NCBI GenBank assembly: GCA_001819435.1
Contig: MHMT01000003.1
Location: forward strand, 5,797-69,796
Source of the DNA: Candidatus Portnoybacteria bacterium RBG_13_40_8
Lineage (GTDB): Bacteria > Patescibacteriota > Minisyncoccia > RBG-13-40-8-A
DNA length: 64,000 nucleotides
Direction of reading: 5' to 3'
The first letter of the stretch is position 1. The number at the start of each line of letters is the position of its first letter. The notes under the pieces were generated by a model. It saw only the letters and a program-made list of their open reading frames with translations. It was not told the DNA's origin and did no database searches. The translations under genes were made by a program, and so were the position numbers. This document shows positions 1 to 64,000 of this stretch, piece after piece.

Positions 1-342
1 GGCACGGAAGATGTGGCTAAAATCTATAATCAATCTAAAATTTTCGTAATGCCGTCTTTTAATGAAGGTGGGCCAAGGGTAGTTTTGGAGGCAATGGCGT
101 GCAAGGTGCCGATAATAACAACCAGAGTTGGAGCAATGATTGACATTATAAAAGACAAAGAAAACGGCATATTTATAAATTGGGACGCTGAAGATATTAC
201 GCAGAAAGCTTTAGTATTATTACAAGACGATGAATTAAGAAAAAAAATTGCCGAAAACGGCTATCAAACCGTTCAGCAATTTGAAAGAAGGAAAACCATT
301 AGAGATTACGCGGATAATTATCTTAAATTGGCAAATCGCTAG
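1..342 (+). CDS. GT4-family glycosyltransferase, C-terminal fragment (gene starts upstream of the window)
   Basis: Open frame from nt 1. Motif EGGPRVVLEAMACKVPIITT is the GT4 (E-x7-E) C-terminal core. Tail RKKIAENGY is shared with the GT at 12253-13371, so the two are paralogs. Confidence 0.6.
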   Translation, partial: GTEDVAKIYNQSKIFVMPSFNEGGPRVVLEAMACKVPIITTRVGAMIDIIKDKENGIFINWDAEDITQKALVLLQDDELRKKIAENGYQTVQQFERRKTIRDYADNYLKLANR

Positions 343-1067
343 ATAACTTTATTCTTTTCAAAAACACACACCAGGGCTTGTCCATAATTTTTAAGAACCG
401 GGATTTTACAGAAAAAATTGGTAATTTTATAAATTATATTATTAGTGAACCAAAACTTGGGGAACCCATAGAGATGCAGTGGCGGGAACAAAGTATTTGC
501 CCGTGACTTCAAGAGTTTGAATCCGCACCTTTCTACTAGGGCGATCCATTGTTTTGGAGAATGACTTTGATTGTGCGCATCGGGATTCCATTTATAACCT
601 TTTTCGTTTTTATTTTTTATCCATGGTTTAAAATGTTTAATCATCGAGGCAAGATTTCTGTATTTGTCATACATGGTTGAGAAGGTTATTAAAAATTTAC
701 CGTCACCCTTTAATAATCTATTTGCTTCAAGGCATAATTTTTCGGGATTTTGGACGTGTTCTATAACATCTATCGCTATTGCCTTATCAAAACTTTTGTC
801 GGGAAAGGGGATTTCTTCAATATTTGCACAAAGCGTTTCGTAATTATCAATATTATAAATTTTCATTATTTCTTTTGATTTTTCGAGCCTTTCCTTGCTG
901 ATGTCAACTCCAATCATTTTTTTATAATGTCCAGCATAAACAATGGCCTGTGGACCTTCTCCGCATCCAATATTTATAACTAAATCATTTTTATCAAAAG
1001 GAAACAAATCCAAATAAACCCTTCCAGAAATAATTTTACTTTTTAAAAACTTAAATTCATCTTCCAT
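339..1067 (-). CDS. class I SAM-dependent methyltransferase
   Basis: Motif I VINIGCGEGPQA and post-motif II DVIEHV are typical of Methyltransf_11/23 family. Confidence 0.65.
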   Translation of the reverse strand: MEDEFKFLKSKIISGRVYLDLFPFDKNDLVINIGCGEGPQAIVYAGHYKKMIGVDISKERLEKSKEIMKIYNIDNYETLCANIEEIPFPDKSFDKAIAIDVIEHVQNPEKLCLEANRLLKGDGKFLITFSTMYDKYRNLASMIKHFKPWIKNKNEKGYKWNPDAHNQSHSPKQWIALVERCGFKLLKSRANTLFPPLHLYGFPKFWFTNNIIYKITNFFCKIPVLKNYGQALVCVFEKNKVI

Positions 1068-1106
1068 AAATTTACAGTATAATCAATAGTAATAATAACA
1101 AAATCA

Positions 1107-2177
1107 ATGAAAATTTGCTACATTCTTCCCGAATATAATCAAAATACGGATTCGCATTTTTATCACCATTATGAACGCCTGGAAAAACTTTCCGATAGAT
1201 TGGATGTTTTTTTAATTGCCGAAAAAGGCAGCCATACAAAAGGAAAAATCTTAAACATGAAGCGATTTTATATTCAAAAATTTAAATTTCTACCCTTTAG
1301 ATTTTTGGAAAACTTTTTTATAATTTTGCGGGCCAGGATGCTTGGCTATAAGAAATTTTATACTCATATTTCCTATATTAGTGCTATTAATGCCGCGATT
1401 ATTTCCAGGTTATTTGGCGGGACATCTTATTATTGGAATTGTGCGATGAATTGGTTATTTAAACAAAGAACATTATCTGGTTGGGGATACAAATTGAGCA
1501 TGAAATTGTCCCATTATCTAGTAACCGGAAGCGAAGAAATGAAAAAGGGATACGCTGAACATTATAATTTGTCTTTGAATAAAATTAAGGTTTTGCCGAA
1601 TTGGATTAACCTTAATAGATTTAAAGTTAAAGAACAAATCCCGAAAGTTAAAAACACTTTATTGTTTGTTCATTGGTTGTCAAAAAGGAAAGGAGCAGAT
1701 ATGCTGGTCCCAATCATGAATAATTTAAAATTTAAAATTAAAAATTTAAAATTAATGGTCATCGGTGAGGGACCCTATAAAAACAAATTGATAGACGAGA
1801 TAAAAGACAATGGATTGGAAAAACAAATAAATGTGTTGGGAATGGTGCCCAATAAAGAAATAGCAGATTATTATAATCGAACCGATGTCTTAATCATGCC
1901 TTCAATGGAAGAAGGATTCCCTAGGGTTTTATTGGAAGCAATGGCCTCCGGTATTCCTTATGTTGCTTCTGACGTTGGTGCGGTAAGAGAAATATCTCCG
2001 GAGATCGCCCAAAGATTTTTGGTTAAGGCGGGGGATACGGAAATGTTTGCCCATAAGATAGAAAATCTGATTTTAGACGAAGAGTTGTACCTTAATTTTA
2101 GAAAAGACGGGCTCGAAAAAGTTAAAGAATTTTCTTTGGATAACGCAATTAACAAATTTATTGAATTTTTTGTATGA
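1107..2177 (+). CDS. GT4-family glycosyltransferase
   Basis: C-terminal EEGFPRVLLEAMASGIPYVASDVGA matches the GT4 retaining-GT signature. Stop overlaps the next start (ATGA). Confidence 0.7.
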   Translation: MKICYILPEYNQNTDSHFYHHYERLEKLSDRLDVFLIAEKGSHTKGKILNMKRFYIQKFKFLPFRFLENFFIILRARMLGYKKFYTHISYISAINAAIISRLFGGTSYYWNCAMNWLFKQRTLSGWGYKLSMKLSHYLVTGSEEMKKGYAEHYNLSLNKIKVLPNWINLNRFKVKEQIPKVKNTLLFVHWLSKRKGADMLVPIMNNLKFKIKNLKLMVIGEGPYKNKLIDEIKDNGLEKQINVLGMVPNKEIADYYNRTDVLIMPSMEEGFPRVLLEAMASGIPYVASDVGAVREISPEIAQRFLVKAGDTEMFAHKIENLILDEELYLNFRKDGLEKVKEFSLDNAINKFIEFFV

Positions 2178-3595
2178 AAATCATACTTACAACCTCGCCG
2201 AGAGCTGAAGGAGACGTAGAGAGAAAGGGTTTGCCCTTTTTAGGCATCGGCTATATTGCTGGTTATGTGGAAAAATTCAGTCATCATCAGATTGAGATTT
2301 TCGATGCCCATACTTACGGATTGAACGCTTCTCGGGCAGCAGAAAAAATATTAGAGAGAAAACCGGACGTGGTTGGGATTCACTCGATTACCGATAATAG
2401 ATTTAAAGCCATAGCCCTGGCAAAAGAACTAAAAAAAAGAAATAAAAATGTTATTGTATTGATGGGTGGTCCGCATTTTTCTCTGACCGCGAAAAATGCC
2501 CTAGAGATTGTTCCGGAAATAGATTTTATAATCAAAGGAGAAGGAGAAAAATCGGTTGTCCAATTTCTCAATATTTTGGAAAATAAAGGCGATATTTCCG
2601 AGGTTTCGGGATTGGCTTACAGAACAAAAAGCGGCGAAATTATGGAAAAGCCTTTAACCGATTTGATAATGAATCTCGATGAACTTCCAATGCCCGCCTG
2701 GCACCTGTTTGATTTAAAGGAATATAATAAGCCCATAGATGGTACAAATGTTCGTTCTATAGGCGTTTTAAGCGCCAGGGGATGTCCAAATGTGTGCGTT
2801 TACTGTGCTAATGCTAGATCAGTATTAAGATTAAGAAGCCCGAAAAATTTTGTTGACGAAGTTGAATATTTGTACAAGACATATGGCTATAAGGGTTTTG
2901 ATTTTTGGGATGATACTTTGACCATGGTTAACATTCATGTGGTTGAAATTTGTAAGAAAATTATAGAAAGAAAACTGGATATTGTCTGGTATGCCCGAGC
3001 CAGAGTAAATACGGTTGATAAAAAATTATTAGAGTTAATGAGAAAAGCTGGGTGCATCAGAATTAGTTTTGGCGTTGAGTCGGGAAGTCCGAGAATTTTA
3101 AAAATCATCAAGAAAAATATCACTATTGATCAGGTCAAAAATGCGGTTAGATGGTCCTCCGAAGCGGGCATGGCCGTGATGACTAATTTTATGGTCAACT
3201 TACCAGACGAAACACTTGATGATTTGAAACAGACAATCGACTTAATGAAATGGCTTAGACAAATTAAAAATTCTTATCCTGCCTACGGTTTTACGGTTAT
3301 TTATCCGGGCACAGAATTGGAATTAATGGCAAAAGAAAAAGGATTAATGCCCAAGGATTTTTCCTGGAACAGTCCCTATGAGTCTCCGAAATACAAGGTA
3401 ACCGGTACCGACCCTTCCTTATTTTATATGGAATGGCCGGGCGCCGAACTGGAAAAAATTAAAGCAATAATGACAAAAGAATTGGGAATCAGGGGCAACA
3501 TAATGAAAAAAGGATTTAATAAATTGATAAAAATAAGGTCTATCAGAGAATTAAAAGAATTACTCAGAGCGGGAGTAAATTATTTTAAAAAATGA
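2174..3595 (+). CDS. B12-binding-domain radical SAM enzyme (class B rSAM)
   Basis: N-terminal Rossmann-like B12-binding region (VVGIHSITDN...VLMGGPHFS). Radical-SAM cysteine triad GCPNVCVYC. Also FGVESGS motif. Confidence 0.75.
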   Translation: MKIILTTSPRAEGDVERKGLPFLGIGYIAGYVEKFSHHQIEIFDAHTYGLNASRAAEKILERKPDVVGIHSITDNRFKAIALAKELKKRNKNVIVLMGGPHFSLTAKNALEIVPEIDFIIKGEGEKSVVQFLNILENKGDISEVSGLAYRTKSGEIMEKPLTDLIMNLDELPMPAWHLFDLKEYNKPIDGTNVRSIGVLSARGCPNVCVYCANARSVLRLRSPKNFVDEVEYLYKTYGYKGFDFWDDTLTMVNIHVVEICKKIIERKLDIVWYARARVNTVDKKLLELMRKAGCIRISFGVESGSPRILKIIKKNITIDQVKNAVRWSSEAGMAVMTNFMVNLPDETLDDLKQTIDLMKWLRQIKNSYPAYGFTVIYPGTELELMAKEKGLMPKDFSWNSPYESPKYKVTGTDPSLFYMEWPGAELEKIKAIMTKELGIRGNIMKKGFNKLIKIRSIRELKELLRAGVNYFKK

Positions 3596-4728
3596 AAATT
3601 ATTTATATTGCCAATATTCGAATACCGACTGAAATGGCTCACGGTCTTCAGGTGATGAAAATGTGCGAAGCTTTTTCAAAACATGATAACAAACTGGAAT
3701 TGGTCGTTCCTTGGCGTTTTGGAATTTCCGATTTAATCAAAAAAGACCCATTCGAATATTACCAAGTTGATAAAAATTTTAAAATTAAGAGAATTTTTTG
3801 TTTTGACTTAACCCCGCTGAATAGGTTTTTGGGTCCGATTTCGTTTTTAATTCAGGCTATTTCTTTTGCCTTTTTTGCATCCATCTATTTACTGTTTAAA
3901 AAGTCGGATATTATTTATTCTCGCGACAGATTCAGTTTGTTTTTCATAGCTTTTTTAAAACAAAACATTGTTTCGGAGGTTCATCAACTGCATAGAACTT
4001 TATTCACCTTTTTGTTGAAGAGAGTAAAGAAAATTATTGTTATTACTCAGGGCCTAAAACAATCACTAATAAACAAGGGGATTGGAGAGGAAAAAATTTT
4101 AGTGGCGCCAGACGGGATAGAATTAAAAGATTTCGAGATTAATACCAGCAAAGAAGAATGTAGAAAAAATTTAGGCTTGCCCCGAAACAAAAAAATAATT
4201 CTTTATACTGGCCATCTTTATAAGTGGAAGGGAGTTGAAACCCTGGCTTTGTCTTCTAAATTTTTAGACCCTAGCGCATTGATAGTTATTGTTGGGGGGA
4301 TAAAGTGGTATTTGTCCAGTTTTAAGAAATTTGTTAAAAAAAATAATCTGGAAAAATTACTCGTTTTGGGCCACAAGGAGTATAGTCAAATTCCGTTTTA
4401 TTTAAAAGCGGCTGATTGTTTGATTTTGACCGGAACCCAAAATTACGAGACGTCAAAGAGTTACACTTCACCAATGAAAATGTTTGAATATATGGCCTCT
4501 AATCGGCCGATTGTTGCTTCGGAACTACCGTCATTTAAAGAAATTTTAAATGAGAATAACTGTATTTTTGTTGAACCAGATAATCTCGAATCAATGGCCA
4601 TCGGTATCCAAAAAGCATTGAATGATTCTGTTTTATCCGAAAGCATTTCCAATCAAGCATATCAAGATGTCCAAAAATATAGTTGGAATGATCGTGCGAA
4701 AGCAATTTTAGAATTCATTAAGACTTAA
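3592..4728 (+). CDS. GT4-family glycosyltransferase
   Basis: Translationally coupled to the upstream gene. C-terminal FEYMASNRPIVASELPSFKEIL is a GT4-like nucleotide-sugar binding region. Confidence 0.6.
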   Translation: MKIIYIANIRIPTEMAHGLQVMKMCEAFSKHDNKLELVVPWRFGISDLIKKDPFEYYQVDKNFKIKRIFCFDLTPLNRFLGPISFLIQAISFAFFASIYLLFKKSDIIYSRDRFSLFFIAFLKQNIVSEVHQLHRTLFTFLLKRVKKIIVITQGLKQSLINKGIGEEKILVAPDGIELKDFEINTSKEECRKNLGLPRNKKIILYTGHLYKWKGVETLALSSKFLDPSALIVIVGGIKWYLSSFKKFVKKNNLEKLLVLGHKEYSQIPFYLKAADCLILTGTQNYETSKSYTSPMKMFEYMASNRPIVASELPSFKEILNENNCIFVEPDNLESMAIGIQKALNDSVLSESISNQAYQDVQKYSWNDRAKAILEFIKT

Positions 4729-4782
4729 GGCATCGGGATTTGGTTAGAAATTAGAATTTAGAAATTAGAAATTTTATATATT

Positions 4783-6582
4783 ATGTGTGGAATAAATGGA
4801 TTTTCCGCCCTGGGCGGATCGGCCTCGGGCCGAAATAAAGAATTGATTGAAAGAATGAATAAAAAAATCCAGCATCGGGGGCCGGATGATGAAGGGTTTT
4901 ATTTAGATAATTATATTTCGTTGGGACATCGACGACTTTCAATTATTGATTTATCCGAAAAGGGACGACAACCGATGTTCAATGAAGACAAATCGCTCGT
5001 CCTGATTTTTAATGGTGAGATTTACAATTTTCAGGAGTTACGCAAGGAATTGGAAAATAAAGGTCATAAATTTTGTTCTAAAAGTGACAGCGAAGTTATT
5101 CTTCATCTTTATGAAGAACACAAAGAGGATTGCCCAAAATTTTTAAATGGAATATTTGCTTTTGCGGTCTGGGATAAGCGGAAAAAGGAACTGTTTTTGG
5201 CACGAGACAGAATCGGTGTTAAGCCCCTATATTATTATTTCAAAGATAATAAATTCATCTTTTCGTCTGAAATTAAGGCTATTTTAGAGCACGACATTAA
5301 GCGAGAAATTGACCTAGAAGCATTTAATCATTATTTTAGACTAATGTACGTCCCGGCGCCGTTAACGATGTTTAAAGGCATTTATAAGCTCCCACAGGCA
5401 CATTATTTGAGGTTGCGGGGCGAACAGATAGAAATCAATAGATATTGGAATATTCAAGATTTCAAGGAAATAAACTCTAAACAAGAAATTATTGACAAAA
5501 TTCAAGATTTAATGAGAAAATCAGTCCAAGGTCAGCTTTTGTCAGATAGGCCGGTTGGAGTGTTTTTGAGCGGTGGCATTGATTCAACTTCTGTTTTGGG
5601 AATTGTTAAAGAATTGACGCAAGGTAAAATTAAAACATTCTCGGTGGGTTTTGACATAGAAGATCCTAATAATAAATTCAATGCTGATCTAAAAATAGCC
5701 CGAGAAACAAGCAAATTTTACAATACCGAACATCATGAGCTTATAATTAAAAGTGAAGATATTTTAAATAATTTGGAAAAAGTAATTTATTATTTGGATG
5801 AACCGATTGCCGAGCCCACGCAAACTGCGACCTTTTTGCTTTCGGAAATGGCAAAAAAAGAAGTAGCGGTAGTTTTGGGCGGAGACGGGGGAGATGAATT
5901 ATTCGGCGGATATAAAAGATATTATTATAGTTATTTTTTAGATAAGTATAAATTTATAAGATTTTTTCCATTTTTAAAAACAAAAGTTTATTTTAAATTT
6001 ATGTCGCAAAAAGAGAAAGAAGTCGGTAAGATTTTAAATAAGGGCATAAACAACAAAAAAATAACTCAGCAATATTTTAAAAGAAACTATTTCAAAAATA
6101 GTAAATCAAAATATACAAATCAGTTTATGTTAACAGATTTAAAAACCTGGCTTGCGGACGAATCATTAATGCGTTCTGATAAAATGGCGATGGCTAATGG
6201 TTTAGAGGAGCGAGTTCCTATTTTAGACCATCAATTAGTAGAATTATCCGTAAAAATACCCAGCAGGTATAAAATGTTGAACAAGGATCAGGGCAAGGCG
6301 ATTTTTATTGAGGCAATGAAAAAATATTTGCCAGAACACGTACTGAGATCAGAGAGAAAAAAGGTTTGGATGACTCCAGCCTCGCAATGGTTAAGGGGGA
6401 ATCTAAATCAAAAAGCAAGGGAAATTCTATCTTCGGATTATTTCCTGGAAAATAAAAAATATTTTAATTTCGACGGCGTTCAAAAAATGTTTAATGATCA
6501 TATTGAAAAAAGAAAATATAACCTTAATTTGATTTGGGCTCTAATTACTTTTCAAATCTGGTCCAAAAATACTCACAGATGA
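4783..6582 (+). CDS. asparagine synthase (glutamine-hydrolysing) family amidotransferase
   Basis: N-terminal MCGI nucleophile (Ntn-GATase class II) and the SGGIDS PP-loop. In glycan loci this family amidates uronic acids (WbpS-like). Confidence 0.8.
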   Translation: MCGINGFSALGGSASGRNKELIERMNKKIQHRGPDDEGFYLDNYISLGHRRLSIIDLSEKGRQPMFNEDKSLVLIFNGEIYNFQELRKELENKGHKFCSKSDSEVILHLYEEHKEDCPKFLNGIFAFAVWDKRKKELFLARDRIGVKPLYYYFKDNKFIFSSEIKAILEHDIKREIDLEAFNHYFRLMYVPAPLTMFKGIYKLPQAHYLRLRGEQIEINRYWNIQDFKEINSKQEIIDKIQDLMRKSVQGQLLSDRPVGVFLSGGIDSTSVLGIVKELTQGKIKTFSVGFDIEDPNNKFNADLKIARETSKFYNTEHHELIIKSEDILNNLEKVIYYLDEPIAEPTQTATFLLSEMAKKEVAVVLGGDGGDELFGGYKRYYYSYFLDKYKFIRFFPFLKTKVYFKFMSQKEKEVGKILNKGINNKKITQQYFKRNYFKNSKSKYTNQFMLTDLKTWLADESLMRSDKMAMANGLEERVPILDHQLVELSVKIPSRYKMLNKDQGKAIFIEAMKKYLPEHVLRSERKKVWMTPASQWLRGNLNQKAREILSSDYFLENKKYFNFDGVQKMFNDHIEKRKYNLNLIWALITFQIWSKNTHR

Positions 6583-7250
6583 AAATACTTCCTAAAATTT
6601 TAGAAAAAACAGGATTAGATTCCAAGATTACCAGACGACATCTGGATGATTTTATTAAAAATCACCGAAGTAACGGTCTAACCCTGGATATTGGTTGTGG
6701 AAATTCTCCTTATGCCGATTATTTTCCAAATAGAATTGGATTAGACACGGCAAAGAGAGAAAAAGTTGATATTGTGGCCAGTGTTTATAAACTGCCCTTT
6801 CCTGATGAAAAATTTGATAATATTTTATGCACAGAAGTTTTAGAGCACTTACATTCTCCCAGGGAAGCTATCGAAGAAATGGCGCGGGTTTTAAAAAAGG
6901 GAGGAATTTTAATATTATCCACCAGGTTTTTATTTCCTCTTCACGATATTCCGGATGATTATTATAGATTTACCAAATACGGCTTGAGATACCTATTCAG
7001 AAATTGGGAAATTTTGGAGTTGAAGGAAGAAGCGAAAACATTAGAAACTATTGCCGTTTTGACGCAAAGGATCGGTTATCAATGCAGAGGCCCAATTTTA
7101 AAGCCATTAAAACTATTAATATTCGGTATAGCAAAAATCATTCCATTATTTTCTTTTTTGATTAAAAAGGAGTATGGAGATATAAGTAAAACAAAATTAG
7201 AGAAAAATATAATGACCTCTGGTTATTATTTAGTCGCTAAAAAGAAATGA
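6579..7250 (+). CDS. class I SAM-dependent methyltransferase
   Basis: Motif LDIGCGNSPY plus EVLEHL. Start chosen at the ATGA overlap with the asnB-like stop (MKILPK...). Confidence 0.65.
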   Translation: MKILPKILEKTGLDSKITRRHLDDFIKNHRSNGLTLDIGCGNSPYADYFPNRIGLDTAKREKVDIVASVYKLPFPDEKFDNILCTEVLEHLHSPREAIEEMARVLKKGGILILSTRFLFPLHDIPDDYYRFTKYGLRYLFRNWEILELKEEAKTLETIAVLTQRIGYQCRGPILKPLKLLIFGIAKIIPLFSFLIKKEYGDISKTKLEKNIMTSGYYLVAKKK

Positions 7251-7300
7251 AGAAGGAAAATAAAAAAAATTGCTATTTCGGTTTCTATGAATAACGGTTT
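7137..7300 (+). repeat. copy A of a duplicated gene-junction segment (MT 3' end + GT 5' start)
   Basis: About 105 bp near-identical to 9023-9127, then decaying similarity for ~60 bp more. Confidence 0.8.
7247..7294 (+). pseudogene. 15-codon remnant of a glycosyltransferase N-terminus (MKKENKKNCYFGFYE*)
   Basis: ATGA overlap with the methyltransferase stop. CYFGFYE matches the N-terminus (CYFGFYEPDF) of the intact GT at 12253. Confidence 0.5.
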
Positions 7301-7325
7301 GGGCTTGGTTCGTAGTTTTAAAATA

Positions 7326-7352
7326 AAAAGACAGCAATTACTGTCTTTTTAT
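7326..7352. terminator. bidirectional intrinsic terminator
   Basis: AAGACAG-caatta-CTGTCTT hairpin flanked by an A-run and a T-run, between convergent genes. Confidence 0.65.
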
Positions 7353-7387
7353 TGTTTGTCAGCGCTGAGCTTGATTATTGTTTTTTC

Positions 7388-8908
7388 TTAAGAAAATTTG
7401 AGAACCTTGTTTTTTAGGAATAAACGGAATCGATTCAGCTTTATTAATAGACGGAGTAAAAATCGACTAAAAATATTTTCCTCATAGCAGACCTGAAATA
7501 GTGGATAAAGTATTTCGGAGTAATGTAAGTAAAAATAGCTCATTTTCCTAATGCCATTCAATTCTTTTTGACTTATTTGAGGCATTTTTAAAATCGTTTT
7601 TGACATATCACTTCGCGCAGGTTTGATTTCTTCTTCAGATGCATAACCTTCTTTGACGGCCGTATCTCCCAATGGCGTGCCTCGATAAGGGAAAAACATT
7701 GAGATATTGGCAAGAGAAGGCCTTGCCTTTTTTAAGAGACGGAAGGTATCAAAAATCATCTCTTTCGTTTCGTAGGGCATCCCCATCATGTTAAGTGCTG
7801 CGACTCTGATTCCTTCTTCTTTCAGGATTCTTACCTTTTCGATATAGGTCTCGTCTGTATAGTCCCTTTTGAGTATGTTTTTCCTGAACTCGTAATTTCC
7901 CGATTCGAGAGCCATCGAGATGCTTGCACAGTTCATTTTCTTTAATAATTTAGCCTTTTCTCTAGTCACAGTATGGGGATGAGCATGGGAAGTAAATGGC
8001 ACATTTACTTCTTTTTGGTAAAGTTCTGACAGTCGGGCAAAATCATCAACATTTCTTAGGAGCATGTCTTCAGAAAATATCTTAAAAAATTTCAGGTCAT
8101 AGGTCTTTGTTAGAAATTTCATCTCTTCGACAAATCTTTCGGGAGAGAAAAATCTAACCCTTCCTATGGGGTATAGTTCATTAAGCACCGAGTTTGCGCA
8201 GTAAGGACATCGCCGTGGACACCCTCTGATATCTTGGACATCGCCACTTTTAATAATTTTTCCTTCAAAGGGTCGTAAAAACTGCCTTGGATCATAGATG
8301 GAATAGTCTAAAAATGGCAGTTTATTGATATCTTTTAGCGGTCTTACGGGGTTCTTGTGTACAATGTCATTCTTTTTTATCCATAAATTTTGGATGTCCG
8401 TTCGCGTGATATTACTACCTGAGATGGCATCGACAAATTCTAGGATTGCTTCTTCACCTTCGCCAACACAGAGTGCGTCAATACAATCTTCCGCAATTAC
8501 CTCATCTGGTAAAGTCGTTGCATGAATTCCCCCCATGATAATGGGAATGTCGTAATTATCCTTGGCAATCTTGAGAAAGTCGATAGTGTGAGAATACATG
8601 TCTGACATGCAGCTTGCAGCAATAAGATCTGGGCGCTCTTTTTTAATCAGGTTCAGAAAGACTGATTTGGCATTGATGCTTTTATCTCTCACAAGGTTGT
8701 ATTTTCCCCAATCAACCTTTTTATACTGCATGACCGAATCCGAGACTTCACCGTCTAGGGGAAAGCCGAGGTCCATGAATGTGGTGTCAAAATAGACCAC
8801 TTCGTGACCTTTCGACTTAAGGATAGCCGACAATAATGAGGTGGCAAGGGGCTTGGCACCTGCCGATGACCCCCCAATCGATGTGAGTAATACTTTTTTC
8901 ATAATCAT
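7388..8908 (-). CDS. B12-binding-domain radical SAM enzyme
   Basis: CPRRCPYC radical-SAM motif with an N-terminal B12-binding-like domain. Close paralog of the enzyme at 32822-34399. Confidence 0.75.
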   Translation of the reverse strand: MIMKKVLLTSIGGSSAGAKPLATSLLSAILKSKGHEVVYFDTTFMDLGFPLDGEVSDSVMQYKKVDWGKYNLVRDKSINAKSVFLNLIKKERPDLIAASCMSDMYSHTIDFLKIAKDNYDIPIIMGGIHATTLPDEVIAEDCIDALCVGEGEEAILEFVDAISGSNITRTDIQNLWIKKNDIVHKNPVRPLKDINKLPFLDYSIYDPRQFLRPFEGKIIKSGDVQDIRGCPRRCPYCANSVLNELYPIGRVRFFSPERFVEEMKFLTKTYDLKFFKIFSEDMLLRNVDDFARLSELYQKEVNVPFTSHAHPHTVTREKAKLLKKMNCASISMALESGNYEFRKNILKRDYTDETYIEKVRILKEEGIRVAALNMMGMPYETKEMIFDTFRLLKKARPSLANISMFFPYRGTPLGDTAVKEGYASEEEIKPARSDMSKTILKMPQISQKELNGIRKMSYFYLHYSEILYPLFQVCYEENIFSRFLLRLLIKLNRFRLFLKNKVLKFS

Positions 8909-9004
8909 AGATTAACAATTTATATTCAAAGGGTCAATATAATTGAAGCTTAAAAAGATAAAGGGTATAATAATTATTGAGTTTCAGAAGAAAGAAAAAA
9001 TAAC

Positions 9005-9136
9005 ATGAAAAAGCTATCTATTATCATTCCATTATTTTCTTTTTTGATTAAAAAGGAGTATGGAGATATAAATAAAACAAAATTAGAGAAAAATATAATG
9101 ACCTCAGTTTACTATTTAGTCGCTAAAAAGAGATGA
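9005..9136 (+). pseudogene. 43-codon remnant of a methyltransferase C-terminus
   Basis: IIPLFSFLIKKEYGDINKTKLEKNIMTSVYYLVAKKR is ~90% identical to the C-terminus of the methyltransferase at 6579-7250. Lies within the duplicated segment. Confidence 0.55.
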
Positions 9137-9205
9137 ATAAAAGCAAGGAAAATAAAAAAAATCAAAATCTGTTATTTTGGTTTCTACGAACCCGGGTTCT
9201 CTAGA
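9023..9205 (+). repeat. copy B of the duplicated gene-junction segment
   Basis: Direct repeat of 7137-7300. Together the two copies bracket the minus-strand radical-SAM gene at 7388-8908. Confidence 0.8.
9133..9204 (+). pseudogene. frameshifted remnant of a glycosyltransferase N-terminus
   Basis: ATGA overlap with the methyltransferase remnant. An alternate frame encodes KICYFGFYEPGFSRNEVYIKGLRENG, homologous to the N-terminus of the GT at 12253. Confidence 0.5.
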
Positions 9206-9268
9206 AACGAAGTATACATTAAGGGCTTGAGAGAAAATGGATAGGAAATATATAAAATAAATTTTTAT

Positions 9269-10651
9269 ATGAAAATTTTTATATTAAATCCACCGATTTA
9301 TTCTAAGAAAAAGTCAATAATGAACGTTAGGCCAAGACAACCGCTAAGTTTGGCTTATATTACTAGCTTACTTTTAAAAAAAAGCTACGAAGTTAATTTG
9401 TTTGACGCTAATGTCATGGGTTATAAAACGGACCGGACTATAAAAGAAATTGAAGATTATCATCCAGATATTTTAATTTTAACCTCAACCCCAATTGATA
9501 GGTGGGAATGCCCAAATTCTCATATAGATTCGATTTTCGAGATTATTAATAAAAGTCGGATAAATCCGACAATTTTAACTGGTTCCCATGGTTCATTGAC
9601 CCCTGATTGGATTTTTAAAAAATGTAGTGTTCAGTATATTGTTCGGTGCGAACCAGAAATGACGGTTTTAAATCTAATAGAAGCTCTGGTAAAAAAAGAA
9701 GACATTAAAAAGATTAGAGGGATTTCTTATAAGATTGGTAGTAAGGTCATTAACAATGAAGATGCTGCCCGGATAGAAAATTTAGATAATTTACCCTTGC
9801 CAGCTTACCATTTATTGCCAATGAATAAATACAGATACGGTTTTCCCGAACTGTCTCCGCCATTTACAATTATGTTAACTTCGCGAGGCTGTCCATTTAA
9901 TTGCATTTTTTGTTTGAAAGTAATGTCTAAAGGAAAATATATTACCAGAAGTTCGGAGAACGTCATCAAAGAAATAGAATACTTGATTGATAATTTCAAA
10001 ATTAAATCAATTTTCTTTCAGGACTGGGAATTTACAATTAATAAAGAGAGGGTAAAAAAAATTTGTGATTTGATTTTAAAGAAAAATTTAAGAATTATTT
10101 GGGGTTGTAATGCTCGGGCAAATGATTTATCATATGAATTAGTTGAAAAAATGAAGAAAGCTGGTTGCGTTAGAGTTAATATTGGATTTGAGTCGGGCTC
10201 GCAGAAGATTTTAGACAATATTAATAAAGGTATTAAAGTTGGGGACCTGGAGAATGCAGTGGAAATTTGCAGAAAAAATAATATTAATATTGGAATGTAT
10301 GCTATGTTAAATTTGCCTGGAGAAAACAAAGAAACGATAAAAGAAACCGTTGATTTTTTTGCCCAAAATAAGATTGAGTCAATGACACTAAATTTAGCAA
10401 TTCCTTATTTTGGAACTCCACTTTTTGAGAGATTAAAAACGGCTAATAAAAAAACCAATTTTAATTGGGACAATATTGAGGAATATGCCGGGAAAATAGA
10501 TGTCGAACAAAGCCCAAGGGCAGCCCGTTTATATTATCGGCATTTTAAATTTAAGAATAAATTTGGCTTTTTTTATTTTTTCCACCCAGGATTTTGTAAG
10601 TGGGCAATAAGATTTATAAAGAACAAAATTAAGAAATATATAAAAAAATAA
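9269..10651 (+). CDS. B12-binding-domain radical SAM enzyme
   Basis: GCPFNCIFC motif, IGFESGS motif, and an N-terminal B12-binding-like domain. Confidence 0.75.
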   Translation: MKIFILNPPIYSKKKSIMNVRPRQPLSLAYITSLLLKKSYEVNLFDANVMGYKTDRTIKEIEDYHPDILILTSTPIDRWECPNSHIDSIFEIINKSRINPTILTGSHGSLTPDWIFKKCSVQYIVRCEPEMTVLNLIEALVKKEDIKKIRGISYKIGSKVINNEDAARIENLDNLPLPAYHLLPMNKYRYGFPELSPPFTIMLTSRGCPFNCIFCLKVMSKGKYITRSSENVIKEIEYLIDNFKIKSIFFQDWEFTINKERVKKICDLILKKNLRIIWGCNARANDLSYELVEKMKKAGCVRVNIGFESGSQKILDNINKGIKVGDLENAVEICRKNNINIGMYAMLNLPGENKETIKETVDFFAQNKIESMTLNLAIPYFGTPLFERLKTANKKTNFNWDNIEEYAGKIDVEQSPRAARLYYRHFKFKNKFGFFYFFHPGFCKWAIRFIKNKIKKYIKK

Positions 10652-10660
10652 ATAGATAAC

Positions 10661-12106
10661 ATGATTGTTTTACTTCAAATCAATTATTCTAAATATCAGT
10701 CCGAGATAGATTTTCCTTTGGGGATTTTGTCTGTTGGAAGCGCCTTGAAAAAGGCAGGTTTTGAGGTAAAATTGTTTAATATTACTGAAAATAATATTAA
10801 TGAAACAGTTGATGAAATTATTACCTTATCCCCAGAATTTTTAGGTGTATCTGTAATGACTGGTATCCAAACTAAACATAGCGCTGAGTTTTGTCAGAAA
10901 ATAAAAAAGAAGAAAAATAATCTCACAATTGTTTGGGGGGGGATTCACCCATCACTGTTGCCAGAACAATGTTTGCAGGAAAGTTATATAGATTATGTTG
11001 TTATAGGAGAAGGGGAAATAACAATTATAGAATTTATCAGGAGATTAAGGAATGGCGATGGCTTTGATGATGTGGCTGGTTTGGGTCATAAAAAAAATGG
11101 AAAAGTCATAATTAACAGATCTCGAGACCTTATAGAGAATTTAGATAAATATAGATTAGATTTTAGCCTTATTGATGTTGAAAAGTATATCTTTAAACCA
11201 AGGGGCGCTAAGCGAACAATGGTCTATAAGGCGAGTAGGGGCTGTACTTTTAATTGCGCCTTTTGTTATAATAAGATTTTTAATAGGGGTCGTTGGCGAG
11301 CTTGGTCAGTTGATGCAGTGGTTGAAGATATTGATTTTTTAAAGAAAAATTACGGAGTGAACGCCATTCAATTTTATGACGACAACTTCTTCATTAATCA
11401 ACAGAGGGCCTTAGAGATCTTAGAGAGGGTTGATTTGCCAAGTCACGTAGAAATCAGGATAGATATGATTACTGACGACCTGGCTCAGAAGCTAAAGAAA
11501 TTAAAAGTTGACAAGCTTCTAATTGGTATAGAGTCAGGTAGCAATAGGATGTTGAAGTTGATTAATAAGGGCTATACAGTAGATAGGATTCAAAAAGGTA
11601 TAAAGATTTTGGCAAAATACGATCTTTACACCACTTATTCTACAATTGTGGGTTTGCCCACAGAAACCAAAGAAGAGTTTAATAAAACACTTGATTTAAT
11701 ATATTGGATTCGCAAAATACATCCGCGGTCCGGATTCAATTTGGGTACTTACTTGCCTTATCCTGGCTCTTTAATGTATCAGTTTGCTATTGAACAAGGG
11801 TTTAAGCCACCGCAAAGAACAGAGGACTGGGGAAGTATTGATAGATTTAGAAAAGATTTTTCATCTCCTTGGGTAGATAGTAAAAAAGTTTGGTGGATCA
11901 GGGAGTATTTAAAAATTTTTAATTATAAGATTGGTTTATTGAATAAATGGTTAGAATTCAGGATAAAAAGCAGATTTTTTAGTTTCCATTTGGATGCTTA
12001 TATCATTAAGCGTTTGGCGGGATTGGCCATTGAAGAAAAGGGGATTATTGGTAAGATTTTAAGGAAAATTCATTCTCTAATTAAAAAATTCAAATCAGGT
12101 CCATAA
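10661..12106 (+). CDS. B12-binding-domain radical SAM enzyme
   Basis: GCTFNCAFC motif, IGIESGS motif, and an N-terminal B12-like domain (VIGEGE). Confidence 0.75.
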   Translation: MIVLLQINYSKYQSEIDFPLGILSVGSALKKAGFEVKLFNITENNINETVDEIITLSPEFLGVSVMTGIQTKHSAEFCQKIKKKKNNLTIVWGGIHPSLLPEQCLQESYIDYVVIGEGEITIIEFIRRLRNGDGFDDVAGLGHKKNGKVIINRSRDLIENLDKYRLDFSLIDVEKYIFKPRGAKRTMVYKASRGCTFNCAFCYNKIFNRGRWRAWSVDAVVEDIDFLKKNYGVNAIQFYDDNFFINQQRALEILERVDLPSHVEIRIDMITDDLAQKLKKLKVDKLLIGIESGSNRMLKLINKGYTVDRIQKGIKILAKYDLYTTYSTIVGLPTETKEEFNKTLDLIYWIRKIHPRSGFNLGTYLPYPGSLMYQFAIEQGFKPPQRTEDWGSIDRFRKDFSSPWVDSKKVWWIREYLKIFNYKIGLLNKWLEFRIKSRFFSFHLDAYIIKRLAGLAIEEKGIIGKILRKIHSLIKKFKSGP

Positions 12107-12252
12107 AGACGTTCAAAAATACACTCAAATGATTAAAAAAGTTTTTTCGAGAGAAGTATTTTAGAAATATACCCACTTAATAAAAATTTTGAGCTATCCT
12201 TGATTTATGTTTTTAAAAAGCAGTAATAGAAATTTATAAAATAAATCATTAA

Positions 12253-13371
12253 ATGATAAATAAAGAAAACAATCCCAAAAAACTAACAGTTTGTTATTTT
12301 GGATTTTACGAACCTGACTTTTCCAGAAACCAGGTTTATATTGACGGATTAAAGAAAAACGGAGTCGAAGTAGTTGAATGTAATGACTTTTCTAAATCTA
12401 AATTTTTGAAATACCGGAATCTCTATCGCGAACACTGGAAAATTAGAAAAAAATATGACTTAATGATTGTAAGCCACATATGGAGAACTACAAATCTTTC
12501 AGACCACTTTGCTGTTCCTTTTGCGAAATTGATCTCTAGAAAAAAAATTATCCACAACGCAATGTGTTCGAACTATGAAGCCGCTATTTTATGTCGCGAG
12601 GTGGCAAAACAAGGTTCTTTTAGGGCAAAACTATACTGGATGGCCGATTATCTGGCTTGTCACTACGCCTCCCTGATTTTAGTCGAAACTGAAGAACAAA
12701 AAAAATTCTATATTAAGAATTTTAAAATCAATGAAAAAAAATGTATAAGAATGTGGACCGGAGCAAACGATAAAGATTTCTTTATTGAGCCAGTTAATAA
12801 AAACGAAAAATTTACAGTTGTACTTAGGGGTGGGCTTTTGCCAGAAACAGGCATCGAATACGTGCTTAAGGCTGCTAAAAAATTAGAAGACGAAGGTGTT
12901 AATTTTTTGATATTGGGCTGGGCAAAAACAGAAAAAATTGAAAAAAATATTGAAGAAATTATGAGAAACAAAGGCCCTAAAAATTTAAAATTTATTACCG
13001 AATATCTCCCACTTGAAAATTTAAGAAAAACCATGCTATCCCATCATGCTAGTTTGGGTCAATTTGGAAATCATGAAAGAATTGAAAGAACAATTCCCCA
13101 CCGAGCATTTGAAAGCCTGGCTCTCGGCTTACCATATATAACTGCTGAGGCGGCTGGAGTTAAAGAATTACTAACCAATAGAGTAAATTGTTTGTTTGTC
13201 AAACGAGCTAACCCCAACGATCTTGCTGAAAAAATACTAGAACTAAGGGATAGCCCAGAATTAAGAAAAAAAATAGCCGAAAACGGCTATAAATTGTATA
13301 AAGAAAAATTAACTCCCAAGGTTCTGGGAGAAGAATTATTGAGTATTTGTCATCGCCTTATTAAAAACTAA
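12253..13371 (+). CDS. glycosyltransferase (GT4-like C-terminal domain)
   Basis: ESLALGLPYITAEAAGVKELL and RKKIAENGY. Its N-terminus matches the two remnant fragments. Confidence 0.55.
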   Translation: MINKENNPKKLTVCYFGFYEPDFSRNQVYIDGLKKNGVEVVECNDFSKSKFLKYRNLYREHWKIRKKYDLMIVSHIWRTTNLSDHFAVPFAKLISRKKIIHNAMCSNYEAAILCREVAKQGSFRAKLYWMADYLACHYASLILVETEEQKKFYIKNFKINEKKCIRMWTGANDKDFFIEPVNKNEKFTVVLRGGLLPETGIEYVLKAAKKLEDEGVNFLILGWAKTEKIEKNIEEIMRNKGPKNLKFITEYLPLENLRKTMLSHHASLGQFGNHERIERTIPHRAFESLALGLPYITAEAAGVKELLTNRVNCLFVKRANPNDLAEKILELRDSPELRKKIAENGYKLYKEKLTPKVLGEELLSICHRLIKN

Positions 13372-14538
13372 CAAAGTTTTTTTAGCTGTATTCTCCCAGG
13401 TAAAAGTATCTGCTTTTTGCCGGCCCTTACTTATCAATTGTTCTCGTAAATCGTAATTTAAGAGAACTTTTTTTATACATTCAACAAGTTTTTCTAAATT
13501 ATTGGTCTCGAATAATAATCCGGCATCTCCCACAATCTCGTCGATGCTGGTATTGTTAGCCGCCACAACAGGTAATTCGTGCTCGAATGCTTCTACGATA
13601 GGCAAGCCAAAACCCTCAAAAGAGGAGGGGAAAACCAGCGCTCCTGCTTTTTGATAAATGTAATTTAATTGTTTATCCGGTATATAGCCCAAAAATAATA
13701 CTTTTTTTGACAATCCATAGAGTTTGATTAAGTCGTCAATTTCTTTTTTTACTTTTTCATTTTTTATTATCCCCGTAAGCACTAAGTTCAAATCAGGAAA
13801 TTCATATTTTAATTTATTTAGGGCTTCTATTAATATTTTGTGGTTTTTGTGTGGCCAAAATGTGGCCGGATAAAAGATAAAATTCTTGGGTAGCGAAATA
13901 GCGCCTTTTTCATTTTTTTTATTATCAGCGCCCAAATAAATAGTGGTAATCTTGTTGGGATTAATTTTATATTTTTCTATAATGGTTTTTTTAGTGTAAT
14001 CGGAAATTGCAATAATGTGATTTGAATTTAAAACAGAATATCGATATTCTGTTTTTCTGTGTTCTAGTATATTGCTGGAAAAATTCTTTGGAAAATATTC
14101 ATGCTGCAAATCATATATTGTGGTAATTATTTTAACGTTCTTTATTCCCTTGGGATAAATAATCATTGCCGGGAAAAATAATATATCTATATTTTTTTTA
14201 TTTATCAAAGATTGAATTTCCTTTGTCATTATTTTTTCTTTGGCTAAGTCATTGTTTTTTATTTTTGTAATCAATTTCAAAAAAGCCCTTACAGGATTGA
14301 ATATAAAATCGCGGCGGATATCAATAATTTTTAGTTTAACATTTTTATTTTTTCTGTATCTTTTTTTAAGATATTTATAATTGTATAAATTTATTAAGAG
14401 ACAGTATTTACTGTCTTTATCAATATTAAAAAGATTATCAAGAAGGTTCTGTATATAAACAAAACTACCCGTGCCATTCGGGCGCAATACCCACAAAAGA
14501 TTAATGGCTATATTTTTATTTTTAATATGATCTTTCAT
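13336..14538 (-). CDS. GT4-family glycosyltransferase
   Basis: EGFGLPIVEAFEHELPVVAANNTSIDEIVGDAG is a GT4 signature. Confidence 0.7.
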   Translation of the reverse strand: MKDHIKNKNIAINLLWVLRPNGTGSFVYIQNLLDNLFNIDKDSKYCLLINLYNYKYLKKRYRKNKNVKLKIIDIRRDFIFNPVRAFLKLITKIKNNDLAKEKIMTKEIQSLINKKNIDILFFPAMIIYPKGIKNVKIITTIYDLQHEYFPKNFSSNILEHRKTEYRYSVLNSNHIIAISDYTKKTIIEKYKINPNKITTIYLGADNKKNEKGAISLPKNFIFYPATFWPHKNHKILIEALNKLKYEFPDLNLVLTGIIKNEKVKKEIDDLIKLYGLSKKVLFLGYIPDKQLNYIYQKAGALVFPSSFEGFGLPIVEAFEHELPVVAANNTSIDEIVGDAGLLFETNNLEKLVECIKKVLLNYDLREQLISKGRQKADTFTWENTAKKTLLVFNKAMTNTQ

Positions 14539-15773
14539 TGATTTTTAACAAACTTATTCATAATTTCTTTGTACACTCTTTCAGAAGAATTTGAGTCAAC
14601 ATATTTATGGATTAATTTTTGGCAATTACTAATTTTTTTTGAGCATTCCTTCATAAAATCCTCTTTGTTGTTCATATAATTATCTAGGGCATTCAATAAA
14701 GCATCAAAAGTTTTTACTATCGGTCCAAGCACCAGGTTTTCAAAATCTTCATATAACGTCCGGTGTTCTGTTTTGTATTCCTTCAGATCATACCAATAGA
14801 AAATAATCGGCTTTGAACATAAAAGAAAATTATAACATACCGTGGAATAATCCGTTATAAGAATATCAACGTATTTTAAGGCTGGAAAAATATCATTTAA
14901 ATTATTTGGGGTTAGAATGTTTTTACAAGAATAAGGAATCTGCAAGGTTGATTCTTTAACAGGATGTAATTTTACAATAAAAACACTGTTATTTTTTTCT
15001 AAAAATGAATTCAGCTTTTCCCAATTAATTGGAACATCCATTGATTTCGACTCATAAATTCTGACGTCTCTATAGGTTGGCATATATAGGATGACTTTCT
15101 TTTTATGTGCTTTAAGGCTCTTGATTAATTTTAAGTCCTCGTCGATAAAAGGGTTTTCAACGTTTTTTAAGAGCGTATCATTACATGGATACCCCGTCAC
15201 AACAACATCTCCTGCCCTTTTGCCGAAGGCGCTTTTCATGCATTTTTTTGTCATTTCTGAAATGCAAATCATCATATCATATTTTTCATATTCCCAGGGA
15301 TTAAAAAATCTATTTCTTAACCGCTGTAAGATATCGTCGTGATACAATTTATAGAAATAGTTATTTTTTAAATCCGAATCCAATCCAATTTTCTTAATCC
15401 CTACGCCGTGCCATAAATTTATCTTCTTAGCCCCACGAGAAAGAAAATAACTGATATCGTAATTTGTATGTACATTAAAAATATATATTCCCCCTCGCAC
15501 AGCATAATAATAACCTTTCGGAGAATTTAAATAATATGCTTCAAATCCTTTTGCTTGCAACATTTCGACAATTTTTTTAGTTCTTGATATCCAAATTTTC
15601 CTAATATTCTTTTTATTAGAATTATGTAAATATAAAAATAACCATTTTGAATTACCAAAAAAAGTTTTATTCCTTGAACCAAAAATCCAGATTTTCCGGT
15701 CCCTTGGAATAAATCCTACAAAAAAATATATCATATGCAACAAAAGATGTTTTATTATAGTTTTTATGCGCAT
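14535..15773 (-). CDS. CDP-glycerol glycerophosphotransferase family (TagB/TagF-like)
   Basis: ILYMPTYRD and LITDYSTVCYNFLL match conserved TagF-family motifs. Start trimmed to MRIKT (TAATG overlap with the upstream stop). Confidence 0.55.
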   Translation of the reverse strand: MRIKTIIKHLLLHMIYFFVGFIPRDRKIWIFGSRNKTFFGNSKWLFLYLHNSNKKNIRKIWISRTKKIVEMLQAKGFEAYYLNSPKGYYYAVRGGIYIFNVHTNYDISYFLSRGAKKINLWHGVGIKKIGLDSDLKNNYFYKLYHDDILQRLRNRFFNPWEYEKYDMMICISEMTKKCMKSAFGKRAGDVVVTGYPCNDTLLKNVENPFIDEDLKLIKSLKAHKKKVILYMPTYRDVRIYESKSMDVPINWEKLNSFLEKNNSVFIVKLHPVKESTLQIPYSCKNILTPNNLNDIFPALKYVDILITDYSTVCYNFLLCSKPIIFYWYDLKEYKTEHRTLYEDFENLVLGPIVKTFDALLNALDNYMNNKEDFMKECSKKISNCQKLIHKYVDSNSSERVYKEIMNKFVKNQ

Positions 15774-17320
15774 TATATTTTGCTGGTTAGTTTTTTGAAC
15801 CCGGGTTTTCTCACGGCTTCGATATAACAACTTAGCTCTTTTAGGATGGTATTTTTTTTAGTAGAGTATTGATTAAGGATTTCATTCCAGTACCAATCAT
15901 TAATGGCTTTGTCCTTTAATTGGGAAAATGATAGGAGGGGACAGGCAGTAAGATCTATGCGAGAAATTTTATGAATATAGATATAAACTGCTTTAGCTAT
16001 ATTTTGAGCTTCGGCAGGTAATTTTTCAATTTCATTGGCCCTGTTTAAAATTTCAAAATATTCTTTTTTTGTTTCGGGCTCTAAAACAAAGCCTAATTTA
16101 GTATAACGATTATCGCCAGCTGTAATTGAAGGAATGGCCCCCATTGCGGGTAATTCAAAGCCAGCTGAACCAGTGCATGTAACAATTAAATCAGCGCAAT
16201 AAATTAAACTCCGGGTATCTATTTGATTGTTTTCATCAATGTAAATAACATTATTAGAACATTCGGAGAATAATTTTTTAAAGTTTACGTCTTTTGTGAT
16301 GTACCATTTAATTGAAGGGTGTTGTTTAAAGATCCAATTAATTTTATTATTTTTTTTTGCGAATTCAAGCGTTTGAATAAACCAATCATAGTAATCTTTA
16401 AAAACCATCCATTTGAAAGTAGTGTGTGGGTGGTCATTAAATGCATGGAGCATGATAAAGACATTTTTTTTGTCCGGATTAAGTTTAAAGTCTTTATTAA
16501 AAAAAGTTCGGTCGGTATAATATTTTTTATTTTTCGAGAAGGCATTTGGGCCGTCAAGACTGCCCTTGCCAGAAACTTCTTTTCTAAAAACTTCCAAGAA
16601 AACATTTTTGAGTCTTGGTCCCAGCTGGTTGATGATTTTTTGGGTGTCAGATTGAGAAGATTTATTGGGATGAACAATTTCTTTTAAGCTCTTGAAAGAT
16701 CGTAATGTTGCCTGATGATGACCAGTATGCAGATATCCTTGATAACCATAGCGTAGAGCAGAGCGCAACATAACGCCACCGATGATTCCTTGTTGATGAG
16801 AAACCAGAACACCGGCATAGTTCCCATTTTGTAGAATGTTTTTAATTTTAAGGTGCCGAAAAATACAGAGAGCGGTAATCTTAAAAATTTTAAAGTCGAT
16901 TTTTTTAATTGTTGCAACGTGGTTCTCGTGTAGGTAGGTGTCATAAACAATATCGCCATATTTTACCCCATCATAGCGAATCCCGAGAATATCTTTAGTA
17001 AAAAGAACCTTAAGAAATTTTAAAAGAGCAATAACTATAGCGCGTAGTTTTCGCAATTCTCGGACCAGTGATTTTTTTCGAGTCGTTACTATTTCAATAT
17101 CGGGAAAGTATGATTGTAAGAACTGACGCTCTAAGCATCCCTTTTTACAAAGCCAGGCAGGGGTATAACCTTTTGCCTGGTTTATAATCATGGCAAAAAT
17201 CGCACTTGTGTGAATAATCATTGCCCGCCTTGGTTCTTCAATGAGTATTTTTTTGCCACTATCTTTAATAGTAAATTGCGACCAAAATTTTCTATTTTCT
17301 TTAATGAATCTATTAATCAC
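15773..17320 (-). CDS. hypothetical protein, possibly a capsule-polysaccharide-synthesis (KpsC/KpsS-like) transferase
   Basis: Weak family resemblance only (KQHP motif region and a Gly-rich TCTGSAGFE segment). Confidence 0.3.
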   Translation of the reverse strand: MINRFIKENRKFWSQFTIKDSGKKILIEEPRRAMIIHTSAIFAMIINQAKGYTPAWLCKKGCLERQFLQSYFPDIEIVTTRKKSLVRELRKLRAIVIALLKFLKVLFTKDILGIRYDGVKYGDIVYDTYLHENHVATIKKIDFKIFKITALCIFRHLKIKNILQNGNYAGVLVSHQQGIIGGVMLRSALRYGYQGYLHTGHHQATLRSFKSLKEIVHPNKSSQSDTQKIINQLGPRLKNVFLEVFRKEVSGKGSLDGPNAFSKNKKYYTDRTFFNKDFKLNPDKKNVFIMLHAFNDHPHTTFKWMVFKDYYDWFIQTLEFAKKNNKINWIFKQHPSIKWYITKDVNFKKLFSECSNNVIYIDENNQIDTRSLIYCADLIVTCTGSAGFELPAMGAIPSITAGDNRYTKLGFVLEPETKKEYFEILNRANEIEKLPAEAQNIAKAVYIYIHKISRIDLTACPLLSFSQLKDKAINDWYWNEILNQYSTKKNTILKELSCYIEAVRKPGFKKLTSKI

Positions 17321-18075
17321 ATTCTTATTCTTATATATCTTACACTTTTTCTAATTAAGTCTTTAAATTCCTTAAATGATTTAACTTTTTTAAAGTTTTC
17401 TAAATACTTTTTTAGAATTCTCTCGCGTCCTTTTACCAGGTGGAAAGACTCTACAAGTTCGAAGGTAGTTACATGGGCATTTGCATTGCTCTTGATAACC
17501 CAGTTTCTTTGTAAATTATTGGCTAGAAATCGGCCGTTGTTAGTTCTGCCGTCAACTACTATGAAAGTTCTTTCTGTCAGGGTCGGCTCCATCAAAAGAA
17601 TATCAGCAGCCACTAAACTTCTTTTATTTTGCCAGGATAAGCCATTTATATTTTCTTGAACATCTTTTGGGTCTGGACCGTCAAGGTAAATAAAGTCAGG
17701 AATTATATCCGGAAGGCTTTTGTAAAAATGGCACATTCTTCCGTTAAATGTTCCTGCCCTTACCTCCGAATAACAAAGTTCAACATACTCTTTTAATTCG
17801 GGTGGAATTAGTTTGTTAGCAACATTAATCCACTTCTTTGAAGCATCAACCGAAAATACCTTGCCATTATTAACTCGTGAAGCATCAGCTAAAATTATAG
17901 TCGTCCATCCTACGCCAAATTCAAGTATCTTGATTGCTTTTCTTTCAAGAATCAGTTTGTGTAAATGGGCTAAATCAGGGTAGTCTGGTTTTTTTTGACC
18001 TTCTACTCCGTCCTGTAAGTATTTCATCAACCCGTGTTTTTCCAAGTATTTTTTAGATTTTTTTAGTTTGTTCAT
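17317..18075 (-). CDS. putative SAM-dependent (O-)methyltransferase, TylF/MycF-like
   Basis: ILEFGVGWTT motif-I-like segment and FIYLDGP. Confidence 0.4.
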   Translation of the reverse strand: MNKLKKSKKYLEKHGLMKYLQDGVEGQKKPDYPDLAHLHKLILERKAIKILEFGVGWTTIILADASRVNNGKVFSVDASKKWINVANKLIPPELKEYVELCYSEVRAGTFNGRMCHFYKSLPDIIPDFIYLDGPDPKDVQENINGLSWQNKRSLVAADILLMEPTLTERTFIVVDGRTNNGRFLANNLQRNWVIKSNANAHVTTFELVESFHLVKGRERILKKYLENFKKVKSFKEFKDLIRKSVRYIRIRM

Positions 18076-18085
18076 AAAATATAAT

Positions 18086-19021
18086 TTAATTCTCTTTATT
18101 TTTTAATAATACTTTTCTTAACTTATTGGCTAAGAAAATCTCAGTTTTTGCCATGGATTCATATGTTGCCCCTCCAATATGGGGAGTTAATATAAAATTT
18201 CTATTTTTTGTTAAGTGAATGAATTTGTTTAAATTATTTTTACCATTTTCGTCAGTAATAACATCCAAAGCAATGCCTTTAAAAAAGTTATTTTTAATTT
18301 TTTTAATAAGATAATCTTCGTCTAATAATTCGTTTCTTGCTGTATTAATAAAGTATTTATCTTGCAATAAGTCTATGTAATTTCTATTTAAAAATTTAGA
18401 ACCCTCATAAGAAGCACATAATAATACAATTTCACATTTTTTTATTAATTTTTTTAAATTGGTTATTTTTTTTGCACCATAACACGGCTTTATATTGAGC
18501 CTTACATCATAGAAGAACACATTGGCGCCGAATTCCGAGAAGTATTTTGCCAAAATTTTACCAATCCTGCCAAAGCCAATTATGCCAATATTTTTATTAT
18601 AAATTTCATGTCCTTTAAACTTATCTCTATTCCATTCTTTATTGTTTTTATTTAAAAAAGCATCTTTATAATTTCTTAAGAGCGACAAAACCAGGCCAAA
18701 AGCATGTTCGGGAGTTGCTCTTATGTTAGATAAAAATTTATTTTCATCTTTTAAAGAAATTAATAAAATATTTCTTTTTTTTATTTCTTCCAAATCTAAG
18801 TGATTAAGTCCAGTAGTAGGGGTGCAAATAAATTTCAATTTTTTAGCAGATTCTAATACCTTTTTGCCAATAAAATAATTAAGTCTAATAAAAATAATTT
18901 CTTTATTTCTGATAAAAGACTTCAAATTTTTACCATCAAAAAATTCAACACCACCAATTTTATTGAGAGAGTTAAGAGCTTTTTGTGAAAAATCCCCCTT
19001 TTCCAAAATTCCTATTCGCAT
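18086..19021 (-). CDS. D-isomer-specific 2-hydroxyacid dehydrogenase family, NAD-binding
   Basis: GIIGFGRIGKILAKYF dinucleotide-binding motif and the overall 2-HADH architecture. Confidence 0.65.
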   Translation of the reverse strand: MRIGILEKGDFSQKALNSLNKIGGVEFFDGKNLKSFIRNKEIIFIRLNYFIGKKVLESAKKLKFICTPTTGLNHLDLEEIKKRNILLISLKDENKFLSNIRATPEHAFGLVLSLLRNYKDAFLNKNNKEWNRDKFKGHEIYNKNIGIIGFGRIGKILAKYFSEFGANVFFYDVRLNIKPCYGAKKITNLKKLIKKCEIVLLCASYEGSKFLNRNYIDLLQDKYFINTARNELLDEDYLIKKIKNNFFKGIALDVITDENGKNNLNKFIHLTKNRNFILTPHIGGATYESMAKTEIFLANKLRKVLLKNKEN

Positions 19022-19722
19022 AGAGTTTTACGTAGTGTTTTTAAGTCTTTTTGTGTATCTATGTCTAGGGCTCTGTTTTTAGATATTTCGAAAAGTAATG
19101 GAGTATTAGAAATAATCCGATGGCATTTTTTAATATGCTTGACAGATGAAATATATATTGTGCCATCTCGAACAAAAATATTTTTTAACTCTTGTCTCCT
19201 TATCCCTTTATTGTGATTAAAAGATAACGGAATACCAAAGTTTTTTTCCTTATGGTAAAGCTCCGTTTCATCAATTTCGTCTTCACAATAAGCAGAAATT
19301 AACGATTCATTTTTATTTTTAAGATAAAGCTTTATCGCTTCTTTTATGTCTTTATATTTTCTTAGGGGTGAAGTCGGTTGCAGTATAACAACACAGTCAT
19401 AAAAAATTCCTTTTTTCTCGAAATGATTTATTGCGTGTACAACAAAATCAATCGGCTTCGCCTTATCTCCGGAAATCTTTTTGGGTCTTAAAAACGGCAC
19501 ATGCGCCCCTAGTCTTTGAGCAATATCTGCAATTTTTCGGCTATCGGTTGAGACAATAACCTCATCCACTAATCTATCTTTCTTAATTCTTAGAGCTGGA
19601 CCTATCGTGTAAGCAACTAAAGGCTTATTGCAAACATTAGTAATATTTTTATTTTTTATTCCTTTTGAACCACCTCGAGCGGGGATAATAACTAAAATTT
19701 TTTTGTTTTTATACATTATCAT
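19012..19722 (-). CDS. acylneuraminate cytidylyltransferase (CMP-nonulosonate synthetase family)
   Basis: ILVIIPARGGSKGIKNKNI is the N-terminal signature of CMP-NeuAc/CMP-Kdo synthetases. Confidence 0.75.
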   Translation of the reverse strand: MIMYKNKKILVIIPARGGSKGIKNKNITNVCNKPLVAYTIGPALRIKKDRLVDEVIVSTDSRKIADIAQRLGAHVPFLRPKKISGDKAKPIDFVVHAINHFEKKGIFYDCVVILQPTSPLRKYKDIKEAIKLYLKNKNESLISAYCEDEIDETELYHKEKNFGIPLSFNHNKGIRRQELKNIFVRDGTIYISSVKHIKKCHRIISNTPLLFEISKNRALDIDTQKDLKTLRKTLCE

Positions 19723-20881
19723 CGTTAAATTTTTTCTGAATATAGAGATTTATATTACTAAGAATATCTACGATCTTTTTACTAGAATTTGGTTTATAAT
19801 AGATATCTGATGACGGATATGGTCCGTGCGAAATTTGTTTAAGAATGGCTTTTTTGATTTTTCTTCTGTCATAGTCAACATCAATAACATTTTCAGCTCT
19901 CATTCTGCCATCTTGTCTAGTGCCAATATTAACTACCGGGATTTTCAGATAAGAACATTCTTTTATACCGGCCGATGAATTACCCACCAAACAAGAAGTT
20001 TTTTTCAATAAACTAATAAATTCTTCAGGTAGCAAAAACTTAATAAAGAGAACACTTCTGTCAAGATTATGTTTCTCTCTGTAACGTCGTAACATTCCAG
20101 AAATTCTATCTGTTCCAGCATCAACGTTTGGCCAGAACCAGATCGTAGGAATATTCAGTTCTGATATTGATTTTATTGTTTCAATAATATTTTTTTCGTT
20201 CATCTCTATCTCGGTGGTAACGGGATGCTGTGTTACAATCAAAAAATTCTTATTAATATCAACCCTAGCTCCCAATCCCATATTATTAATTATTCTATTG
20301 GTAATTTTAAAATTATTTTTAGCAGCAATTTCCAACCCAGGGCAGCCAACATTAAAAACATAATCAGGTCTTTCTCCCATTTGAATAATTCTTTTCTTGG
20401 AATCTTCATTGGTAGCAAAATGAATATGAGCTAATTTCGTAATAGCATGCCTGACGCTTTCATCAATATTGCCGCTTACATCCCCGCCTTCAATGTGGGC
20501 TATTGGAATATTTAGGTAGGCAGCTGCTATGGCAGCAGAAAGCACTTCGTATCTATCGGCTCTTAATACAACAATGTCCGGCTTTAATTTCTCAAAAGTT
20601 GAGGTAAATTCAATTACACCCAAGCCCGCTGTTTTTGCCATGGATACATTGTTTCCTCCTTCTAGGGTTATAGAAACGACGGCACTAACATCCAATCCAT
20701 CGTGCTTTAACCATTTATCAACTTCACCGTATTTGCTAAGTATGGCAGAGCCGCCAATAACGATCTGTAAATCCACATCATCCCTTTTTTTCAATTTTAC
20801 TAAAATCAGTTTACTCCTGGCATAATGAATTGTGCTCGTTATAACAAAACAAATTTTTCTTTTTTTGGTTTGATTCATCAT
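19709..20881 (-). CDS. UDP-N-acetylglucosamine 2-epimerase (hydrolysing, NeuC-type)
   Basis: HIEGGD and ITKLAHIHF motifs. Paralog of the gene at 34414. Confidence 0.75.
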   Translation of the reverse strand: MMNQTKKRKICFVITSTIHYARSKLILVKLKKRDDVDLQIVIGGSAILSKYGEVDKWLKHDGLDVSAVVSITLEGGNNVSMAKTAGLGVIEFTSTFEKLKPDIVVLRADRYEVLSAAIAAAYLNIPIAHIEGGDVSGNIDESVRHAITKLAHIHFATNEDSKKRIIQMGERPDYVFNVGCPGLEIAAKNNFKITNRIINNMGLGARVDINKNFLIVTQHPVTTEIEMNEKNIIETIKSISELNIPTIWFWPNVDAGTDRISGMLRRYREKHNLDRSVLFIKFLLPEEFISLLKKTSCLVGNSSAGIKECSYLKIPVVNIGTRQDGRMRAENVIDVDYDRRKIKKAILKQISHGPYPSSDIYYKPNSSKKIVDILSNINLYIQKKFNDDNV

Positions 20882-20882
20882 A

Positions 20883-21995
20883 TTATTCTAAATATTCAAG
20901 CTTAATTGGATTATATTTATTTAAATCTTTTTTGGTTTTTTTACCAACGACGTCCCCGAACTTATCAGAGGGTAAACCATTAATATACTTTTTTGGTCGC
21001 ATGGCAAAAATCATCTCTTTAGTTATAACTGTACCAGCTGGTATGTTGGCTCCGGCTACCAATGACTTATTAAAATATGGCCTGAATTTATTATTGGCGC
21101 CTTCAAGTTCTTTTTCTTTTATTCCATAAAAAGTACTCTCGTCCATATTTTTATATTCATTATTGCGGATAGCGCTTACCATTTTTTTCATTTCTTCTGG
21201 TGTGATAGAAGCCTTATGATCGGGTCCCCATAAATCCCTTGAAAAAGAAAAATGCTTTTCAATAACCTTGGCGCCAAGTTTCACTGCCGACAACGAAGCA
21301 TTGGGACCCAAAGAATGATCGGAAAATCCAACAACTATATCCGGATATTTTTCTTTCAAATATTCTATGGTAGATAAATTAAAATCTTCGGCTGGGCAAG
21401 GATACTGACTGACGCAATATAAAACCGCAAGTGGCACTCCTTTGGACTGGATGTATTTTATAATTCTATCCAATTCGTCCAAGCTGACCATTCCGCTTGA
21501 AATAATAATCGGTTTACCTGTTTCAATCATATAATCAAGCATCACATAATCCTGTACATCGCCAGAGCCGACTTTCCAAAAAGGAACCTCAAGTGCATCC
21601 AATGTTACAGCTGCCTTACGACTCATGGGCGTAGAAAAGAAAATAATTCCTTTTTTGTCGCAATATTGTTTTAATGGTTTCCAAAATTCTTCAAAGGGGG
21701 TAGCATTGGTGTTTCTTTTAACCCAGGAATACCTATCGCTCTCCTTAAAATGTGGCGAGACGATATTAATGTTCATTTGTTCATCTTCAAGATTATGAGT
21801 TTGAAATTTTACCGCATCAGCCCCTGATTCCTTAGCTAATTTTATTAACTTTTTGGCGTTTTCTAAATATTCTTCTGTTTTTTTTTCTTCTTCTGACTGA
21901 ATAAAGTTCTTGCCGATTTCGGCAATAATAAAAACTCCTTTTTGAATTTTTCCCCAAATATATTCTTCGTTAAAATTATTTTTATTTTTATGCAT
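20883..21995 (-). CDS. NeuB-family nonulosonate synthase homolog (divergent)
   Basis: NeuB-fold motifs (AEIGKNF..., ADAVKFQTH, GFSDHS) plus a C-terminal SAF-like domain. The canonical N-H-N motif is replaced. Confidence 0.6.
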   Translation of the reverse strand: MHKNKNNFNEEYIWGKIQKGVFIIAEIGKNFIQSEEEKKTEEYLENAKKLIKLAKESGADAVKFQTHNLEDEQMNINIVSPHFKESDRYSWVKRNTNATPFEEFWKPLKQYCDKKGIIFFSTPMSRKAAVTLDALEVPFWKVGSGDVQDYVMLDYMIETGKPIIISSGMVSLDELDRIIKYIQSKGVPLAVLYCVSQYPCPAEDFNLSTIEYLKEKYPDIVVGFSDHSLGPNASLSAVKLGAKVIEKHFSFSRDLWGPDHKASITPEEMKKMVSAIRNNEYKNMDESTFYGIKEKELEGANNKFRPYFNKSLVAGANIPAGTVITKEMIFAMRPKKYINGLPSDKFGDVVGKKTKKDLNKYNPIKLEYLE

Positions 21996-22051
21996 AACTT
22001 TCTTTCGGTTGCCCTTGAAGACCAGTCGAAATTTTATTACTGGGTATAATT

Positions 22052-23488
22052 TTAATTATTATTTTTTTCTATTTCTAATAAAATTCCTTGAAGGATATTA
22101 TTTAGGCTTTCTTGTTTGGTGAGTTTAGAGGTTTTTTCAAGATCGGGACAGATATATCCATGGATGGTTGCGTTGTCAAAACATTTTAAATAATTGATAA
22201 TTTTTTGCTGGTTTACAACAAAACCACTTGCGATTTTTTTAAAAGCATTTTTGCATGATTCAACGTCTTTAACTTTAAATATTTCCGAGCAGTCCCTATA
22301 CCAGGGATAACCAAAAACCAAGCTTGGTTTCGACCTTAAAATTGCCTCCCATGCAGCTGTTCCGGTAACTGTAGCAACTGCCTGAGATTTATTAATTAAG
22401 GTATACGTATTAATTTCAACCGGGATTACTTGAACATTTTTTAATTCGGCTATTTTTTTGTAATAACCTTGATACCGGTAGTAGAAAAACCTTATTCCTC
22501 GACGAATCCATTGGATTGGATGCTCTTTTACATAAATAATCCAACCCGGAGGGAGCGAGGCGGATAAGGTTTCAATCATTAAAACTTGGTCAACAAATAC
22601 GTCTCCTTGAGGAGAGGTGGTGCATTCGGGTTGGACTTGAAGCGCTACATAAATAAATTTTTTATTAAAATCAGGTTCAATTTGAATGCTTTTATATTCT
22701 TTTTTAAGGTTTTGTTCAAGTCTGCTGTTTATGCTTTGCATTATTAGTTTTAAAAGAGATTCTTCTTTAAGGTATTTTTTCAGTCGTTTTAATCTGTGCA
22801 CCAATGAATTAGATTTAGAATATCGATTCCTTATTATGTCCATGGATACTATTGTCCCGTTTGGCGCAGAGTTACGGTTAGGGTCTGTTTGTAATTTGTA
22901 GTATTCTTGTAGGTCATTACTTAAATCTTTTAAGGAAAAATTTTTATCCTGATTTTTTTTAAGCTCTTTATGTAAATTATCGCTTCCTTGCCAAAAATCA
23001 GTATAAATTAATGTTCTGTCAGTGGTTTCTGCGTCTTCAAGCACAATTGTTTTGATATTTAATAAGTGTCCTAATTCATAAACAAGATAACTACTAATAT
23101 CGTGCGGAATGGTTTGATTAATAATTATATCCGGTTTGTATTTTTTGAGGACACCGTACCAGTATTGCAGCATATTATAATATAAATGTTTGCGTTCATC
23201 TGTTTGCAGCTTGCCAGTTTTAGCCCTGTTCATCATTGTTAAAATTAAGGATTCGACTTTGTGTAATCGCTCAATCAAATCCTTTCCCGGTGGTAGAAAT
23301 CCAGACATATCAATGCCCTTGGCTGGTATTCCAGATAGGGCATCCAAAAGATTATGGAAAATAGTTTCCGAGGGTTTATATTTTTCTCCCCTGTTAGCCA
23401 GCCAGTAAACAATCTTATTTGATTGTCCCTTTAATGTTGAAAGGATTATTTCTGGATCTGAGCTGTTCCATGTTAAAAATATTTTCAT
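22052..23488 (-). CDS. hypothetical protein, polysaccharide-biosynthesis context
   Basis: No confident family assignment. Possibly a TagF/capsule-synthesis-like transferase. Confidence 0.25.
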   Translation of the reverse strand: MKIFLTWNSSDPEIILSTLKGQSNKIVYWLANRGEKYKPSETIFHNLLDALSGIPAKGIDMSGFLPPGKDLIERLHKVESLILTMMNRAKTGKLQTDERKHLYYNMLQYWYGVLKKYKPDIIINQTIPHDISSYLVYELGHLLNIKTIVLEDAETTDRTLIYTDFWQGSDNLHKELKKNQDKNFSLKDLSNDLQEYYKLQTDPNRNSAPNGTIVSMDIIRNRYSKSNSLVHRLKRLKKYLKEESLLKLIMQSINSRLEQNLKKEYKSIQIEPDFNKKFIYVALQVQPECTTSPQGDVFVDQVLMIETLSASLPPGWIIYVKEHPIQWIRRGIRFFYYRYQGYYKKIAELKNVQVIPVEINTYTLINKSQAVATVTGTAAWEAILRSKPSLVFGYPWYRDCSEIFKVKDVESCKNAFKKIASGFVVNQQKIINYLKCFDNATIHGYICPDLEKTSKLTKQESLNNILQGILLEIEKNNN

Positions 23489-23500
23489 ATACGTTCTTAT

Positions 23501-25330
23501 TTATTTTCTAATATTATAAATCTTATAAAAATAAGATTTTTTATCTTTTAATAATTCACCTGGTATACCTTGTTCAATAATTTTACCTTTTTCTAATATT
23601 AACAACTTATCGCAATTAATTACAGTGGATAATCTATGGGCAATCGCTAAAACTGTAATTTTACCCTTAAGATTTTCGATTATTTTCTGGATTCGTATTT
23701 CTGATTCGTTATCAAGAGCGCTGGTTGCTTCATCTAATATTAGAAATTCTGGATTTCTGGCCAGAATTCTGGCTATAACGATTCTTTGTCGCTGGCCGGC
23801 CGACAAGAATATTCCTCTTTCTCCAATAATAGTAGAAAATTTCTTTGGTAGGGTTTGTATAAAATCATATATATTAGCCTTTTTTGCTGATTGTTCTATT
23901 TCTTCTTTATTAATAGTATCATCATAAAACCTAATATTATTAGTAATAGTATCATTTATCAAAAATATGTCTTGGGGAATATAACCAATATTTTTTCTCC
24001 ATTGTTTTATATCAATTTTTGAAATATTCTTTCCATTCATTAAAATTTCACCCTTACTAAGAGGGAATAGCCGTAAAATTAAATCAACAATAGTAGTTTT
24101 CCCGACCCCAGAGGGGCCGATTAAACCGACCATTTCTCCTTTTTTAATATTAAAACTTAGATTGTTTAAAATTATTGCACTTCTATTATAGGAGAAATTT
24201 ACATTTTTAAGTTCTAAATCATTATCAAACTTGAAATGACCTGAGCCCTTGATTTTTTCTCTATTTTTGTCAACCTCTTTTTCAAAGATTAATACATCCT
24301 CCAAATGGGGGACTAATTCATTTGCCGTGTGCAGTCCTTGTTGCAGATCTTGAATATATTGAAAGATTTTATAGATTAGATATGTTATTGGAATAAAGGC
24401 GGCAAAACTGAAATTCGGAGATTTATATGCGAATAAGAATACAATGCAAACAAAAATTAAACTAGTTGGTTGAAAAAAAAGGTGGGCGCAGTTTTTTAAT
24501 AAGAAAATTTTTACTTTAATTTTTTTTAGTTTGTTAAAATATTTTTTTCCAATTTCAATAATTTTATCGTTAACAAACATCGTTTTTACTGTTTTTATTC
24601 CTATAATATTTTCATTAACAAAATGAGCAACCTGCTTATTTGTGGTGGCTACTTTTTGAGCAGCTATTCTTGTTCTATACATCAGGGGTTTAAAAGAAAA
24701 GAACAGAATACTCCCCATGACAAGAGCAAATAGTGTGATACGGGATGAAATATTGATTGCTACTGTTGTATAAATTATTAGACCCGTTAATGTCATTACG
24801 GCCGCGCTAATGGTATTTAAAAGGCTCGTACTATTTGCTATATCCACTTTTAAAATAGTCTCTAAATAGCCCAATTTTTGTTTTATTAGATAGGACCAAT
24901 TAGCGTTTATGGTTTTGCTGAACAAATTATTTCTGGTTTGTTCTTCATAATTTGCGCTAATTTTAATTCTAATATAGTTGCAAAAAACTAAAGCGATGGC
25001 TTTGAAAACAAATAATAAAACAATAAAGACAAGTAAATATTTTAAACTGAAATCAATATTAAAATACAAAAAAGCTTTTTCAATGGTTTGAGATATTATA
25101 TCAGCCTCGCCAAGCCCTTCTTCTGTGGCAAGAGAAATTACGGGAATTGCAGCATTAATTCCAATGCCTTCTAATGTACCAGTTACAAATCCTAATATTA
25201 TTAAAAGGAAAATTTGTAACTTGTATCTACCAAAAGCTTGTTTTGATAATTTTGTTATTGTTGTTAATCTATTTTTTGACATAATGTCTCGCACCCCTGA
25301 AATTAATTTTTTCTTTAAAGTATAAATCAT
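23501..25330 (-). CDS. ABC transporter, fused permease-ATPase (MsbA/PglK-like exporter; candidate lipid-linked glycan flippase)
   Basis: Six-TM N-terminal half; Walker A GPSGVGKTT, signature LSAGQRQRIVIARIL, Walker B ILDEATSALD. The true start is probably internal (MSKNRL) to avoid overlap. Confidence 0.8.
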   Translation of the reverse strand: MIYTLKKKLISGVRDIMSKNRLTTITKLSKQAFGRYKLQIFLLIILGFVTGTLEGIGINAAIPVISLATEEGLGEADIISQTIEKAFLYFNIDFSLKYLLVFIVLLFVFKAIALVFCNYIRIKISANYEEQTRNNLFSKTINANWSYLIKQKLGYLETILKVDIANSTSLLNTISAAVMTLTGLIIYTTVAINISSRITLFALVMGSILFFSFKPLMYRTRIAAQKVATTNKQVAHFVNENIIGIKTVKTMFVNDKIIEIGKKYFNKLKKIKVKIFLLKNCAHLFFQPTSLIFVCIVFLFAYKSPNFSFAAFIPITYLIYKIFQYIQDLQQGLHTANELVPHLEDVLIFEKEVDKNREKIKGSGHFKFDNDLELKNVNFSYNRSAIILNNLSFNIKKGEMVGLIGPSGVGKTTIVDLILRLFPLSKGEILMNGKNISKIDIKQWRKNIGYIPQDIFLINDTITNNIRFYDDTINKEEIEQSAKKANIYDFIQTLPKKFSTIIGERGIFLSAGQRQRIVIARILARNPEFLILDEATSALDNESEIRIQKIIENLKGKITVLAIAHRLSTVINCDKLLILEKGKIIEQGIPGELLKDKKSYFYKIYNIRK

Positions 25331-26693
25331 AAAAGCTCTTTATTAATCTGTTGGCATTATTCATATCTTTTGTCGTGTGCATAAAATGATCAGTTATTAA
25401 TTCTTTATTTGCTTCGTATAATAATTTATAAAATTTTTCTTTCGGAATATCGGTGAAGTTGACGGTTAACAAATCCGAATTCTTGAACTTATTGAAGAAA
25501 TCTTCTGGTCCGGACAATAAACCTCTGTCTATTGCTTCGTAATATAGGTCGCTTCCGGGATAAGGAGTTACGGGTCTAATTGTTCTGATTTGATCGTATA
25601 AATTATATTTTTTGATTAGTTTTACATTATTCTTCAAGGATTCTTCGGTATCTCCTTTATTGCCCCAAATAAAATTTAATCCGAGTCCCACTCCCGCTTT
25701 GTTTGTGATCTCTGCGGCCATTATATTTTGTTCAACTCTAGTGTTTTTATTCATCAAATCCAACACCCTTTGGTCTGAAGATTCCATTCCAAAATTAATA
25801 AATTGACAGCCGGATTCTTTTAAGCTGTTAACGATTTCCTCGTCAAAAATATCTACCCTTGCATTACATGAAAATTTGATTTTAAGATTATTTTTTTTTA
25901 AAGCGTCCCGAAATTCAAAAATCCTCTTTTTTGAAAAAACGAATAATTCATCACCCATGAGAAAATAATTGACACCATATTTACTGTTTAAAAGCAGAAT
26001 TTCTTTTATGACATTTTTTACGCTTCGAAACCGTATTCCTTTTTCCATCCTGTAGCAAAAATTACATCTGTTAATACATCCTCTGCCAGTTAGAATGTCT
26101 AACGTTTTATCATCTTTGGTTCCCCTGAATAGTTTTAGGCAGGTAGTATATTTATCCATTGGGAATAGCGACCAGTCTGGAAAAGGAATGGAATCTAAAT
26201 CTCTGATAGGTTCTCTTCTTTCATTAATTATTATCTTTCCATTTTTACGATAAGCAATGCCTTTTACCTTAGAAAGATCCGAACCATTTATTTTACATTT
26301 TAACAAATCAACAATGGTTTCTTCTGCCTCTCCTATTGCAATAATATCTGCTTTAGTTTCTTTCAGCACATATCCGGGTATAGGAGATGGTCCGGGGCCG
26401 CCCAAAACTAACCAGGCATTTTTTTTGTATTTATTTATTGTGTTGCAGAGTCCAAGCACAGTTTCCTTGAATCTTGCCGCCAAAAAACCAACGCCAATCA
26501 AATCGTAGTCTTCATTTTTCAAAAAAAGATTAGCCAGTTCTTCATTTGAATAATGGAAAACATCTTGACAACATATCCCTACATTAAATCCTTCTTTTTT
26601 AAGCACGGCAGCCATATACGCATATCCCAGTGGTAAATAGTTGTCTTCTTGATATATGTCGTGAACAATTAATAATACCTTTCCTTCTCGCAT
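25269..26693 (-). CDS. B12-binding-domain radical SAM enzyme (candidate Fom3-like C-methyltransferase)
   Basis: GRGCINRCNFCY motif, FGMESS motif, and an N-terminal B12-like domain. Immediately adjacent to the phosphonate genes. Confidence 0.7.
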   Translation of the reverse strand: MREGKVLLIVHDIYQEDNYLPLGYAYMAAVLKKEGFNVGICCQDVFHYSNEELANLFLKNEDYDLIGVGFLAARFKETVLGLCNTINKYKKNAWLVLGGPGPSPIPGYVLKETKADIIAIGEAEETIVDLLKCKINGSDLSKVKGIAYRKNGKIIINERREPIRDLDSIPFPDWSLFPMDKYTTCLKLFRGTKDDKTLDILTGRGCINRCNFCYRMEKGIRFRSVKNVIKEILLLNSKYGVNYFLMGDELFVFSKKRIFEFRDALKKNNLKIKFSCNARVDIFDEEIVNSLKESGCQFINFGMESSDQRVLDLMNKNTRVEQNIMAAEITNKAGVGLGLNFIWGNKGDTEESLKNNVKLIKKYNLYDQIRTIRPVTPYPGSDLYYEAIDRGLLSGPEDFFNKFKNSDLLTVNFTDIPKEKFYKLLYEANKELITDHFMHTTKDMNNANRLIKSFYDLYFKEKINFRGARHYVKK

Positions 26694-26732
26694 AATTTAA
26701 TTAGATTACCGTTACTATATTAATATTGATGA

Positions 26733-27896
26733 TTAATAAATCTTTTCTAATAATTTTCTTAAAATTTTCTTTGTTACAAAACGAGGATTATTAGCCACTT
26801 TATTTGAAGTAAGGCCATGTTTAATTATTGTTTCAACATCAGTAATCCCGACCTTACTTAATGAAGTTTCTAATCCGATTGATTTCATAACGCCATTGAT
26901 TTTATTACAGGCTTCATTAACAGTATTGCAACCGAGATTTTTGACAACTTCCATAATTTTCTTTTTTACAAATTCCGGACCTCTTTTATCATTACAGTCC
27001 TTACCCGTCACGTCATAGTTGTATTTTAAAAACATTGATAAGGTTAAAGCGCAGGCATGTCCGTGAGGAATATTAAAAAAGGCAGTCATTGGATAAGAGA
27101 CAGAATGTACGGCCGTAGTAGCGGTCTGACTGAAGGCTTGACCGGTTTCAATAGTAGCTAGCATCATTTGTTCACGATAAAATAATTCTTTTGGTTTTTT
27201 GACTGCGTTTTCTAAATTATTAATAGCTAATGACATGCCTTGAGCTGCATGAATATCAGAAAATGGAGTTGAATGAATTGACCAATAAGCCTCTGTAGCT
27301 TGAGATAGAACATCCAGTCCTGTACAGGCCGTGAGGAAAGGGGGCATACTTAAAGTTAATCTCGGATCACATATGGCCGCCAAAGGAAACATCAATGGAG
27401 AACTAAGGGAGTATTTTATTTTATTTTCTCCCCAAATTGTTGCCCAAGGAGTAACTTCGCTGCCAGTTCCTGCTGTTGTGGGAATTGCTATAAAAGAAAT
27501 TCCTTTTTTATTTAATTTTCTTTTTTTTGTAAGAAAATCAATCAAGGTCCCCTTATTATTAGCAAGTATTGCTGCAGATTTTGCTGTATCTAAAACACTA
27601 CCTCCCCCTATAGCAATAATTAAATCAGTTCCGAAGTCTCTAATTAAATGTCTTACATTTTCTATTTGGGTTACATTTGGTTTTGGGGGAATTTTACTAA
27701 AAACTTTGATTTTTATTTTTGGAAAAGAGTCTTTTACCTTTTTAAATGTTTTGTCTTTCAAAACATGTTTACCTACAACTAAATAAACCCTTTCCCCTTT
27801 TGTTTCTAAAATATCGGGTAGGTATTTTAAAATTCCTGAACCAAAATATATTTTTGTGGGAAGATAATATTTATTAAATTTTTTTAATTTGAGCAC
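26733..27896 (-). CDS. iron-containing alcohol dehydrogenase (candidate phosphonoacetaldehyde reductase, FomC/PhpC-like)
   Basis: GGGSVLDTAK signature of group III Fe-ADHs. Gene context. Confidence 0.7.
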   Translation of the reverse strand: MLKLKKFNKYYLPTKIYFGSGILKYLPDILETKGERVYLVVGKHVLKDKTFKKVKDSFPKIKIKVFSKIPPKPNVTQIENVRHLIRDFGTDLIIAIGGGSVLDTAKSAAILANNKGTLIDFLTKKRKLNKKGISFIAIPTTAGTGSEVTPWATIWGENKIKYSLSSPLMFPLAAICDPRLTLSMPPFLTACTGLDVLSQATEAYWSIHSTPFSDIHAAQGMSLAINNLENAVKKPKELFYREQMMLATIETGQAFSQTATTAVHSVSYPMTAFFNIPHGHACALTLSMFLKYNYDVTGKDCNDKRGPEFVKKKIMEVVKNLGCNTVNEACNKINGVMKSIGLETSLSKVGITDVETIIKHGLTSNKVANNPRFVTKKILRKLLEKIY

Positions 27897-27906
27897 GAAC
27901 GGTTCT

Positions 27907-29034
27907 CTATTTATTTTGAAGAAATTTCATAAATGCGATTTTGTTTTCTTGGGGTGTTTTGGTCGGTCTTCCTAAATTCTTTCTTGAGCCTCTTTTTATT
28001 TTTACAATCAGCATACTAGGACATTTTTGAAATTTTATTGTTTTAACAAAATTAACTAATTCTTTTTGCGTCGTTGCAATTTTAGCGCTTTTATATCCGC
28101 AAGCTAATGCAATTCTACTGAAATCAGCAGAATTAGAAACAGTTTTTTGGCCGCCGGTTGAATCGTAAGTATTATTGTCGAAAATTATATGAAAGAGATT
28201 CTTGGGCAAGAAATGACCTATGGTAGCCAATGTGCCCATTTTCATTAAGACAGAGCCGTCGCCATCAAAAATAAAAATTTTTTTTCTGGGCTTGGTCAAG
28301 GCAATGCCCAGGGCAATACCAGCAGAACAGCCCATTGAGCCAACTACATAAAAATCAGTACGATGGTTTTGTTTTTTTATTTCTCTGCATTCAAATAATT
28401 CTCTTGAGGTTTTGCCGGTTGTAGAGATTATTGCTTCATCACCTTTTAGATTAGCAAGTATGATCTTAATGGCTTCTTCTCTTGTTAATGAATAAATGTT
28501 TTTTTCTTCTGCCTTAGATTGGCAGGATTCTATTGTTTCTTTTTTGACGATGATAGCGTAGGGTGAGCCGTTTTTTTTCAAGTATAGTTTGGCTTTTTCA
28601 ATTTCTTTTGCTGCCTTTACCTGATCTGGGGGAAGAAAGCTAAAGGGGATGCTTAAGGTTTTTAGCAATTTTAAAGTGATTCTGCCCATTTTAATGTGTT
28701 GCGGTTCGTCTTTTTTCCCTGGTTCGCCACGCCAGGAAATTAAAAGCAAAGCCGGAATACCATAAATAGCTTTATCCAATAATGAGGTTAGGGGATTGAT
28801 GGAATTTCCCAAGCCGGAATTTTGCATATAAACCATCGGAATTTTTTTGGTAGCTAAATAATAACCAGAAGCAATGGCGCACGCTTCACCTTCGCTGGTA
28901 GCAGGAACATGATTAAGTTTGCCAGTATCATTTATATAAATCAAAAAATCCTTAAATATACTGCAAGGAACTCCCGTAACGAAAGTTAAATCTTTCTTTA
29001 TTAATAAACTGATTAATTCATTGTTTTTAAGCAT
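27907..29034 (-). CDS. ppd: phosphonopyruvate decarboxylase (thiamine-diphosphate dependent)
   Basis: TPP-enzyme N-terminal and C-terminal halves with a GDGS Mg/TPP-binding motif. About 375 aa, typical for Ppd. Directly downstream of pepM. Confidence 0.75.
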   Translation of the reverse strand: MLKNNELISLLIKKDLTFVTGVPCSIFKDFLIYINDTGKLNHVPATSEGEACAIASGYYLATKKIPMVYMQNSGLGNSINPLTSLLDKAIYGIPALLLISWRGEPGKKDEPQHIKMGRITLKLLKTLSIPFSFLPPDQVKAAKEIEKAKLYLKKNGSPYAIIVKKETIESCQSKAEEKNIYSLTREEAIKIILANLKGDEAIISTTGKTSRELFECREIKKQNHRTDFYVVGSMGCSAGIALGIALTKPRKKIFIFDGDGSVLMKMGTLATIGHFLPKNLFHIIFDNNTYDSTGGQKTVSNSADFSRIALACGYKSAKIATTQKELVNFVKTIKFQKCPSMLIVKIKRGSRKNLGRPTKTPQENKIAFMKFLQNK

Positions 29035-29035
29035 A

Positions 29036-30382
29036 TTATTCTATGGTTGGAATTAGTTCTAGAATTTCTTTAATAGACAGACAAAACTTATCTGCTTCAT
29101 GGGCTCTATTGTGTTTTAATATTAATTTTGCTGTTTTTACCATAGCAGGATAAGCGCTCCTTAACAGCTGATTTGCATATATTACAATTCTGACTCCTGC
29201 TTTGATTAATTCTTTTTCCGTTATTTGGTTGTATGTTGAAGGCACAACCACAAGAGGAACTTTATATTTAAATTTCTTATATTCTTTGCAAAATTCGAGT
29301 ATTTCCTTCGGGTCTTTTTCTTTACTATGTATCATTATGCCGTCAGCCCCTGCATTTATGTAGGCTTTTGCTCGTTTAAGGGCATCTTTTAGCCCTGCTT
29401 TTAAAATCAAGCTCTCAATTCTAGCTATAATCATAAAATCATCTGTCACTTGAGCTCTTTTACCCGCAGAAATTTTATTACAAAAACCCTTTATAGTATC
29501 TTGGGCTTGTTTAACGCCTGTTCCAAAAAGAGAATTTCTTTTAGCGCCGATTTTATCTTCTATAATAACGGCGGAAACACCAAGCCTTTCAAGAGATTTA
29601 ACCGTAAACATAAAATGCTCAGGCAGTCCTCCGCTGTCTGCGTCAACAATCATTGGCTTGGTTGTTACCTCTAATATTTGTTCAATTGTTTGGATTCTGG
29701 ATGTAATGTCTACTGCGGCTATATCTGGCTTGCCTTTTGATATTGAATCAGTTAAACTGCTTTCCCACATACCATCGAATTCACGAACTTTTCCGTTTTT
29801 ATTGATCTTTGTTTTTTCAACTATGAGTCCGGTTAGTCCATTATGAACTTCCATAATTCTCACTAATGGCTTAAGCTCCAATAACCTCCTAAGCATTTTT
29901 AATCTGTAAGCAGGAGTAACCCCTACTGCAACTACAGAACTAATAAGTTGTGTTGATGATATTCCTGGAACAAATTTGCGTTCAACTAATTTACCATGCC
30001 ATTCTTTAAGCGCTTGAATAACTCTTTTTCTTGTTTCTCGTTGAATACCTGTTTTCCAATCATCTCCGTGAACAACATAATCTGGCTTGATTTTTCTCAA
30101 ATTCGGAACATAATCTAGGGTTGTCTGGGCTACTATATTCTTTACTCCTGCAATATTCTCCACTATTTTTTTTCTTTGCTCATATGTCAAAAACGGCACC
30201 CTTTTATAACTAGCTATGGCTTTATCTGTTAGTAAGCCAACCACTACATCTCCTAATTCTTTTGCTTTTATTATGGTATTTATATGCTCCGTATGAATAA
30301 GGTCAGCGCACATTCCTATATATACTATCTTTGGTTTTTTTTGTTTATGTTTCATATTACTTATTTTTTTACTTATTTTCAA
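29036..30382 (-). CDS. pepM: bifunctional cytidylyltransferase / phosphoenolpyruvate phosphomutase (Fom1-like)
   Basis: N-terminal domain: [11 protein letters not shown] is a cytidylyltransferase H-x-x-H-type motif. C-terminal domain: [16 protein letters not shown] is the PEP-mutase EDK(x5)NS signature. Confidence 0.8.
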
Positions 30383-30942
30383 AAGATTTCTTTATGAATC
30401 ATGTCCTTTAGTCTTCTTTTTGGAACATGTAAAATGCCTTTTTTATCAAGCCAGTATTTTATATCTTTTTTAAATTTATCCTCAACAGATTTCTGTTTGG
30501 GATAGCCGAGAGCTATTGCCAATTCAATCATGTAATCTTTTGGAATATTTAAATATTTGATCAACTTGTCTCTGTTTAGCGAACCAATTATACAGCTTGC
30601 TATTCCTTTCTCTAGTGCAGTTAATAATATGTTTTCTATCGCTAAACCCACATCATATTTAGCATTAGTACTTATTTTAGTGTTAGAGATTATTAAAATA
30701 TAAGCAGTGGGCCTTTCTCCTGTTTTTGGAGCTCCATTTTTCAAATAACCTGCCCAATTGGTGCATTCAAAAACTCGGTCAAGATTCTTGGTTATCAAAA
30801 TATATTCTAAGGGTTGAAGATTGGCAGAGCTTGGTGCAAGTCTGGCCGTATTTATGCATGAAAGAATGTCAGATTTTTTAATTTCTTTTTGAGAAAATTT
30901 TCTTATCGTCCTTCTTTTTAGAATTAATTTATATGTATTCAT
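30379..30942 (-). CDS. nitroreductase-family flavoprotein
   Basis: N-terminal RRTIRKF...APSSANLQP matches the nitroreductase fold signature. Confidence 0.6.
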
Positions 30943-30943
30943 T

Positions 30944-31663
30944 TTAATCTGTGGTTAATTTTTCTTTTATACCGCTTCCCAGGGATTTTTTTAATTTTTT
31001 TAATGTTTTTACAAGATTATCTACATTATCTATAATTATTGCATGTTCGTCATCGGGAAATTTTTCTTGTGAATTATCTTTTACGTAAAAAAAGATATCC
31101 GATGGCTCAAATGCTACCGACAGATAGAGTATATTGTGTTCTGAACAATGCAATCCAAAAGCTATTTTTTTGTTTGTAAGTCTTCTGAGTCTGTCAATGG
31201 CTTTTAGATTGGTATCTTCTATTTTTCGTGATAACTGAGTATGAATAAATTTTATATTTTTTAATTTTTTACTCATTTTAATTATTTCTTTTTCACTTGA
31301 GATGCCGGTAGATACAAAAATAGGCTTATTTGTTTTCTGTAGTTTGCTTAGAAGGGCATCATCTAAAATAGAAGTACTCAAAGATTTCCAGAAATCAGCC
31401 CCGGCCGAATTAAGAAAAGAAATCATTTTTTTATCCGTAATCGCAAAGCCTATTAACTTGTTGTTTTTGTGAACAAAATCTATCGCATTTTTATAAAAAT
31501 TTTTGCTAAGTGGCCCTCCCCATTTTTTTATTTTGTCATAATACGTAGGTTCTACAACTTGAAAAGTAATCGCATCAATATCTGTACTAATCAATTTCTT
31601 AAGCATTTTGAATGCCCTCGTTTCACTACCTTTATAATTTTTACCTATTTCCGAAATAAACAT
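30944..31663 (-). CDS. short NeuB-like (TIM-barrel only) protein lacking the catalytic motif and SAF domain
   Basis: ISEIGKNYKGS...AITFQ aligns to the NeuB N-terminus, but the N-H-N motif is absent and the protein is only 239 aa. Confidence 0.4.
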   Translation of the reverse strand: MFISEIGKNYKGSETRAFKMLKKLISTDIDAITFQVVEPTYYDKIKKWGGPLSKNFYKNAIDFVHKNNKLIGFAITDKKMISFLNSAGADFWKSLSTSILDDALLSKLQKTNKPIFVSTGISSEKEIIKMSKKLKNIKFIHTQLSRKIEDTNLKAIDRLRRLTNKKIAFGLHCSEHNILYLSVAFEPSDIFFYVKDNSQEKFPDDEHAIIIDNVDNLVKTLKKLKKSLGSGIKEKLTTD

Positions 31664-31690
31664 TTTATTTTTCTAATATATTTTAAGTTT

Positions 31691-32812
31691 TTACTGAACT
31701 TCTTTTTTTAATCTCCAAACCCCATTTCTTTTTTCCAGAATTTCTTTATTGGCAAACTTGTCTGCTATTGCCCAAAACTTTTCTTCTGGATACTCAATAA
31801 AGTCAAGAAAATCTTTTAACATCTTTCTGTCTAGTTTATAATCTTCTTCATTCACCAATTTCACTGCTTCCTCTCTGGTTAGTCTGCCTTCTCTTATCAA
31901 GACGCTGCTGGTTGCCGTGGTGTAGCAAAAACCGAACTTGAGAAACTTAAACCAGGCATCAGTAAGGTATCCTACTGTGTCAATCTGATTATATTGTTCT
32001 ATGTAGCCTTCTCTTTTCCATTCACCAGTATCATCGAGCGTCTTAAACCCCTTACTTCTGGCAAACTCCATGTGTTTATATTGGCTCCACGGAACAAAAT
32101 AACTTAAATAAATTGGGTCTAATTTGGCTCTTTTTATTTCTTCTGCCGAAGGATAGATACAAGGATTAAAGTCTTTCATAGAGAGAGATGGATCTTCTTT
32201 TAGCCAAACACTCCAATCTATTGGCTTAATAACATCATTGTTGATCTGTTCAAGGGCGCTATATGTCTCTTTGTCTCCTAACGTTCCGCCGTATTCATAG
32301 CTAGTATTCTCGCCATAAACAACTAAAGGTATGCCGAGTTTAATAGCCATTTGAATAGGATAAGCATAAATAGCAAGATCAAAATACCATCCTGGTTTAC
32401 CAATTTTCTCTAACCCCATTCGAAACATTTTCTTACATACCTTTGGGTTTAACGACATTATATGGGCATCTACTCCAAACTTTTGTAAAAGATTACTCCA
32501 GTTTTGCTTGCCGGTCTTGGTCCAACTAAAATTATCAATATTTATCAAAAGCGGATTCATTCCTAACTTCTCTTTTAAGATATAGGTTTGATAATAGCTA
32601 TCTTTTCCAGCGCTAACAGTATTAATACAATCATAATAATTACCATTTGAGCCACGGTATTTATCTGCCAATTTTTCCAATTCTTGCCATCGTTTATTCC
32701 AGTCAGTTTTGGCCTTGGTTTCATGATGTCGGCACGGATAACAAACTCCTTCATCATCGAATTTTATGCCAGGCCTAGTGTCTGGCATGACGCATTTTTT
32801 ACAATATCTCAT
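31691..32812 (-). CDS. N-acetyl-sugar amidotransferase (PP-loop ATPase, WbuX/PseA-like)
   Basis: N-terminal CxxC pairs, SAGKDS PP-loop, and similarity to the family that adds acetamidino/amide groups to nonulosonic or uronic sugars. Confidence 0.6.
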   Translation of the reverse strand: MRYCKKCVMPDTRPGIKFDDEGVCYPCRHHETKAKTDWNKRWQELEKLADKYRGSNGNYYDCINTVSAGKDSYYQTYILKEKLGMNPLLINIDNFSWTKTGKQNWSNLLQKFGVDAHIMSLNPKVCKKMFRMGLEKIGKPGWYFDLAIYAYPIQMAIKLGIPLVVYGENTSYEYGGTLGDKETYSALEQINNDVIKPIDWSVWLKEDPSLSMKDFNPCIYPSAEEIKRAKLDPIYLSYFVPWSQYKHMEFARSKGFKTLDDTGEWKREGYIEQYNQIDTVGYLTDAWFKFLKFGFCYTTATSSVLIREGRLTREEAVKLVNEEDYKLDRKMLKDFLDFIEYPEEKFWAIADKFANKEILEKRNGVWRLKKEVQ

Positions 32813-32821
32813 ATTTTTATT

Positions 32822-34399
32822 TTAATTGTTAATTTTTTTATTATATATATTTTCTAAAGCCCTTATATATTTCTTTGTTTTTCCGTTATCGTTCCAAACG
32901 CCATCGTGAGCAAATACACATTCTTCATGTATTTTATATAATTCTTCTGTTAATTTTTTTCCGATCTCGTCATCCTTTTCCGATCGTTCTATATATTTAT
33001 AAAAAAGACGGGGCATTTTTATATACAATACAAATCGTTCCCGAAGAGCTATAAGCTCTTTTTGGGGAATATCGGGGAAAGTCAAGGCCGGTCTGTCATT
33101 TTGGAATACTGCATCGGAGTTTTCGTCAAAGAAGCCATTTTTTACGGCAATCTCTCTTAGCTCAGTTTTTTCTAAAGGAAAGAAGAATCCCGCATTCGGA
33201 TATCGAACCTCTGCCTTTCTATTCAATTCGATAGTTTCCATAACGGTTTTTCTATTTTCAAATGGAACACCCAGCATATTGAAAGCAGAAGTGCGAATGC
33301 CGGCGTCATTAAATAATTTAGTTGCCTCTATGATTTCTTCTTCGGTTTCAATCCTTTTGAACATTTCCTTTCTTAATTTATGATTTCCTGTTTCAATGCC
33401 TAGGCTTACACTGACACAGTTCATTTTTTTAAGAAGTTCTACTTTTTCTCGGGTTACATTTCGGGCATTAGCCATAATAACAAACGGAACTCCGACTTCT
33501 TTTTTATATTTATCAGCCAATTCATTGAAATAATCCAGTGATTTGAGACAAAAATCTTCATCGTGAAATTTAAAGAATTCCAAATCCCATTTATCAACCA
33601 GATATTTTAATTCCTTAATAATTCTATCTATGTTGTAATATCTTAAGAAAGGACCGGCTCCTGGCCCATAAAGTTTACGGTAAGCGGCATTAATGCAATA
33701 TGTGCATTGATTTGGACAGCCCCAGTATATCATGTGGTCGCCGCCTCTATATATTTTGCCGTCAAATGGTTTAAGGAAATGACGTTTGTCAAAAATTGAC
33801 CAATCAAAAAATGGCAGAGAATCCAGGTTCTGAAAATATGGTCGCAAGGGATTTTTTTTAATCCCCCCATTATCATCCTTATATGCGATATTATTAATTG
33901 TCTTAGGATTACAATTTTTAGCAATACATTCAACAAACTCTGGCATAAATTCTATTCCCTCGCCAACGCAAGCAAAGTCTATATGATTACAATCAAGAAT
34001 CTTTTCGGGTACCATTGTTGCTGCTTTGCCTCCCCATATAACTATGGTGTGGTTATTCCATTCCTTGACAATCCTTGAAATCTCGAAACCAATGTATATC
34101 TCATCTGACAAAGCAGAAATTCCGATTATATCGGGATTAAATTCGTTTAATTTTTTCAACAATTCTTCTTTTAAATTAACTTTTTTCTTGGCCACATCGT
34201 ATTTACTGAAATCAACATCTTTGAAAATTTTTATCTTACTACGGACTTGAGTATTGTTTTGAAAGTTAAAATCTATAAAAGTGGTATCGAATAAATCAAC
34301 CTCGTGTCCTTTGTTTTTTAAGATACCGAATAATAAAGATAGGCTCATTGGTTTAAAGCCAAATTGATCTTTATTGGGCCATACAAATAATATTTTCAT
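32822..34399 (-). CDS. B12-binding-domain radical SAM enzyme
   Basis: WGCPNQCTYC motif and GIETGN motif. Paralog of the enzyme at 7388. Confidence 0.75.
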   Translation of the reverse strand: MKILFVWPNKDQFGFKPMSLSLLFGILKNKGHEVDLFDTTFIDFNFQNNTQVRSKIKIFKDVDFSKYDVAKKKVNLKEELLKKLNEFNPDIIGISALSDEIYIGFEISRIVKEWNNHTIVIWGGKAATMVPEKILDCNHIDFACVGEGIEFMPEFVECIAKNCNPKTINNIAYKDDNGGIKKNPLRPYFQNLDSLPFFDWSIFDKRHFLKPFDGKIYRGGDHMIYWGCPNQCTYCINAAYRKLYGPGAGPFLRYYNIDRIIKELKYLVDKWDLEFFKFHDEDFCLKSLDYFNELADKYKKEVGVPFVIMANARNVTREKVELLKKMNCVSVSLGIETGNHKLRKEMFKRIETEEEIIEATKLFNDAGIRTSAFNMLGVPFENRKTVMETIELNRKAEVRYPNAGFFFPLEKTELREIAVKNGFFDENSDAVFQNDRPALTFPDIPQKELIALRERFVLYIKMPRLFYKYIERSEKDDEIGKKLTEELYKIHEECVFAHDGVWNDNGKTKKYIRALENIYNKKINN

Positions 34400-34413
34400 A
34401 ATATCCTCATCTT

Positions 34414-35571
34414 TTAAATAGTAATTTTCTTCTGGATAATGTTATCTAATTCTATAGTAGACAATATATTAACGATTTTCTTGCTAGTATTTCCTTTTCC
34501 ATATATATATTCGGGCGGATACTTGCCATGTTGAATAGATTTTAAGATAGCTTTTTTGATTTCGGCTTTATCATAACCAACATTAATAACATTTTTTCCT
34601 CTTTCTCTTCCATTTTGTCTGGTTCCAATATTTATAGTCGGAGTACCAAAATAACAAGATTCCCGAATACCGCTGCTAGAGTTACCAACCATACAAGTAG
34701 CCTTGGCAAGTAATGAAATGTAATCTTCGAATACGATATTCTTGCCCATGGTAACATGCCCGAGTTTCTTGGCAATATCAAATAATCTTATTTCTCTGAC
34801 CATGTCTTTTGAACCAGCATCCACATTTGGGAATAGCATAATTGTTTTAATTTTTAACTCAGAAATTGCCTTGAGGGTTTCTCGGATTTGTTGCCGGCAA
34901 TATTGATATTCGGTTGTTACCGGATGTTGAACAACTATTAAAAACGGCTTATTTTTGTCTAAATTATATTTTCTATAAATTTCGCTCCTGGGTTTATTTT
35001 TCTTTGATAAAATAATATCTACAGCAGAACAGCCAACGTTAAAGACCATATCGGGTCTTTCTCCCATTTTTATTATTCTTTCAGCGCTTTTGGCTGTAGC
35101 CGGAAAATGAATATGAGCAAGTTTTGTTATCGCATGACGAATACTTTCATCTATTGAGCCAGTAGTTTCGCCTCCTTCCATATGAGCTATTGGTATATTC
35201 ATAAAAGCAGCAGATACCACCGTTCCTAAAATATCAAAACGGTCGCCTGATACAAAAACCATATCTGGTTTATATAAGCTCAAAAGCGTTGGAATTTCTA
35301 ATGCGCATAAACCAACTGACTTAGCCATTGAAATCAAATCTTCTCCCGCTGCTATGGTTCTTGCAACAGCATTTATTTTAAAGCCGTCGTCTCTTATTGC
35401 ATTGATTGTTTTGCCAAAATCATCAAGAAGATGTGATGCCGTTACAATCAATATCAATTTTAGTTTGGGATTTTTTTTGATTGCCCTCATTACGGGTTTA
35501 AGCTTGCTGTATTCAGACCGATTTCCAGTAACAACGCAAATTTTTCTTATTTTAGCTTTAGATTTTCCCAT
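34414..35571 (-). CDS. neuC: UDP-N-acetylglucosamine 2-epimerase (hydrolysing)
   Basis: HMEGGE and ITKLAHIHF motifs. Confidence 0.75.
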   Translation of the reverse strand: MGKSKAKIRKICVVTGNRSEYSKLKPVMRAIKKNPKLKLILIVTASHLLDDFGKTINAIRDDGFKINAVARTIAAGEDLISMAKSVGLCALEIPTLLSLYKPDMVFVSGDRFDILGTVVSAAFMNIPIAHMEGGETTGSIDESIRHAITKLAHIHFPATAKSAERIIKMGERPDMVFNVGCSAVDIILSKKNKPRSEIYRKYNLDKNKPFLIVVQHPVTTEYQYCRQQIRETLKAISELKIKTIMLFPNVDAGSKDMVREIRLFDIAKKLGHVTMGKNIVFEDYISLLAKATCMVGNSSSGIRESCYFGTPTINIGTRQNGRERGKNVINVGYDKAEIKKAILKSIQHGKYPPEYIYGKGNTSKKIVNILSTIELDNIIQKKITI

Positions 35572-36581
35572 TTTATTAATTGATTGGCCTTTATGCTTTT
35601 TTTGGCTCTCAGGCCAACTATTTTATTTAAATATTTTGCCGGGATGCCTGTCCCGGGGCGTTTAACCCAGACCATATTTTTCTTTATCGTCGCTCCGTTT
35701 GGTATATCAACAAGAGAGACCACGCTTTCCCGAGCCATTTTTTTAACTGGCAACTCATCCGAAGTTATTTTTTTGGTAGAGCCCAGGGCTTTTTCTACGG
35801 CCCTCACTCCTTGAACCAATTCCTTTAACTCTTTTGGCTCAATAGATGCTTTTTGGTCGGGGCCTGGCCATTTTCTGCTTATGGTAAAGTGTTTCTCTAA
35901 AACACAAGCGCCGAGAGCAATTGCTGTCAGGGCAGTATAGATGCCTATCGAATGGTCGGATAAACCAACGGGTATTTTAAGTTCTTTCTTCAGTCTTTCT
36001 ATGACTCTTAGATTCAAATCCTCATACTTTGCCGGATATGAAGATGTGCAGTGAAGAATTATAAATTTATTATTAAATCTCTTAACAAAATTGACCGTTT
36101 CCCGGACTTCCCTAAAAGTGCTCATGCCTGTTGAAATAATCATAGGTTTTCCTTTTCGGACTATATGTTCCAATAATGGAAGGTTTGTCATTTCTCCAGA
36201 CCCAACTTTATACGCCTTAACTCCTATTTTTTCTAATAAATCAGCTGCCTCTCTGCTAAATGGTGTTGATAAAAATAAAATTCCTTTCTTCTCAGCGTAT
36301 TTTTTAAGATTAATATGGTCTTTTTTAGACAGTTCAACCTTTTTAAGAAGATCGAAAAGGGAGCTTTTTACATATTCGGCAGTAAAACCATCCTTGAGCA
36401 TCTCTTTTTCTGGCAGATGGGTTTGAAATTTTATAGCGTCGGCTCCGGCTTCGGCTGCCTTTTGAATCAAAAGCATTGCTTTTTCGATATTACCATTGTG
36501 ATTTATTCCAGCTTCAGCAATGATAAAGCAGGGTTGATTTTCCCCAATTAATTTTTCCCCAATTTTAATTTTATTTATCAT
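35547..36581 (-). CDS. neuB: N-acetylneuraminate (nonulosonate) synthase
   Basis: Canonical IIAEAGINHNGN, ADAIKFQTH and GLSDHS motifs, plus a C-terminal SAF domain. Confidence 0.8.
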   Translation of the reverse strand: MINKIKIGEKLIGENQPCFIIAEAGINHNGNIEKAMLLIQKAAEAGADAIKFQTHLPEKEMLKDGFTAEYVKSSLFDLLKKVELSKKDHINLKKYAEKKGILFLSTPFSREAADLLEKIGVKAYKVGSGEMTNLPLLEHIVRKGKPMIISTGMSTFREVRETVNFVKRFNNKFIILHCTSSYPAKYEDLNLRVIERLKKELKIPVGLSDHSIGIYTALTAIALGACVLEKHFTISRKWPGPDQKASIEPKELKELVQGVRAVEKALGSTKKITSDELPVKKMARESVVSLVDIPNGATIKKNMVWVKRPGTGIPAKYLNKIVGLRAKKSIKANQLIKWENLKLK

Positions 36582-37272
36582 ATTTTTTTATTTGTTTAGT
36601 TAGCCAAAAATCAAATTCTGTATCAATTTCAAGGGAATTTTTTTCTGGCATAATATATAATCCAATTTTCCCATTTAGTATGTTGTGTTTTTTTATAAAG
36701 TTTTCATACTTTGTGATATATATTGCTCCATTTTCTTTATATTCAGGTTTTCTATCTTGTCTTCGAGCTTGTTTTCGAGTTCTTTTTTTAAAATCGTAGT
36801 TTATGCAAATCGCTGTGCTCCGATTAATTTTCCATATAAATGCATGTGAAGGACAGACGCTTAATAAGGAATCGTATTTTTCTTCTAAAAATTTATTTAT
36901 CGCTTCATCTATATGATGAGCAGCGCGAAGAGGAGAGGTGGGTTGAAGCAAAACAATAATATTTGGTTTATAATTTCCGTGTTTTTTCAAATAACTAATA
37001 ATATGTTCTAATACCGATTGCATTGGAGTAGTGTCCCCTGATAACTTTTTTGGTCTTTTTACCACCTCGGCTTTATATCTTTTTGAAATTTCCTTTATTT
37101 CTTTATCTTCCGTAGAAACAATTACTCTGTCTAATAATTTGCTTTTTAATGCCGCTTCTATGGTGTAGGCAATCAATGGTTTGTTTGTTAAAAGCCTAAT
37201 ATTTTTCTTGGGAATTCCCTTAGATCCTCCCCGAGCTGGAATTATTGCTAAAATTTTTTTATTTTTATACAT
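36571..37272 (-). CDS. neuA: CMP-nonulosonate synthetase (acylneuraminate cytidylyltransferase)
   Basis: ILAIIPARGGSKGIPKKNI motif. Confidence 0.8.
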   Translation of the reverse strand: MYKNKKILAIIPARGGSKGIPKKNIRLLTNKPLIAYTIEAALKSKLLDRVIVSTEDKEIKEISKRYKAEVVKRPKKLSGDTTPMQSVLEHIISYLKKHGNYKPNIIVLLQPTSPLRAAHHIDEAINKFLEEKYDSLLSVCPSHAFIWKINRSTAICINYDFKKRTRKQARRQDRKPEYKENGAIYITKYENFIKKHNILNGKIGLYIMPEKNSLEIDTEFDFWLTKQIKKYDK

Positions 37273-37291
37273 GATTTATTGCTTAATAAAA

Positions 37292-38257
37292 TTAATTTGA
37301 TTTATTTATTTCAACTTGATCCTTAATCCAAGAATATGTTTTAGTCAGGCCGTCACGCAGAGAAAACTGAGAAATCCAGCCCAGGGAAGAAATGCGGTCA
37401 ATGCGGAAATTTCTGGCTTTTACTCCTACGGGTCCTTCTATGTGCTTAAGGTTTATTTTCTTGCCGGAAATTTCGGCAATTGTTTTTGCTAATTCATCTA
37501 CGCTCACGTATTCCTGGCGACCGATGTTGACACCGTTTTCTATATCTGAATCCATAAGCATTCGGATTCCCTCGATCATGTCGTCGATATAAGTGTAGGC
37601 GCGCATGGCCGTGCCGTCGCCCCAAATTTCAATGGTATCATTATCCTTGGCTTCAGCAATCTTGCGGCAGAGCGCTGCAGGGGCCTTTTCCCGTCCGCCT
37701 TTCCACGTGCCCTCCGGCCCATAGCAATTCTGGAATCGAGCCAATCGGATAGTCAGACCAAAACGACGGCCATAAGCCATAGCCATACGTTCAGCATAAA
37801 GTTTTTCCCAGCCGTATTCATTATCCGGTAAGGCGGGATAGGCATTCTCTTCAGATAATTCGAGTTCATTATACTCCATATCCCTATAAACACAGGCAGA
37901 AGAAGAAAAGAAATAGCGCTTAACCCCTGCGTTAGCACTAGAATGAATCATATGGATATTTATCAAGGCGCTGTTGTGCATAATTTCGCATTCAGCCGCA
38001 TGGATGAATCCCATGCCGCCCATGTCAGCTGCTAATTGGTAAACCTCGTCAAAGCTTTCATGATTTGGTCCAAGAATAGCTGTCTGGCAGTTCTTTTCTT
38101 CTCTCAAATCCAGAATTAAGAATTCATCCGCAGCGCTCGGAGAGAATTCTGGTTTTTTTAAATCAACTCCGCGCACCCAATAACCTTCTTTTTTAAGTTG
38201 CCTTACCAGATGGCCGCCAATAAAACCTCCTGCTCCGCAGACTAAGGCTTTTTTCAT
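37292..38257 (-). CDS. NAD-dependent nucleotide-sugar epimerase/dehydratase (SDR family)
   Basis: GAGGFIGGHL Rossmann motif. GC noticeably higher (~44%) than neighbouring genes. Confidence 0.65.
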   Translation of the reverse strand: MKKALVCGAGGFIGGHLVRQLKKEGYWVRGVDLKKPEFSPSAADEFLILDLREEKNCQTAILGPNHESFDEVYQLAADMGGMGFIHAAECEIMHNSALINIHMIHSSANAGVKRYFFSSSACVYRDMEYNELELSEENAYPALPDNEYGWEKLYAERMAMAYGRRFGLTIRLARFQNCYGPEGTWKGGREKAPAALCRKIAEAKDNDTIEIWGDGTAMRAYTYIDDMIEGIRMLMDSDIENGVNIGRQEYVSVDELAKTIAEISGKKINLKHIEGPVGVKARNFRIDRISSLGWISQFSLRDGLTKTYSWIKDQVEINKSN

Positions 38258-38267
38258 AGTGATTATA

Positions 38268-38516
38268 TTACCACTTTTTGATTTTGTTTTTTATATTCTT
38301 TTTCAGTTTTTGATAAACTGCCACTGCCTTCCTTTCAACTTTAGGAGAGACCAGTCTCAGGATTTCTTTCCCTAAAATCCTGTATTGCCCCCCGACTTTA
38401 TTTGCCTTGATAATGCCATTCTTAAGAAGGCGTTTTATGGTGCTGTCGCTCACTTTCAAAATTTCTTTAGTTTCGTTGGTGGTATATATTGAGTTTGGAT
38501 TTACTTCTTTTTCCAT
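38268..38516 (-). CDS. small helix-turn-helix DNA-binding protein (excisionase/MerR-type HTH_17)
   Basis: ILKVSDSTIKRLLKNGIIKANKVGGQYRI resembles the Xis/MerR N-terminal HTH. 82 aa. Confidence 0.5.
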   Translation of the reverse strand: MEKEVNPNSIYTTNETKEILKVSDSTIKRLLKNGIIKANKVGGQYRILGKEILRLVSPKVERKAVAVYQKLKKNIKNKIKKW

Positions 38517-38522
38517 ATTAGT

Positions 38523-38577
38523 TTAATTGTACGGCAGTTAAAATACTGGTGTCAATAGGTGTCAAAAGGTGTCAAGC
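38523..38577 (-). promoter_or_regulatory. sigma70-like promoter with three 10-bp-phased TTGACACC repeats (nested -35 elements / operator) for the HTH gene
   Basis: Plus strand carries GGTGTCAA at 38548, 38558 and 38568. On the minus strand: TTGACA-N18-TACAAT, then 9 nt to the ATG at 38516. Confidence 0.55.
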
Positions 38578-38629
38578 ATATTCCCGTGGATAAACAAAAA
38601 AAGAGCAATCTTGCGCTTTTTCTATTTGA

Positions 38630-40042
38630 TTATCTTCCTCCTCCGCGGAGAACAATGTTAATTGTTTTTAAAATAATACCTAAATCTAAAACAAAAGAAC
38701 GATTTTTAACATAAAAAAGGTCATACTGAAGCTTCTCAAAATTGCCTTCTATTGATGATGTGTAGCCGTGTTTAATTTGGGCCCAACCGGAAAGACCCGG
38801 TTTTATCAAGTATCTTTCCTGATAGAATGGTATTTTGGATTTAAGTTCTTGATGGAATTCCGGTCTTTCTGCTCGGGGTCCGACAAAACTCATTTTCCCT
38901 TTAATTATATCCCAAAGCTGTGGCAGTTCGTCTAGCCTGGCTTTTCTTAGAAATTTTCCGAATTTGGTTATTCTGGGGTCGTTTTTCTGGGCCATTTTCG
39001 GTCCATCTTTTTCTGCATCTATAATCATTGAACGGAATTTAAAGAGATTAAAGGGTCTTCCGCCTTGACCCACTCTGGTTTGTTTGTAAAATATCGGTCC
39101 AGGTGATTCGAATTTTATAATCAGCGCAATTATAGTCCAGAAAGGAAGTGACAAAATCAAAAATAAAAAAGCAAAGAAAAAATCAAAAATCCTTTTACTA
39201 ATTTCATAGAGATTTTTTTCTCTTTGAGATATATTTTCCAGAAACCAGACCTGATTAATGGCGGTCAAGGGAATTCGTTGGGCGACTTTTTCATAAAATT
39301 CCGAAAGATTTACAAAATCAATTTTATAACGAATACACTCGAAAAGATTTTGGATTAAATCTGGAGAATGATATATCTCTGGAGCTACTACGACCACGGC
39401 AATTTTTTCTTGTTCCAATAACTCTTTTAAGTTTTTTATTCCCTCGGTTATTTTAATTTCTGGAAAATCGGTTTTATCTATTTCCTCATGGTTTTTAATA
39501 ATTAGTTTTAACCTATATCCAAGTTGCGGATTTTTGATTATTTCTTTTGCCAATTCTATTGCCTGAAGATTATAGCCGACAATGGCAGTATTCATCCTAA
39601 GTTTTATGGATCCGGCCAAGAAATTAAACAGATGTCTCCAAGTATAAAACAGAACAATGAATACCAGAACATTTAAAAATAAATTTGTTTTAGGCGTGAT
39701 TGCGCCAAAAGCAAAATTTGGAACAAGGTAGAAGAATATTACCGAAATCAGGCCGCTAATTATCAGAGCGCGAATAAGGGCAGAGGAGAATTCTACATTA
39801 TTTTTAGCAATATCTAATTCATAAAGATTATGAATATAGAATATAATTAACCAGATAATGTAGATTATCGAAAAGGGTAAAAGATGTTTTTCAAAAATAT
39901 TAAAATCAAATGCTCGATAACGAATTGTCAAAGCAATAACCAAAGAAGCATACAAAATAAGTATGTCTCCAATTAAAAGAATGAATTTTTTGATTTTCAT
40001 TTTCTTAATTTTAATGATATTATATTTATACGTAATTGACAA
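38630..40042 (-). CDS. polyprenyl-phosphate sugar phosphotransferase (WbaP/PglC/EpsL 'bacterial sugar transferase' family), initiating enzyme
   Basis: C-terminal domain KRIFDFFFAFL...SPGPIFYKQTRVG...PFNLFKFRSM is the family signature. N-terminal TM segments. Confidence 0.8.
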   Translation of the reverse strand: MSITYKYNIIKIKKMKIKKFILLIGDILILYASLVIALTIRYRAFDFNIFEKHLLPFSIIYIIWLIIFYIHNLYELDIAKNNVEFSSALIRALIISGLISVIFFYLVPNFAFGAITPKTNLFLNVLVFIVLFYTWRHLFNFLAGSIKLRMNTAIVGYNLQAIELAKEIIKNPQLGYRLKLIIKNHEEIDKTDFPEIKITEGIKNLKELLEQEKIAVVVVAPEIYHSPDLIQNLFECIRYKIDFVNLSEFYEKVAQRIPLTAINQVWFLENISQREKNLYEISKRIFDFFFAFLFLILSLPFWTIIALIIKFESPGPIFYKQTRVGQGGRPFNLFKFRSMIIDAEKDGPKMAQKNDPRITKFGKFLRKARLDELPQLWDIIKGKMSFVGPRAERPEFHQELKSKIPFYQERYLIKPGLSGWAQIKHGYTSSIEGNFEKLQYDLFYVKNRSFVLDLGIILKTINIVLRGGGR

Positions 40043-40077
40043 GGATCTTAAAGTTAAAGTAATATTAATATATTAAT
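40040..40077. promoter_or_regulatory. divergent promoter region
   Basis: TTGACA-N18-TAATAT lies between the divergently transcribed sugar transferase and Wzy_C genes. Confidence 0.35.
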
Positions 40078-42309
40078 ATGAATCCATCTTTAACCTATGT
40101 AAAAATACTCCGCTGGGGGATTTTTATTTCCCTATTTTTGCCGTTGGTTATTTTTTCCCAATATATTTCACCATTCCATTTTGGCAAAATGGTTGTTTTT
40201 CGGGTCATTGTGGAATTTCTGGCGGTTTTTTATATTCTTTTGATTATAGTTGATAGAAATTATCGTCCTAAGTGGACTTTTCTTTTAATCGCTTTTTCGG
40301 TTTTTACGGCCCTCTATTTTTTAACTGGCGTTATCGGAGTTAATTTTTATAACAGTTGGTGGGGTTCTCTCGAAAGGATGGGTGGTATTTTCAGTTTTCT
40401 GCATTTCTGGGTTTATTTTATTATTTTGACTAGCGTAATTAAAAATATAGAAGATTGGAATAAAATTTTGAAAATATCGGTTGGAGTTGGTTTTTTGTCT
40501 ATCTTATTTGCTTATGGTCAGCGCTTAAGACTGGGAGACTTTTTTGTTGGTTGGCAGCACGGAGAAAGGGTAATTGGCACAATTGGTAATCCGGCCCTTT
40601 TTGCCGGTTATCTTCTCTTTATTCTTTATTTGGCTCTTTTATTTTTATTGAAAAAAGAAACCAAGATACAGGAAAAAGGATTTTTTACGGCAGTGATTAT
40701 TTTGGGCATCCCGGTTTTATTGATGACCGCAGTAAGAGGGGCAATACTTTCTTTTCTGGGCTCTATTTTTCTCTTGGCCATATTTTTTATTTTTACCTTG
40801 AAGAATCGGAAGATTAAAATTTCTCTATTAATTGCGGTAATTATTTTTATAATTTTGACCGTCTTTATTTTATTGAACAAAGATCAGGCCTGGGTGAGAG
40901 GCGTTAGTTGGTTAAGCAGAATAACAGACATCTCTAAAGATACTTCTACCATTCAGACCAGATTATGGTCTTGGACAAGTGCAATTAATGGATGGAAGGA
41001 AAAACCAATCTTTGGTTGGGGCCCAGAAAATTTTATGTTTCTGCATATGAAATATTTTGATGCTCGTCACTTTACTGGTCTGGGCTCGGAGACGATCTGG
41101 GATCGGGCTCATAATATATTTTTGGAAATGCTGTCTACCGAGGGCGTGGCGGGTCTTATAAGTTATTTATCTATTTTTGGTATTGCTTTTTATTTTTTGA
41201 TTAAAAAGCTAAAAACAGGAGCCATTGATGGGTTGACTTTTGGAGTTTTATCGGCAGCCCTGATTGCTTACATCGGTCAGAATCTTTTTATTTTTGATAC
41301 TTTTGCTAATTATTTCTTATTCTTTTTGGTGTTGGGATATATTAATTTTTTGCTTTTTAAAAAGGATCAGGCCGAGATTCCTGTTTCGGGGCCCGCTCAA
41401 AGTCCTTCTCTTTTTTTAATATCCATCCTTTTAATATTGGTAGCCTTTATTGTTTATCAAACAAACATAAAGCCGGCTCGAGCTAATTTTGCCTGTACCC
41501 GGGCGATTATCGCTGGTCAGGGTGGCAATGCCCAAAGGGCATACGACAAATACGTAGAGGCCCTTAATTATAATACCCCTCAAGGAGCCTATGAAATAAG
41601 ACATAAATTAGCCACTTTTGCCATTCAGGTTTCAGAATCCCAAAGACAAAAGAATGGGGATTTTAATCCAGAGCTACTTCGCTACGCAATAAAAGAAACG
41701 GAGAAAAATATAGATAAGTATCCACTTGATACAACTCCCTATCTTTATGTCGGGAGAATGCATATTCTTCTCATCAATAAGGACTCCGGGGCTGGCAATA
41801 GAGCAGAAGAATATATTAACAAAGCCATTGCTCTTAATGATAAGAATCCCAGAATCTGGTATGAATTGGGACAGGCTCAAATGTCTGAAAAGAAATACCA
41901 AGAATCGTACGAGAGCTTTAAAAAGGCGCTTGAACTCAATCCCAGTGTTTCCCTGTCTTGGTGGTTTTTGGGGGTAGTTGCCCTTCAGGTCGGACATTAC
42001 GATGAGGCGGTTTACGACGTTGAAAAGGCGATAGCAATGGGTTATTCGGATTACAAGAACAGCATCGCGGATTTAATGCGTTTGGTAAATATTTATGAAA
42101 AAGTCGGAAATATCCCGAAAGTTACAGAATATTATCTTTTGGCAATAGCCGAACAGCCGGGAAATCCTCAATTTTACGCCTCTTTAGCGGCTGCCTATGC
42201 CAAAACGGGGGATTATAATAAGGCAAAAGAAACGGCTTTAAAAGCGGTGGAAATAGATCCTAAATTTAAAGAAGAAGCAGAAAAATTTATTAATTCCTTG
42301 CCGAAATAA
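40078..42309 (+). CDS. O-antigen ligase/Wzy_C-family membrane protein fused to a C-terminal TPR domain (candidate O-oligosaccharyltransferase or polymerase)
   Basis: About 12 TM helices. WSWTSAINGWKEKPIFGWGPENF is a Wzy_C motif. The last ~190 aa carry TPR-like repeats (AYAKTGDYNKAKETALKAVEIDP). Confidence 0.7.
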   Translation: MNPSLTYVKILRWGIFISLFLPLVIFSQYISPFHFGKMVVFRVIVEFLAVFYILLIIVDRNYRPKWTFLLIAFSVFTALYFLTGVIGVNFYNSWWGSLERMGGIFSFLHFWVYFIILTSVIKNIEDWNKILKISVGVGFLSILFAYGQRLRLGDFFVGWQHGERVIGTIGNPALFAGYLLFILYLALLFLLKKETKIQEKGFFTAVIILGIPVLLMTAVRGAILSFLGSIFLLAIFFIFTLKNRKIKISLLIAVIIFIILTVFILLNKDQAWVRGVSWLSRITDISKDTSTIQTRLWSWTSAINGWKEKPIFGWGPENFMFLHMKYFDARHFTGLGSETIWDRAHNIFLEMLSTEGVAGLISYLSIFGIAFYFLIKKLKTGAIDGLTFGVLSAALIAYIGQNLFIFDTFANYFLFFLVLGYINFLLFKKDQAEIPVSGPAQSPSLFLISILLILVAFIVYQTNIKPARANFACTRAIIAGQGGNAQRAYDKYVEALNYNTPQGAYEIRHKLATFAIQVSESQRQKNGDFNPELLRYAIKETEKNIDKYPLDTTPYLYVGRMHILLINKDSGAGNRAEEYINKAIALNDKNPRIWYELGQAQMSEKKYQESYESFKKALELNPSVSLSWWFLGVVALQVGHYDEAVYDVEKAIAMGYSDYKNSIADLMRLVNIYEKVGNIPKVTEYYLLAIAEQPGNPQFYASLAAAYAKTGDYNKAKETALKAVEIDPKFKEEAEKFINSLPK

Positions 42310-42317
42310 TCGAATCC

Positions 42318-43328
42318 ATGAACGAGAAATTAAAAATAGGAATCATTGGCATAGGTATGGTGGGTGAATCGCTGAGAAGGTGGTTTGAAGAAATTTTAGG
42401 ATATAAGCGCGGAAAAGAACTATTTTGCTATGATACAGATCCCAAAAAGGGTTATTCCGATGATTTTAATAAAGCCGATATTGTATTCGTTGCTGTTCCC
42501 ACTCCATCTAACCCCGATGGAAGTTGCAATATTTCGATAGTTGAAAGCGCCATAGACTCAATAAAAAATGGGAAAATCATAGTTATAAAATCGACAATTC
42601 CTCCGGGTACGGCCGAAACAATACAGAAGAAACACAGAAAGAAAAGGATTATTTTTAATCCCGAGTTTCTTACCGAAGCTCAGGCTTGGATAGATTTTAT
42701 TAGTCCCGACAGGCAGATAGTTGCGCATACGGCAGAGAGCATAAGCGATGCATTGGAGGTTCTTTCCGTTTTGCCCAAGAAGCATTTTATCAGACCGTGG
42801 GCAAGTGATTATACCAAGAGGAGCGTAAACGCCTCGGAAGCCGAATTGAGCAAATATGCCAGTAATATTTTCGGTTACATTAAAGTAATCTTTGGAAATA
42901 TATTAGCCGATATTTGTCATGCCCTGAATTTAAAGTTTAAACAGGAGAAAATTCCGACAAAGACTGACTACGAGAACGTAAGAGAAATTATTTCAGCCGA
43001 TTTAAGAATTGGTCCGTCTTGGCTTAATATCGAGCACGGGAATTATTGTGGCGTGGGAGGTTATTGTTTTCCCAAAGATATGAATGCTTTTATTTTTTTT
43101 GCCGAAGATTTGATTGAATTTTTGAAAAAATCCCCCCCAAAATCGGGAGTAGATGTCGGACAGGTTAAGACCCTGGAAAAGGGGATAGGCGTTTTACGCG
43201 CAGTAAGAGTTTATAATGAAGAATTACTCAAATGGCAGGGATTAAACGCCGAAGATGTGACAAAACATGAAAAAGAGATAATAATCAATAAGAGAAAAAA
43301 AATCAGAACTCATTCCAAAAACCATTAA
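42318..43328 (+). CDS. UDP-glucose/GDP-mannose dehydrogenase-family protein (short, possibly lacking the C-terminal domain)
   Basis: IGIIGIGMVG NAD motif, VFVAVPTP, and NPEFLTEA (cf. NPEFLREG). Only 336 aa. Confidence 0.5.
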   Translation: MNEKLKIGIIGIGMVGESLRRWFEEILGYKRGKELFCYDTDPKKGYSDDFNKADIVFVAVPTPSNPDGSCNISIVESAIDSIKNGKIIVIKSTIPPGTAETIQKKHRKKRIIFNPEFLTEAQAWIDFISPDRQIVAHTAESISDALEVLSVLPKKHFIRPWASDYTKRSVNASEAELSKYASNIFGYIKVIFGNILADICHALNLKFKQEKIPTKTDYENVREIISADLRIGPSWLNIEHGNYCGVGGYCFPKDMNAFIFFAEDLIEFLKKSPPKSGVDVGQVKTLEKGIGVLRAVRVYNEELLKWQGLNAEDVTKHEKEIIINKRKKIRTHSKNH

Positions 43329-43378
43329 AAGAAATAGAATTATTTGACAATAAATTTAAAAGGGTTTATTAGATAGTT

Positions 43379-44953
43379 ATGGATCAAAAAAGCAAAAAAG
43401 TATTAGTAACCGGCGGAGCCGGTTTTATTGGTTCTAATTTGGTTGATGCCCTTATCGAGAGAGGTTTTGATGTTGTTGTGATTGATAATCTTTCAACCGG
43501 CAATAAGGAGAATATAAAAAATTTTTTGAACTACGGGAAATTTAAGTTTATTAATGGCAGCCTTACTGATTTGAATGTTTGTCGTCAAGCGGTAAAAGGT
43601 ATTGATTATATTTTCCATTTAGCAGCCATTCCTTCGGTTTTTCGCTCGGTCGAAAATCCATTAGCCACCAATGAAGCCAATATATCGGGTACCTTAAATT
43701 TATTGATTGCTGCGCGAGACGAGGGAAGTATCAAAAAGTTTGTCTACTCTTCTTCGTCTTCGGTCTACGGCGATTCGCCGAAATTACCCAAACAAGAAGA
43801 CGATCCAGTAAACCCGATTTCGCCATACGCTCTTTCTAAGTATACGGGCGAAAGATACTGTCAGATTTTTAATAAAATTTTTGGTTTACCGACAATTTGT
43901 CTTCGCTATTTTAATGTTTTCGGGCCTCGTCAAAACCCCCTTTCTCAATACGGAGCAGCCATTCCGAAGTTTGTTTTTTCCATGATTCAGAATAAGTCCC
44001 CGATTATTTACGGAGACGGCGAGCAGACCAGGGATTTTACCTATGTTGATAATGTTGTCGAGGCCAATGTGCTGGCCGTCCAATCAAAACATTCCGGCGA
44101 GGTAATTAATGTTGCATGCAATCAAAGAATTTCACTTAATCAGATTATAGAATTGATTAATGGATTTTTGAAAACAAACATTAAAGCCCTTTATTATTCA
44201 CCACGGCCCGGCGATGTAAGACACTCCCTAGCAGATGTTTCTAAAGCCAAAGAGTTACTTTCATATCATCCCAAGGTTTATTTTGAAGAAGGCCTAAGAG
44301 AGACAATTAATTGGTTTAAGGGACTGAAAATTTACGAAATTACTGAGCGATTCGCATCCATTCGTCCGGCCGAAGAAAGAGATATTAATCAAATTTCCGG
44401 ATTATATCAAAAAGAAATAAAAACCGGATTTTTAAGTTCTTTTGGGCCGCCATTTTTAAACAAATTGTTTCAGGCAATCATCAGATTTGATGACACTTTT
44501 TGTATCGTGGCCGAGCTTGATAATCAATTAGCCGGATTCATTGTTGGAGTAGTTAATGCTAATAAATTTTATAGAGATTTTACTAGAAAATATTCTTTAA
44601 GAGCCGGATTGTCTATTTTGTTAAAATCCTTGAAAGCCAAAAATTTAAAGAAAATTTTAGAAACCATTTTTTATCTAAGAAAAGAAGGAGATTTACCGCC
44701 GGCAGAATTATTTGTAATTGTAGTTGGTGAAAGATTCCAAAGACAAAAACTAGGTACCGCCCTATTGGAAAATTTTATAGCCGAAATGAAGCGATTGGGG
44801 GTTAAGTCTTTTAGGAGTACGGTTAGTGAAAAATTTAAACCAACCATTGCATTTTACACAAAAATGGGATTTAAATTTCATCAACCTACAGAGGTTCACA
44901 AGGGCCAACCATCAAAAACCTTTACATATAACGTCTTGACAGATAAAGATTGA
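43379..44953 (+). CDS. fusion of a UDP-sugar 4-epimerase (SDR, WbpP-like) with a C-terminal GNAT-like acetyltransferase domain
   Basis: N-terminus: VLVTGGAGFIGSNL, YxxxK region, YGDGEQTRDFTYVDNVVEAN. C-terminal ~200 aa has an acyl-CoA N-acyltransferase-like pattern. Confidence 0.6.
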   Translation: MDQKSKKVLVTGGAGFIGSNLVDALIERGFDVVVIDNLSTGNKENIKNFLNYGKFKFINGSLTDLNVCRQAVKGIDYIFHLAAIPSVFRSVENPLATNEANISGTLNLLIAARDEGSIKKFVYSSSSSVYGDSPKLPKQEDDPVNPISPYALSKYTGERYCQIFNKIFGLPTICLRYFNVFGPRQNPLSQYGAAIPKFVFSMIQNKSPIIYGDGEQTRDFTYVDNVVEANVLAVQSKHSGEVINVACNQRISLNQIIELINGFLKTNIKALYYSPRPGDVRHSLADVSKAKELLSYHPKVYFEEGLRETINWFKGLKIYEITERFASIRPAEERDINQISGLYQKEIKTGFLSSFGPPFLNKLFQAIIRFDDTFCIVAELDNQLAGFIVGVVNANKFYRDFTRKYSLRAGLSILLKSLKAKNLKKILETIFYLRKEGDLPPAELFVIVVGERFQRQKLGTALLENFIAEMKRLGVKSFRSTVSEKFKPTIAFYTKMGFKFHQPTEVHKGQPSKTFTYNVLTDKD

Positions 44954-44997
44954 TATGATAGAATATAATTACTACTGAAATCTAAAAGGAGGAGAAA

Positions 44998-45777
44998 ATG
45001 TATCTTAAAAACATTGTGGCGATTACACCGGTTTGGAATGAGCCACTGGGATTAATTCAGAAATTTCTTAGTGGTATTAAAAGAGTCCGGAGCATTTTAG
45101 CCGAGAAAGAGATCGGTTTCCGACATTTTTTTCTTGATGATGGGGCGCTTCATTTGCCCGATGAGTGTTCGATTCTGGTTCGTCATAAAGAAAACCTGCG
45201 ACTCGCAAAGACTTTAGTGGATGGTTATGAGGCGGTACTGAATCTTAAATCGGTTCCCGATCTTGTTATTCGGTTGGATTGCCAGGAACATGATCCGGAG
45301 AAAATTCCTTTCGTTATTGATCACTTCTCGCATGCATCTCAGCTTCAAGCTCTTTTTCTTCCTGTATGGTACTGGGTCAAGGGCGAAGATAGGCCGTTGA
45401 TGAAAGATATTACCATGATGATTACAAAATTCATTTCCGGCATATCGCCAGTCAACAGACAGGCTGTGCTTGAAGTGTACAATCAGAAATTTCCCCTCGG
45501 ATACCAGGCGTTCAGGATCGCGGCACTTAGAAAGTTGATGAACCCACTAAAGAAAGGTCTCGTGCTTTTTCAGCAGAAATTTAACACTTCTGCTTCGTGG
45601 GGCTTGGATCTCTTGGTTATTCTTTTGGCGGCAAAAGAATATCCAGAGGGCGTTGATTTTATCTTTGGGGGCTGGTCAGAGCCATGGCAAGAGAATCGGT
45701 CTCCGGAAAAAATCGATGCTCAGCGCGTGAAAGCAGAGGCCATGGTAGAATTAGCAGAAGAATTAGATTATCAGTAA
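44998..45777 (+). CDS. hypothetical protein, GT2-like N-terminus (ITPVWNE..., FFLDDGA)
   Basis: Weak GT-A motifs only. GC (~42%) is clearly above the locus average. Confidence 0.3.
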   Translation: MYLKNIVAITPVWNEPLGLIQKFLSGIKRVRSILAEKEIGFRHFFLDDGALHLPDECSILVRHKENLRLAKTLVDGYEAVLNLKSVPDLVIRLDCQEHDPEKIPFVIDHFSHASQLQALFLPVWYWVKGEDRPLMKDITMMITKFISGISPVNRQAVLEVYNQKFPLGYQAFRIAALRKLMNPLKKGLVLFQQKFNTSASWGLDLLVILLAAKEYPEGVDFIFGGWSEPWQENRSPEKIDAQRVKAEAMVELAEELDYQ

Positions 45778-45784
45778 GAAGAAC

Positions 45785-45823
45785 TTGGGCAAGCTTCGTA
45801 TGGCTTGCCCAATTTTTATTTTT
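45785..45823 (+). terminator. intrinsic terminator
   Basis: TTGGGCAAGC-ttcgtatg-GCTTGCCCAA 10-bp stem followed by TTTTTATTTTT. Confidence 0.75.
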
Positions 45824-45861
45824 AAAATCTTACAAAAGACAAGATAAATAGGAGGCATCTC

Positions 45862-45977
45862 TTGACAACTAATTTTTGATTTGCTAATATAAAAGTACGT
45901 TGAGTGGGGAATGTCGTAAGACAAACCTCTTACTACGGGAAGAGAGACCTCTGGCTATATGTCGAGGCCTCTTTTCT
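45862..45977 (+). ncRNA. candidate small RNA: promoter (TTGACA-N17-TAATAT) followed by an ~80-nt structured transcript ending in an intrinsic terminator
   Basis: -35 at 45862-45867 and -10 at 45885-45890. Internal hairpin GTAAGA/TCTTAC. Terminal hairpin AGAGACCTC...GAGGCCTCT followed by TTTT at 45972. Confidence 0.4.
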
Positions 45978-45979
45978 AT

Positions 45980-46120
45980 TTGACACTTTTATTTTATGAA
46001 TTTATACTAAGAAATGTATCGTGATTACGCTTCGCGATCCGAAAGGGAGTCAGAACAAGTACCCATTCAACACGTAGTATTGGGGTTTAACTTTCTGGCT
46101 CCCTTTCGTATCAATTTTTA
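45980..46120 (+). ncRNA. second promoter-to-terminator structured RNA element (sRNA or leader attenuator) upstream of the metalloprotease gene
   Basis: TTGACA-N17-TATACT at 45980-46008. 15-bp stem GAAAGGGAGTCAGAA/TTCTGGCTCCCTTTC (46041-46107) with a 37-nt loop, then a T-run at 46114. Confidence 0.4.
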
Positions 46121-46146
46121 GATGTCTGTGGTATAATTTATTTAGA

Positions 46147-47955
46147 ATGATTTCTTTATCTAAAAAAGGAAAAATTTTTTTGACCCTGCTGATTTCGGGC
46201 GGGCTTTTTATTTCTTTATGTTCCTTCGCCTCGGCCTTTGAAGCGGGGGATAAAGACACTTTTTATATCGATCCTTTCTATGATACAAGCGGGAGAAATC
46301 AGGTATCGGCTACCCTGAAGAATATTTCCGAAAAAGTATATTTTTACATAGAAGACGAATATTGGAGCGCACTTTCAAGTAATGACCAAAATTCTTATCT
46401 TGTTTTGATCGATAACATTGCCAAAGAATTTGATAACACGATTTATTCTTCGCTTCATTATATTTTTGGTTCCGAGTGGAGTCCGGGCATTGATAATGAT
46501 GAAAGAATAACCATCCTTTTAACCGATATTAAGGCTACGGCCGGAGGATATTTCAATTCAAAAGATGAATTTACAAAAAGCGAAGAATCTACCTCTAACG
46601 AACGAGAAATGCTTTATATAAACGCCACCCAGATTAATAATCCTTTAATGAAAAGTTTCATTGCCCACGAGTTTCAACACCTGATAACCTGGAACGAAAA
46701 AGAAAGAACGCAAGGATTGTTGGACGATGTTTGGTTAAATGAGGTGAGAAGCGAATATGCTCCAACAGCTGCCGGATATGACAGCGTTTTTTCCGGTACA
46801 AACCTGGAAAGAAGGATAGGCGATTTTTTGGCTAATCCCTTCGATTCTTTGACCGAATGGAAGGGGGATAGGTTTGATTATCCTCCGGTTAATATCTTCG
46901 GCCACTATTTAGCCGAACAATTTGGTGAAGATATTTTTTCTTTAATGCTTAAAAATAATAAAGTCGGGATTTATAGCGTAGAACAGGCCATAAAAGACAA
47001 AGGATTCAATTTTAATTTTTCTCAAATTTTCAATAATTGGACGATTGCCAACTATTTGAATAATTCTTCTTTAAGCGATGGCCGTTACGGCTATGAGAAC
47101 CCCTATCTTAAGGGCGCGATAAATGTTTCGCCCATAAATTATAGCATCGTTTCTACCAGCGTTATTAGTATTGCGCAAAACATAAAAGATTGGGCTCCTT
47201 ACTGGTATAGATTTATCAACAAACAAGATGCCGGAACGATTGCCGGAGATTTGGAAATAGAATTTGAAGGAGGCGTTGAAAGGGGAAATTTTAATGTTTT
47301 TTATATTATTGAATATTTTTCAAGGCCAACCCTAATTAACTCTCTTGTCCTATCTAATCAGAAAGGAGTTTTAAAAATTCCGGATTTCAAGAATGATATT
47401 GATTCGGTAACGATTATTGTTTCTAATCAGTTTAAAAAAAGCGGTTTTAACAGCAACGGAGAATCAAATAATTTTGTATTGTCTGTGGCCACCACTATTT
47501 TTGGAGAAGAGGTGCCGGAACCTCAGCCTCAACCAGAACCAAATCCCAATAAATTAGCCCGTCCAGAAGATTATGGTCTTAAAGAAGGAGATCTAATCAG
47601 GGCAGAAGGAGATTTTGACATTTTTATCATTAATCAGTACGGCTACAAGCGATTATTCCTTAATCCGACTATTTTCAATATGTATGGACATCTTACGGGC
47701 GGCTGGAAAGCGGTGAAAACCGTTAGCCCATCAACTCGAGACGCTTTTGTAACTTCCGGTCTTTACCGTTACGTAGATTCGCCCAAAGTCTATTTTCTGG
47801 AAGTCACCGGCGGAGATACGGGAATGCTTCACTGGGTTAATATAACCGCGAATAGCTTTCTGACCCAAGGCGGTAAATCCGAATCGATATTTACTGTCAA
47901 TAAATCCGAATTCAATTGGTATCCCAAGGGAGTAGATAAAAATTCACTGCAATGA
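46147..47955 (+). CDS. secreted zinc metallopeptidase-like protein (gluzincin HExxH...NExxSE)
   Basis: N-terminal signal peptide (LTLLISGGLFISLCSFASA). IAHEFQHL with NEVRSE 24 aa downstream. PEPQPQPEPNP linker precedes a C-terminal domain. Confidence 0.5.
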   Translation: MISLSKKGKIFLTLLISGGLFISLCSFASAFEAGDKDTFYIDPFYDTSGRNQVSATLKNISEKVYFYIEDEYWSALSSNDQNSYLVLIDNIAKEFDNTIYSSLHYIFGSEWSPGIDNDERITILLTDIKATAGGYFNSKDEFTKSEESTSNEREMLYINATQINNPLMKSFIAHEFQHLITWNEKERTQGLLDDVWLNEVRSEYAPTAAGYDSVFSGTNLERRIGDFLANPFDSLTEWKGDRFDYPPVNIFGHYLAEQFGEDIFSLMLKNNKVGIYSVEQAIKDKGFNFNFSQIFNNWTIANYLNNSSLSDGRYGYENPYLKGAINVSPINYSIVSTSVISIAQNIKDWAPYWYRFINKQDAGTIAGDLEIEFEGGVERGNFNVFYIIEYFSRPTLINSLVLSNQKGVLKIPDFKNDIDSVTIIVSNQFKKSGFNSNGESNNFVLSVATTIFGEEVPEPQPQPEPNPNKLARPEDYGLKEGDLIRAEGDFDIFIINQYGYKRLFLNPTIFNMYGHLTGGWKAVKTVSPSTRDAFVTSGLYRYVDSPKVYFLEVTGGDTGMLHWVNITANSFLTQGGKSESIFTVNKSEFNWYPKGVDKNSLQ

Positions 47956-47973
47956 GATTTTATTAAAGAGATT

Positions 47974-50382
47974 ATGCTTTATAAGCTTTTTGGCGATCCG
48001 AATAAGAAATACTTGCAGAAAATCCAGCCGATTGTTGAAGAAATAAACAAGCTCGAATCAAAATTCGAGCGTTTTTCTAATGAGGGGCTAAAAAATTTAA
48101 CCACTGAATTTAAAGCCAGACTAGAAAAAGGAGAATCGCTCGACAATATTTTGCCCGAAGCTTTTGCCGCGGTCCGCGAAGCAGCCAAAAGAACTTTGAA
48201 ACAACGCCATTTTGATGCTCAGTTGATAGGGGGAGTCGTTTTACATCAGGGGAAAATTGCCGAAATGAAAACCGGAGAAGGAAAAACCCTGGCCGCCACC
48301 TTGCCATTATATTTAAATGCTTTAACCAATGCGGGTGCTCATTTGGTAACGGTCAATGATTATTTAGCCAGGCGTGATACGGTTTGGATGGGACAAATTT
48401 ATAATTTACTGGGATTGTCGGTTGCCTGTATTAATCACGAAAATTCATATATTTACGATCCAGAATATAGCAGTCAAGAAAAAGATCAAATCAGAGATGA
48501 CCTGGGGAGCTTTAAGGTAGTTGAAGATTATTTAAGGCCGGTTTCGAGAAAAGAAGCTTATTTGGCCGATATTCTTTATGGCACAAACAATGAGTTTGGC
48601 TTTGATTATCTCCGAGATAATATGGCTTATGGCAAAGACGAATTGTCACAGAGAGGATTCAATTATGCGATTGTTGATGAAGTTGACAGCATTTTAATTG
48701 ATGAGGCGAGAACACCGCTGATTATTTCTGCCCCGGATATTGAATCAGCTGATTTGTATAAAAAATTCGCCAAAATTGCTCCTCAGCTGAAAGGAAATAT
48801 TGATTATACCATTGATGAAAAAATGAGAGCAGTAACCTTGACTAATGAGGGGATGGATAAAATTGAGAAAATTTTGGGCATGGGGAATATTTATCAGGAG
48901 AAAAGTATTCAGGTTATCCATCACCTTGAACAAGCCTTACGAGCCGAAGTTTTATTTAAGAAAGACAAAGATTATGTAGTAAGAAATGGCGAAGTAATCA
49001 TCGTGGATGAATTTACTGGTCGTTTAATGCCTGGCAGACGCTATTCCGGCGGATTACACCAGGCGATTGAAGCCAAAGAAGGAGTTGAGGTTCAGAAAGA
49101 ATCAAAAACCTTAGCCACGATTACATTTCAGAATTTTTTCAGAATGTATAAAAAATTAGCCGGTATGACCGGAACCGCCCTAACCAATGCTGAGGAATTT
49201 GATAAAGTTTATAAATTAGATGTAATTAGCATTCCAACCAATAAACCAATGATTAGAGAAGATTTAGCCGATTTAATCTACAAAAATGAAGCCGGGAAAT
49301 TTAAAGCAGTAGTTGAGAAAATAAGAGAATCTTATCAAAAAGGACAGCCAGTTTTAGTGGGCACGGTTTCCATAGAGAAGAACGAACATCTGGGGAGTTT
49401 GCTTAAAAGAGAAGGCATACCTTGCAATATTTTAAATGCTAAAAATCACGAAAAAGAAGGAGAAATAATTGCGCAGGCAGGCCAATCAAAAGCAGTAACC
49501 GTGGCCACGAATATGGCTGGTCGAGGAGTGGATATAATTTTGGGAGGAAATCCGCCGGATGAAAATAATGCCAAAAAAGTCAAAGAACTTGGCGGTTTAT
49601 TTGTTCTTGGCACCGAAAGACACGAAGCGAGAAGAATAGACAATCAATTGCGCGGTCGTTCCGGTCGTCAGGGCGACTCGGGGATGAGTCAATTTTTTGT
49701 TTCTCTGGAAGACGAATTAATGCAAAGATTTGGTTCAGACCGAATAAAGAACCTAATGGACACTTTCAAGATTCCCGAAGACCAGCCGATTCAGAATAAA
49801 CTGATTTCCAATGCCATTGAAAAGGCCCAGGCCAGAATTGAGGGATATAACCTGGATATCCGACATCATGTTTTGGAATATGATGAAGTGATGAATAAAC
49901 AAAGGCAGGCAATTTATAAAATGAGAAAAGACATCTTGTTTGCCAGCGACGAGGAAATACATAATCAAGTAAATGAGTTGATGAACGATGGGGAAATGAA
50001 AAATTATCAGGAAAAGCATAAACAAATTTCTGATAATGACAAAGCAAATTTAGAAAGATTTATAATGCTGAGAACTATTGATATGCTTTGGATGGAGCAT
50101 TTGGAGACAATGGAATGTCTGCGTGATAGTGTTAGATTGCGTGCTTATGGCCAGCGCGATCCGTTGGTAGAATATAAAAATGAAAGCCGAAGATTATTCG
50201 GCCAGATGATGGATGAAATTAATAATGCAATTGTAAATATATTAATCGGCGCAGAAATTCAAAAAAATCCAGCATCCCGGCAAAGGATTTCCGAAGTTAA
50301 ACCCACCAAAAACAAGGTTGGCCGCAACGACCCCTGTCCGTGTGGTTCAGGGAAAAAATATAAGAAGTGTCATGGAAAATAA
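47974..50382 (+). CDS. secA: preprotein translocase ATPase SecA
   Basis: GEGKTL Walker A, DEVDSILIDEARTPLIIS, TNMAGRGVDI, and the C-terminal zinc-binding CPCGSGKKYKKCHG. Confidence 0.95.
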   Translation: MLYKLFGDPNKKYLQKIQPIVEEINKLESKFERFSNEGLKNLTTEFKARLEKGESLDNILPEAFAAVREAAKRTLKQRHFDAQLIGGVVLHQGKIAEMKTGEGKTLAATLPLYLNALTNAGAHLVTVNDYLARRDTVWMGQIYNLLGLSVACINHENSYIYDPEYSSQEKDQIRDDLGSFKVVEDYLRPVSRKEAYLADILYGTNNEFGFDYLRDNMAYGKDELSQRGFNYAIVDEVDSILIDEARTPLIISAPDIESADLYKKFAKIAPQLKGNIDYTIDEKMRAVTLTNEGMDKIEKILGMGNIYQEKSIQVIHHLEQALRAEVLFKKDKDYVVRNGEVIIVDEFTGRLMPGRRYSGGLHQAIEAKEGVEVQKESKTLATITFQNFFRMYKKLAGMTGTALTNAEEFDKVYKLDVISIPTNKPMIREDLADLIYKNEAGKFKAVVEKIRESYQKGQPVLVGTVSIEKNEHLGSLLKREGIPCNILNAKNHEKEGEIIAQAGQSKAVTVATNMAGRGVDIILGGNPPDENNAKKVKELGGLFVLGTERHEARRIDNQLRGRSGRQGDSGMSQFFVSLEDELMQRFGSDRIKNLMDTFKIPEDQPIQNKLISNAIEKAQARIEGYNLDIRHHVLEYDEVMNKQRQAIYKMRKDILFASDEEIHNQVNELMNDGEMKNYQEKHKQISDNDKANLERFIMLRTIDMLWMEHLETMECLRDSVRLRAYGQRDPLVEYKNESRRLFGQMMDEINNAIVNILIGAEIQKNPASRQRISEVKPTKNKVGRNDPCPCGSGKKYKKCHGK

Positions 50383-50383
50383 T

Positions 50384-50806
50384 ATGCCTCAAAAGGGAGC
50401 AATGTTCATAATCTTGAGACCGGATGGCACGGTTCTTATGCAATTGCGTGACGCAAAAAGTAAATTTTATCCCAACATGTGGTGTTTTCCCGGAGGAGGA
50501 TGCAGTGGCGATGAAGAACCGATTGATACAGTGATACGCGAAGCGAAAGAAGAGTATGGTTTAAATTTAGAAAAAAGCACTTGCCGTTTTTTGATGGAGT
50601 ATCAACTACTTTTGCCGGAGAACTATTGCCCAACGGCTTATATATTTATTTGTCCCATCGATTTGGAGCAAGAACCAATACTAAACGAAGGCGTAGATAT
50701 GAAATGGATGAAAATTAACGAGATTAAAAAGATAGAATTAGGTTTTGAACAGAAAATTATTATCCCTAAATTAGAAGAATTTTTGCGGTTCAGGGAAAAA
50801 GTTTAA
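50384..50806 (+). CDS. Nudix hydrolase
   Basis: Nudix box GGGCSGDEEPIDTVIREAKEEYGL. Start set just after the secA stop (MPQKGAM...). Confidence 0.7.
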   Translation: MPQKGAMFIILRPDGTVLMQLRDAKSKFYPNMWCFPGGGCSGDEEPIDTVIREAKEEYGLNLEKSTCRFLMEYQLLLPENYCPTAYIFICPIDLEQEPILNEGVDMKWMKINEIKKIELGFEQKIIIPKLEEFLRFREKV

Positions 50807-50882
50807 AAAGCACCATGGAAAATAAAAAAAGCCACATGGTTTACCGGGTATTGCGTGGGTCCCGGGCCACATGGCTTTTTAA

Positions 50883-50908
50883 GATGTACGAGAATTATCT
50901 CGTACATC
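50883..50908. promoter_or_regulatory. perfect 10-bp inverted repeat (candidate operator) upstream of the dipeptidase-like gene
   Basis: GATGTACGAG-aattat-CTCGTACATC. A TTGTCA -35-like hexamer follows at 50931. Confidence 0.4.
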
Positions 50909-50966
50909 CATTATAGCAAGCCCACAGGATTTGTCAAGTCCCGTGGTAAGAAAATCAAAAAGCATC

Positions 50967-51548
50967 ATGAAAAGTAGAAAAACAAAAATAAAATTTGTTG
51001 ATGTGAAAAAATACGGGTTTATTACAGAACCGAGGTATTATTTTTGGGGATGGAGTAATTTTTCGAAAATTTTAGCACGGGATTCAGCTGTAAAAGCATT
51101 GGTCAAGGCAAAACGATTTTTACCAAAAGGACACAATTTTAAAATCTGGGACGTAAAAAGGACGTATAATATCCAAGCTGAAATGATAAAAAGCTTCAGA
51201 CGGAGATTAAAATTATTGCATCCCAAATTATCTAAAGCCAAGTTGGAGAAATTAGTTTTTAAATTCAGCGGCGGGCTGGGTAAATCAGTAAAGCGTTTGG
51301 ACACACACAGAAAAGGCGGTTCATTTGACCTGACAATTATTGATAAAAAATGTAATGAATTGTATATGGGAACTGACCACGATGATTTGACCAAAAAAGC
51401 AGCAACCGATTATTATGAAAATAAGCTACAGCTCAATTCATTGGAAAAGCAAGCCAAAAAGAATCGCAGATTGCTAAAGAGGGTTATGAAAAAAGCGGGA
51501 TTCGTTAATTATGCGGCTGAATGGTGGCACTGGAGCTACGACAAATAA
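50967..51548 (+). CDS. M15-family D-Ala-D-Ala dipeptidase/carboxypeptidase-like protein (VanX-like)
   Basis: DTHRKGGSFD (H-x-x-G-x-x-D zinc ligands) and C-terminal EWWHWSY as in VanX/DdpX. Start placed at the first ATG (MKSRKT). Confidence 0.5.
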   Translation: MKSRKTKIKFVDVKKYGFITEPRYYFWGWSNFSKILARDSAVKALVKAKRFLPKGHNFKIWDVKRTYNIQAEMIKSFRRRLKLLHPKLSKAKLEKLVFKFSGGLGKSVKRLDTHRKGGSFDLTIIDKKCNELYMGTDHDDLTKKAATDYYENKLQLNSLEKQAKKNRRLLKRVMKKAGFVNYAAEWWHWSYDK

Positions 51549-51553
51549 GCTTT

Positions 51554-51601
51554 ACCCTACACCAAAATTTTTGGTGTAGGGTTGCCAAATATTTTTTTTT
51601 G
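51554..51601 (+). terminator. intrinsic terminator
   Basis: ACCCTACACCA-aaatttt-TGGTGTAGGGT 11-bp stem with a T-run shortly downstream. Confidence 0.6.
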
Positions 51602-51635
51602 TTTTATACTAAAAAATCAATCTTGAATTAATTCC

Positions 51636-53048
51636 ATGGGGATTTTTTTAAAACGACAAAAATCAACTGAACGAGAAGGATTTCATGACCGACAAAAGAG
51701 TAAAATCCGGCTGATTATGCTGGGGATTTTTATTTTAACCATTGTCGCCGGCAGCTTAAATTATCCGAATTTATGGGATAAAGGAGTTGATTGGATAAAT
51801 TCCAATATTGGTATCAAAATTCCTCATTTTTATAAATTGCCATTTAAACTCGGCTTGGATTTACAAGGCGGTACGCATTTAATTTATGAGGCCAATCTTT
51901 CAACCATAGAAGCGGGCGAAAGAGATGCGTCTCTTGACGGGATTAGAGACGTGATTGAAAGAAGGGTTAATATTTTTGGAGTAGCCGAACCAACCATTCA
52001 AATAAATAAATCCGGTGATTCCTATCGTTTGATAGTCGATTTGCCGGGAGTAACCGATATTCATCAAGCAATTGAAATGATTGGAGCCACGCCTTATCTT
52101 GAATTCAAAGAACAAAGAGAACAAGCAGAGACCGATGAAATTTTAAAAAGACAACAAGAAGGCGACGAAGAAGCCCAAAAAATTGACCCTTATTTCACAT
52201 CAACTCAATTAACTGGTCGATATCTGAAAAAATCTCAACTGGCCTTTGACCAAACCACCAGCAAGCCTCATGTGGGTTTGGAATTTACCGATGAAGGTGG
52301 AAAAATTTTTGCCGAATTAACCAAGAATAATGTTGGTAAGATATTGGCGATTTATTTGGACGGGTTTCCGATCAGCGCTCCCCGGGTCCAAGAGGAAATT
52401 ACTGGCGGCAATGCCCAAATTACGGGCAGTTTCACAACGGAAGAAGCCAAAGAATTGGCTCAGCGTTTAAATGCCGGAGCTTTGCCCGTGCCGATTAATT
52501 TAATCAGTCAGCAAAATATCGGCGCCTCTCTCGGGCACGATTCATTGATTAAAAGCTTAAAAGCGGGGCTTATCGGCTTTTTGGCCATCCTTCTTTTTAT
52601 GGTTGTGTCTTATAGATTAAGCGGTTTTTTTGCTTCTCTTTCTTTGATTATTTATGTAATAGTTCTTTTGGCTTTATTTAAATTGATACCCGTTACCCTG
52701 ACCTTGGCCGGTATTGCCGGGTTTTTACTTTCTATGGGTATGGCAGTTGATGCCAATATTTTAATATTTTCAAGAACCAAGGAAGAAGTAAGGGAAGGAA
52801 GAGGTTTTTTTGATGCCCTGAATGTCGGAATTAAGAGAGCCTGGCCATCGATTAGAGACGGCAACTTTACTACAATTTTAGTCGGTTTGATTCTGTTTAT
52901 GTTTGGAACGGGTTTCGTCAAGGGTTTCGCCCTCACCTTGATTATTGGTAATTTGATTAATATGTTTTCAGCCATAGTTATAACAAACTATTTAATAAGA
53001 TTCTTTATAAAGGGTGGCGCAGGAGGTCATAAAAAAATTTGGTTATGA
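51636..53048 (+). CDS. secD: protein-export membrane protein SecD
   Basis: LGLDLQGGTHLIYEA SecD periplasmic-domain motif and a C-terminal 6-TM domain. Confidence 0.9.
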   Translation: MGIFLKRQKSTEREGFHDRQKSKIRLIMLGIFILTIVAGSLNYPNLWDKGVDWINSNIGIKIPHFYKLPFKLGLDLQGGTHLIYEANLSTIEAGERDASLDGIRDVIERRVNIFGVAEPTIQINKSGDSYRLIVDLPGVTDIHQAIEMIGATPYLEFKEQREQAETDEILKRQQEGDEEAQKIDPYFTSTQLTGRYLKKSQLAFDQTTSKPHVGLEFTDEGGKIFAELTKNNVGKILAIYLDGFPISAPRVQEEITGGNAQITGSFTTEEAKELAQRLNAGALPVPINLISQQNIGASLGHDSLIKSLKAGLIGFLAILLFMVVSYRLSGFFASLSLIIYVIVLLALFKLIPVTLTLAGIAGFLLSMGMAVDANILIFSRTKEEVREGRGFFDALNVGIKRAWPSIRDGNFTTILVGLILFMFGTGFVKGFALTLIIGNLINMFSAIVITNYLIRFFIKGGAGGHKKIWL

Positions 53049-53938
53049 ATATCTCATTTATAAAATATCATAAGATTCATTATTTTATTGTTGGGGCATT
53101 AATTATCGCCAGCGTAATTTGTTTGGTTGTTTTTGGTTTAAATTTGGGAATTGATTTTCTTGGCGGGAGTATTTCGGAGGTTAATTTCGAAAATAGACCG
53201 GCCAATACCGTAATTCAGGAAAAATTAAATAGTTTAAATTTAGGCGAAATTACCGTTCAGCCAACCGGCGAAAGAGGAGTCATTTTAAGATTAAAAAATA
53301 TCGACGAAAACACTCATCAGGAAATTCTTTTTAAATTAGGCGAAATTTCAAAAATTGAGGAAAAAAGATTTGAAAGTATCGGACCGACGGTGGGTAAAGA
53401 GTTAAGAGAAAAAACCATAATTTTAATAACCGTTTCACTAATTGCCCTGCTTATTTATATTGCCATTGCTTTTAGAAAGTTGAAATGGCCAATTTCAAGT
53501 TGGCAGTATGGCGTTGTATCGGTTATAACTTTATTTATAGATATTCTTATACCGTTTTTGGTTCTGGTAATTTTGGGCAAATTTTACAATGTTCAGTTCA
53601 ATATCCCGATTATCTCTGCCCTATTAACGATTTTGGGTTACACCATTAACGATAAAGTAATTATTTTTGACAGGGTTAGGGAAAATATTCTCAGAACCAG
53701 GTCTGATAATTTTTCTGATACCGTTAATTCCAGTTTAAATCAAATACTCGGCCGTTCCCTCGGTACGGGCCTTTGTACGCTTTTGGTATTATTTTCCATA
53801 TTTTTCCTCGGTGGAGAAACTTTAAAATATTTTTCTCTGACACTGATTATCGGGGTAATTGTCGGCACTTATACTTCTTTATTCATTGCCAGTTCTTTAT
53901 TGGTAACCTGGAATAGATTTAAAACAAAAGGTGCTTGA
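53039..53938 (+). CDS. secF: protein-export membrane protein SecF
   Basis: LGIDFLGGSISEV motif, 6 TM helices, overlaps secD. Confidence 0.9.
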   Translation: MVMNISFIKYHKIHYFIVGALIIASVICLVVFGLNLGIDFLGGSISEVNFENRPANTVIQEKLNSLNLGEITVQPTGERGVILRLKNIDENTHQEILFKLGEISKIEEKRFESIGPTVGKELREKTIILITVSLIALLIYIAIAFRKLKWPISSWQYGVVSVITLFIDILIPFLVLVILGKFYNVQFNIPIISALLTILGYTINDKVIIFDRVRENILRTRSDNFSDTVNSSLNQILGRSLGTGLCTLLVLFSIFFLGGETLKYFSLTLIIGVIVGTYTSLFIASSLLVTWNRFKTKGA

Positions 53939-54006
53939 CATTGTTTTTTTAGTATGATATATTAATTTATTGATAAAAATTAAATTCAATTTAACAGGGT
54001 AAAATT

Positions 54007-55059
54007 ATGGCAAAATCAACATCCACAAAAAATATTAATAAAACCTTATCTACCAGAACAGAAAAGGCATTATTGTTTTTGACAAATCCGCGAGTCAGAG
54101 ACGTAATTGAAAGAAGGTTTGGAATTAAAAACGGTAAAATTGAAACTCTTGAGGCAATTGGTCATGGTTATGGTATTACCCGAGAACGGGTCCGTCAAAT
54201 CGAAGAAAATGGCCTAAGAGCTTTAAAATCAGAAAGAGTTTTACCGTTGTTTGAGCCAGTTTTTGCATATTTGAATGATTTCTTTAATGAACACGGTAAT
54301 TTGGCCGGTGAAGAATATTTGTATTGTACTTTGACCAATACAAATGAATTTCATCCTCTGAGAGGCCAGCTTTATTTGGTTTTAACTATTGGTGACCCCT
54401 ATCAAAGAATAATTAATGATGAACGTTTTAACCCTTACTGGATAACCGATAAATCAGTCAGAAATGTAGCCGGGAAAGTGGTTGACTTTTTAATCGACCA
54501 TTTCACCAAGCAGAATAAAGTTTTTCACGAATCAGATATTTTAGATGTTTTGTCTCAAAAGCATTCGAATCTGTCACAAAAGATGCTTTGCGTTATATTG
54601 GATATTTCCAAAGAGATAAATAAAAATATCTTTGGTCAACTGGGCTTAACCTATTGGCCGGAAATTTCTCCTCAAGGAGTAAAAGACAGGGCTTATTTGA
54701 TATTAAAGAAAGAAGGGAAGCCACTTCATTTCACCCTGATAACCGAATTGATAAATAAAAGTGATTTTGGCGATAGATTGGCCCATACCCAGACCGTTCA
54801 TAATGAATTAATAAAAAGCCCCAAATTTGTCTTAACTGGTCGAGGTACTTACGCTTTGGCTGAATGGGGTTATGAGCCGGGAACTGTAGAAGAGACAATA
54901 GAGAAAATTTTAAAAACCAATAAAAGACCGATGACCAAAGAAGAAATATTGGAAGCGGTCTTATTGCAGCGTCAAGTTAAGCCAACTACGATATTGCTTA
55001 ACCTTCAGAGATCTCCCAAGACCAAGAAATTAGGTGATGGGAAATATGCTTTGGTTTAA
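54007..55059 (+). CDS. sigma-70 region-4 (HTH) domain protein with a ~270-aa uncharacterised C-terminal extension
   Basis: RVRDVIERRFGIKNGKIETLEAIGHGYGITRERVRQIEENGLRALK matches sigma70 region 4.2. No regions 2 or 3 are present. Confidence 0.5.
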   Translation: MAKSTSTKNINKTLSTRTEKALLFLTNPRVRDVIERRFGIKNGKIETLEAIGHGYGITRERVRQIEENGLRALKSERVLPLFEPVFAYLNDFFNEHGNLAGEEYLYCTLTNTNEFHPLRGQLYLVLTIGDPYQRIINDERFNPYWITDKSVRNVAGKVVDFLIDHFTKQNKVFHESDILDVLSQKHSNLSQKMLCVILDISKEINKNIFGQLGLTYWPEISPQGVKDRAYLILKKEGKPLHFTLITELINKSDFGDRLAHTQTVHNELIKSPKFVLTGRGTYALAEWGYEPGTVEETIEKILKTNKRPMTKEEILEAVLLQRQVKPTTILLNLQRSPKTKKLGDGKYALV

Positions 55060-55101
55060 TAATTAACATTAACAATCATATTTTTAGATAACGGTTATAA
55101 T

Positions 55102-56388
55102 ATGACTGGCGGATTGCCTGACATTTTCAATATTTATAAGGTAATACTCCTGGGCTATTGGTGGATTTGGCTACCGGTGGCTCTTTTTTTTATTTTAAGA
55201 ATGATGTGGCTGGATTATATCCGTTCCGAATATTTGAAAAGCATCGAGTGGACACTTTTGGAGATAAGCTTTCCAAGAGAGGCGATAAAAAGTCCCAAGG
55301 CGATGGAGCAGATTTTTAGCGGATTGCATGTCACAGAGAGAAAACTTAAATTTAAGGACAAATATATAAAAGGTGAACTTCCAACATGGTTTAGCATTGA
55401 AATAGTGGGCGATGGTGGAAGAATCAGAATATTATTAAGAACACCAGAGAAATATAGAAATTTAGTAGAGTCCCAAATCTACGCTCAGTATCCGGATGCC
55501 GAAATTTCGGAAACCCAGGATTATGTTAATGATTTACCATTCGGTATTCCCAATAAAGATTACGATATCTGGGGAACTGAGTTGATTTTAACTCAACCCG
55601 ATGCTTATCCAATCCGAACCTATCCTTTCTTTTTTCAGGAAAAAGAAATTGAAGAAAGAACCGATCCGATGGCTGGTCTTTTTGAGTTTTTAAGCAGTCT
55701 GAACTTCCAAGAACATCTTTGGCTGCAAATTTTGATTAGCCCTGTTGACGATGAATGGAAAAAAGAAGCAGAAAAGGTGGTTGGAAAAATTCTTGGCAAG
55801 GAAGTAAAAAGTTCCAAGAAGAGCGGGTCATTGATTATTAAAGAAGTTAGCGGTTGGCTTGACGCATTTTTAAAAGGAGTTACTGATTTTTTCACCGGAC
55901 CATCGACCAAGGCCGAGACCAAAGAAGAGAAAAAGGTAGAAAATTTAGCTGCTTATTTAAGCCCCGGTCAGAAAGAAGTGGTTTCGGCCATTGAAGCCAA
56001 TATTGCCAAATTAGGATTTAGAACAATGATTAGAGAAATGTATTGGGCCCACAAAGATGTTTTTTCCAAAGACAAGACAGCAGCGGTTGGCGGATTTTTT
56101 AAACAATTTAACACCCAAAACCTTAATGGTTTTAAGCCGAATAAATTGGTCACTCCGGGGCGGAGCAAAATATTCAAAAAACGTCGAGAACCGGGTCAAA
56201 AAAGATATATCTTAAGGTTATATAAAAACAGGCAATTTATTTTCCATAGACCCAGAAGAGGGTTCGTATTCAATACCGAAGAACTGGCTACTGTTTTTCA
56301 TATTCCTCTCAAATACGTTAAAGTGGAAAGAATTCCCAGAATTGAGGCCAAGAAAGGCGGACCACCCACCAGTTTACCCACTATTTAA
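55102..56388 (+). CDS. hypothetical membrane-anchored protein
   Basis: N-terminal TM segment (ILLGYWWIWLPVALFFIL). Immediately upstream of the coupling-ATPase gene. No family assignable. Confidence 0.3.
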   Translation: MTGGLPDIFNIYKVILLGYWWIWLPVALFFILRMMWLDYIRSEYLKSIEWTLLEISFPREAIKSPKAMEQIFSGLHVTERKLKFKDKYIKGELPTWFSIEIVGDGGRIRILLRTPEKYRNLVESQIYAQYPDAEISETQDYVNDLPFGIPNKDYDIWGTELILTQPDAYPIRTYPFFFQEKEIEERTDPMAGLFEFLSSLNFQEHLWLQILISPVDDEWKKEAEKVVGKILGKEVKSSKKSGSLIIKEVSGWLDAFLKGVTDFFTGPSTKAETKEEKKVENLAAYLSPGQKEVVSAIEANIAKLGFRTMIREMYWAHKDVFSKDKTAAVGGFFKQFNTQNLNGFKPNKLVTPGRSKIFKKRREPGQKRYILRLYKNRQFIFHRPRRGFVFNTEELATVFHIPLKYVKVERIPRIEAKKGGPPTSLPTI

Positions 56389-56398
56389 TCAATGAATT

Positions 56399-57988
56399 AT
56401 GGACAATAACGATATAACAATTTTTGCCGAGACAAATTTCCGCAACAGGAAAACAAAATTTGGCATTAAAACCGATGATCGCCGACGCCACGTGTATATT
56501 GTGGGAAAAACCGGAACTGGCAAGACCGCCCTCTTGGAGAATATGGCTGTTCAAGATATTCAAAAAGGATATGGTGTGGCGGTTGTTGATCCCCACGGCG
56601 AATTTGCCGAGAAAATGCTTGATTTCGTTCCGTCTAATCGGGTAAATGATGTGGTTTATATTAATCCGGCAGATATCGAACATCCAATCAGTTTTAATAT
56701 TATGGAAAAAGTCGGACCGGAATATCGCCATTTGGTCGCTTCCGGATTAGTCGGTGTTTTCAAAAAAATCTGGTTTGATATGTGGAGCTCCAGAATGGAA
56801 TATATAACCTATAATACTGTTTTAGCTCTTTTGGAATATCCCGGCAGTACATTAATGGGCATTAACAGAATGTTAGCTGACAAGGATTATCGTCAAAGAG
56901 TAGTCGAAAAAATTACCGACCCGACTGTTAAGGGATTTTGGAATAACGAGTTCGCCAAATACCCGGATAGATTCAGGGAAGAAGCAGTGGCGCCAATCCA
57001 GAATAAAATTGGCCAGTTTATTTCCAGTCCTTTAATCAGAAATATTATTGGCCAAGTTAAGTCCTCTATAGATATGAGAAAAATAATAGATGAAGGCAAG
57101 ATTCTGATAGTTAATCTTTCGAAAGGAAGAATAGGGGAGGATGCCAGTAATCTTTTGGGTGCTTTGGTTATAACCAGACTGCAATTAGCCGCCATGACCA
57201 GAGTTGATGTTCCGGAAGAAGAGAGAAGAGATTTCTATCTTTATGTTGATGAATTTCAGAACTTTGCCACTGAAGCTTTTGCCAACATTCTGTCCGAGGC
57301 CAGAAAATACCATCTCTGCTTGATTTTGACTCATCAATATATTGCCCAGCTTGACCAAATGACTGATAAGGGAAAAAGCACCAAGGTGAGAGACGCAGTT
57401 TTTGGCAACGTTGGAACGTTAATTACTTTTCGTGTTGGCGCATCCGATGCCGAATTCCTGGAAAAAGAGTTTGTACCGGAATTTACGATTGACGATTTGG
57501 TTAATTTGGATAAGTATAATATTTATTTGAAATTAATGATTGATGGAGCGGCTTCTCGGGCATTCAGCGCAACCACACTGGCGCCATTTCCCAAACTGGA
57601 AAAGTCATATCGGGATAAAATTATTAAAGCCTCCAGAGAGCACTACAGTGTGCCCAAGAAAGATATTGAAGAAAAGCTGATTAAGTGGAGTGAGTCGGTC
57701 CAACAGGAAGAAGACAAGAAGAAAAAATATGATGCCACTTGTTCTCAGTGCGGAAAAAAGACAAAAGTCGCTTTTCAGCCAGACGGAGTAAGGCCGGTTT
57801 ATTGTCCGGATTGTTTAAGAAAAACAAGAGAGGTGGTAACCAAGCCCGCAACAGAAGCCAAAAAAGAAACGATTTCTTTGGAAGAGGCAATAAAGCAATC
57901 CCCCCAATCTTTTAAAAAGATCAAAAAAGAACCCGATTTAGAGGAAGTCCGTAAAGCAATTGAAGAGGCAATGAAAGAAAAAGAGTAG
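56399..57988 (+). CDS. VirD4/TraD-like (type IV secretion coupling protein family, DUF87-like) P-loop ATPase with a C-terminal zinc ribbon
   Basis: Walker A GKTGTGKT, Walker B YLYVDEFQNF, and C-terminal CSQCGKK...YCPDCLRK. Confidence 0.55.
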   Translation: MDNNDITIFAETNFRNRKTKFGIKTDDRRRHVYIVGKTGTGKTALLENMAVQDIQKGYGVAVVDPHGEFAEKMLDFVPSNRVNDVVYINPADIEHPISFNIMEKVGPEYRHLVASGLVGVFKKIWFDMWSSRMEYITYNTVLALLEYPGSTLMGINRMLADKDYRQRVVEKITDPTVKGFWNNEFAKYPDRFREEAVAPIQNKIGQFISSPLIRNIIGQVKSSIDMRKIIDEGKILIVNLSKGRIGEDASNLLGALVITRLQLAAMTRVDVPEEERRDFYLYVDEFQNFATEAFANILSEARKYHLCLILTHQYIAQLDQMTDKGKSTKVRDAVFGNVGTLITFRVGASDAEFLEKEFVPEFTIDDLVNLDKYNIYLKLMIDGAASRAFSATTLAPFPKLEKSYRDKIIKASREHYSVPKKDIEEKLIKWSESVQQEEDKKKKYDATCSQCGKKTKVAFQPDGVRPVYCPDCLRKTREVVTKPATEAKKETISLEEAIKQSPQSFKKIKKEPDLEEVRKAIEEAMKEKE

Positions 57989-58023
57989 ATGGTATTTGGT
58001 ATTCAGTATTCAGTATTTAACAT

Positions 58024-58056
58024 ATTGCTATTGAATTTTCAGTAGCAATTTTTTTA
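58024..58056 (+). terminator. intrinsic terminator
   Basis: ATTGCTA-ttgaattttcag-TAGCAAT followed by TTTTTTT. Confidence 0.55.
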
Positions 58057-58080
58057 TAAAAGTGATATTATTAAGGAGGT

Positions 58081-59439
58081 ATGAAAAATTTGGAAGAAAT
58101 TCGAAAAAATCGGCTGAAAAAGTTGGCCAATTTGATAAAAGCCGGGATTAATCCCTATCCGGCCGAGGTTTTGCGTACTCATACCAATCAGGAAGCGCTG
58201 GATAATTTTAATAAATTACAAAATAAGAAAATCATTTTAGTCGGTCGAATTCGTTCAATCAGAGAACACGGCGGCTCGACTTTTTTTAATATAGAAGACG
58301 AGACAACACAGATTCAGGCATATTTGAAAAAAGATGAGGCGGGAGACAAGAATTATAAATTATTTTTGGAAAATATCGATATTGGAGACTTTGTTGAACT
58401 TGGTGGCATTTTGTTCAAAACCAAAAAAGGCGAGAAGACGGTCAAAGTTTCTAAATGGCGAATCATTGGTAAATCACTTTTGCCTTTACCGAGCGAATGG
58501 TATGGCTTGGAGGATATTGAGGAAAGATTCAGAAAAAGATATTTGGATTTGATTTTAAACAAAGAAATTCGGGATAAATTTATCAAACGTTCGGAAATTA
58601 TCAAGAAAATCCGAAAATTTTTGGACGAAAACGGATTCTTGGAAGTGGAAACTCCGATGTTACAGACAATAGCCGGTGGCACTATTGCCCGTCCTTTCAA
58701 AACCCATCTTAATGCTTTGGATATGGATTTATATTTGCGAATCGCGCCTGAACTTTATTTGAAAAGATTATTGGTTGCCGGATTTGAAAAAGTTTATGAA
58801 TTGAACCGTAATTTCCGAAATGAAGGCATGGACAGGGAGCATAATCCGGAATTTACCATGCTTGAATTTTACGCTGCTTATTGGGATTATCAACAAATGA
58901 TGGATTTTACCGAGAAATTATTGAAATCTTTGGATAATAAAGTTTTCGGAAAAAAGTTCGAGCGCGTTGAGTATGATAAGTTGATTCACCCCGTTAAATC
59001 CCGCAAAGCGGGAGCTGCGAAGCAGCAATTTAACGGGGCAAGCGATAAAGAAGCTTTTGCCAAAATTAAAGCACCGACATTTGTCATAAATCATCCAGTA
59101 GAAATCTCACCCTTAGCCAAGAAATTAGATAATAGTTCCAAAAAAGTAGCCAGATTTCAGCTAATTGCCGATGGCCTCGAAATCGCCAATGGTTGGTCGG
59201 AAATCAATAGCCCGCTTGACCAGGCAGAAAGATTTGAAGCCCAGGAAATAAAGAGGAAAAAAGGCGACCAGGAAGCGCATCAATATGATAAAGATTATAT
59301 TGAAGCCTTGGAATATGGTATGCCGCCAGCCGCCGGAATCGGCATCGGCATCGACAGATTGGCGGTTTTGTTAACCAATTCTAAAACATTAAGGGAAATA
59401 ATTTTATTCCCCACAATGAGACCGAAGAGTAATAAATAG
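58081..59439 (+). CDS. lysS: lysyl-tRNA synthetase, class II
   Basis: N-terminal OB-fold region. Motif 2 FRNEGMDREHNPEFTMLEFY, motif 3 GIGIDRL. Confidence 0.85.
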   Translation: MKNLEEIRKNRLKKLANLIKAGINPYPAEVLRTHTNQEALDNFNKLQNKKIILVGRIRSIREHGGSTFFNIEDETTQIQAYLKKDEAGDKNYKLFLENIDIGDFVELGGILFKTKKGEKTVKVSKWRIIGKSLLPLPSEWYGLEDIEERFRKRYLDLILNKEIRDKFIKRSEIIKKIRKFLDENGFLEVETPMLQTIAGGTIARPFKTHLNALDMDLYLRIAPELYLKRLLVAGFEKVYELNRNFRNEGMDREHNPEFTMLEFYAAYWDYQQMMDFTEKLLKSLDNKVFGKKFERVEYDKLIHPVKSRKAGAAKQQFNGASDKEAFAKIKAPTFVINHPVEISPLAKKLDNSSKKVARFQLIADGLEIANGWSEINSPLDQAERFEAQEIKRKKGDQEAHQYDKDYIEALEYGMPPAAGIGIGIDRLAVLLTNSKTLREIILFPTMRPKSNK

Positions 59440-59584
59440 CTCAGATTTATTTTACATGTCGACACGTGTCGCCGCTTCCAGCGAAGCGTCGCACTAATTC
59501 TCGGCCAAAATTTTGCCTTCGGCAAAAACCATGCTTTTGGCCTCCGAAATTGTCTCAGTGTAAAACAAATCTTCGCTAAAAGTT

Positions 59585-60166
59585 ATGAATAGAGAAGAAG
59601 GACTAAAATTAGTTCAGGAAAAAATTCAGAACCAGAATTTAGTAAAACATTGTCTGGCAACAGAGGTATGTATGAGAGAATTGGCGAAACATTTTGCAAA
59701 AGACCCCTCGACTTCGCTCGGGGCAGGAGACCTGGAAAAATGGGGATTGACTGGATTGCTTCACGATATTGATTACGAAGAAACAAAAAATGACCCGGAT
59801 AAACATTCTATTCTGGCCGCGGAAATTTTGGAAAAAGCAGGATTAGAAAAAGATATTGTCGATGCAGTAAAAACCCATAACGAAAGACACGGCATTGCGC
59901 CGGAATCCAAAATGGCAAAAGCCATATTTACGGTTGATCCCTTGACTGGCTTGATTGTTGCCGCAACTTTGGTTTTGCCGTCTAAAAAAATTGCTGATTT
60001 GACCGCGGAAAACGTTATTAATCGCTTCGGAGAAAAAAGTTTTGCCAAAGGCGCCAATCGGGAAATTATTTCCCAATGCCAGGAATTATTAGATATAAAT
60101 TTAAAAGAATTTATAGAAATTGGGCTAAAAGCAATGCAGGGTATTAGTGGAGATCTTGGCTTATAA
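59585..60166 (+). CDS. HD-domain phosphohydrolase
   Basis: H...HD motif (LLHDIDY). About 190 aa. Confidence 0.6.
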   Translation: MNREEGLKLVQEKIQNQNLVKHCLATEVCMRELAKHFAKDPSTSLGAGDLEKWGLTGLLHDIDYEETKNDPDKHSILAAEILEKAGLEKDIVDAVKTHNERHGIAPESKMAKAIFTVDPLTGLIVAATLVLPSKKIADLTAENVINRFGEKSFAKGANREIISQCQELLDINLKEFIEIGLKAMQGISGDLGL

Positions 60167-60288
60167 GTTCAAATTTCAAAACTCAAACTATTTCAAATCA
60201 AGTTCAAATGACTAAACTTTTAAACATTCGGTTTTCGGGATTTGATTTGGAATAATTTGGATTTTGAGATAATTTGGATTTTAAATAT

Positions 60289-61509
60289 ATGATAGACATT
60301 AAACTTCTAAGAGACAATCCGGAAAAAGTGAAAAAAGCTTGCGAGAATAAGCAAGTTAAAATTGACATTGATAAAATCTTGGAATTGGACAAAAAGAAAA
60401 GGGGATTGATTCAGGAAATTGAGGGAATGAAAGCGGAACAAAAGAAACTGGGAAAAGATAAAATAGAAAAAGCAAAAGAATTAAAAGAAAAAATCAAAAA
60501 ACTTGAGCCGGATTTGAAAAAAGCGGAAAAAGAATTTAATGAATTATTTTTGCAGATTCCCAATTTACCCTTGGATGATGTGCCGGTCGGGAAAGGCGAA
60601 TCGGAAAATAAAATTATCAGAGAGATTGGCAAGAAGCCGAAATTCAGTTTTAAGCCGAAAGATTATATGGAACTGGCCAAATGCGACGATATTATTGACA
60701 TGGAAAGAGCGGCCAAGGTTTCTGGAGCCCGATTCGGATATTTGAAGGGCGGAGCAGTTTATTTGGAATTTGCCTTAATTCAATTGGCTTTCAATACTTT
60801 GGTTAAAGAAGGATTTTGCCCGGTGATTCCGCCAGTAATGATAAAAACCGAAATGATGAAAGCTATGGGTTATACGGAGAGAGGTAGTGAGGAAATTTAT
60901 CAATTTCTTAAAGATAATTTAGTTTTAGTCGGTACTTCAGAGCAGTCAATCGGTCCAATGCACGCTGGCGAGGTTTTTAATGAAAAAGAATTGCCCAAAA
61001 GATATGTGGCTTTTTCACCATGTTTCAGGCGAGAGGCGGGTTCTTACGGTAAAGACACCAAAGGAATTTTCAGGGTGCATCAGTTTTATAAAGTAGAGAT
61101 GTTCAGTTTTTGCCATCCGGAAAAATCCAAGCAAGAACACCAGTTTTTCCTGAAAATGGAGGAGAAATTAATGTGGGTATTAAAAATTCCCTACCGCGTG
61201 GTAGAGATGTGTACCGGTGATTTAGGCGATCCTGCTGCGGCAAAATACGATATTGAAGCCTGGTTGCCGAGCGAAAATCGTTATCGGGAAACCCACTCAA
61301 CCTCAAATTGCACCGACTTTCAAGCTCGAAGATTGAATATCAGATATAAAGCAAAAGACGGGAAAATGAATTTCGTGCACACTTTAAACGGCACGGCTTT
61401 TGCTACGGGCAGAATAATTATCGCGATTTTAGAAAATTATCAGCAAAAAGACGGAAGCATAAAAATTCCAGCTGCTTTACAGAAATATACAAAAATGAAA
61501 GAAATATGA
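60289..61509 (+). CDS. serS: seryl-tRNA synthetase
   Basis: MIDIKLLRDNPE N-terminus and a class II core (FRRE, motif-3 region). An alternative upstream ATG at 60274 is possible. Confidence 0.9.
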   Translation: MIDIKLLRDNPEKVKKACENKQVKIDIDKILELDKKKRGLIQEIEGMKAEQKKLGKDKIEKAKELKEKIKKLEPDLKKAEKEFNELFLQIPNLPLDDVPVGKGESENKIIREIGKKPKFSFKPKDYMELAKCDDIIDMERAAKVSGARFGYLKGGAVYLEFALIQLAFNTLVKEGFCPVIPPVMIKTEMMKAMGYTERGSEEIYQFLKDNLVLVGTSEQSIGPMHAGEVFNEKELPKRYVAFSPCFRREAGSYGKDTKGIFRVHQFYKVEMFSFCHPEKSKQEHQFFLKMEEKLMWVLKIPYRVVEMCTGDLGDPAAAKYDIEAWLPSENRYRETHSTSNCTDFQARRLNIRYKAKDGKMNFVHTLNGTAFATGRIIIAILENYQQKDGSIKIPAALQKYTKMKEI

Positions 61510-62285
61510 AAGCGGTTTATTATCGGAAAAGAAAAAAGAAGAAAATTAGGGGACTGATATTTATAATTTGTCTCTTTTTTTTAATTTTAGCCGGGATATT
61601 CTTTGTTCTATTTCGATTTAAAATAAAGACAATAGAGATTTCCGGCAATAGAGAAATAGGTACAGAAGAGGTTAGAAGTGTTTTAAATTATAAAAATATT
61701 TTTTCCGCTACCGAAGATAAAATAAGAAATGATTTATTTAAAAAATTCCCCCAAATTTTAGAATTGGAGGTAATTAGAGACATGGCAAAAAGAGGAATCG
61801 AAATTAAGATAAAGGAAAGAGAAGAATTTGGGATTATTTGCCGGGCGGCAAAAATAAAACAAGAAAATATTGAGATAGATCAGACCCAAAATTGTTTTTA
61901 TATTGATAAAAATGGAGTTATTTTTAAAGACGCGCCCCAAACCAGCGGTTCCTTGGTAATACTGATAAAAGATTACTCGAACAGAGATTACAAACTCGGA
62001 GAGAAAATTTTTGAAGAAAAAATAATGAATTTTATTTCAGAAACAAAGGATTTTTTGTCTTCCGAAGTTGATTTGAAGATTGTTGATTTTAATATTCTAT
62101 CTTTTCCGCCGGATGACTTAAAAGTTGTTATTGACGAAGGATGGTATATTTTCTTCAATTTACAAAAAGAGGCCGGAGACCAGCTCACGGCCCTAAAAGC
62201 GGTTTTAGATGAAAAAATAAAAGATAAGAGGAACGAATTGGAGTATATAGATTTAACAATTGAGAATAGGGTGTATTACAAATAA
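61506..62285 (+). CDS. ftsQ: cell-division protein FtsQ/DivIB-like (POTRA domain)
   Basis: N-terminal TM segment followed by IKTIEISGNREIGTEEV (POTRA). Confidence 0.5.
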   Translation: MKAVYYRKRKKKKIRGLIFIICLFFLILAGIFFVLFRFKIKTIEISGNREIGTEEVRSVLNYKNIFSATEDKIRNDLFKKFPQILELEVIRDMAKRGIEIKIKEREEFGIICRAAKIKQENIEIDQTQNCFYIDKNGVIFKDAPQTSGSLVILIKDYSNRDYKLGEKIFEEKIMNFISETKDFLSSEVDLKIVDFNILSFPPDDLKVVIDEGWYIFFNLQKEAGDQLTALKAVLDEKIKDKRNELEYIDLTIENRVYYK

Positions 62286-63965
62286 CTAAGGAATATAGTA
62301 TACAAAAATTGAATTGCCGATGACCGTGACTGGTTGGTAGCGATCGAGCCACATATAAAAATCAGTCTGTTTACTGAAACCTTTTGTCGGGACAGCTTGG
62401 TTCTGCTGTTTGAAAGTGGCGGAGATTGCCAGCCAACTGCCCCTGGCTTCTTTGGGATCGCGATCTGCCCACCAACGTTCAAATTTATCGCCTAAATAGT
62501 ATTCAGCCGTTGCTCCACCAAAATAATCGACTTTAATTTTTCTGATTTGTTGCTCGTCAACCCATTTGGCGAGTCTTTTTAAATCTTGCCCCCAATCAAG
62601 GTTAGAATCGGTGACATAAATATAACCGTTTTTTGCTCCGCCAATTATTTCATTAAAATGAGTTAAATAGTAAGGAAAAATATTCAAGGACGATAAGACA
62701 TACCAAAAAAGCAGAAATCCAACAAGAATTTTTATATAAGTTGCTTTTTGGGTATTTTTAACATATTCAAAAATTCTTTTAATTTGCCCCGAAATAAGAA
62801 TATAGACAAACGGAAAAGTCGGTAAAATATGGCGAACACCGATATTTAAGTTGCTTCTGATGCTTACGAACCAATAAACAGCCAAAAATATAAGCATAGC
62901 GATTTCAGGAAAATACTTTTTCAATATCGGGCCAAATGAGCTAAAAATCCTACGAGTGAAACCTTTCGGAACTTGCCAGGCCAAGAACAACAAGGCAATA
63001 ATAGTAAAAATATGAAGAGCCAGAGGCGGCTTTATTGCATAGACAATGGGAAAATAACTGAACCAACCCACATTATTTACCTCTCCCAAAAAATAGGTCG
63101 TATTTCCGCCAGTCGCTCTTTGAAAAACCATAAATAATCCAAGCAGATATTGGGCATAGGGTCTCAGTATTGGTTTTTTGACTATCCAGTCAACCAGTTT
63201 AGCCGCTGGTCGGAATGGAAAATGAGATGAGTGATATTGGGTATCGGAAATCTGTTTTTCAGCCGGATAACCGGCAACATGGAAAAGATAAATCGGATAA
63301 ACCAGAACATAACCGATAATCATTATTAGGGCAAATTTTAGACAATAATTTATAAGGGGCTTTAATAGATTTTTATTTTCGCGCCATTTAATATAAATCC
63401 AGATTAAAATTAAAAGACCGAAATAGGGGACGAGCAAGAATAAAGAAAATTTAATCAATTGAGCTAAGCCGAAAAATATTCCGGCTAAAATAAGATTCTT
63501 TTTGGTCGGTAATTGTAACCATTTTACAAAAAAATAGATAGCAATAAAGAAAGCCGCGGCCGCACCGACATCGGTAGTGACGTATCTTCCGTGGGCAATA
63601 AAAGTCGGAGAAAAAGAAAACAGAAAAATAGCGAATAAGGCTGGCCATTTACCGTATAATTCTTTTGTCCATTTATAAATAAAAAAGCCCAAAGCAATCA
63701 GGAGTAAAAGCATGGGCAAGCGGGACCAGAATATAATTTTATCGGCGTCATTATTGGAATAATATAAAAAAGAAAATCCAAAGTCCCATTGACTGTTAAC
63801 TTCGTCTTTCCAGGATTTAAGCTGAGAAGGAAAATTTATACCATTGATAAATAAAAGAGGAATGGCCGAAAGGTCTTTCAAAAGAGGTGGATGTTCGGGA
63901 TTAAGACGCATATCCTGCTGGGTTAAATATGAATAACCGGCCGGAATATGAGCCACTTCATCCAT
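62286..63965 (-). CDS. GT-C glycosyltransferase, GT39 (protein O-mannosyltransferase)/ArnT-like
   Basis: N-terminal MDEVAHIPAGY resembles the PMT DE-motif (DEVHFG). More than 10 TM helices. Confidence 0.6.
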   Translation of the reverse strand: MDEVAHIPAGYSYLTQQDMRLNPEHPPLLKDLSAIPLLFINGINFPSQLKSWKDEVNSQWDFGFSFLYYSNNDADKIIFWSRLPMLLLLIALGFFIYKWTKELYGKWPALFAIFLFSFSPTFIAHGRYVTTDVGAAAAFFIAIYFFVKWLQLPTKKNLILAGIFFGLAQLIKFSLFLLVPYFGLLILIWIYIKWRENKNLLKPLINYCLKFALIMIIGYVLVYPIYLFHVAGYPAEKQISDTQYHSSHFPFRPAAKLVDWIVKKPILRPYAQYLLGLFMVFQRATGGNTTYFLGEVNNVGWFSYFPIVYAIKPPLALHIFTIIALLFLAWQVPKGFTRRIFSSFGPILKKYFPEIAMLIFLAVYWFVSIRSNLNIGVRHILPTFPFVYILISGQIKRIFEYVKNTQKATYIKILVGFLLFWYVLSSLNIFPYYLTHFNEIIGGAKNGYIYVTDSNLDWGQDLKRLAKWVDEQQIRKIKVDYFGGATAEYYLGDKFERWWADRDPKEARGSWLAISATFKQQNQAVPTKGFSKQTDFYMWLDRYQPVTVIGNSIFVYYIP

Positions 63966-64000
63966 AATCGCCGATTCCTGTTTTTGGGAAATCGTAGCTA

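Follow-up and report, generated by a model that had tools for sequence, protein, structure and literature searches.

The early fosfomycin pathway of Streptomyces (Fom1, Fom2, FomC, then Fom3, FomD and Fom4) begins with a bifunctional cytidylyltransferase-PEP mutase (PepM), a phosphonopyruvate decarboxylase (Ppd) and an iron-dependent alcohol dehydrogenase (Fe-ADH). The locus described here shares these three genes and their order, and the same chemistry is predicted for it up to CMP-activated 2-hydroxyethylphosphonate (CMP-HEP). Wall teichoic acid synthesis offers another parallel, with TagD as the glycerol-3-phosphate cytidylyltransferase and TagB and TagF as CDP-glycerol glycerophosphotransferases: the Fom1-type domain of our fusion protein is a TagD homolog (PF01467, with matches to 1coz and TIGR01518), the operon likewise encodes a PF04464 enzyme, and a CMP-linked donor would transfer with loss of CMP. 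The putative donor, CMP-HEP, would however carry a C-P bond, unlike the glycerol phosphate that forms phosphodiesters in teichoic acid. The class to which the three genes belong is the PF01467-Ppm fusion/PhpC-type HEP branch of “phosphonyl tailoring” clusters (PMC6697681, PMC8942020). PF01467 fusions account for 23.6% of Ppm enzymes (Rice et al. 2019, PMC6697681), and neighborhoods of HEP-forming Fe-ADHs have been catalogued in diverse bacteria and archaea (Li & Horsman 2022, PMC8942020); one of these, in Stackebrandtia nassauensis, is cited in PMC8942020 for a HEP-conjugated exopolysaccharide. Compared with the catalogued HEP clusters, the present example lies in a CPR bacterium (Candidatus Portnoybacteria bacterium RBG_13_40_8), as the first-pass annotation had supposed, and differs in having two nonulosonic-acid gene sets in its locus. 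Sequences from the locus match proteins of this bacterium at 100% identity.

Layout of the locus

The whole stretch of DNA analyzed, 64 kb long and hereafter the window, includes these features:

14535..15830, minus strand: TagF-family (CDP-glycerol glycerophosphotransferase-like) enzyme (PF04464, 223 bits)
22052..23488, minus strand: Capsule_synth protein (PF05159), third member of the block of radical SAM, ABC exporter and capsule synthesis genes
23501..25330, minus strand: ABC exporter, HepA/MsbA/PglK-like, downstream of the radical SAM gene
25269..26693, minus strand: B12-binding radical SAM enzyme (rSAM) of a nonulosonic-acid-locus family (B12-binding and radical SAM domains)
26733..27896, minus strand: group-III Fe alcohol dehydrogenase (PF00465, PF25137)
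27907..29034, minus strand: TPP-dependent phosphonopyruvate decarboxylase, Fom2/Ppd type (TIGR03297)
29036..30355, minus strand: bifunctional protein, Fom1-type cytidylyltransferase (N-terminal) and PEP mutase (C-terminal) (PF01467, PF13714, TIGR02320)
30379..30942, minus strand: nitroreductase-family flavoprotein (PF00881, 82 bits; PF14512)
30944..31663, minus strand: short divergent NeuB-like protein, 239 aa (PF03102, partial coverage)

The five ORFs that the first-pass annotation had placed in 25269-30942 are real, as are their domains, and an ORF check returned the same coordinates, all on the minus strand. They form part of a single long glycan operon on the minus strand (about 13336-40042). 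The setting had been given as between an ABC exporter and nonulosonic-acid genes, and so it is: downstream comes the exporter gene, overlapping the end of the rSAM gene by 62 nt, and the phosphonate region is flanked on both sides by nonulosonic-acid genes. B12-rSAM paralogs number six in the window; one of them (32822-34399) shares the operon, and both it and four more had been overlooked. A tblastn search with a real fom cluster as query found no homologues of HppE, FomD, FomA or FomB in the whole window, which extends to all 64 kb the earlier statement that an HppE-type epoxidase and FomD are missing. Unlike the fosfomycin pathway, moreover, the window has no Fom3 ortholog, its Fe-ADH shares only 26% identity with FomC, and its genes lie in a glycan operon rather than an antibiotic cluster.

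The three-gene cassette and its predicted product

The fusion protein scored 402 bits on TIGR02320 (cut-off, 320). Its PEP mutase motifs, among them the catalytic one already read in it ([10 protein letters not shown]) as well as DADSG, IIARIE and IMIHSK, are intact. The fusion's N-terminal domain shares 65% identity with the structure of the Fom1 cytidylyltransferase domain, PDB 5x3d (E=7e-56), the protein as a whole is 60% identical to Fom1 of a genuine fom cluster (locus L006), and no other PF01467 cytidylyltransferase occurs among the scanned window ORFs (1-50382). For the Fom1 domain, HEP cytidylyltransferase activity has been reported (Cho 2017, cited in PMC6697681), and some existing annotations name the fusion [quoted passage not shown] Although the reading frame extends as far back as TTG 30382, the gene most likely begins at ATG 30355, which yields the 439 aa of the NCBI annotation.

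Ppd was correctly recognized as a TPP-dependent phosphonopyruvate decarboxylase: it matched the TIGR03297 equivalog over its full length (472 bits; cut-off, 312) and is 40% identical to Fom2 of the genuine cluster. The group-III Fe alcohol dehydrogenase was likewise confirmed by its two Pfam domains, and the Fom1-, Fom2- and FomC-type genes all look intact. We infer that the dehydrogenase is a phosphonoacetaldehyde reductase giving HEP: its best NCBIfam model is TIGR03405 (Phn_Fe-ADH), and relatives at 80% (L170) and 62% (L171) identity directly follow PepM-Ppd. Against this count its TIGR03405 score of 246 bits, below the cut-off of 424, its low identity to FomC, and the mere 36% identity to the dehydrogenase of L167, the cassette with the closest PepM.

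Together the PF01467-PepM, Ppd and Fe-ADH genes are a collinear cassette. The Fom1-type domain was found in no fewer than 569 species genomes, including those of many CPR and DPANN lineages; the expectation of an unusual pairing in CPR was mistaken, the trio being common in Patescibacteria and DPANN. Among the best 80 genome loci, Ppd came next after the fusion gene in 75 and Fe-ADH followed it, in the same order, in 73; a Stackebrandtia genome (L007) was among the best matches. At least 9 of the 80 had nonulosonate genes next to the cassette, and only 4 had any B12-rSAM nearby, 2 of these enzymes being Fom3 of the Streptomyces loci L005 and L006 (the latter checked as a fom cluster). The cassette is of a common, already catalogued kind that most likely makes CMP-activated HEP for the decoration of a cell-surface glycan. 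The corresponding part of the first-pass annotation, that a CMP-activated hydroxyalkylphosphonate is transferred onto a glycan, remains the best reading, and the window lacks antibiotic-specific late genes, but the C-methylated form that it also allowed is not predicted, since the rSAM is neither Fom3-like nor linked to phosphonate genes (see below).

In the proposed route, the PEP mutase domain would convert PEP to phosphonopyruvate, Ppd would yield phosphonoacetaldehyde in a decarboxylation that pulls the equilibrium, Fe-ADH would reduce this to HEP, and the Fom1-type domain would join HEP and CTP into CMP-HEP, which resembles CDP-glycerol, with P-CH2 instead of P-O-CH2.

The B12 radical SAM enzyme and its neighborhoods

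Class B cobalamin-dependent radical SAM enzymes include Fom3, PhpK, GenK, MgmA/QCMT, TokK, CysS and OxsB, with AprD4 as a cobalamin-independent look-alike. The rSAM next to the cassette shares their N-terminal Rossmann B12-binding domain and CxxxCxxC core (C206-x3-C210-x2-C213, intact), and its identification as a B12-binding radical SAM protein is confirmed. Its AlphaFold model (pLDDT, 87.8) resembled this group with TM scores of 0.62-0.73, AprD4, MgmA, TsrM, CysS, OxsB and TokK being about equally alike; in sequence it matched no named NCBIfam family (best, BchE at 154 bits and HpnJ at 135 bits).

The first-pass annotation had seen in the four genes “exactly” the quartet of Fom1, Fom2, FomC and Fom3. 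As Fom3 reference we used the ortholog from L006, which encodes a B12-rSAM, an HTH-cupin, DUF402, an AA_kinase, an ORF with no Pfam match in the FomB position, Fom1, Fom2 and FomC. The rSAM was 25% identical to it (100-108 bits), not above its scores to unrelated B12-rSAMs. By tblastn, the best window match of Fom3 was the paralog at 2174-3595 (120 bits), while our rSAM (80.5 bits) ranked fourth of the six. On the phosphonate methyltransferase model NF038361, Fom3 of L006 reached 293 bits versus 103 for the rSAM. In a neighbor-joining tree the rSAM family had a bootstrap of 100 and grouped with Fom3 in 0 of 100 replicates; there was no specific affinity to either Fom3 or PhpK. We therefore reject the rSAM as a Fom3 analog.

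Its relatives, moreover, live elsewhere. Family members (55-87% identical) occur in nonulosonic-acid loci, and neither PepM nor Ppd was present in any of 43 loci, each 9 kb or longer, carrying relatives 55-81% identical; these held NeuB (33 loci), a CMP-nonulosonate cytidylyltransferase (29), NeuC (22) and WbuX (16). The nearest relatives tell the two sets of genes apart. The cassette is absent from L165 (rSAM 87% identical) and L166 (82%), and L085 has the order short NeuB-like gene, nitroreductase, rSAM, ABC exporter, Capsule_synth, without the three phosphonate genes and with only 4 nt between nitroreductase and rSAM. Conversely, L170 runs from the short NeuB-like gene through nitroreductase, PepM, Ppd and ADH into convergent genes, without the rSAM. 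The rSAM-ABC order and the 62-nt overlap recur in L085 and L166, neither of which has phosphonate genes, and the Capsule_synth protein keeps its position in both (77% and 64% identical, respectively). These arrangements argue for adjacency and not a module: by its neighborhoods, the quartet is two independent units juxtaposed, with the rSAM outside the phosphonate cassette. As a second unit within nonulosonic-acid loci, the rSAM, overlapping exporter and Capsule_synth protein would act apart from CMP-HEP; the rSAM presumably performs radical chemistry on a sugar of the nonulosonate pathway, either C-methylation or an AprD4-like dehydration.

Phosphonate transfer and alternative readings

Five transferase types that adjoin cassettes (TagF-type, TagF-like, LicD, CDP-alcohol phosphatidyltransferase and YidC-sulfatase) were sought in the window, and the TagF-like gene at 14535-15830 was the sole match. 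TagF-family genes, of which the two surveys (Rice et al. 2019, PMC6697681; Li & Horsman 2022, PMC8942020) make no mention as partners, lay near the cassette in 29 of the 80 loci, often directly after ADH, versus 8 for LicD and 4 for CDP-alcohol phosphatidyltransferase. This gene is the likely candidate for a CMP-HEP:glycan hydroxyethylphosphonyl transferase, which would place the hydroxyethylphosphonyl group on a sugar hydroxyl of a nonulosonate-containing glycan as CMP leaves. It lies about 11 kb from the cassette, however, and its substrate could be CDP-glycerol supplied by genes elsewhere, and the closest CPR relatives pair their cassettes with a CDP-alcohol phosphatidyltransferase instead; both points count against it.

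From these sequence comparisons, a CMP-HEP cassette juxtaposed with a separate rSAM-ABC-capsule block in one glycan operon is probably the right account. That the four genes form one Fom1/Fom2/FomC/Fom3-like unit, whose rSAM would C-methylate CMP-HEP to CMP-2-hydroxypropylphosphonate for a glycan, is very unlikely given the background similarity to Fom3, the NF038361 and bootstrap results and the unlinked nearest relatives. Yet the rSAM immediately adjoins the cassette on the same strand, and the 39-nt gap with no terminator-like site makes co-expression likely; B12-rSAMs are functionally plastic, and the fold class takes in the Csp3 methylases MgmA, TokK and CysS. In Catenovulum sediminis (L044), too, the same cassette is immediately preceded by a sister-clade B12-rSAM gene (35% identical), so the wider clade may associate with the cassette repeatedly, which likewise weighs against juxtaposition. 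Delivery of CMP-HEP to a lipid or other non-glycan acceptor by a transferase encoded outside the window, leaving an ordinary CDP-polyol to the TagF-like enzyme, is unlikely, though less so. It would fit the CDP-alcohol phosphatidyltransferase directly beside the cassette in the CPR relatives L049, L171, L173 and L174 (Minisyncoccus archaeiphilus), but neither this enzyme nor LicD or a sulfatase-type transferase was found in the 64-kb window, the cassette is embedded here in a glycan operon and adjoins nonulosonate genes in other genomes, and TagF-family genes are its commonest partners.

The remaining alternative, quite improbable, extends the unit in the other direction: the short NeuB-like, nitroreductase, PepM fusion, Ppd and ADH genes would together yield some phosphonate that is not simply HEP, for instance through NeuB-type condensation of PEP with phosphonoacetaldehyde and flavin-dependent tailoring. 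NeuB-family enzymes condense PEP with aldehydes, and the five genes are arranged identically in the window and in L170, whose flanking genes differ; the two are close relatives, however, and may simply have inherited the arrangement. The short NeuB-like protein has no SAF domain and, aligned with the Pse synthase 8h2c, has FFYV in place of IEKH, a conserved metal-binding His motif. The nitroreductase-family gene noted earlier beside the cassette is confirmed (PF00881), but its partner is the short NeuB-like gene, with which it pairs with and without the cassette. The pair is missing from all 80 genome cassette loci and stands, at 82-90% identity, directly before the rSAM in L085. Orthologs of the short NeuB-like protein occur in both L085 and L170, each followed by a nitroreductase ortholog (90% identical in L085, which has no cassette, and 89% in L170, which has one).

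A three-gene phosphonate cassette within a surface-glycan operon

Window proteins were 100% identical to entries of Candidatus Portnoybacteria bacterium RBG_13_40_8, a CPR/Patescibacteria genome, and from ~13336 to 40042 every gene lay on the minus strand, forming one long glycan operon. Besides the genes listed here, this operon encodes a priming polyprenyl glycosyl-phosphate transferase, a Capsule_synth protein, and GT4 glycosyltransferases.

Features of the operon, in transcription order
34414-37272 and 19012-21995, minus: two complete NeuC/NeuB/cytidylyltransferase sets
32822-34399, minus: second B12-binding radical SAM gene of the operon
31691-32812, minus: WbuX amidotransferase
30379-31663, minus: pair of a short NeuB-like gene and a nitroreductase gene
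30379-30942, minus: nitroreductase-family protein, first of the five ORFs under study
29036-30382, minus: PF01467 cytidylyltransferase (CyTase) fused to PEP mutase (PepM); TIGR02320, 402.5 bits (cut-off, 319.55)
27907-29034, minus: phosphonopyruvate decarboxylase (Ppd); TIGR03297 at full length, 471.7 bits (cut-off, 312.5)
26733-27896, minus: group-III Fe alcohol dehydrogenase (Fe-ADH); best NCBIfam model, phosphonate-associated Fe-ADH TIGR03405
25269-26693, minus: B12-binding radical SAM protein (rSAM); PF02310, 42 bits; PF04055, 74 bits; CxxxCxxC at 206-213
23501-25330, minus: ABC exporter, overlapping the rSAM ORF
18086-19021, minus: D-2-hydroxyacid dehydrogenase
14535-15830, minus: TagF-family phosphotransferase; PF04464, 223 bits against a gathering cut-off of 22.1

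The five ORFs at 25269-30942 were present with the positions and domains given them by the first-pass annotation, which had read the last four as analogs of Fom1, Fom2, FomC, and Fom3 of fosfomycin biosynthesis. The N-terminal PF01467 domain of the fusion was 65% identical over 136 aa to the CyTase domain of Fom1 (PDB 5x3d; E=7e-56). The fusion, which probably starts at the ATG at 30355 (439 aa, as in the NCBI annotation), scored as a curated PEP mutase equivalog, and the alignment of catalytic residues that had been suggested as a check found its PEP mutase motifs intact: the 10-residue EDKxxxxxNS signature, DADSG, IIARIE, and IMIHSK, with the catalytic Asp, Arg, and His positions present. 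Fusions to PF01467 account for 23.6% of PEP mutases, and Fom1 exemplifies them (PMC6697681).

A scan for Fom1-type domains, with one genome per species, returned at least 569 loci. In the best 80 of these, searched by tblastn with window proteins, the PepM fusion (80/80) was directly followed by Ppd in 75 and then by Fe-ADH in 73, and the loci lacking Ppd or Fe-ADH were mostly contig ends. Hosts spanned Actinomycetota, Pseudomonadota, Bacteroidota, Planctomycetota, Patescibacteria, Woesearchaeota, and other archaea. The window Ppd carried both the N- and C-terminal TPP enzyme domains, scored above the equivalog level, and adjoined the PepM gene. The Fe-ADH fell short of the curated phosphonate-associated model (TIGR03405, 246 bits; cut-off, 423.7), though no other model scored better, and it was divergent, with 26% identity to FomC of a genuine fosfomycin cluster (L006) and just 36% to the ADH of L167, the cassette with the closest PepM. 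Its assignment to the cassette came from position: orthologs lay directly behind PepM-Ppd in L170 (80% identity) and L171 (62%), by which membership of the neighboring nonulosonate block was rejected. Fe-ADHs found in some loci of the rSAM family were 26 to 32% identical to that of the window.

Because of this homology and synteny, the cassette genes are predicted to make 2-hydroxyethylphosphonate (HEP) and CMP-HEP; cytidylylation of HEP with CTP would fall to the fusion, given its homology to Fom1 and its near-invariant pairing with Ppd and Fe-ADH. Some sources already name the fusion [quoted passage not shown] The earlier reading of a CMP-activated hydroxyalkylphosphonate destined for a glycan thus holds, in the form of a conserved, predicted CMP-HEP cassette within a glycan operon. 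Its supposed rarity in CPR genomes does not, since fusion relatives (70 to 87% identical) were abundant among metagenome proteins, including those of Parcubacteria, Wildermuthbacteria, Falkowbacteria, Minisyncoccus archaeiphilus, and Woesearchaeota. The cassette is well populated and already catalogued, and is found here in a CPR surface-glycan operon: neighborhoods with HEP-forming Fe-ADHs comprise about ten catalogued cluster families, and the catalogue links one such family to a HEP-conjugated exopolysaccharide in Stackebrandtia (PMC8942020). The window is further evidence that phosphonate biosynthesis serves mostly to decorate cell surfaces, those of ultra-small episymbionts included.

Two cassette relatives differed in their makeup. 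In L171 (7120-11143), from another Patescibacterium, the window-type Fe-ADH lineage followed a different fusion, PepM-NTP_transf_3 (584 aa), so this lineage is common to both kinds of nucleotidyltransferase fusion. In L169 (10589-11702), Ppd was split into two ORFs of 158 and 176 aa, reflecting either a pseudogene or an assembly frameshift.

A radical SAM family of nonulosonic-acid loci

The first-pass annotation had taken the rSAM for a Fom3 analog that might C-methylate the phosphonate. It does contain a B12-binding domain and a radical SAM core, as Fom3 does; this combination is common to all class B enzymes. Of the two Streptomyces loci with Fom3 genes (L005 and L006), the one checked as a genuine fom cluster was L006 (Streptomyces sp. 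NPDC057623), in which the gene order was B12-rSAM, HTH-cupin (HppE), DUF402 (FomD), amino-acid kinase (FomA), an ORF with no Pfam match at the FomB position, Fom1, Fom2, and FomC. With its B12-rSAM ortholog as the Fom3 reference, the window rSAM was 25% identical at 100 to 108 bits, which is the level reached against unrelated B12-rSAMs (90 bits for the other rSAM of the operon, 102 bits for that of L060). When Fom3 was used as the query, six B12-rSAM genes were recovered in the window, of which the best was at 2174-3595 (120 bits) and the rSAM ranked fourth (80.5 bits). Against NF038361, the model for phosphonate B12-rSAM methyltransferases, the Fom3 ortholog scored 293 bits and the rSAM 103, below three of its own window paralogs. 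No curated family cut-off was reached by the rSAM; BchE (154 bits) and HpnJ (135 bits) were its top-scoring models. In a neighbor-joining tree the rSAM family was monophyletic in 100/100 bootstraps and joined Fom3 in 0/100. Profile and tree placement, the proposed check on this claim, hence revealed no specific relationship to Fom3. The search of the PDB found no solved Fom3 structure, and its best matches, MgmA (9ccb) and AprD4, were the same for Fom3 and for the rSAM.

The absence of HppE and FomD, noted earlier, was borne out: tblastn with L006 proteins at E<1e-3 found no window match to the late genes HppE (Fom4) and FomD or to the resistance kinases FomA/FomB, the marks of a fosfomycin cluster, and no cupin or DUF402 domain occurred among annotated window ORFs.

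The genomic company of the rSAM pointed elsewhere. The family is large and tightly conserved (best 120 database clusters, 66 to 87% identical to the window rSAM), and a metagenome scan yielded 80 loci with relatives at 53 to 81% identity. Of the 43 loci that were 9 kb or longer (relatives 55 to 81% identical), none had PepM or Ppd, and gene counts were 33 for NeuB, 29 for CMP-nonulosonate cytidylyltransferase, 22 for NeuC, and 16 for WbuX. When 47 loci were clustered de novo, sugar dehydratases and epimerases, DegT aminotransferases, HisH/HisF-like amidotransferase parts, acetyltransferases, and SPASM radical SAM proteins also emerged. These neighbors are the gene set of legionaminic- and pseudaminic-type pathways. 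Conversely, a B12-rSAM lay near the cassette in just 4 of the 80 genome loci (best 80 of at least 569), and two of these were the Fom3 genes of L005 and L006.

Close relatives of the two parts were found unlinked. L085 (rSAM 81% identical) encoded a short NeuB, nitroreductase (90%), rSAM, ABC exporter (79%), and Capsule_synth protein (77%) in the order of the window, with 4 nt between nitroreductase and rSAM genes and phosphonate genes absent. The cassette was likewise absent from L166 (rSAM 82%; HAD, short NeuB, rSAM, ABC, Capsule_synth) and from L165 (rSAM 87%; epimerase, cytidylyltransferase, NeuB, NeuC, a copy of the other rSAM at 88%, two SPASM genes, rSAM, ABC). L170 had GT4, short NeuB (79%), nitroreductase (89%), PepM (81%), Ppd (85%), and ADH (80%), then convergent genes, and no rSAM; L170 and L165 came from one sequencing run at similar identity levels. 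On the downstream side, the ABC exporter was predicted to start inside the rSAM ORF in the window, L085, and L166 alike, each time with an overlap of exactly 62 nt. This marks rSAM-ABC-Capsule_synth as a conserved block, and the overlap may reflect translational coupling or an internal start, conserved in either case.

Since the close relatives are unlinked, the window "quartet" is, as judged from these comparisons, a juxtaposition of two separable units, and the rSAM, by every sequence measure applied, is not Fom3-like. Fom3-type C-methylation loses its footing with it, and the predicted novelty, a glycan-bound C-methylated CMP-2-hydroxypropylphosphonate, disappears on inspection. A minor rival would place the boundary elsewhere, with the short NeuB-like gene, the nitroreductase, and the cassette as one five-gene functional unit. 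The nitroreductase followed the short NeuB-like gene in the window, in L085 (8711-9996), and in L170 (849-2152), and this pair accompanied the cassette in two flanking contexts; it also occurred once without the cassette and was absent from the 80 genome cassette loci (best 80 of at least 569). The short NeuB-like protein itself (about 240 aa) had no SAF domain, and one metal-binding His motif was not conserved. A BluB-like role for the nitroreductase in making the cobalamin lower ligand was rejected, the match being weak and N-terminal alone (47 bits against a cut-off of 150).

The AlphaFold model of the rSAM was confident (pLDDT 87.8), and a PDB fold search gave TM scores of 0.62 to 0.73 to TsrM, AprD4, MgmA, CysS, OxsB, and TokK, the highest to AprD4. 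AprD4 is a radical SAM diol dehydratase whose substrate is an aminoglycoside sugar. Likeness to methylases (TsrM, MgmA, CysS, TokK) and to non-methylases (AprD4, OxsB) was about equal, so that the predicted fold does not separate the two activities. Because of its genomic company, the rSAM may use radical chemistry to C-methylate or dehydrate a sugar of the nonulosonate pathway. Searching the literature for a B12-radical SAM enzyme acting in nonulosonic-acid biosynthesis turned up nothing relevant. The family is a highly conserved (55 to 87% identity), uncharacterized one, widespread across many phyla and tied to nonulosonic-acid biosynthesis, which implies that sialic-acid-like sugars undergo a radical modification as yet unrecognized.

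In L044 (Catenovulum sediminis), a 597-aa B12-rSAM (8144-9937) lay directly upstream of a CyTase-PepM/Ppd/ADH cassette, followed by LicD and Capsule_synth genes and with NeuB and cytidylyltransferase genes nearby. It was sister to the window rSAM family (35% identity; 99/100 bootstraps), making this locus the best place for asking whether the wider clade ever acts on phosphonates.

Candidate transfer of HEP to the glycan

Clustering of cassette neighbors in the same genome loci (best 80 of at least 569) identified four gene types as candidate transferases: TagF-family (PF04464) in 29, LicD in 8, YidC-sulfatase fusions in 8, and CDP-alcohol phosphatidyltransferase in 4. TagF-family genes, the commonest, often came directly after the ADH; the CPR relatives L049, L171, L173, and L174 favored CDP-alcohol phosphatidyltransferase instead. 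In the window, the TagF-family gene at 14535-15830 was the sole match to the five transferase types searched; homologues of CDP-alcohol phosphatidyltransferase, LicD, and the sulfatase type were absent. Among the ORFs scanned (1-50382), the only PF01467 cytidylyltransferase was the Fom1-type domain, which is homologous to TagD. CMP-HEP is closely analogous to CDP-glycerol. Because of this likeness and the single candidate on each side, we propose by association that CMP-HEP is the donor for the TagF-family enzyme, which would follow a TagD/TagF-like logic with a C-P donor. TagF-family genes beside the Fom1-type cassette were seen in genome loci within L014-L084, and two phosphonate surveys make no mention of this association (PMC6697681, PMC8942020).

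A further step, in which the enzyme not only caps a sugar but polymerizes CMP-HEP as the free hydroxyl of each added unit accepts the next, seems improbable. If true, CPR cells would bear on their surface a C-P-bonded poly(hydroxyethylphosphonate) chain resembling teichoic acid, and the TagF genes beside the cassette would mark widespread, undescribed, phosphatase-resistant anionic polymers. More broadly, at least 9 of the 80 genomes had nonulosonate genes flanking the cassette (e.g., Alteromonadales L015, L019, L020, L025, L028, L041, and L044), and glycans that contain nonulosonate and carry HEP would be a recurring theme.

Radical SAM paralogs and operon organization

Six B12-rSAM paralogs occurred in the window:
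2174-3595, plus
7388-8908, minus
9269-10651, plus
10661-12106, plus
25269-26693, minus
32822-34399, minus

Their mutual identity was only about 20 to 30%, and they were interleaved with GT4 glycosyltransferases and methyltransferases, an arrangement also seen beside the closest cassette relatives, L167 and L168. Six such genes in one CPR glycan region imply that glycans are extensively tailored by radical chemistry and that the organism depends heavily on cobalamin it scavenges. This region, the rSAM family, and the TagF-family candidates are by-products that could outweigh the original claim.

With two NeuC/NeuB/cytidylyltransferase sets in one operon, along with WbuX and a D-2-hydroxyacid dehydrogenase, either the pathway may be duplicated or two distinct nonulosonic acids may be made. 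A short resemblance between the two cassette junctions, seen in an alignment, was unsupported: when the flanks of the three genes were searched for direct repeats or a target-site duplication, only AT-rich chance matches appeared. Terminator-like sites numbered 30 (shuffle mean, 13.7; sd, 4.0), none of them in the intergenic gaps within 25269-30942; promoter-like matches did not exceed the count in shuffled sequence. The top sigma-70-like match of the region (38555-38526) lay just upstream of a small excisionase/MamR-like HTH gene (38268-38516) at the operon head, and copies of this gene (68 to 87% identity) preceded L085, L088, L091, L150, L151, L154, and L166, sometimes directly before the rSAM gene.

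Follow-up and report, generated by a model that had tools for sequence, protein, structure and literature searches.

In Paenibacillus alvei, the S-layer O-oligosaccharyltransferase (O-OTase) WsfB combines a Wzy_C domain with C-terminal TPRs, and its slg locus encodes a WbaP-like initiating transferase, a TagF-like enzyme, an AsnB homologue and an ABC transporter (PMC2943079). For WsaB/WsaA of Geobacillus stearothermophilus the TPR part is a separate, adjacent protein, and TPR domains also work as polysaccharide-export scaffolds (PMC2943079). PglL and PglS have a large domain outside the membrane and TfpM lacks one (PMC9829042). The lipoteichoic acid ligase TacL of Streptococcus pneumoniae transfers a polyprenyl-linked, teichoic-acid-type polymer, which is synthesized in the cytoplasm before its export through the membrane (PMC5727136). 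The locus presented here encodes a Wzy_C protein with C-terminal TPRs (Wzy_C-TPR) and lies in a 64-kb stretch of DNA, all of which was analysed (hereafter the window).

The glycan locus and its host

The host is a tiny groundwater bacterium from the Candidate Phyla Radiation (CPR), Parcubacteria (Candidatus Portnoybacteria); a 100% protein match to Candidatus Portnoybacteria supports this. A preliminary description of the window had suspected a CPR organism, correctly, and had considered a wall-less one; however, FtsQ and a D-Ala-D-Ala dipeptidase are encoded in the window, so the host is not wall-less. We treated it as monoderm when comparing systems. In one Parcubacterium, lpxC and kdsA were reported missing and type IV pilins present, and its many glycosyltransferases were taken to hint at glycoproteins or a glycosylated S-layer (PMC5220378). 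The missing lpxC and kdsA make a classical WaaL role unlikely for the Wzy_C-TPR protein, in line with the earlier argument that an O-antigen ligase is less plausible in a host without LPS. The window ORF annotation gave no core-oligosaccharide genes in the Wzy_C-TPR neighbourhood.

The features of the locus were the following (window coordinates, strand):
339..13371, no single strand: another portion of this glycan island, with three GT4, four B12-rSAM, an AsnB homologue and two methyltransferases
13336..23488, minus: cytoplasmic elongation/modification genes (Pfam, NCBIfam matches), with GT4, TagF-like glycerophosphotransferase, a 515-aa unknown, methyltransferase, 2-hydroxyacid dehydrogenase, nonulosonate set 2 (CMP-transferase, NeuC, NeuB) and a KpsS/KpsC-like Capsule_synth protein
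23501..25330, minus: fused TMD-NBD ABC exporter (type IV, ABCB-like), with ABC_membrane and ABC_tran
25269..38257, minus: precursor genes, with two B12-rSAMs, a phosphonate branch (Fe-ADH, phosphonopyruvate-decarboxylase-like TPP enzyme (Ppd), cytidylyltransferase-PEP mutase fusion), nonulosonate set 1 (NeuC, NeuB, PseF-like CMP-transferase), SDR epimerase, nitroreductase, a short NeuB-like protein and WbuX amidotransferase
38630..40042, minus: large polyprenyl-phosphate glycosylphosphotransferase, with four N-terminal TM helices and a C-terminal catalytic domain
40078..41472, plus: Wzy_C-TPR membrane domain (aa 1-465), with 13 TM helices and a WaaL-like fold
40876..41115, plus: putative catalytic loop, large and extracytoplasmic (aa 267-346), with R295 and the W341-D-R-A-H345-N346 motif
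41473..42309, plus: C-terminal TPR domain (aa 466-743), all-helical, predicted extramembrane, a putative acceptor- or partner-binding module
42318..44953, plus: short NDP-sugar dehydrogenase and TviC-like SDR epimerase fused to GNAT, co-transcribed after Wzy_C-TPR
46147..47955, plus: secreted 602-aa protein with a signal-like N-terminus and a HEFQH (HExxH) motif, between Wzy_C-TPR and SecA
62286..63965, minus: PMT_2/PMT-family GT-C glycosyltransferase (PMT_2 50.4 bits, PMT 41.7 bits, both above cut-offs)

The preliminary description had joined four of these genes (23501-25330, 38630-40042, 40078-42309 and 62286-63965) into one assembly line, and each was recovered as an ORF with exactly these coordinates. 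An initiating phosphoglycosyl transferase together with an ABC-type flippase and no Wzx stood up to analysis; the link to the PMT-like gene did not. The initiating polyprenyl-P sugar transferase had matches to Bac_transf (225.8 bits, Pfam) and to the polyprenyl glycosylphosphotransferase family TIGR03025 (383 bits, cut-off 295.6). Its gene and the Wzy_C-TPR gene are divergently transcribed, and its translation probably begins at the ATG at 40001 rather than at the TTG at 40042.

The ABC half-transporter, called PglK/MsbA-type before, has the expected domains and aligned end-to-end with PglK 5c73 (over 40-587, 213 bits). Its best NCBIfam matches were HepA (339 bits), MsbA (300) and PglK (239), all below the equivalog cut-offs (725 for HepA, 1000 for PglK). 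No Polysacc_synt or MATE (Wzx) domains were found with Pfam in 52 window ORFs, i.e., almost all non-overlapping ORFs of 100 aa or more, and tblastn with two CPR Wzx proteins as queries gave no match in the window. Among related islands, 6 class-A loci had a fused ABC exporter, 12 others had Wzx, and none had both. This interchange suggests that the ABC protein is probably a flippase/exporter for an Und-PP-linked glycan.

The exotic payload proposed earlier is reflected in the gene content: two NeuC/NeuB/CMP-transferase sets, PEP mutase (402 bits, cut-off 320) with Ppd and Fe-ADH, WbuX and six B12-radical-SAM genes. The glycan island extends past the window start.

The Wzy_C-TPR protein and its conserved neighbours

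Both parts of the Wzy_C-TPR protein were recovered with Pfam, the Wzy_C domain at aa 206-364 (67.1 bits, cut-off 31.7) and the TPRs at aa ~575-740 (TPR_1/2/8 and related matches). R295 and the W341-D-R-A-H345-N346 motif were invariant in 44 homologues, and R220 lies in the outside turn preceding the large loop. In alignments, the counterparts of H345 were H349 in PglL of Neisseria (9rmk) and, in WaaL 7tpg, the His of the AHN motif. The loop was the best-conserved region (71% mean identity), with 52–71% for the membrane domain. The TPR domain had a mean identity of 59%, on par with the membrane domain, which implies a conserved partner. Invariant in it were Y505, D551, R560, N587, P591, E596, G598, Q599, F614 and W629, and it was retained in 82 of 84 related loci. 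About 14 helices in the AF2 secondary structure correspond to about seven repeats. The odd number of TM helices puts the TPR domain outside the membrane, in a predicted extracytoplasmic position on the side of the catalytic loop.

The Wzy_C-TPR family is widespread in Parcubacteria, with 3,401 clusters (50% identity) at E<=1e-30. Its members are 36–87% identical, while the adjoining glycan genes differ completely between loci; the island gene content was different in each locus examined in detail. Of 54 informative loci, 36 had a Bac_transf homologue (40–81% identity) no more than 3 kb from the Wzy_C-TPR gene, and in 31 the distance was at most 1 kb. This recurrence indicates that the pairing in the window is not a chance co-occurrence. 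Typically, Bac_transf and Wzy_C-TPR are at the island edge, followed by the secreted HExxH protein and SecA. The HExxH protein is a conserved neighbour, with homologues in 34 of the 36 class-A loci. Homologues of the 42318..44953 genes were found in many class-A loci (UGDHs 35–74% identity, SDR 40–62%), making these genes candidates for the synthesis of a conserved reducing-end sugar, potentially of the uronic-acid type. Secreted proteins with S/T/A/P-rich linkers adjoin a paralogue of the Wzy_C-TPR gene.

Proposed pathway and alternative readings

Our best explanation for the locus as a whole, with a probability of about 0.5, is that a polyprenyl-diphosphate-linked glycan is passed to a terminal en-bloc transferase, the acceptor being most likely a protein. 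The Bac_transf enzyme would load the first sugar-phosphate onto the lipid. The GT4, TagF-like and KpsS-like cytoplasmic enzymes would then lengthen the chain by adding nonulosonic acids, glycerol-phosphate and residues that are methylated or bear phosphonate, and the ABC half-transporter, standing in for Wzx, would carry the lipid-linked product across the membrane. There, the WaaL-fold Wzy_C enzyme could move the glycan off the lipid and onto an acceptor via R220, R295 and H345, with the acceptor held by the outward-facing TPR domain. If this acceptor is, as seems most likely, a Sec-exported surface protein, the enzyme would be an O-OTase of the PglL/WsfB kind. The analysis shows the gene identities, the fold, the conserved residues, a predicted topology, the recurrent pairing with the initiating transferase and the exchange of ABC exporter and Wzx; from these we infer the sequence of steps, the role of the flippase, the en-bloc transfer and the protein acceptor.

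The Wzy_C-TPR protein is probably a terminal ligase/OTase, as indicated by the WaaL fold, the invariant Arg/Arg/His and the alignment of H345 with PglL H349. The recurrent pairing with the initiating transferase fits an enzyme recognizing the lipid-PP-proximal sugar and tolerating variable glycans. That it is instead a Wzy-type polymerase, joining lipid-linked repeat units outside the membrane with the TPR domain as built-in chain-length regulator or scaffold, appears improbable to us. Wzy_C is common to polymerases and ligases, the protein had a weak match to the repeat-unit polymerase family TIGR04370 (E 0.004), and in a fully covered Wzx-type island (L085+L004) two Wzy_C-TPR paralogues were the only polytopic polymerase candidates found. 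However, a periplasmic polymerase is not expected in the window island, which carries an ABC exporter and no Wzx. Wzy polymerases follow the repeat-unit structure and are highly variable, whereas this family stays conserved beside unrelated glycan gene sets. The partner conserved with this family is the initiating transferase, neither Wzx nor Wzz, and another Wzx-type locus (L003) has beside Wzx a separate 9-TM unknown that could be the polymerase. Participation of the PMT-like enzyme as a fourth component is even less credible. The protein is a genuine PMT/PMT_2-family GT-C, and PMT_2 genes were found 3–5 kb from class-B Wzy_C-TPR paralogues in 6 of 18 loci. Yet in the window 20 kb separate it from the Wzy_C-TPR gene, with SecA, SecDF, AspRS, SerRS and FtsQ in between, and none of the 36 class-A loci had a PMT homologue within 10 kb. 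GT-C enzymes of the PMT type use polyprenyl-P-monosaccharide donors, a route different from en-bloc Und-PP-glycan transfer.

With respect to the acceptor, we give a protein roughly even odds, based on the PglL-like 13th TM helix, which is predicted to put a 280-aa domain outside the membrane, and on the Wzy_C and TPR precedent of Paenibacillus WsfB. The TPR extension had been considered suited to protein-substrate recognition; its predicted outward orientation and WsfB agree with this, but since TPR domains also act as export scaffolds, a TPR domain alone is no proof of it. The LPS genes reported missing in one Parcubacterium and WsfB favor the proposed O-OTase over an O-antigen ligase, while the family profile went the other way, with 42.7 bits for WaaL and a lower score of 31.1 bits for PglL. 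PglL_A and Wzy_C_2, which we take to be the PglL domains, were not detected in the protein with Pfam. Neither S-layer or pilin genes nor a pilin-like motif were found in the 64-kb window.

The same pathway with a non-protein acceptor is a possible but less likely reading. A TacL-/WaaL-like ligase would then move a teichoic-acid-/capsule-like polymer from the polyprenyl carrier to a membrane glycolipid, conceivably to the cell wall, and the TPR domain would dock the enzyme to other envelope machinery instead of a protein substrate. TacL is a monoderm O-antigen-ligase-like enzyme acting on a glycolipid (PMC5727136). The TagF-like and KpsS/C-like enzymes suggest a polymer of this kind, usually lipid- or peptidoglycan-attached in monoderms, for which the many GT4 enzymes are also expected, and the top family match of the exporter, HepA, is a polysaccharide exporter. 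WaaL is the closest solved relative by profile and fold, PglL 9rmk being outside the fold libraries compared. No LCP-family ligase was found in the window or in four annotated loci, so any wall polymer would need another anchoring enzyme. On the other side, conservation of the TPR domain is strong and includes invariant residues. WaaL (7tpj, 403 modelled residues) lacks a large external domain, and neither such a domain nor a TPR domain is known in TacL. Genes for glycolipid-anchor synthesis were not seen near the Wzy_C-TPR gene. Fatty-acid synthesis was reported missing in the studied Parcubacterium, making a dedicated endogenous glycolipid anchor less obvious (PMC5220378).

Comparison with described systems

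As in the PglK/Wzk/HepA-type flippases, the window exporter is a homodimeric fused TMD-NBD protein inside a lipid-linked glycan locus without Wzx; it aligns end-to-end with PglK and changes places with Wzx from one related island to another. In contrast to the equivalogs, it scores far below every cut-off, and its substrate is putative. The Wzy_C-TPR protein shares with WaaL of Cupriavidus metallidurans (7tpg/7tpj) the Arg/His-containing periplasmic loop, to which it adds a 13th TM helix and the external TPR domain; the lipid A-core acceptor of WaaL is not expected in Parcubacteria (PMC5220378). TacL is, by description, similar as an O-antigen-ligase-like enzyme in a monoderm, differing from the favored protein acceptor in using a glycolipid (PMC5727136).

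The general O-oligosaccharyltransferase PglL of Neisseria (9rmk) has in common with the Wzy_C-TPR protein the Wzy_C domain, the aligned essential His, and a large extracytoplasmic C-terminal domain that comes after a 13th TM helix (PMC9829042); tolerance of diverse glycans is expected in both. Sequence similarity is only 28–31 bits, limited to aa 161-378, and is not detectable between the C-terminal domains. The host here is a monoderm, and the flippase is of the ABC type, unlike the Wzx-type PglF. By description, the WsfB/slg locus resembles the window in its monoderm host, in a terminal enzyme with Wzy_C and C-terminal TPRs, and in the Bac_transf initiating transferase, TagF-like glycerophosphotransferase, AsnB homologue and ABC-dependent export. 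It differs in that the window has no S-layer structural gene identified nearby, uses a fused PglK/MsbA-type half-transporter in place of Wzm/Wzt, has a payload rich in nonulosonate and phosphonate genes, and carries its Wzy_C-TPR gene within a block, including SecA, that is conserved across Parcubacteria.

Glycan genes and export functions of the window

The window had a G + C content of ~35% and was almost entirely coding. Its glycan island begins before the window start and ends at ~45 kb. The chain-building genes recognized were four GT4 genes, a TagF-like glycerophosphotransferase and a KpsS/C-like protein. Two sets of NeuC, NeuB and CMP-transferase genes were present for nonulosonates, together with a WbuX amidotransferase, an AsnB homologue and methyltransferases. 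Two further groups of genes were found in the island:

2174-3595, 7388-8908, 9269-10651, 10661-12106, 25269-26693 and 32822-34399, six B12-binding radical-SAM enzymes
26733-30382, phosphonate branch with a cytidylyltransferase-PEP mutase fusion (402 bits, cut-off 320; cytidylyltransferase N-terminal), a TPP-dependent decarboxylase and an Fe-ADH

Six B12-binding radical-SAM enzymes are unusually many for one island, and suggest that sugars or phosphonates undergo several C-methylations or other radical-based changes. The phosphonate branch points to a hydroxyethylphosphonate-type, nucleotide-activated decoration. At gene level, the two Neu sets, the PEP mutase branch and the six radical-SAM enzymes bear out the payload given in the preliminary description (nonulosonate, phosphonate and radical-SAM-modified).

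Within the nonulosonate/phosphonate block, a truncated NeuB-like protein (239 aa, C-terminal two-thirds of NeuB only) lay beside a nitroreductase-family protein (30379-31663). A 515-aa protein (15773-17320), between the TagF-like gene and a methyltransferase, had no Pfam or NCBIfam match. No family match was found for a 259-aa protein (44998-45777), the N-terminal motifs of which are GT-A-like by eye (VWNE...DDG). The stretch after SecDF (54007-57988) encodes a sigma-70 region 4 / HARE-HTH protein, a membrane protein of 428 aa and an ATPase that resembles TrwB/VirD4 and has a treble-clef zinc finger. This gene order is the same in the related locus L004 and forms a conserved block. The membrane protein had no Pfam match in the window; its positional counterpart in L004 carries the annotation DUF8128. 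Neither a tRNA gene nor a match to an Rfam family was present in the whole 64 kb.

Four genes had been combined in the preliminary description into a candidate protein O-glycosylation system, and all four were located:

23501-25330 (-), ABC exporter, a fused ABC_membrane + ABC_tran half-transporter (Pfam)
38630-40042 (-), initiating transferase, a large Bac_transf phosphoglycosyl transferase (Pfam 225.8 bits; TIGR03025 383 bits, cut-off 295.6)
40078-42309 (+), Wzy_C-TPR protein of 743 aa, with Wzy_C PF04932 at aa 206-364 (67.1-68.2 bits, cut-off 31.7) and TPR repeats at ~aa 575-740 (Pfam)
62286-63965 (-), PMT-like GT-C gene, PMT PF02366 41.7 bits (cut-off 22.7) and PMT_2 PF13231 50.4 bits (cut-off 26.1)

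The listed start of the initiating transferase is a TTG (40042), 35 bp from the ATG of the Wzy_C-TPR gene. With the alternative ATG at 40001, the protein would have 456 aa and the spacer 76 bp, matching the relatives. A promoter-like TTGACA-18-TAATAT (40036-40065) lay just upstream of the Wzy_C-TPR start.

The ABC exporter did not reach the PglK equivalog NF050066 (239 bits, cut-off 1000), and was also below the NCBIfam cut-offs for HepA (339 vs 725) and MsbA (300 vs 602). Judged by architecture and locus position, it does fit a PglK-type flippase of lipid-linked oligosaccharides. We confirmed the absence of Wzx from the window: none of 52 ORFs, nearly all non-overlapping ORFs of at least 100 aa, matched Wzx/MATE by Pfam, and tblastn with two CPR Wzx proteins gave nothing. 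The same Pfam scan of the 52 ORFs detected no Wzz, LCP ligase or LPS-core enzyme.

Fold and conserved residues of the Wzy_C-TPR protein

Membership of the protein in the Wzy_C superfamily (WaaL, PglL, Wzy, TacL) is established, and membership in the PglL, WaaL, Wzy or TacL subgroup is not. The AlphaFold2 model, built on 44 homologues (pLDDT 87, pTM 0.83), had 13 TM helices followed by ~14 helices at aa 485-740. The polytopic fold was WaaL-like, with a large outward loop after TM9. Lysine and arginine numbered 10 in 44 inside loop residues vs 3 in 54 outside, following the positive-inside rule with an N-in topology. These loop charges place the 80-residue loop (aa 267-346) and the entire C-terminal TPR domain, by prediction, outside the membrane. 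An extra C-terminal TM helix with a large extracytoplasmic domain (aa 466-743), a PglL-type trait, was predicted.

R220, R295 and W341-D-R-A-H345-N346 were invariant among the 44 homologues of the family. In alignments, H345 corresponded to H349 of chain 9rmk_A, the deposited name of which is “Oligosaccharyltransferase”, and to the AHN-motif His of WaaL 7tpg. From its H349 register we take 9rmk_A to be Neisseria PglL; a literature search for a PglL structure paper gave nothing specific. R220, R295 and H345 form a conserved outward-loop His and Arg set and are putative activity residues. H345 corresponds to the His reported to be necessary in Wzy_C ligases and OTases (PMC9829042).

Foldseek matches of the full-length model against the PDB were dominated by TPR proteins. 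With the membrane domain modelled alone, the sole match was WaaL (TM 0.57/0.64), then FtsW weakly, PglL 9rmk being absent from both fold libraries. Against PDB sequences, PglL scored 28.4 bits and WaaL 24.8 in a single-sequence search, and the family profile gave the opposite ranking (WaaL 42.7 bits, PglL 31.1), all low scores. Sequence scores rank neither PglL nor WaaL as the nearer relative. Scanned with Pfam at E ≤ 10, aa 1-468 gave Wzy_C alone, without PglL_A PF15864 and Wzy_C_2 PF11846, presumably the PglL-specific domains. NCBIfam had no specific model for the protein, its matches being TPR look-alikes only.

The family and its genomic neighbourhood

The Wzy_C-TPR protein matched, at 100% identity, a hypothetical protein from a Candidatus Portnoybacteria bacterium, a member of the Parcubacteria group of Patescibacteria. 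A profile of its membrane domain recovered 3,401 clusters (50% identity) at E ≤ 1e-30. Among the best 150 clusters, 135 had a length of at least 650 aa, which shows that the C-terminal extension is included. Species-representative genomes yielded 80 loci, every one of them from Patescibacteria/Parcubacteria, and the TPR domain was found in 82 of the 84 loci examined. This domain was conserved like the membrane part (59% mean identity; catalytic loop 71%). Database labels for the relatives read “O-antigen ligase / TPR”.

We sorted the 54 loci with at least 3 kb on each side by their context. In class A (36 loci, the window included), a Bac_transf gene lay no more than 3 kb away, and in 31 of these loci no more than 1 kb. 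Class B (18 loci) had no initiating transferase nearby, and in 6/18 a PMT_2 GT-C gene was near. The glycan genes beside the conserved pair of Bac_transf and Wzy_C-TPR were wholly different from locus to locus, as in these examples of variable genes:

L001: NeuB, aminotransferase, formyltransferase
L003: GT2, deacetylase, formyltransferase
L004: GT2 genes, methyltransferases

Beside such unrelated gene sets, the Wzy_C-TPR family keeps 36-87% identity. The flippase type is interchanged as well: six class-A loci had an ABC homologue, 12 had Wzx and none had both. In a sample of this size, the mutual exclusivity is no more than suggestive (hypergeometric estimate ~0.07, flanks limited to 10 kb).

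Downstream in class A, SecA was found in 30/36 loci, and a homologue of a 602-aa secreted HExxH protein (46147-47955 in the window) in 34/36, lying between Wzy_C-TPR and SecA. The C-terminal ~130-aa module of the HExxH protein had no Pfam match. The same module occurred at 44-55% identity in other secreted proteins near 10 of the 18 class-B paralogues (e.g., L025 4248-4613 and 6759-7181). We considered it as a candidate acceptor or partner and discarded it, as its distance in these 10 loci is variable and it has no background rate, making it unusable as evidence.

The PMT-like gene, in contrast to its inclusion in the preliminary description, we leave out of the system. It lies 20 kb off, behind SecA, SecDF, AspRS, SerRS and FtsQ, and no class-A locus (0/36) had a PMT homologue within 10 kb. 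The PMT and PMT_2 Pfam models also take in ArnT-like GT83 enzymes, so a match to them implies no protein acceptor. At the class-B locus L025 (77-1696, 3654-4901, 5015-6688, 6705-8678) there were a TMTC_DUF1736 + TPR GT-C and a PMT_2 GT-C, as well as secreted SH3_3 or PG_binding_1 proteins bearing long T/P- or S/A/P-rich linkers. As a group they resemble a cluster of candidate enzymes and targets of glycoprotein formation. PMT_2, TMTC-like GT-C-TPR and S/T/A/P-linker proteins at class-B loci are a lead for protein glycosylation in Parcubacteria, and not evidence on the window locus. A comparison of the TPR domains of the Wzy_C-TPR protein and the TMTC-like GT-C of the paralogue locus gave no sign of a shared recognition module, their similarity being generic only (27%, E 0.001).

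Two Wzy_C-TPR paralogues (L085 10001-12256 and L004 10001-12226, contig ERZ27249619 k141_311647) flank one ~32-kb glycan island with Wzx. Genes for an ECF sigma factor, a DUF5667 protein and a secreted protein of 1173 aa precede the upstream paralogue.

Proposed role, acceptor and comparison with known systems

The initiating transferase would start a polyprenyl-PP-linked glycan, which cytoplasmic enzymes would complete and the ABC half-transporter would flip. The Wzy_C enzyme would then move the glycan en bloc onto an acceptor that its TPR domain binds. We consider a terminal ligase or OTase a better fit for the Wzy_C-TPR protein than a polymerase, with a probability of roughly 0.8, because the window island is of the ABC type, because the family stays conserved beside unrelated glycan gene sets, and because its constant partner sets the reducing-end sugar, the part that ligases and OTases recognize. 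A polymerase is improbable. Such an enzyme would be expected with a Wzx in the same locus, where the window has the ABC exporter instead, although 12 relative loci do have Wzx-type islands. The sequence of Wzy repeat-unit polymerases is expected to vary with the structure of the repeat unit, a variation at odds with the identity kept in this family. Some weight for a polymerase comes from the complete island bracketed by the paralogues of L085 and L004, which is of the Wzx type and in which no further polytopic candidate polymerase was found.

Protein O-glycosylation, the central claim, is inferred, and we give a protein acceptor about even odds. Such an acceptor is favored by the PglL-like 13th helix and external domain, by the strongly conserved TPR surface, by the precedent of Paenibacillus alvei WsfB and by the reported lack of LPS in the group. 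Knoot et al. suggested that the external domain recognizes sequons (PMC9829042). A lipid or wall acceptor is less probable. Several points speak against a protein: no acceptor gene was identified and the nearest match is WaaL, the island holds polymer-type enzymes (TagF-like, KpsS-like), TPR domains also serve as polysaccharide-export scaffolds, and TacL is a monoderm precedent for a lipid acceptor (PMC5727136). The window encodes FtsQ and a D-Ala-D-Ala dipeptidase, indicating that the cell has a wall. For one Parcubacterium, lpxC and kdsA were reported missing and type IV pilins present, and the envelope of CPR/Patescibacteria has been described as “unclear” (PMC5220378). The 64-kb window had no LPS, core or heptosyltransferase genes, the WaaL-type context which the preliminary description had set against an O-OTase. 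By Pfam it had no S-layer-domain protein either, and the target could be encoded elsewhere; the pilin-type signal motif [GAS][FMY][TS][LIV][LIVM]E had no match in its six frames.

Tentatively, and with somewhat less confidence than for the protein acceptor itself, the Parcubacteria may share one conserved “start and finish” pair, in which a phosphoglycosyl transferase is joined by a Wzy_C O-oligosaccharyltransferase with TPR, at a constant place beside the Sec genes. Glycan cassettes between and alongside the two would be exchanged as a whole, and so would even the type of flippase. This could be a phylum-wide general protein O-glycosylation system, providing these very small, host-dependent cells with a hypervariable coat of glycoproteins, and its paralogues could act on other surface-protein targets. 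CPR cells live attached to or dependent on hosts, and therefore surface glycans likely govern attachment, phage sensitivity and immune-like recognition. The Wzy_C-TPR family, the place of which on the chromosome is constant and adjoins a hypervariable glycan island, is the probable last step of surface-glycan display in Parcubacteria. One gene, three residues (R220, R295, H345) and a TPR domain to serve as acceptor bait offer a handle by which the question of the CPR envelope becomes approachable by experiment. The payload genes predict unusual glycan chemistry, and if the acceptor is a protein, the enzyme would be a glycan-tolerant O-OTase of a new lineage, possibly useful in glycoengineering.

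Among known systems, WaaL has the same fold as the Wzy_C-TPR membrane domain, but its gene context was absent from the window. PglL-type general O-glycosylation and the slg-type S-layer glycosylation loci of Paenibacillus and Geobacillus are similar in their working, the latter being likened to the window from published descriptions. In PglL and PglS, the C-terminal domain is large and periplasmic (PMC9829042). As in slg clusters, one locus combines a WbaP-like initiating transferase with ABC-dependent export and a Wzy_C transferase, whereas the exporter is a fused type IV ABC in the window and Wzm/Wzt in slg loci. WsfB of P. alvei, with Wzy_C and TPR, joins the S-layer glycan to SpaA tyrosines. 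Encoded in the same locus are a WbaP-like initiating transferase and an ABC transporter, as well as a TagF-like enzyme and an AsnB homologue (PMC2943079). Our literature search on Patescibacteria O-antigen ligases and CPR protein glycosylation gave nothing specific, and no paper on the comparative picture. The domain combination and the locus logic are already known from Firmicutes. The novelty lies in the comparison across loci, in which a very large family of Parcubacteria keeps its place beside the Sec genes and, with its initiating transferase, borders a hypervariable glycan island.

Follow-up and report, generated by a model that had tools for sequence, protein, structure and literature searches.

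Introduction

Trans-encoded small RNAs (sRNAs) of the enterobacterial RybB/OmrA type carry a 5'-terminal seed and end in a Rho-independent terminator. The CopA/CopT, pT181, and pIP501 regulators are transcribed opposite their target and are fully complementary to it, and in the CopA/CopT type the folded hairpins meet by their loops and swap strands to give a complex resembling a four-way junction, with the target hairpin located in a leader. The ompA and aprE leaders are 5'-terminal stabilizing stem-loops of bacterial mRNAs. The plasmid copy-number antisense system CopA/CopT of R1 and the attenuation countertranscripts of pT181 and pIP501 are treated in two published accounts (PMC10798244; PMC4878617).

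Here we describe a pair of RNA elements, e1 and e2, found in a 64,000-nucleotide stretch of DNA from Candidatus Portnoybacteria bacterium RBG_13_40_8 (hereafter referred to as the window, in which all positions are counted from the first letter). On balance, we consider it probable that e1 and e2 are separately transcribed non-coding RNAs that form a dedicated pair, in which e1 is the sRNA for the e2 leader and alters the fate of the mRNA encoding a putative metalloprotease and SecA.

Like RNAs of the RybB/OmrA type, e1 appears to have its own promoter, a pairing segment at its 5' end, and a terminator hairpin with a U-tail, and it is complementary to an mRNA leader, this complementarity being upheld by compensatory change. 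It is unlike them in that its predicted target is the apex of a long hairpin and not the ribosome-binding region, in that two of its segments, and possibly a third, pair with neighboring parts of the target, and in that its one apparent target is dedicated to it and encoded close by; the host is a Patescibacterium. As in the CopA/CopT and pT181 systems, the target hairpin e2 lies in a leader 5' of a gene, and the e1-e2 pattern would be compatible with loop contact followed by a swap of partners (GGGG:CCUC and ACCC:GGGU). However, e1 and e2 lie on the same strand without overlap, are complementary over only ~20–24 nt, and present the two target segments in the order A'B' (A' and B' being the partners of e1 strands A and B), which is not simple reverse-complement order. 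The pair does not fit the definition of a cis-antisense system because the regulator is not on the strand opposite its target, and, unlike for the pT181/pIP501 attenuators, no alternative terminator/antiterminator pair was identified for e2. T-box leaders offer a further likeness, as there too an mRNA leader recognizes a separate folded RNA by two spatially distinct pairings, but the partner of e2 is not a tRNA, and e2 has no Stem I/specifier, T-box sequence, or Rfam T-box match. Finally, e2 resembles the ompA/aprE leaders in being, in most relatives, a very stable hairpin a few nt from the mRNA 5' end and before a putative secreted-protease gene, whereas the ompA/aprE hairpins have neither a conserved apical domain nor a partner RNA.

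Results

Layout and Sampling of the Locus

The window has a GC content of ~35%, and its proteins have their best relatives in Patescibacteria/Paceibacteria metagenome bins. Both elements are situated in one intergenic gap, which is arranged as follows.

44998-45777: 259-aa open reading frame (ORF) on the upstream side of the 369-nt gap that holds e1 and e2
45785-45812: terminator of the upstream 259-aa ORF
45862-45867 and 45885-45890, + strand: promoter P1 of e1 (TTGACA, 17-nt spacer, TAATAT, with TG at 45882-45883; 10/12 consensus matches)
45897-45979, + strand: e1, predicted RNA of ~80 nt (ends placed by the -10 box on the 5' side and by the U-run on the 3' side)
45980-45985 and 46003-46008, + strand: promoter P2 of e2 (TTGACA, 17-nt spacer, TATACT; 11/12 consensus matches)
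46015-46119, + strand: e2, structured RNA of ~105 nt (from folding and alignment A3)
46129-46137, + strand: TGGTATAAT, extended -10 box (TATAAT at 46132-46137, TGG before it), 9 nt before the protease ATG at 46147
46147-47955, + strand: 602-aa HExxH protein, putative secreted metalloprotease (from translation, with an N-terminal hydrophobic segment)
47974-50382, + strand: secA (Pfam SecA domains), starting 18 nt past the protease stop

Homologs of the 602-aa protein number more than 1,000, and ~77 of them share 60–93% identity with the window copy. An alignment of 33 orthologs (A1) was used to fetch 159 loci; in the locus sampling, 80 were kept out of the 486 candidate loci reported. By BLASTN and iterated nhmmer, e1 and e2 occur as a single copy each 5' of the protease in loci with protein identity of at least 60%, and were not found in loci with a more distant protease. 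Approximately 35 Patescibacteria loci carry elements 5' of an orthologous HExxH protease, with e1 and e2 together in 30 of them, and the printed upstream regions have an identical layout in all loci. Searches with the covariance models built for e2 (R1) and e1 (R2) returned no further copy in the window or in ~650 kb from ~100 more distant Patescibacteria loci.

Promoter-like matches are as common in shuffled sequence as in the window (8 observed vs. 8.7 expected), therefore a single sequence proves little and the evidence lies in conservation. The case made here rests on putative promoters, predicted RNAs, and helices that recur, with compensatory changes, in ~30–35 orthologous loci.

Several features of the surroundings can be recorded separately. 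The window (1-64000) contains zero tRNA genes and zero Rfam families at the gathering threshold. The 259-aa ORF is preceded by a strong Shine-Dalgarno (SD) motif, AAAGGAGGAGAAA, among the few such motifs in the window; it has no Pfam or NCBIfam match, and no homolog was found across the 159 fetched loci, the 94%-identical locus L001 included. This ORF 5' of e1 looks like a lineage-specific insertion.

Element e1

Promoter P1 is kept as TTGACA-N17-TGnTAnnnT in 30/30 orthologous loci. The region 45895-45980 folds with a minimum free energy (MFE) of −33.2 kcal/mol (z = −4.2 vs. shuffles) into a small 5' domain and a hairpin of 13–16 pairs at 45938-45977, followed by UUUUCUAUU. Its parts are given below, all on the + strand.

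45899-45908: helix A strand GUUGAGUGGG at the very start of e1, partner of e2 46062-46071
45912-45923: P3 hairpin UGUC-GUAA-GACA with a GNRA-type loop and CG/GC/UA covariation (columns 22-24/32-34 of alignment A2)
45925-45929: ACCUC, 3' strand of the e1 P2 helix and possible helix C strand to e2 GGGGU at 46082-46086
45931-45937: helix B strand UACUACG, between the e1 P2 helix and the terminator, partner of e2 46073-46079
45938-45977: intrinsic terminator hairpin and U-run, with conserved loop CUGGCUAUAUGUCGA and covariation

The consensus fold obtained with RNAalifold for 30 loci (A2) consists of a short P2 helix, the GNRA-capped P3 hairpin, and the terminator, and 9/21 pairs show compensatory changes, including GC/AU, AU/GC, and CG/GC replacements in the terminator hairpin. 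The G-U pairs of this hairpin mark the + strand. Model R2 gives 89 bits for the window copy, the only one in the window. Taken together, the putative promoter, the predicted intrinsic terminator, and the non-coding character of the sequence between them indicate that e1 is a transcription unit of its own, and the proposal that it has the anatomy of a stand-alone sRNA is supported.

Two observations concern the 3' part of e1 and what follows it. The terminator loop at 45950-45965 (CUGGCUUUAUGUCGA, A2 columns 65-80) is near-invariant in 29/30 loci without covariation. Such constancy is not usual in a terminator loop and may reflect another binding partner. In 11 loci (L003, L011, L013, L019, L022, L026, L027, L035, L081, L083, and L086), a GC-rich variable hairpin (ACCCCG...CGGGGT) lies between the e1 U-run and the P2 −35 box, directly abutting the latter (GGGGTTTGACA); it is absent from the window. 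This hairpin may be a second terminator or an insulator.

Element e2

Promoter P2 is kept as TTGACA/C-N17-18-TATACT/TATAAT in 32 of the 34 loci with enough upstream sequence. The region 46012-46122 has an MFE of −39.9 kcal/mol (z = −5.9 vs. shuffles), and is composed of the following parts, again on the + strand.

46018-46038: P0 hairpin
46040-46055/46093-46108: long stem
46056-46092: apical domain
46062-46071: A' segment CCCAUUCAAC, partner of e1 helix A
46073-46079: B' segment CGUAGUA, partner of e1 helix B
46115-46119: U-run

The core of the long stem, GAAAGGGAGUCAGAA (46041-46055) with UUCUGGCUCCCUUUC (46093-46107), contains one G-U pair and encloses 37 nt. Alignment of 35 loci (A3, RNAalifold) gives a consensus hairpin of 26 pairs, 16 of which show compensatory changes, capped by an apical domain of ~35 nt that is nearly invariant. 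Model R1 scores 90 bits on the + strand vs. 24.5 on the − strand, and this difference, along with the many G-U pairs, indicates that the elements are read from the + strand. The near-invariance of the apex suggests an additional constraint, e.g., a bound protein or a tertiary fold.

The first-pass annotation, made from the window sequence by itself, had described two separate, non-coding, promoter-delimited structured RNAs. Both promoters, both folds, the T-runs, and the TATAAT before the ATG are present where it placed them, the promoters and folds are kept in ~30–35 loci, and the covariation check that it proposed for related intergenic regions gives the compensated pairs counted above for each element. 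It had assigned an intrinsic terminator to each element; a simple terminator scan of the window flags neither hairpin, and the UUUUU of the window e2 begins 2–6 nt past the stem, depending on stem extension. A T-run of at least 4 T within 14 nt of the e2 stem is found in 13/35 loci.

One locus (L082:2603-2965) carries an interrupted e2, with a 5' half that extends through the apical core as far as GTATTG (2681) and a 3' arm at ~2946-2965. The intervening ~265 nt contain another complete e2 hairpin (2703-2783), along with more hairpins and a terminator. A group I intron was considered for this interruption and set aside, as no Rfam match was obtained; an insertion or a duplication could account for it, as could an assembly artefact.

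Identity and Coding Tests

Neither the 64-kb window nor any of 16 orthologous loci contains a gathering-level match to an Rfam 15 family. When 45700-46250 was scanned by E-value, only sub-threshold noise was returned (13–21 bits vs. thresholds of 39–115). ARAGORN finds no tRNA or tmRNA. These scans, the first of which had been suggested along with the original description, agree with its statement that the elements do not resemble tRNA, tmRNA, 6S, or known riboswitches. No model match was obtained for SRP, 6S, RNase P, or Y-RNA, and we know of no defining motif of these RNAs in e1 or e2. A literature search on sRNAs or RNA motifs of Patescibacteria gave nothing relevant. By these comparisons, e1 and e2 appear to represent two families not in Rfam, both belonging to a known kind of RNA.

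The elements had also been said to lack ORFs. There is no conserved frame, although short open frames do exist; they vary in frame, start, and length among loci, and small peptides were rejected on that ground. An AGGAGG 5' of P1 was considered as an SD motif and would give a 5-codon frame only. Similarly, reading the e2 stem AAGGAG/CUCCUU as an SD/anti-SD pair was discarded in favor of an ordinary stem, as SD motifs are rare in the genome and no start codon follows.

Complementarity and Covariation Between e1 and e2

Elements e1 and e2 do not stand alone but are complementary to one another, with covariation, a relation that had escaped the first-pass annotation. In helix A, GUUGARUGGGN at the 5' end of e1 matches, in reverse complement, ACCCAYUCAAY in the e2 apex. 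This helix is formable in 30/30 loci and comprises 11 pairs, with 97.3% of alignment cells paired, 4 pairs changed on both sides, and zero A-C mismatches. Helix B comprises 8 pairs, of which 5 are changed on both sides. In most loci it consists of AUACUUGG with CCAAGUAU and in the window of UACUACG (45931-45937) with CGUAGUA (46073-46079); the variants elsewhere are ACUAUG/CAUAGU, AUGUAACG/CGUUGCAU, UACGACG/CGUUGUA, AACUACG/CGUAGUU, and ACUAGG/CCUAGU. Since B' lies directly 3' of A', the complements of both e1 segments are side by side in the apex. A third contact, helix C between e1 ACCUC and e2 GGGGU (46082-46086), is compatible in more than 85% of cells and is indistinguishable from pairing within the P2 helix in cis; were it to form, each RNA would lose an internal helix of 4 pairs as the strands change partners.

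In a concatenated alignment of e1 and e2 from 30 loci (A4), the 19 intermolecular pairs of helices A and B are formed in 94.7% of cells, and 9/19 pairs are changed on both sides, with 35 such cells. Shuffles equal the observed values in 0/500 cases on each of five measures, two of which are robust to relatedness, and slid controls have 29–43% of cells paired. The cognate duplexes are also more stable than the non-cognate ones, with −17.2 vs. −15.5 kcal/mol for helix A and −8.7 vs. −6.1 kcal/mol for helix B, and this advantage is equalled in 0/20,000 permutations for both helices. The e1 columns of helix B were aligned by duplex register, which favors pairing in the counts above; the permutation test is independent of that alignment.

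Individual pairs can be followed on a neighbor-joining (NJ) tree of the protease. Pair 50/78 (A4 columns) switches between U-A and A-U at least 5 times, on both sides every time, and pair 51/77 switches between G-C and C-G ~5 times; on this tree the switches are repeated and independent. Pair 8/74 changes at least 7 times without ever producing A-C (GC 16, AU 8, GU 6, AC 0), and pair 13/68 likewise has no A-C mismatch (AU 19, GC 5, GU 5). That G-U is tolerated and A-C never appears places the constraint on the + strand RNA and not on the DNA. A competing cis pairing inside e2 (A3 column 54/62, equivalent to A4 column 74/82) is broken in 16/30 loci. These patterns argue that the complementarity of e1 to its putative target RNA is kept by compensatory substitutions.

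After the costs of opening both folds, the net binding of e1 to e2 is modest, at a rough estimate of −1 to −8 kcal/mol. RNAcofold on e1 and e2 was uninformative because intermolecular pairs inside hairpin loops are not representable. Pattern searches of the window for complements of e1 gave chance-level matches only. A scan of 49 start regions yielded one candidate for a second e1 target, at 53013-53061 (−23.5 kcal/mol), which was rejected because the pairing is discontinuous and 2.4% of random windows equal it.

The locus L011 is a sister of L014 by its protease, yet it has the window-type variants in both e1 and e2. The e1-e2 module may have been exchanged between lineages as a unit.

Downstream Genes and the Position of e2

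The gene downstream of e2 had been annotated as encoding a secreted metalloprotease, and this putative assignment is supported by a predicted signal peptide, by HEFQH at residues 174-178 (HExxH being invariant in 33 orthologs), and by the match of the 33-ortholog profile to the "neutral metalloprotease" of PDB entry 7bb8 (E 7.9e-14, residues 35-330). No Pfam match was obtained for the 602-aa protein; the HExxH motif and the homology are what is expected of a zinc metalloprotease at the sequence level. The C-terminal ~130 aa (residues ~470-601, window 47555-47952), with GYKRLFLNP...MYGHL motifs, recur at 45–73% identity elsewhere (L093-L159), in numerous further proteins from Yanofskybacteria, Paceibacteria, and related bins, and appear to constitute a widespread unannotated Patescibacteria domain.

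The first-pass annotation had named the protease by itself as the gene that might be controlled; the downstream unit comprises the protease and secA. The latter follows the protease in 28/29 loci checked (the L035 contig ends within the protease gene), at a distance of tens of nt from the protease stop in most loci and of ~160 nt to 1.3 kb in L020/L084, L021, L085, L086, and L087, and it is probably in the same operon. While the gene 5' of e1 differs among loci, e2 is always directly 5' of protease-secA. The end of the e2 stem lies 6–23 nt before the ATG, without a −10 box, in most of the 35 loci, so e2 would be an mRNA leader there.

The window itself has a different arrangement. Here TGGTATAAT could serve as the promoter of a protease mRNA with little or no leader, and e2 may lie outside the protease mRNA altogether in this lineage. 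A T-run after e2 combined with TGnTAnnnT before the ATG occurs in only 6 loci (window, L001, L005, L006, L017, and L082), and in L016 and L025 the box before the ATG is just a plain TAyAmT. The layout with a putative e2 terminator and a separate protease promoter, which the first-pass annotation had described for the window, is a minority variant, clear in 6–8/35 loci. SD-like motifs occur within 20 nt of the start in 8/49 window ORFs of at least 120 aa, and a TATAAT-like box stands directly 5' of the ATG in several window ORFs, e.g., 37292-38257 and 55102-56388, which suggests frequent leaderless or SD-independent initiation in this genome. With SD motifs this rare, structure beside the start codon likely matters, and leaderless starts are plausible.

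These arrangements bear on a reading in which the e1-e2 complex is a free-standing RNA or RNP unrelated to protease-secA, e2 being released by processing or, in the window lineage, by its terminator, while the operon merely borrows P2. It would explain why e2 and its pairing with e1 are equally kept in the lineage with a T-run after e2 and a separate TGnTAyAAT box for the protease, and why the e2 apex is conserved far beyond the needs of pairing; the near-consensus promoters likewise suggest high constitutive expression. It is a serious rival that we nevertheless regard as unlikely, as e2 always stands directly 5' of one gene pair while the gene 5' of e1 varies, no other copy or context was found in the window or the ~650 kb of distant loci, and no partner protein is evident.

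Pairing in Cis or in Trans

In 26/30 loci, e1 lies less than 150 nt 5' of e2 on the same strand. This proximity, together with the order of the segments (A..B..A'B'), which is that of a pseudoknot, would also suit a single long cis leader, in which the P1 transcript reads through the e1 hairpin and the e1-e2 pairing is a long-range pseudoknot. Such a leader fits poorly with the kept and covarying hairpin and U-run at the end of e1, with the retention of P2, and with the further GC-rich hairpin between e1 and e2 in many loci. Moreover, in L002, L034, and L086, e1 is 0.8–1.1 kb 5' of e2, and a 179-aa membrane-protein gene with its own terminator intervenes, so pairing there must be in trans. We consider the single cis leader improbable; given the e1 terminator and U-run, the kept P2, the extra hairpins, and the separated loci, pairing in trans is the simpler reading, with cis read-through possible where e1 and e2 adjoin.

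The first-pass annotation had left the choice among small RNAs, a leader, and a riboswitch-like device. The first two terms describe e1, with its sRNA anatomy, and e2, a predicted leader in most relatives, and nothing indicates a small-molecule riboswitch. A leader whose apex acts as a sensor, for a small molecule or for a protein, in the way of a riboswitch or operator, with the complementarity to e1 being incidental, would account for the ~35 nearly invariant apical nt and for an expression platform that varies by lineage (T-run vs. stem beside the ATG), as in riboswitch classes. But e1 and e2 covary at positions that are unpaired or mismatched in cis, e2 has one gene context only, no Rfam family matches, and no alternative antiterminator or anti-sequestor pairing was found; we attribute the conserved apex to pairing with e1, and view such a sensing role as very doubtful. 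That the elements are DNA-level repeats, e.g., inverted-repeat operators for a regulator with no functional RNA, is scarcely credible: A/A' and B/B' are indeed inverted repeats in DNA close to two promoters, but the tolerance of G-U and never of A-C at pairs 8/74 and 13/68 fits + strand RNA only, the long stems are rich in G-U pairs, and the covariance model strongly prefers the + strand.

Discussion

Proposed Mechanism

The reading that we prefer, that of a dedicated e1-e2 pair acting in trans, can be laid out as a sequence of steps. Element e1 would be a trans-acting sRNA with a strong promoter, a 5'-terminal pairing segment, a GNRA hairpin, a second pairing segment, and an intrinsic terminator. 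Element e2 would be a long hairpin starting near its own transcription start, whose near-invariant apex complements both e1 segments. Pairing would open a short internal helix in each RNA (GGGG:CCUC in e1 and ACCC:GGGU in e2), and the opened strands could then be swapped between the two, giving up to ~24 intermolecular pairs in a junction-like complex.

We infer from the position of e2 as the 5' leader in most relatives that the binding of e1, should the two RNAs meet in the cell, would change the fate of the protease-secA mRNA and thereby regulate both genes. Binding could act on mRNA processing, stability, translation, or read-through. As possible routes, a double-strand-specific RNase could cleave the e1-e2 duplex or the long stem, or a 5' stabilizing hairpin could be removed. 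In the window lineage, where e2 appears to end at a T-run and an extended −10 box of its own precedes the protease, the pair may act as free RNAs or by attenuation, the latter through altered read-through at the e2 T-run.

Two aspects of the structural model call for some caution. The formation of ~20 pairs within a closed hairpin loop would pose a topological problem, and would need threading of the e1 5' end or a junction geometry. In addition, pairing at the apex does not obviously open the ~22-bp lower stem beside the start codon in this model, which counts against regulation. The most specific form of the proposal, a dedicated two-RNA switch of ultra-small Patescibacteria in which the neighboring e1 invades the e2 leader apex by reciprocal strand exchange and so sets the level of SecA, the motor of the Sec translocase, and of the secreted protease, is offered tentatively, as a possible rather than a probable outcome.

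Significance

The e1-e2 pair may be viewed as a natural case of two RNAs that are encoded on one strand without overlap and that resemble, by analogy of pattern, a plasmid antisense system. Its interest lies in how good the intermolecular covariation is, in the phylum of its host, and in its link to secA. The two RNAs can be synthesized, and tests of the pair, whether in vitro or in a surrogate host, would not need the organism in culture.

Patescibacteria have tiny genomes with few recognizable regulators, and RNA-based regulation among them is almost undescribed. Two strongly promoted non-coding RNAs that are kept beside secA clade-wide, with their pairing documented by recurrent, independent compensatory changes, provide a concrete and testable entry point. 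If the two-RNA switch is real, no earlier sRNA-target pair of this phylum would have had the support of covariation, and e1 and e2 would represent an RNA-based control of secA that is unrelated to secM. If secA and the secreted protease are indeed controlled in this manner, the pair would bear on how secretion is tuned in these episymbiotic cells.
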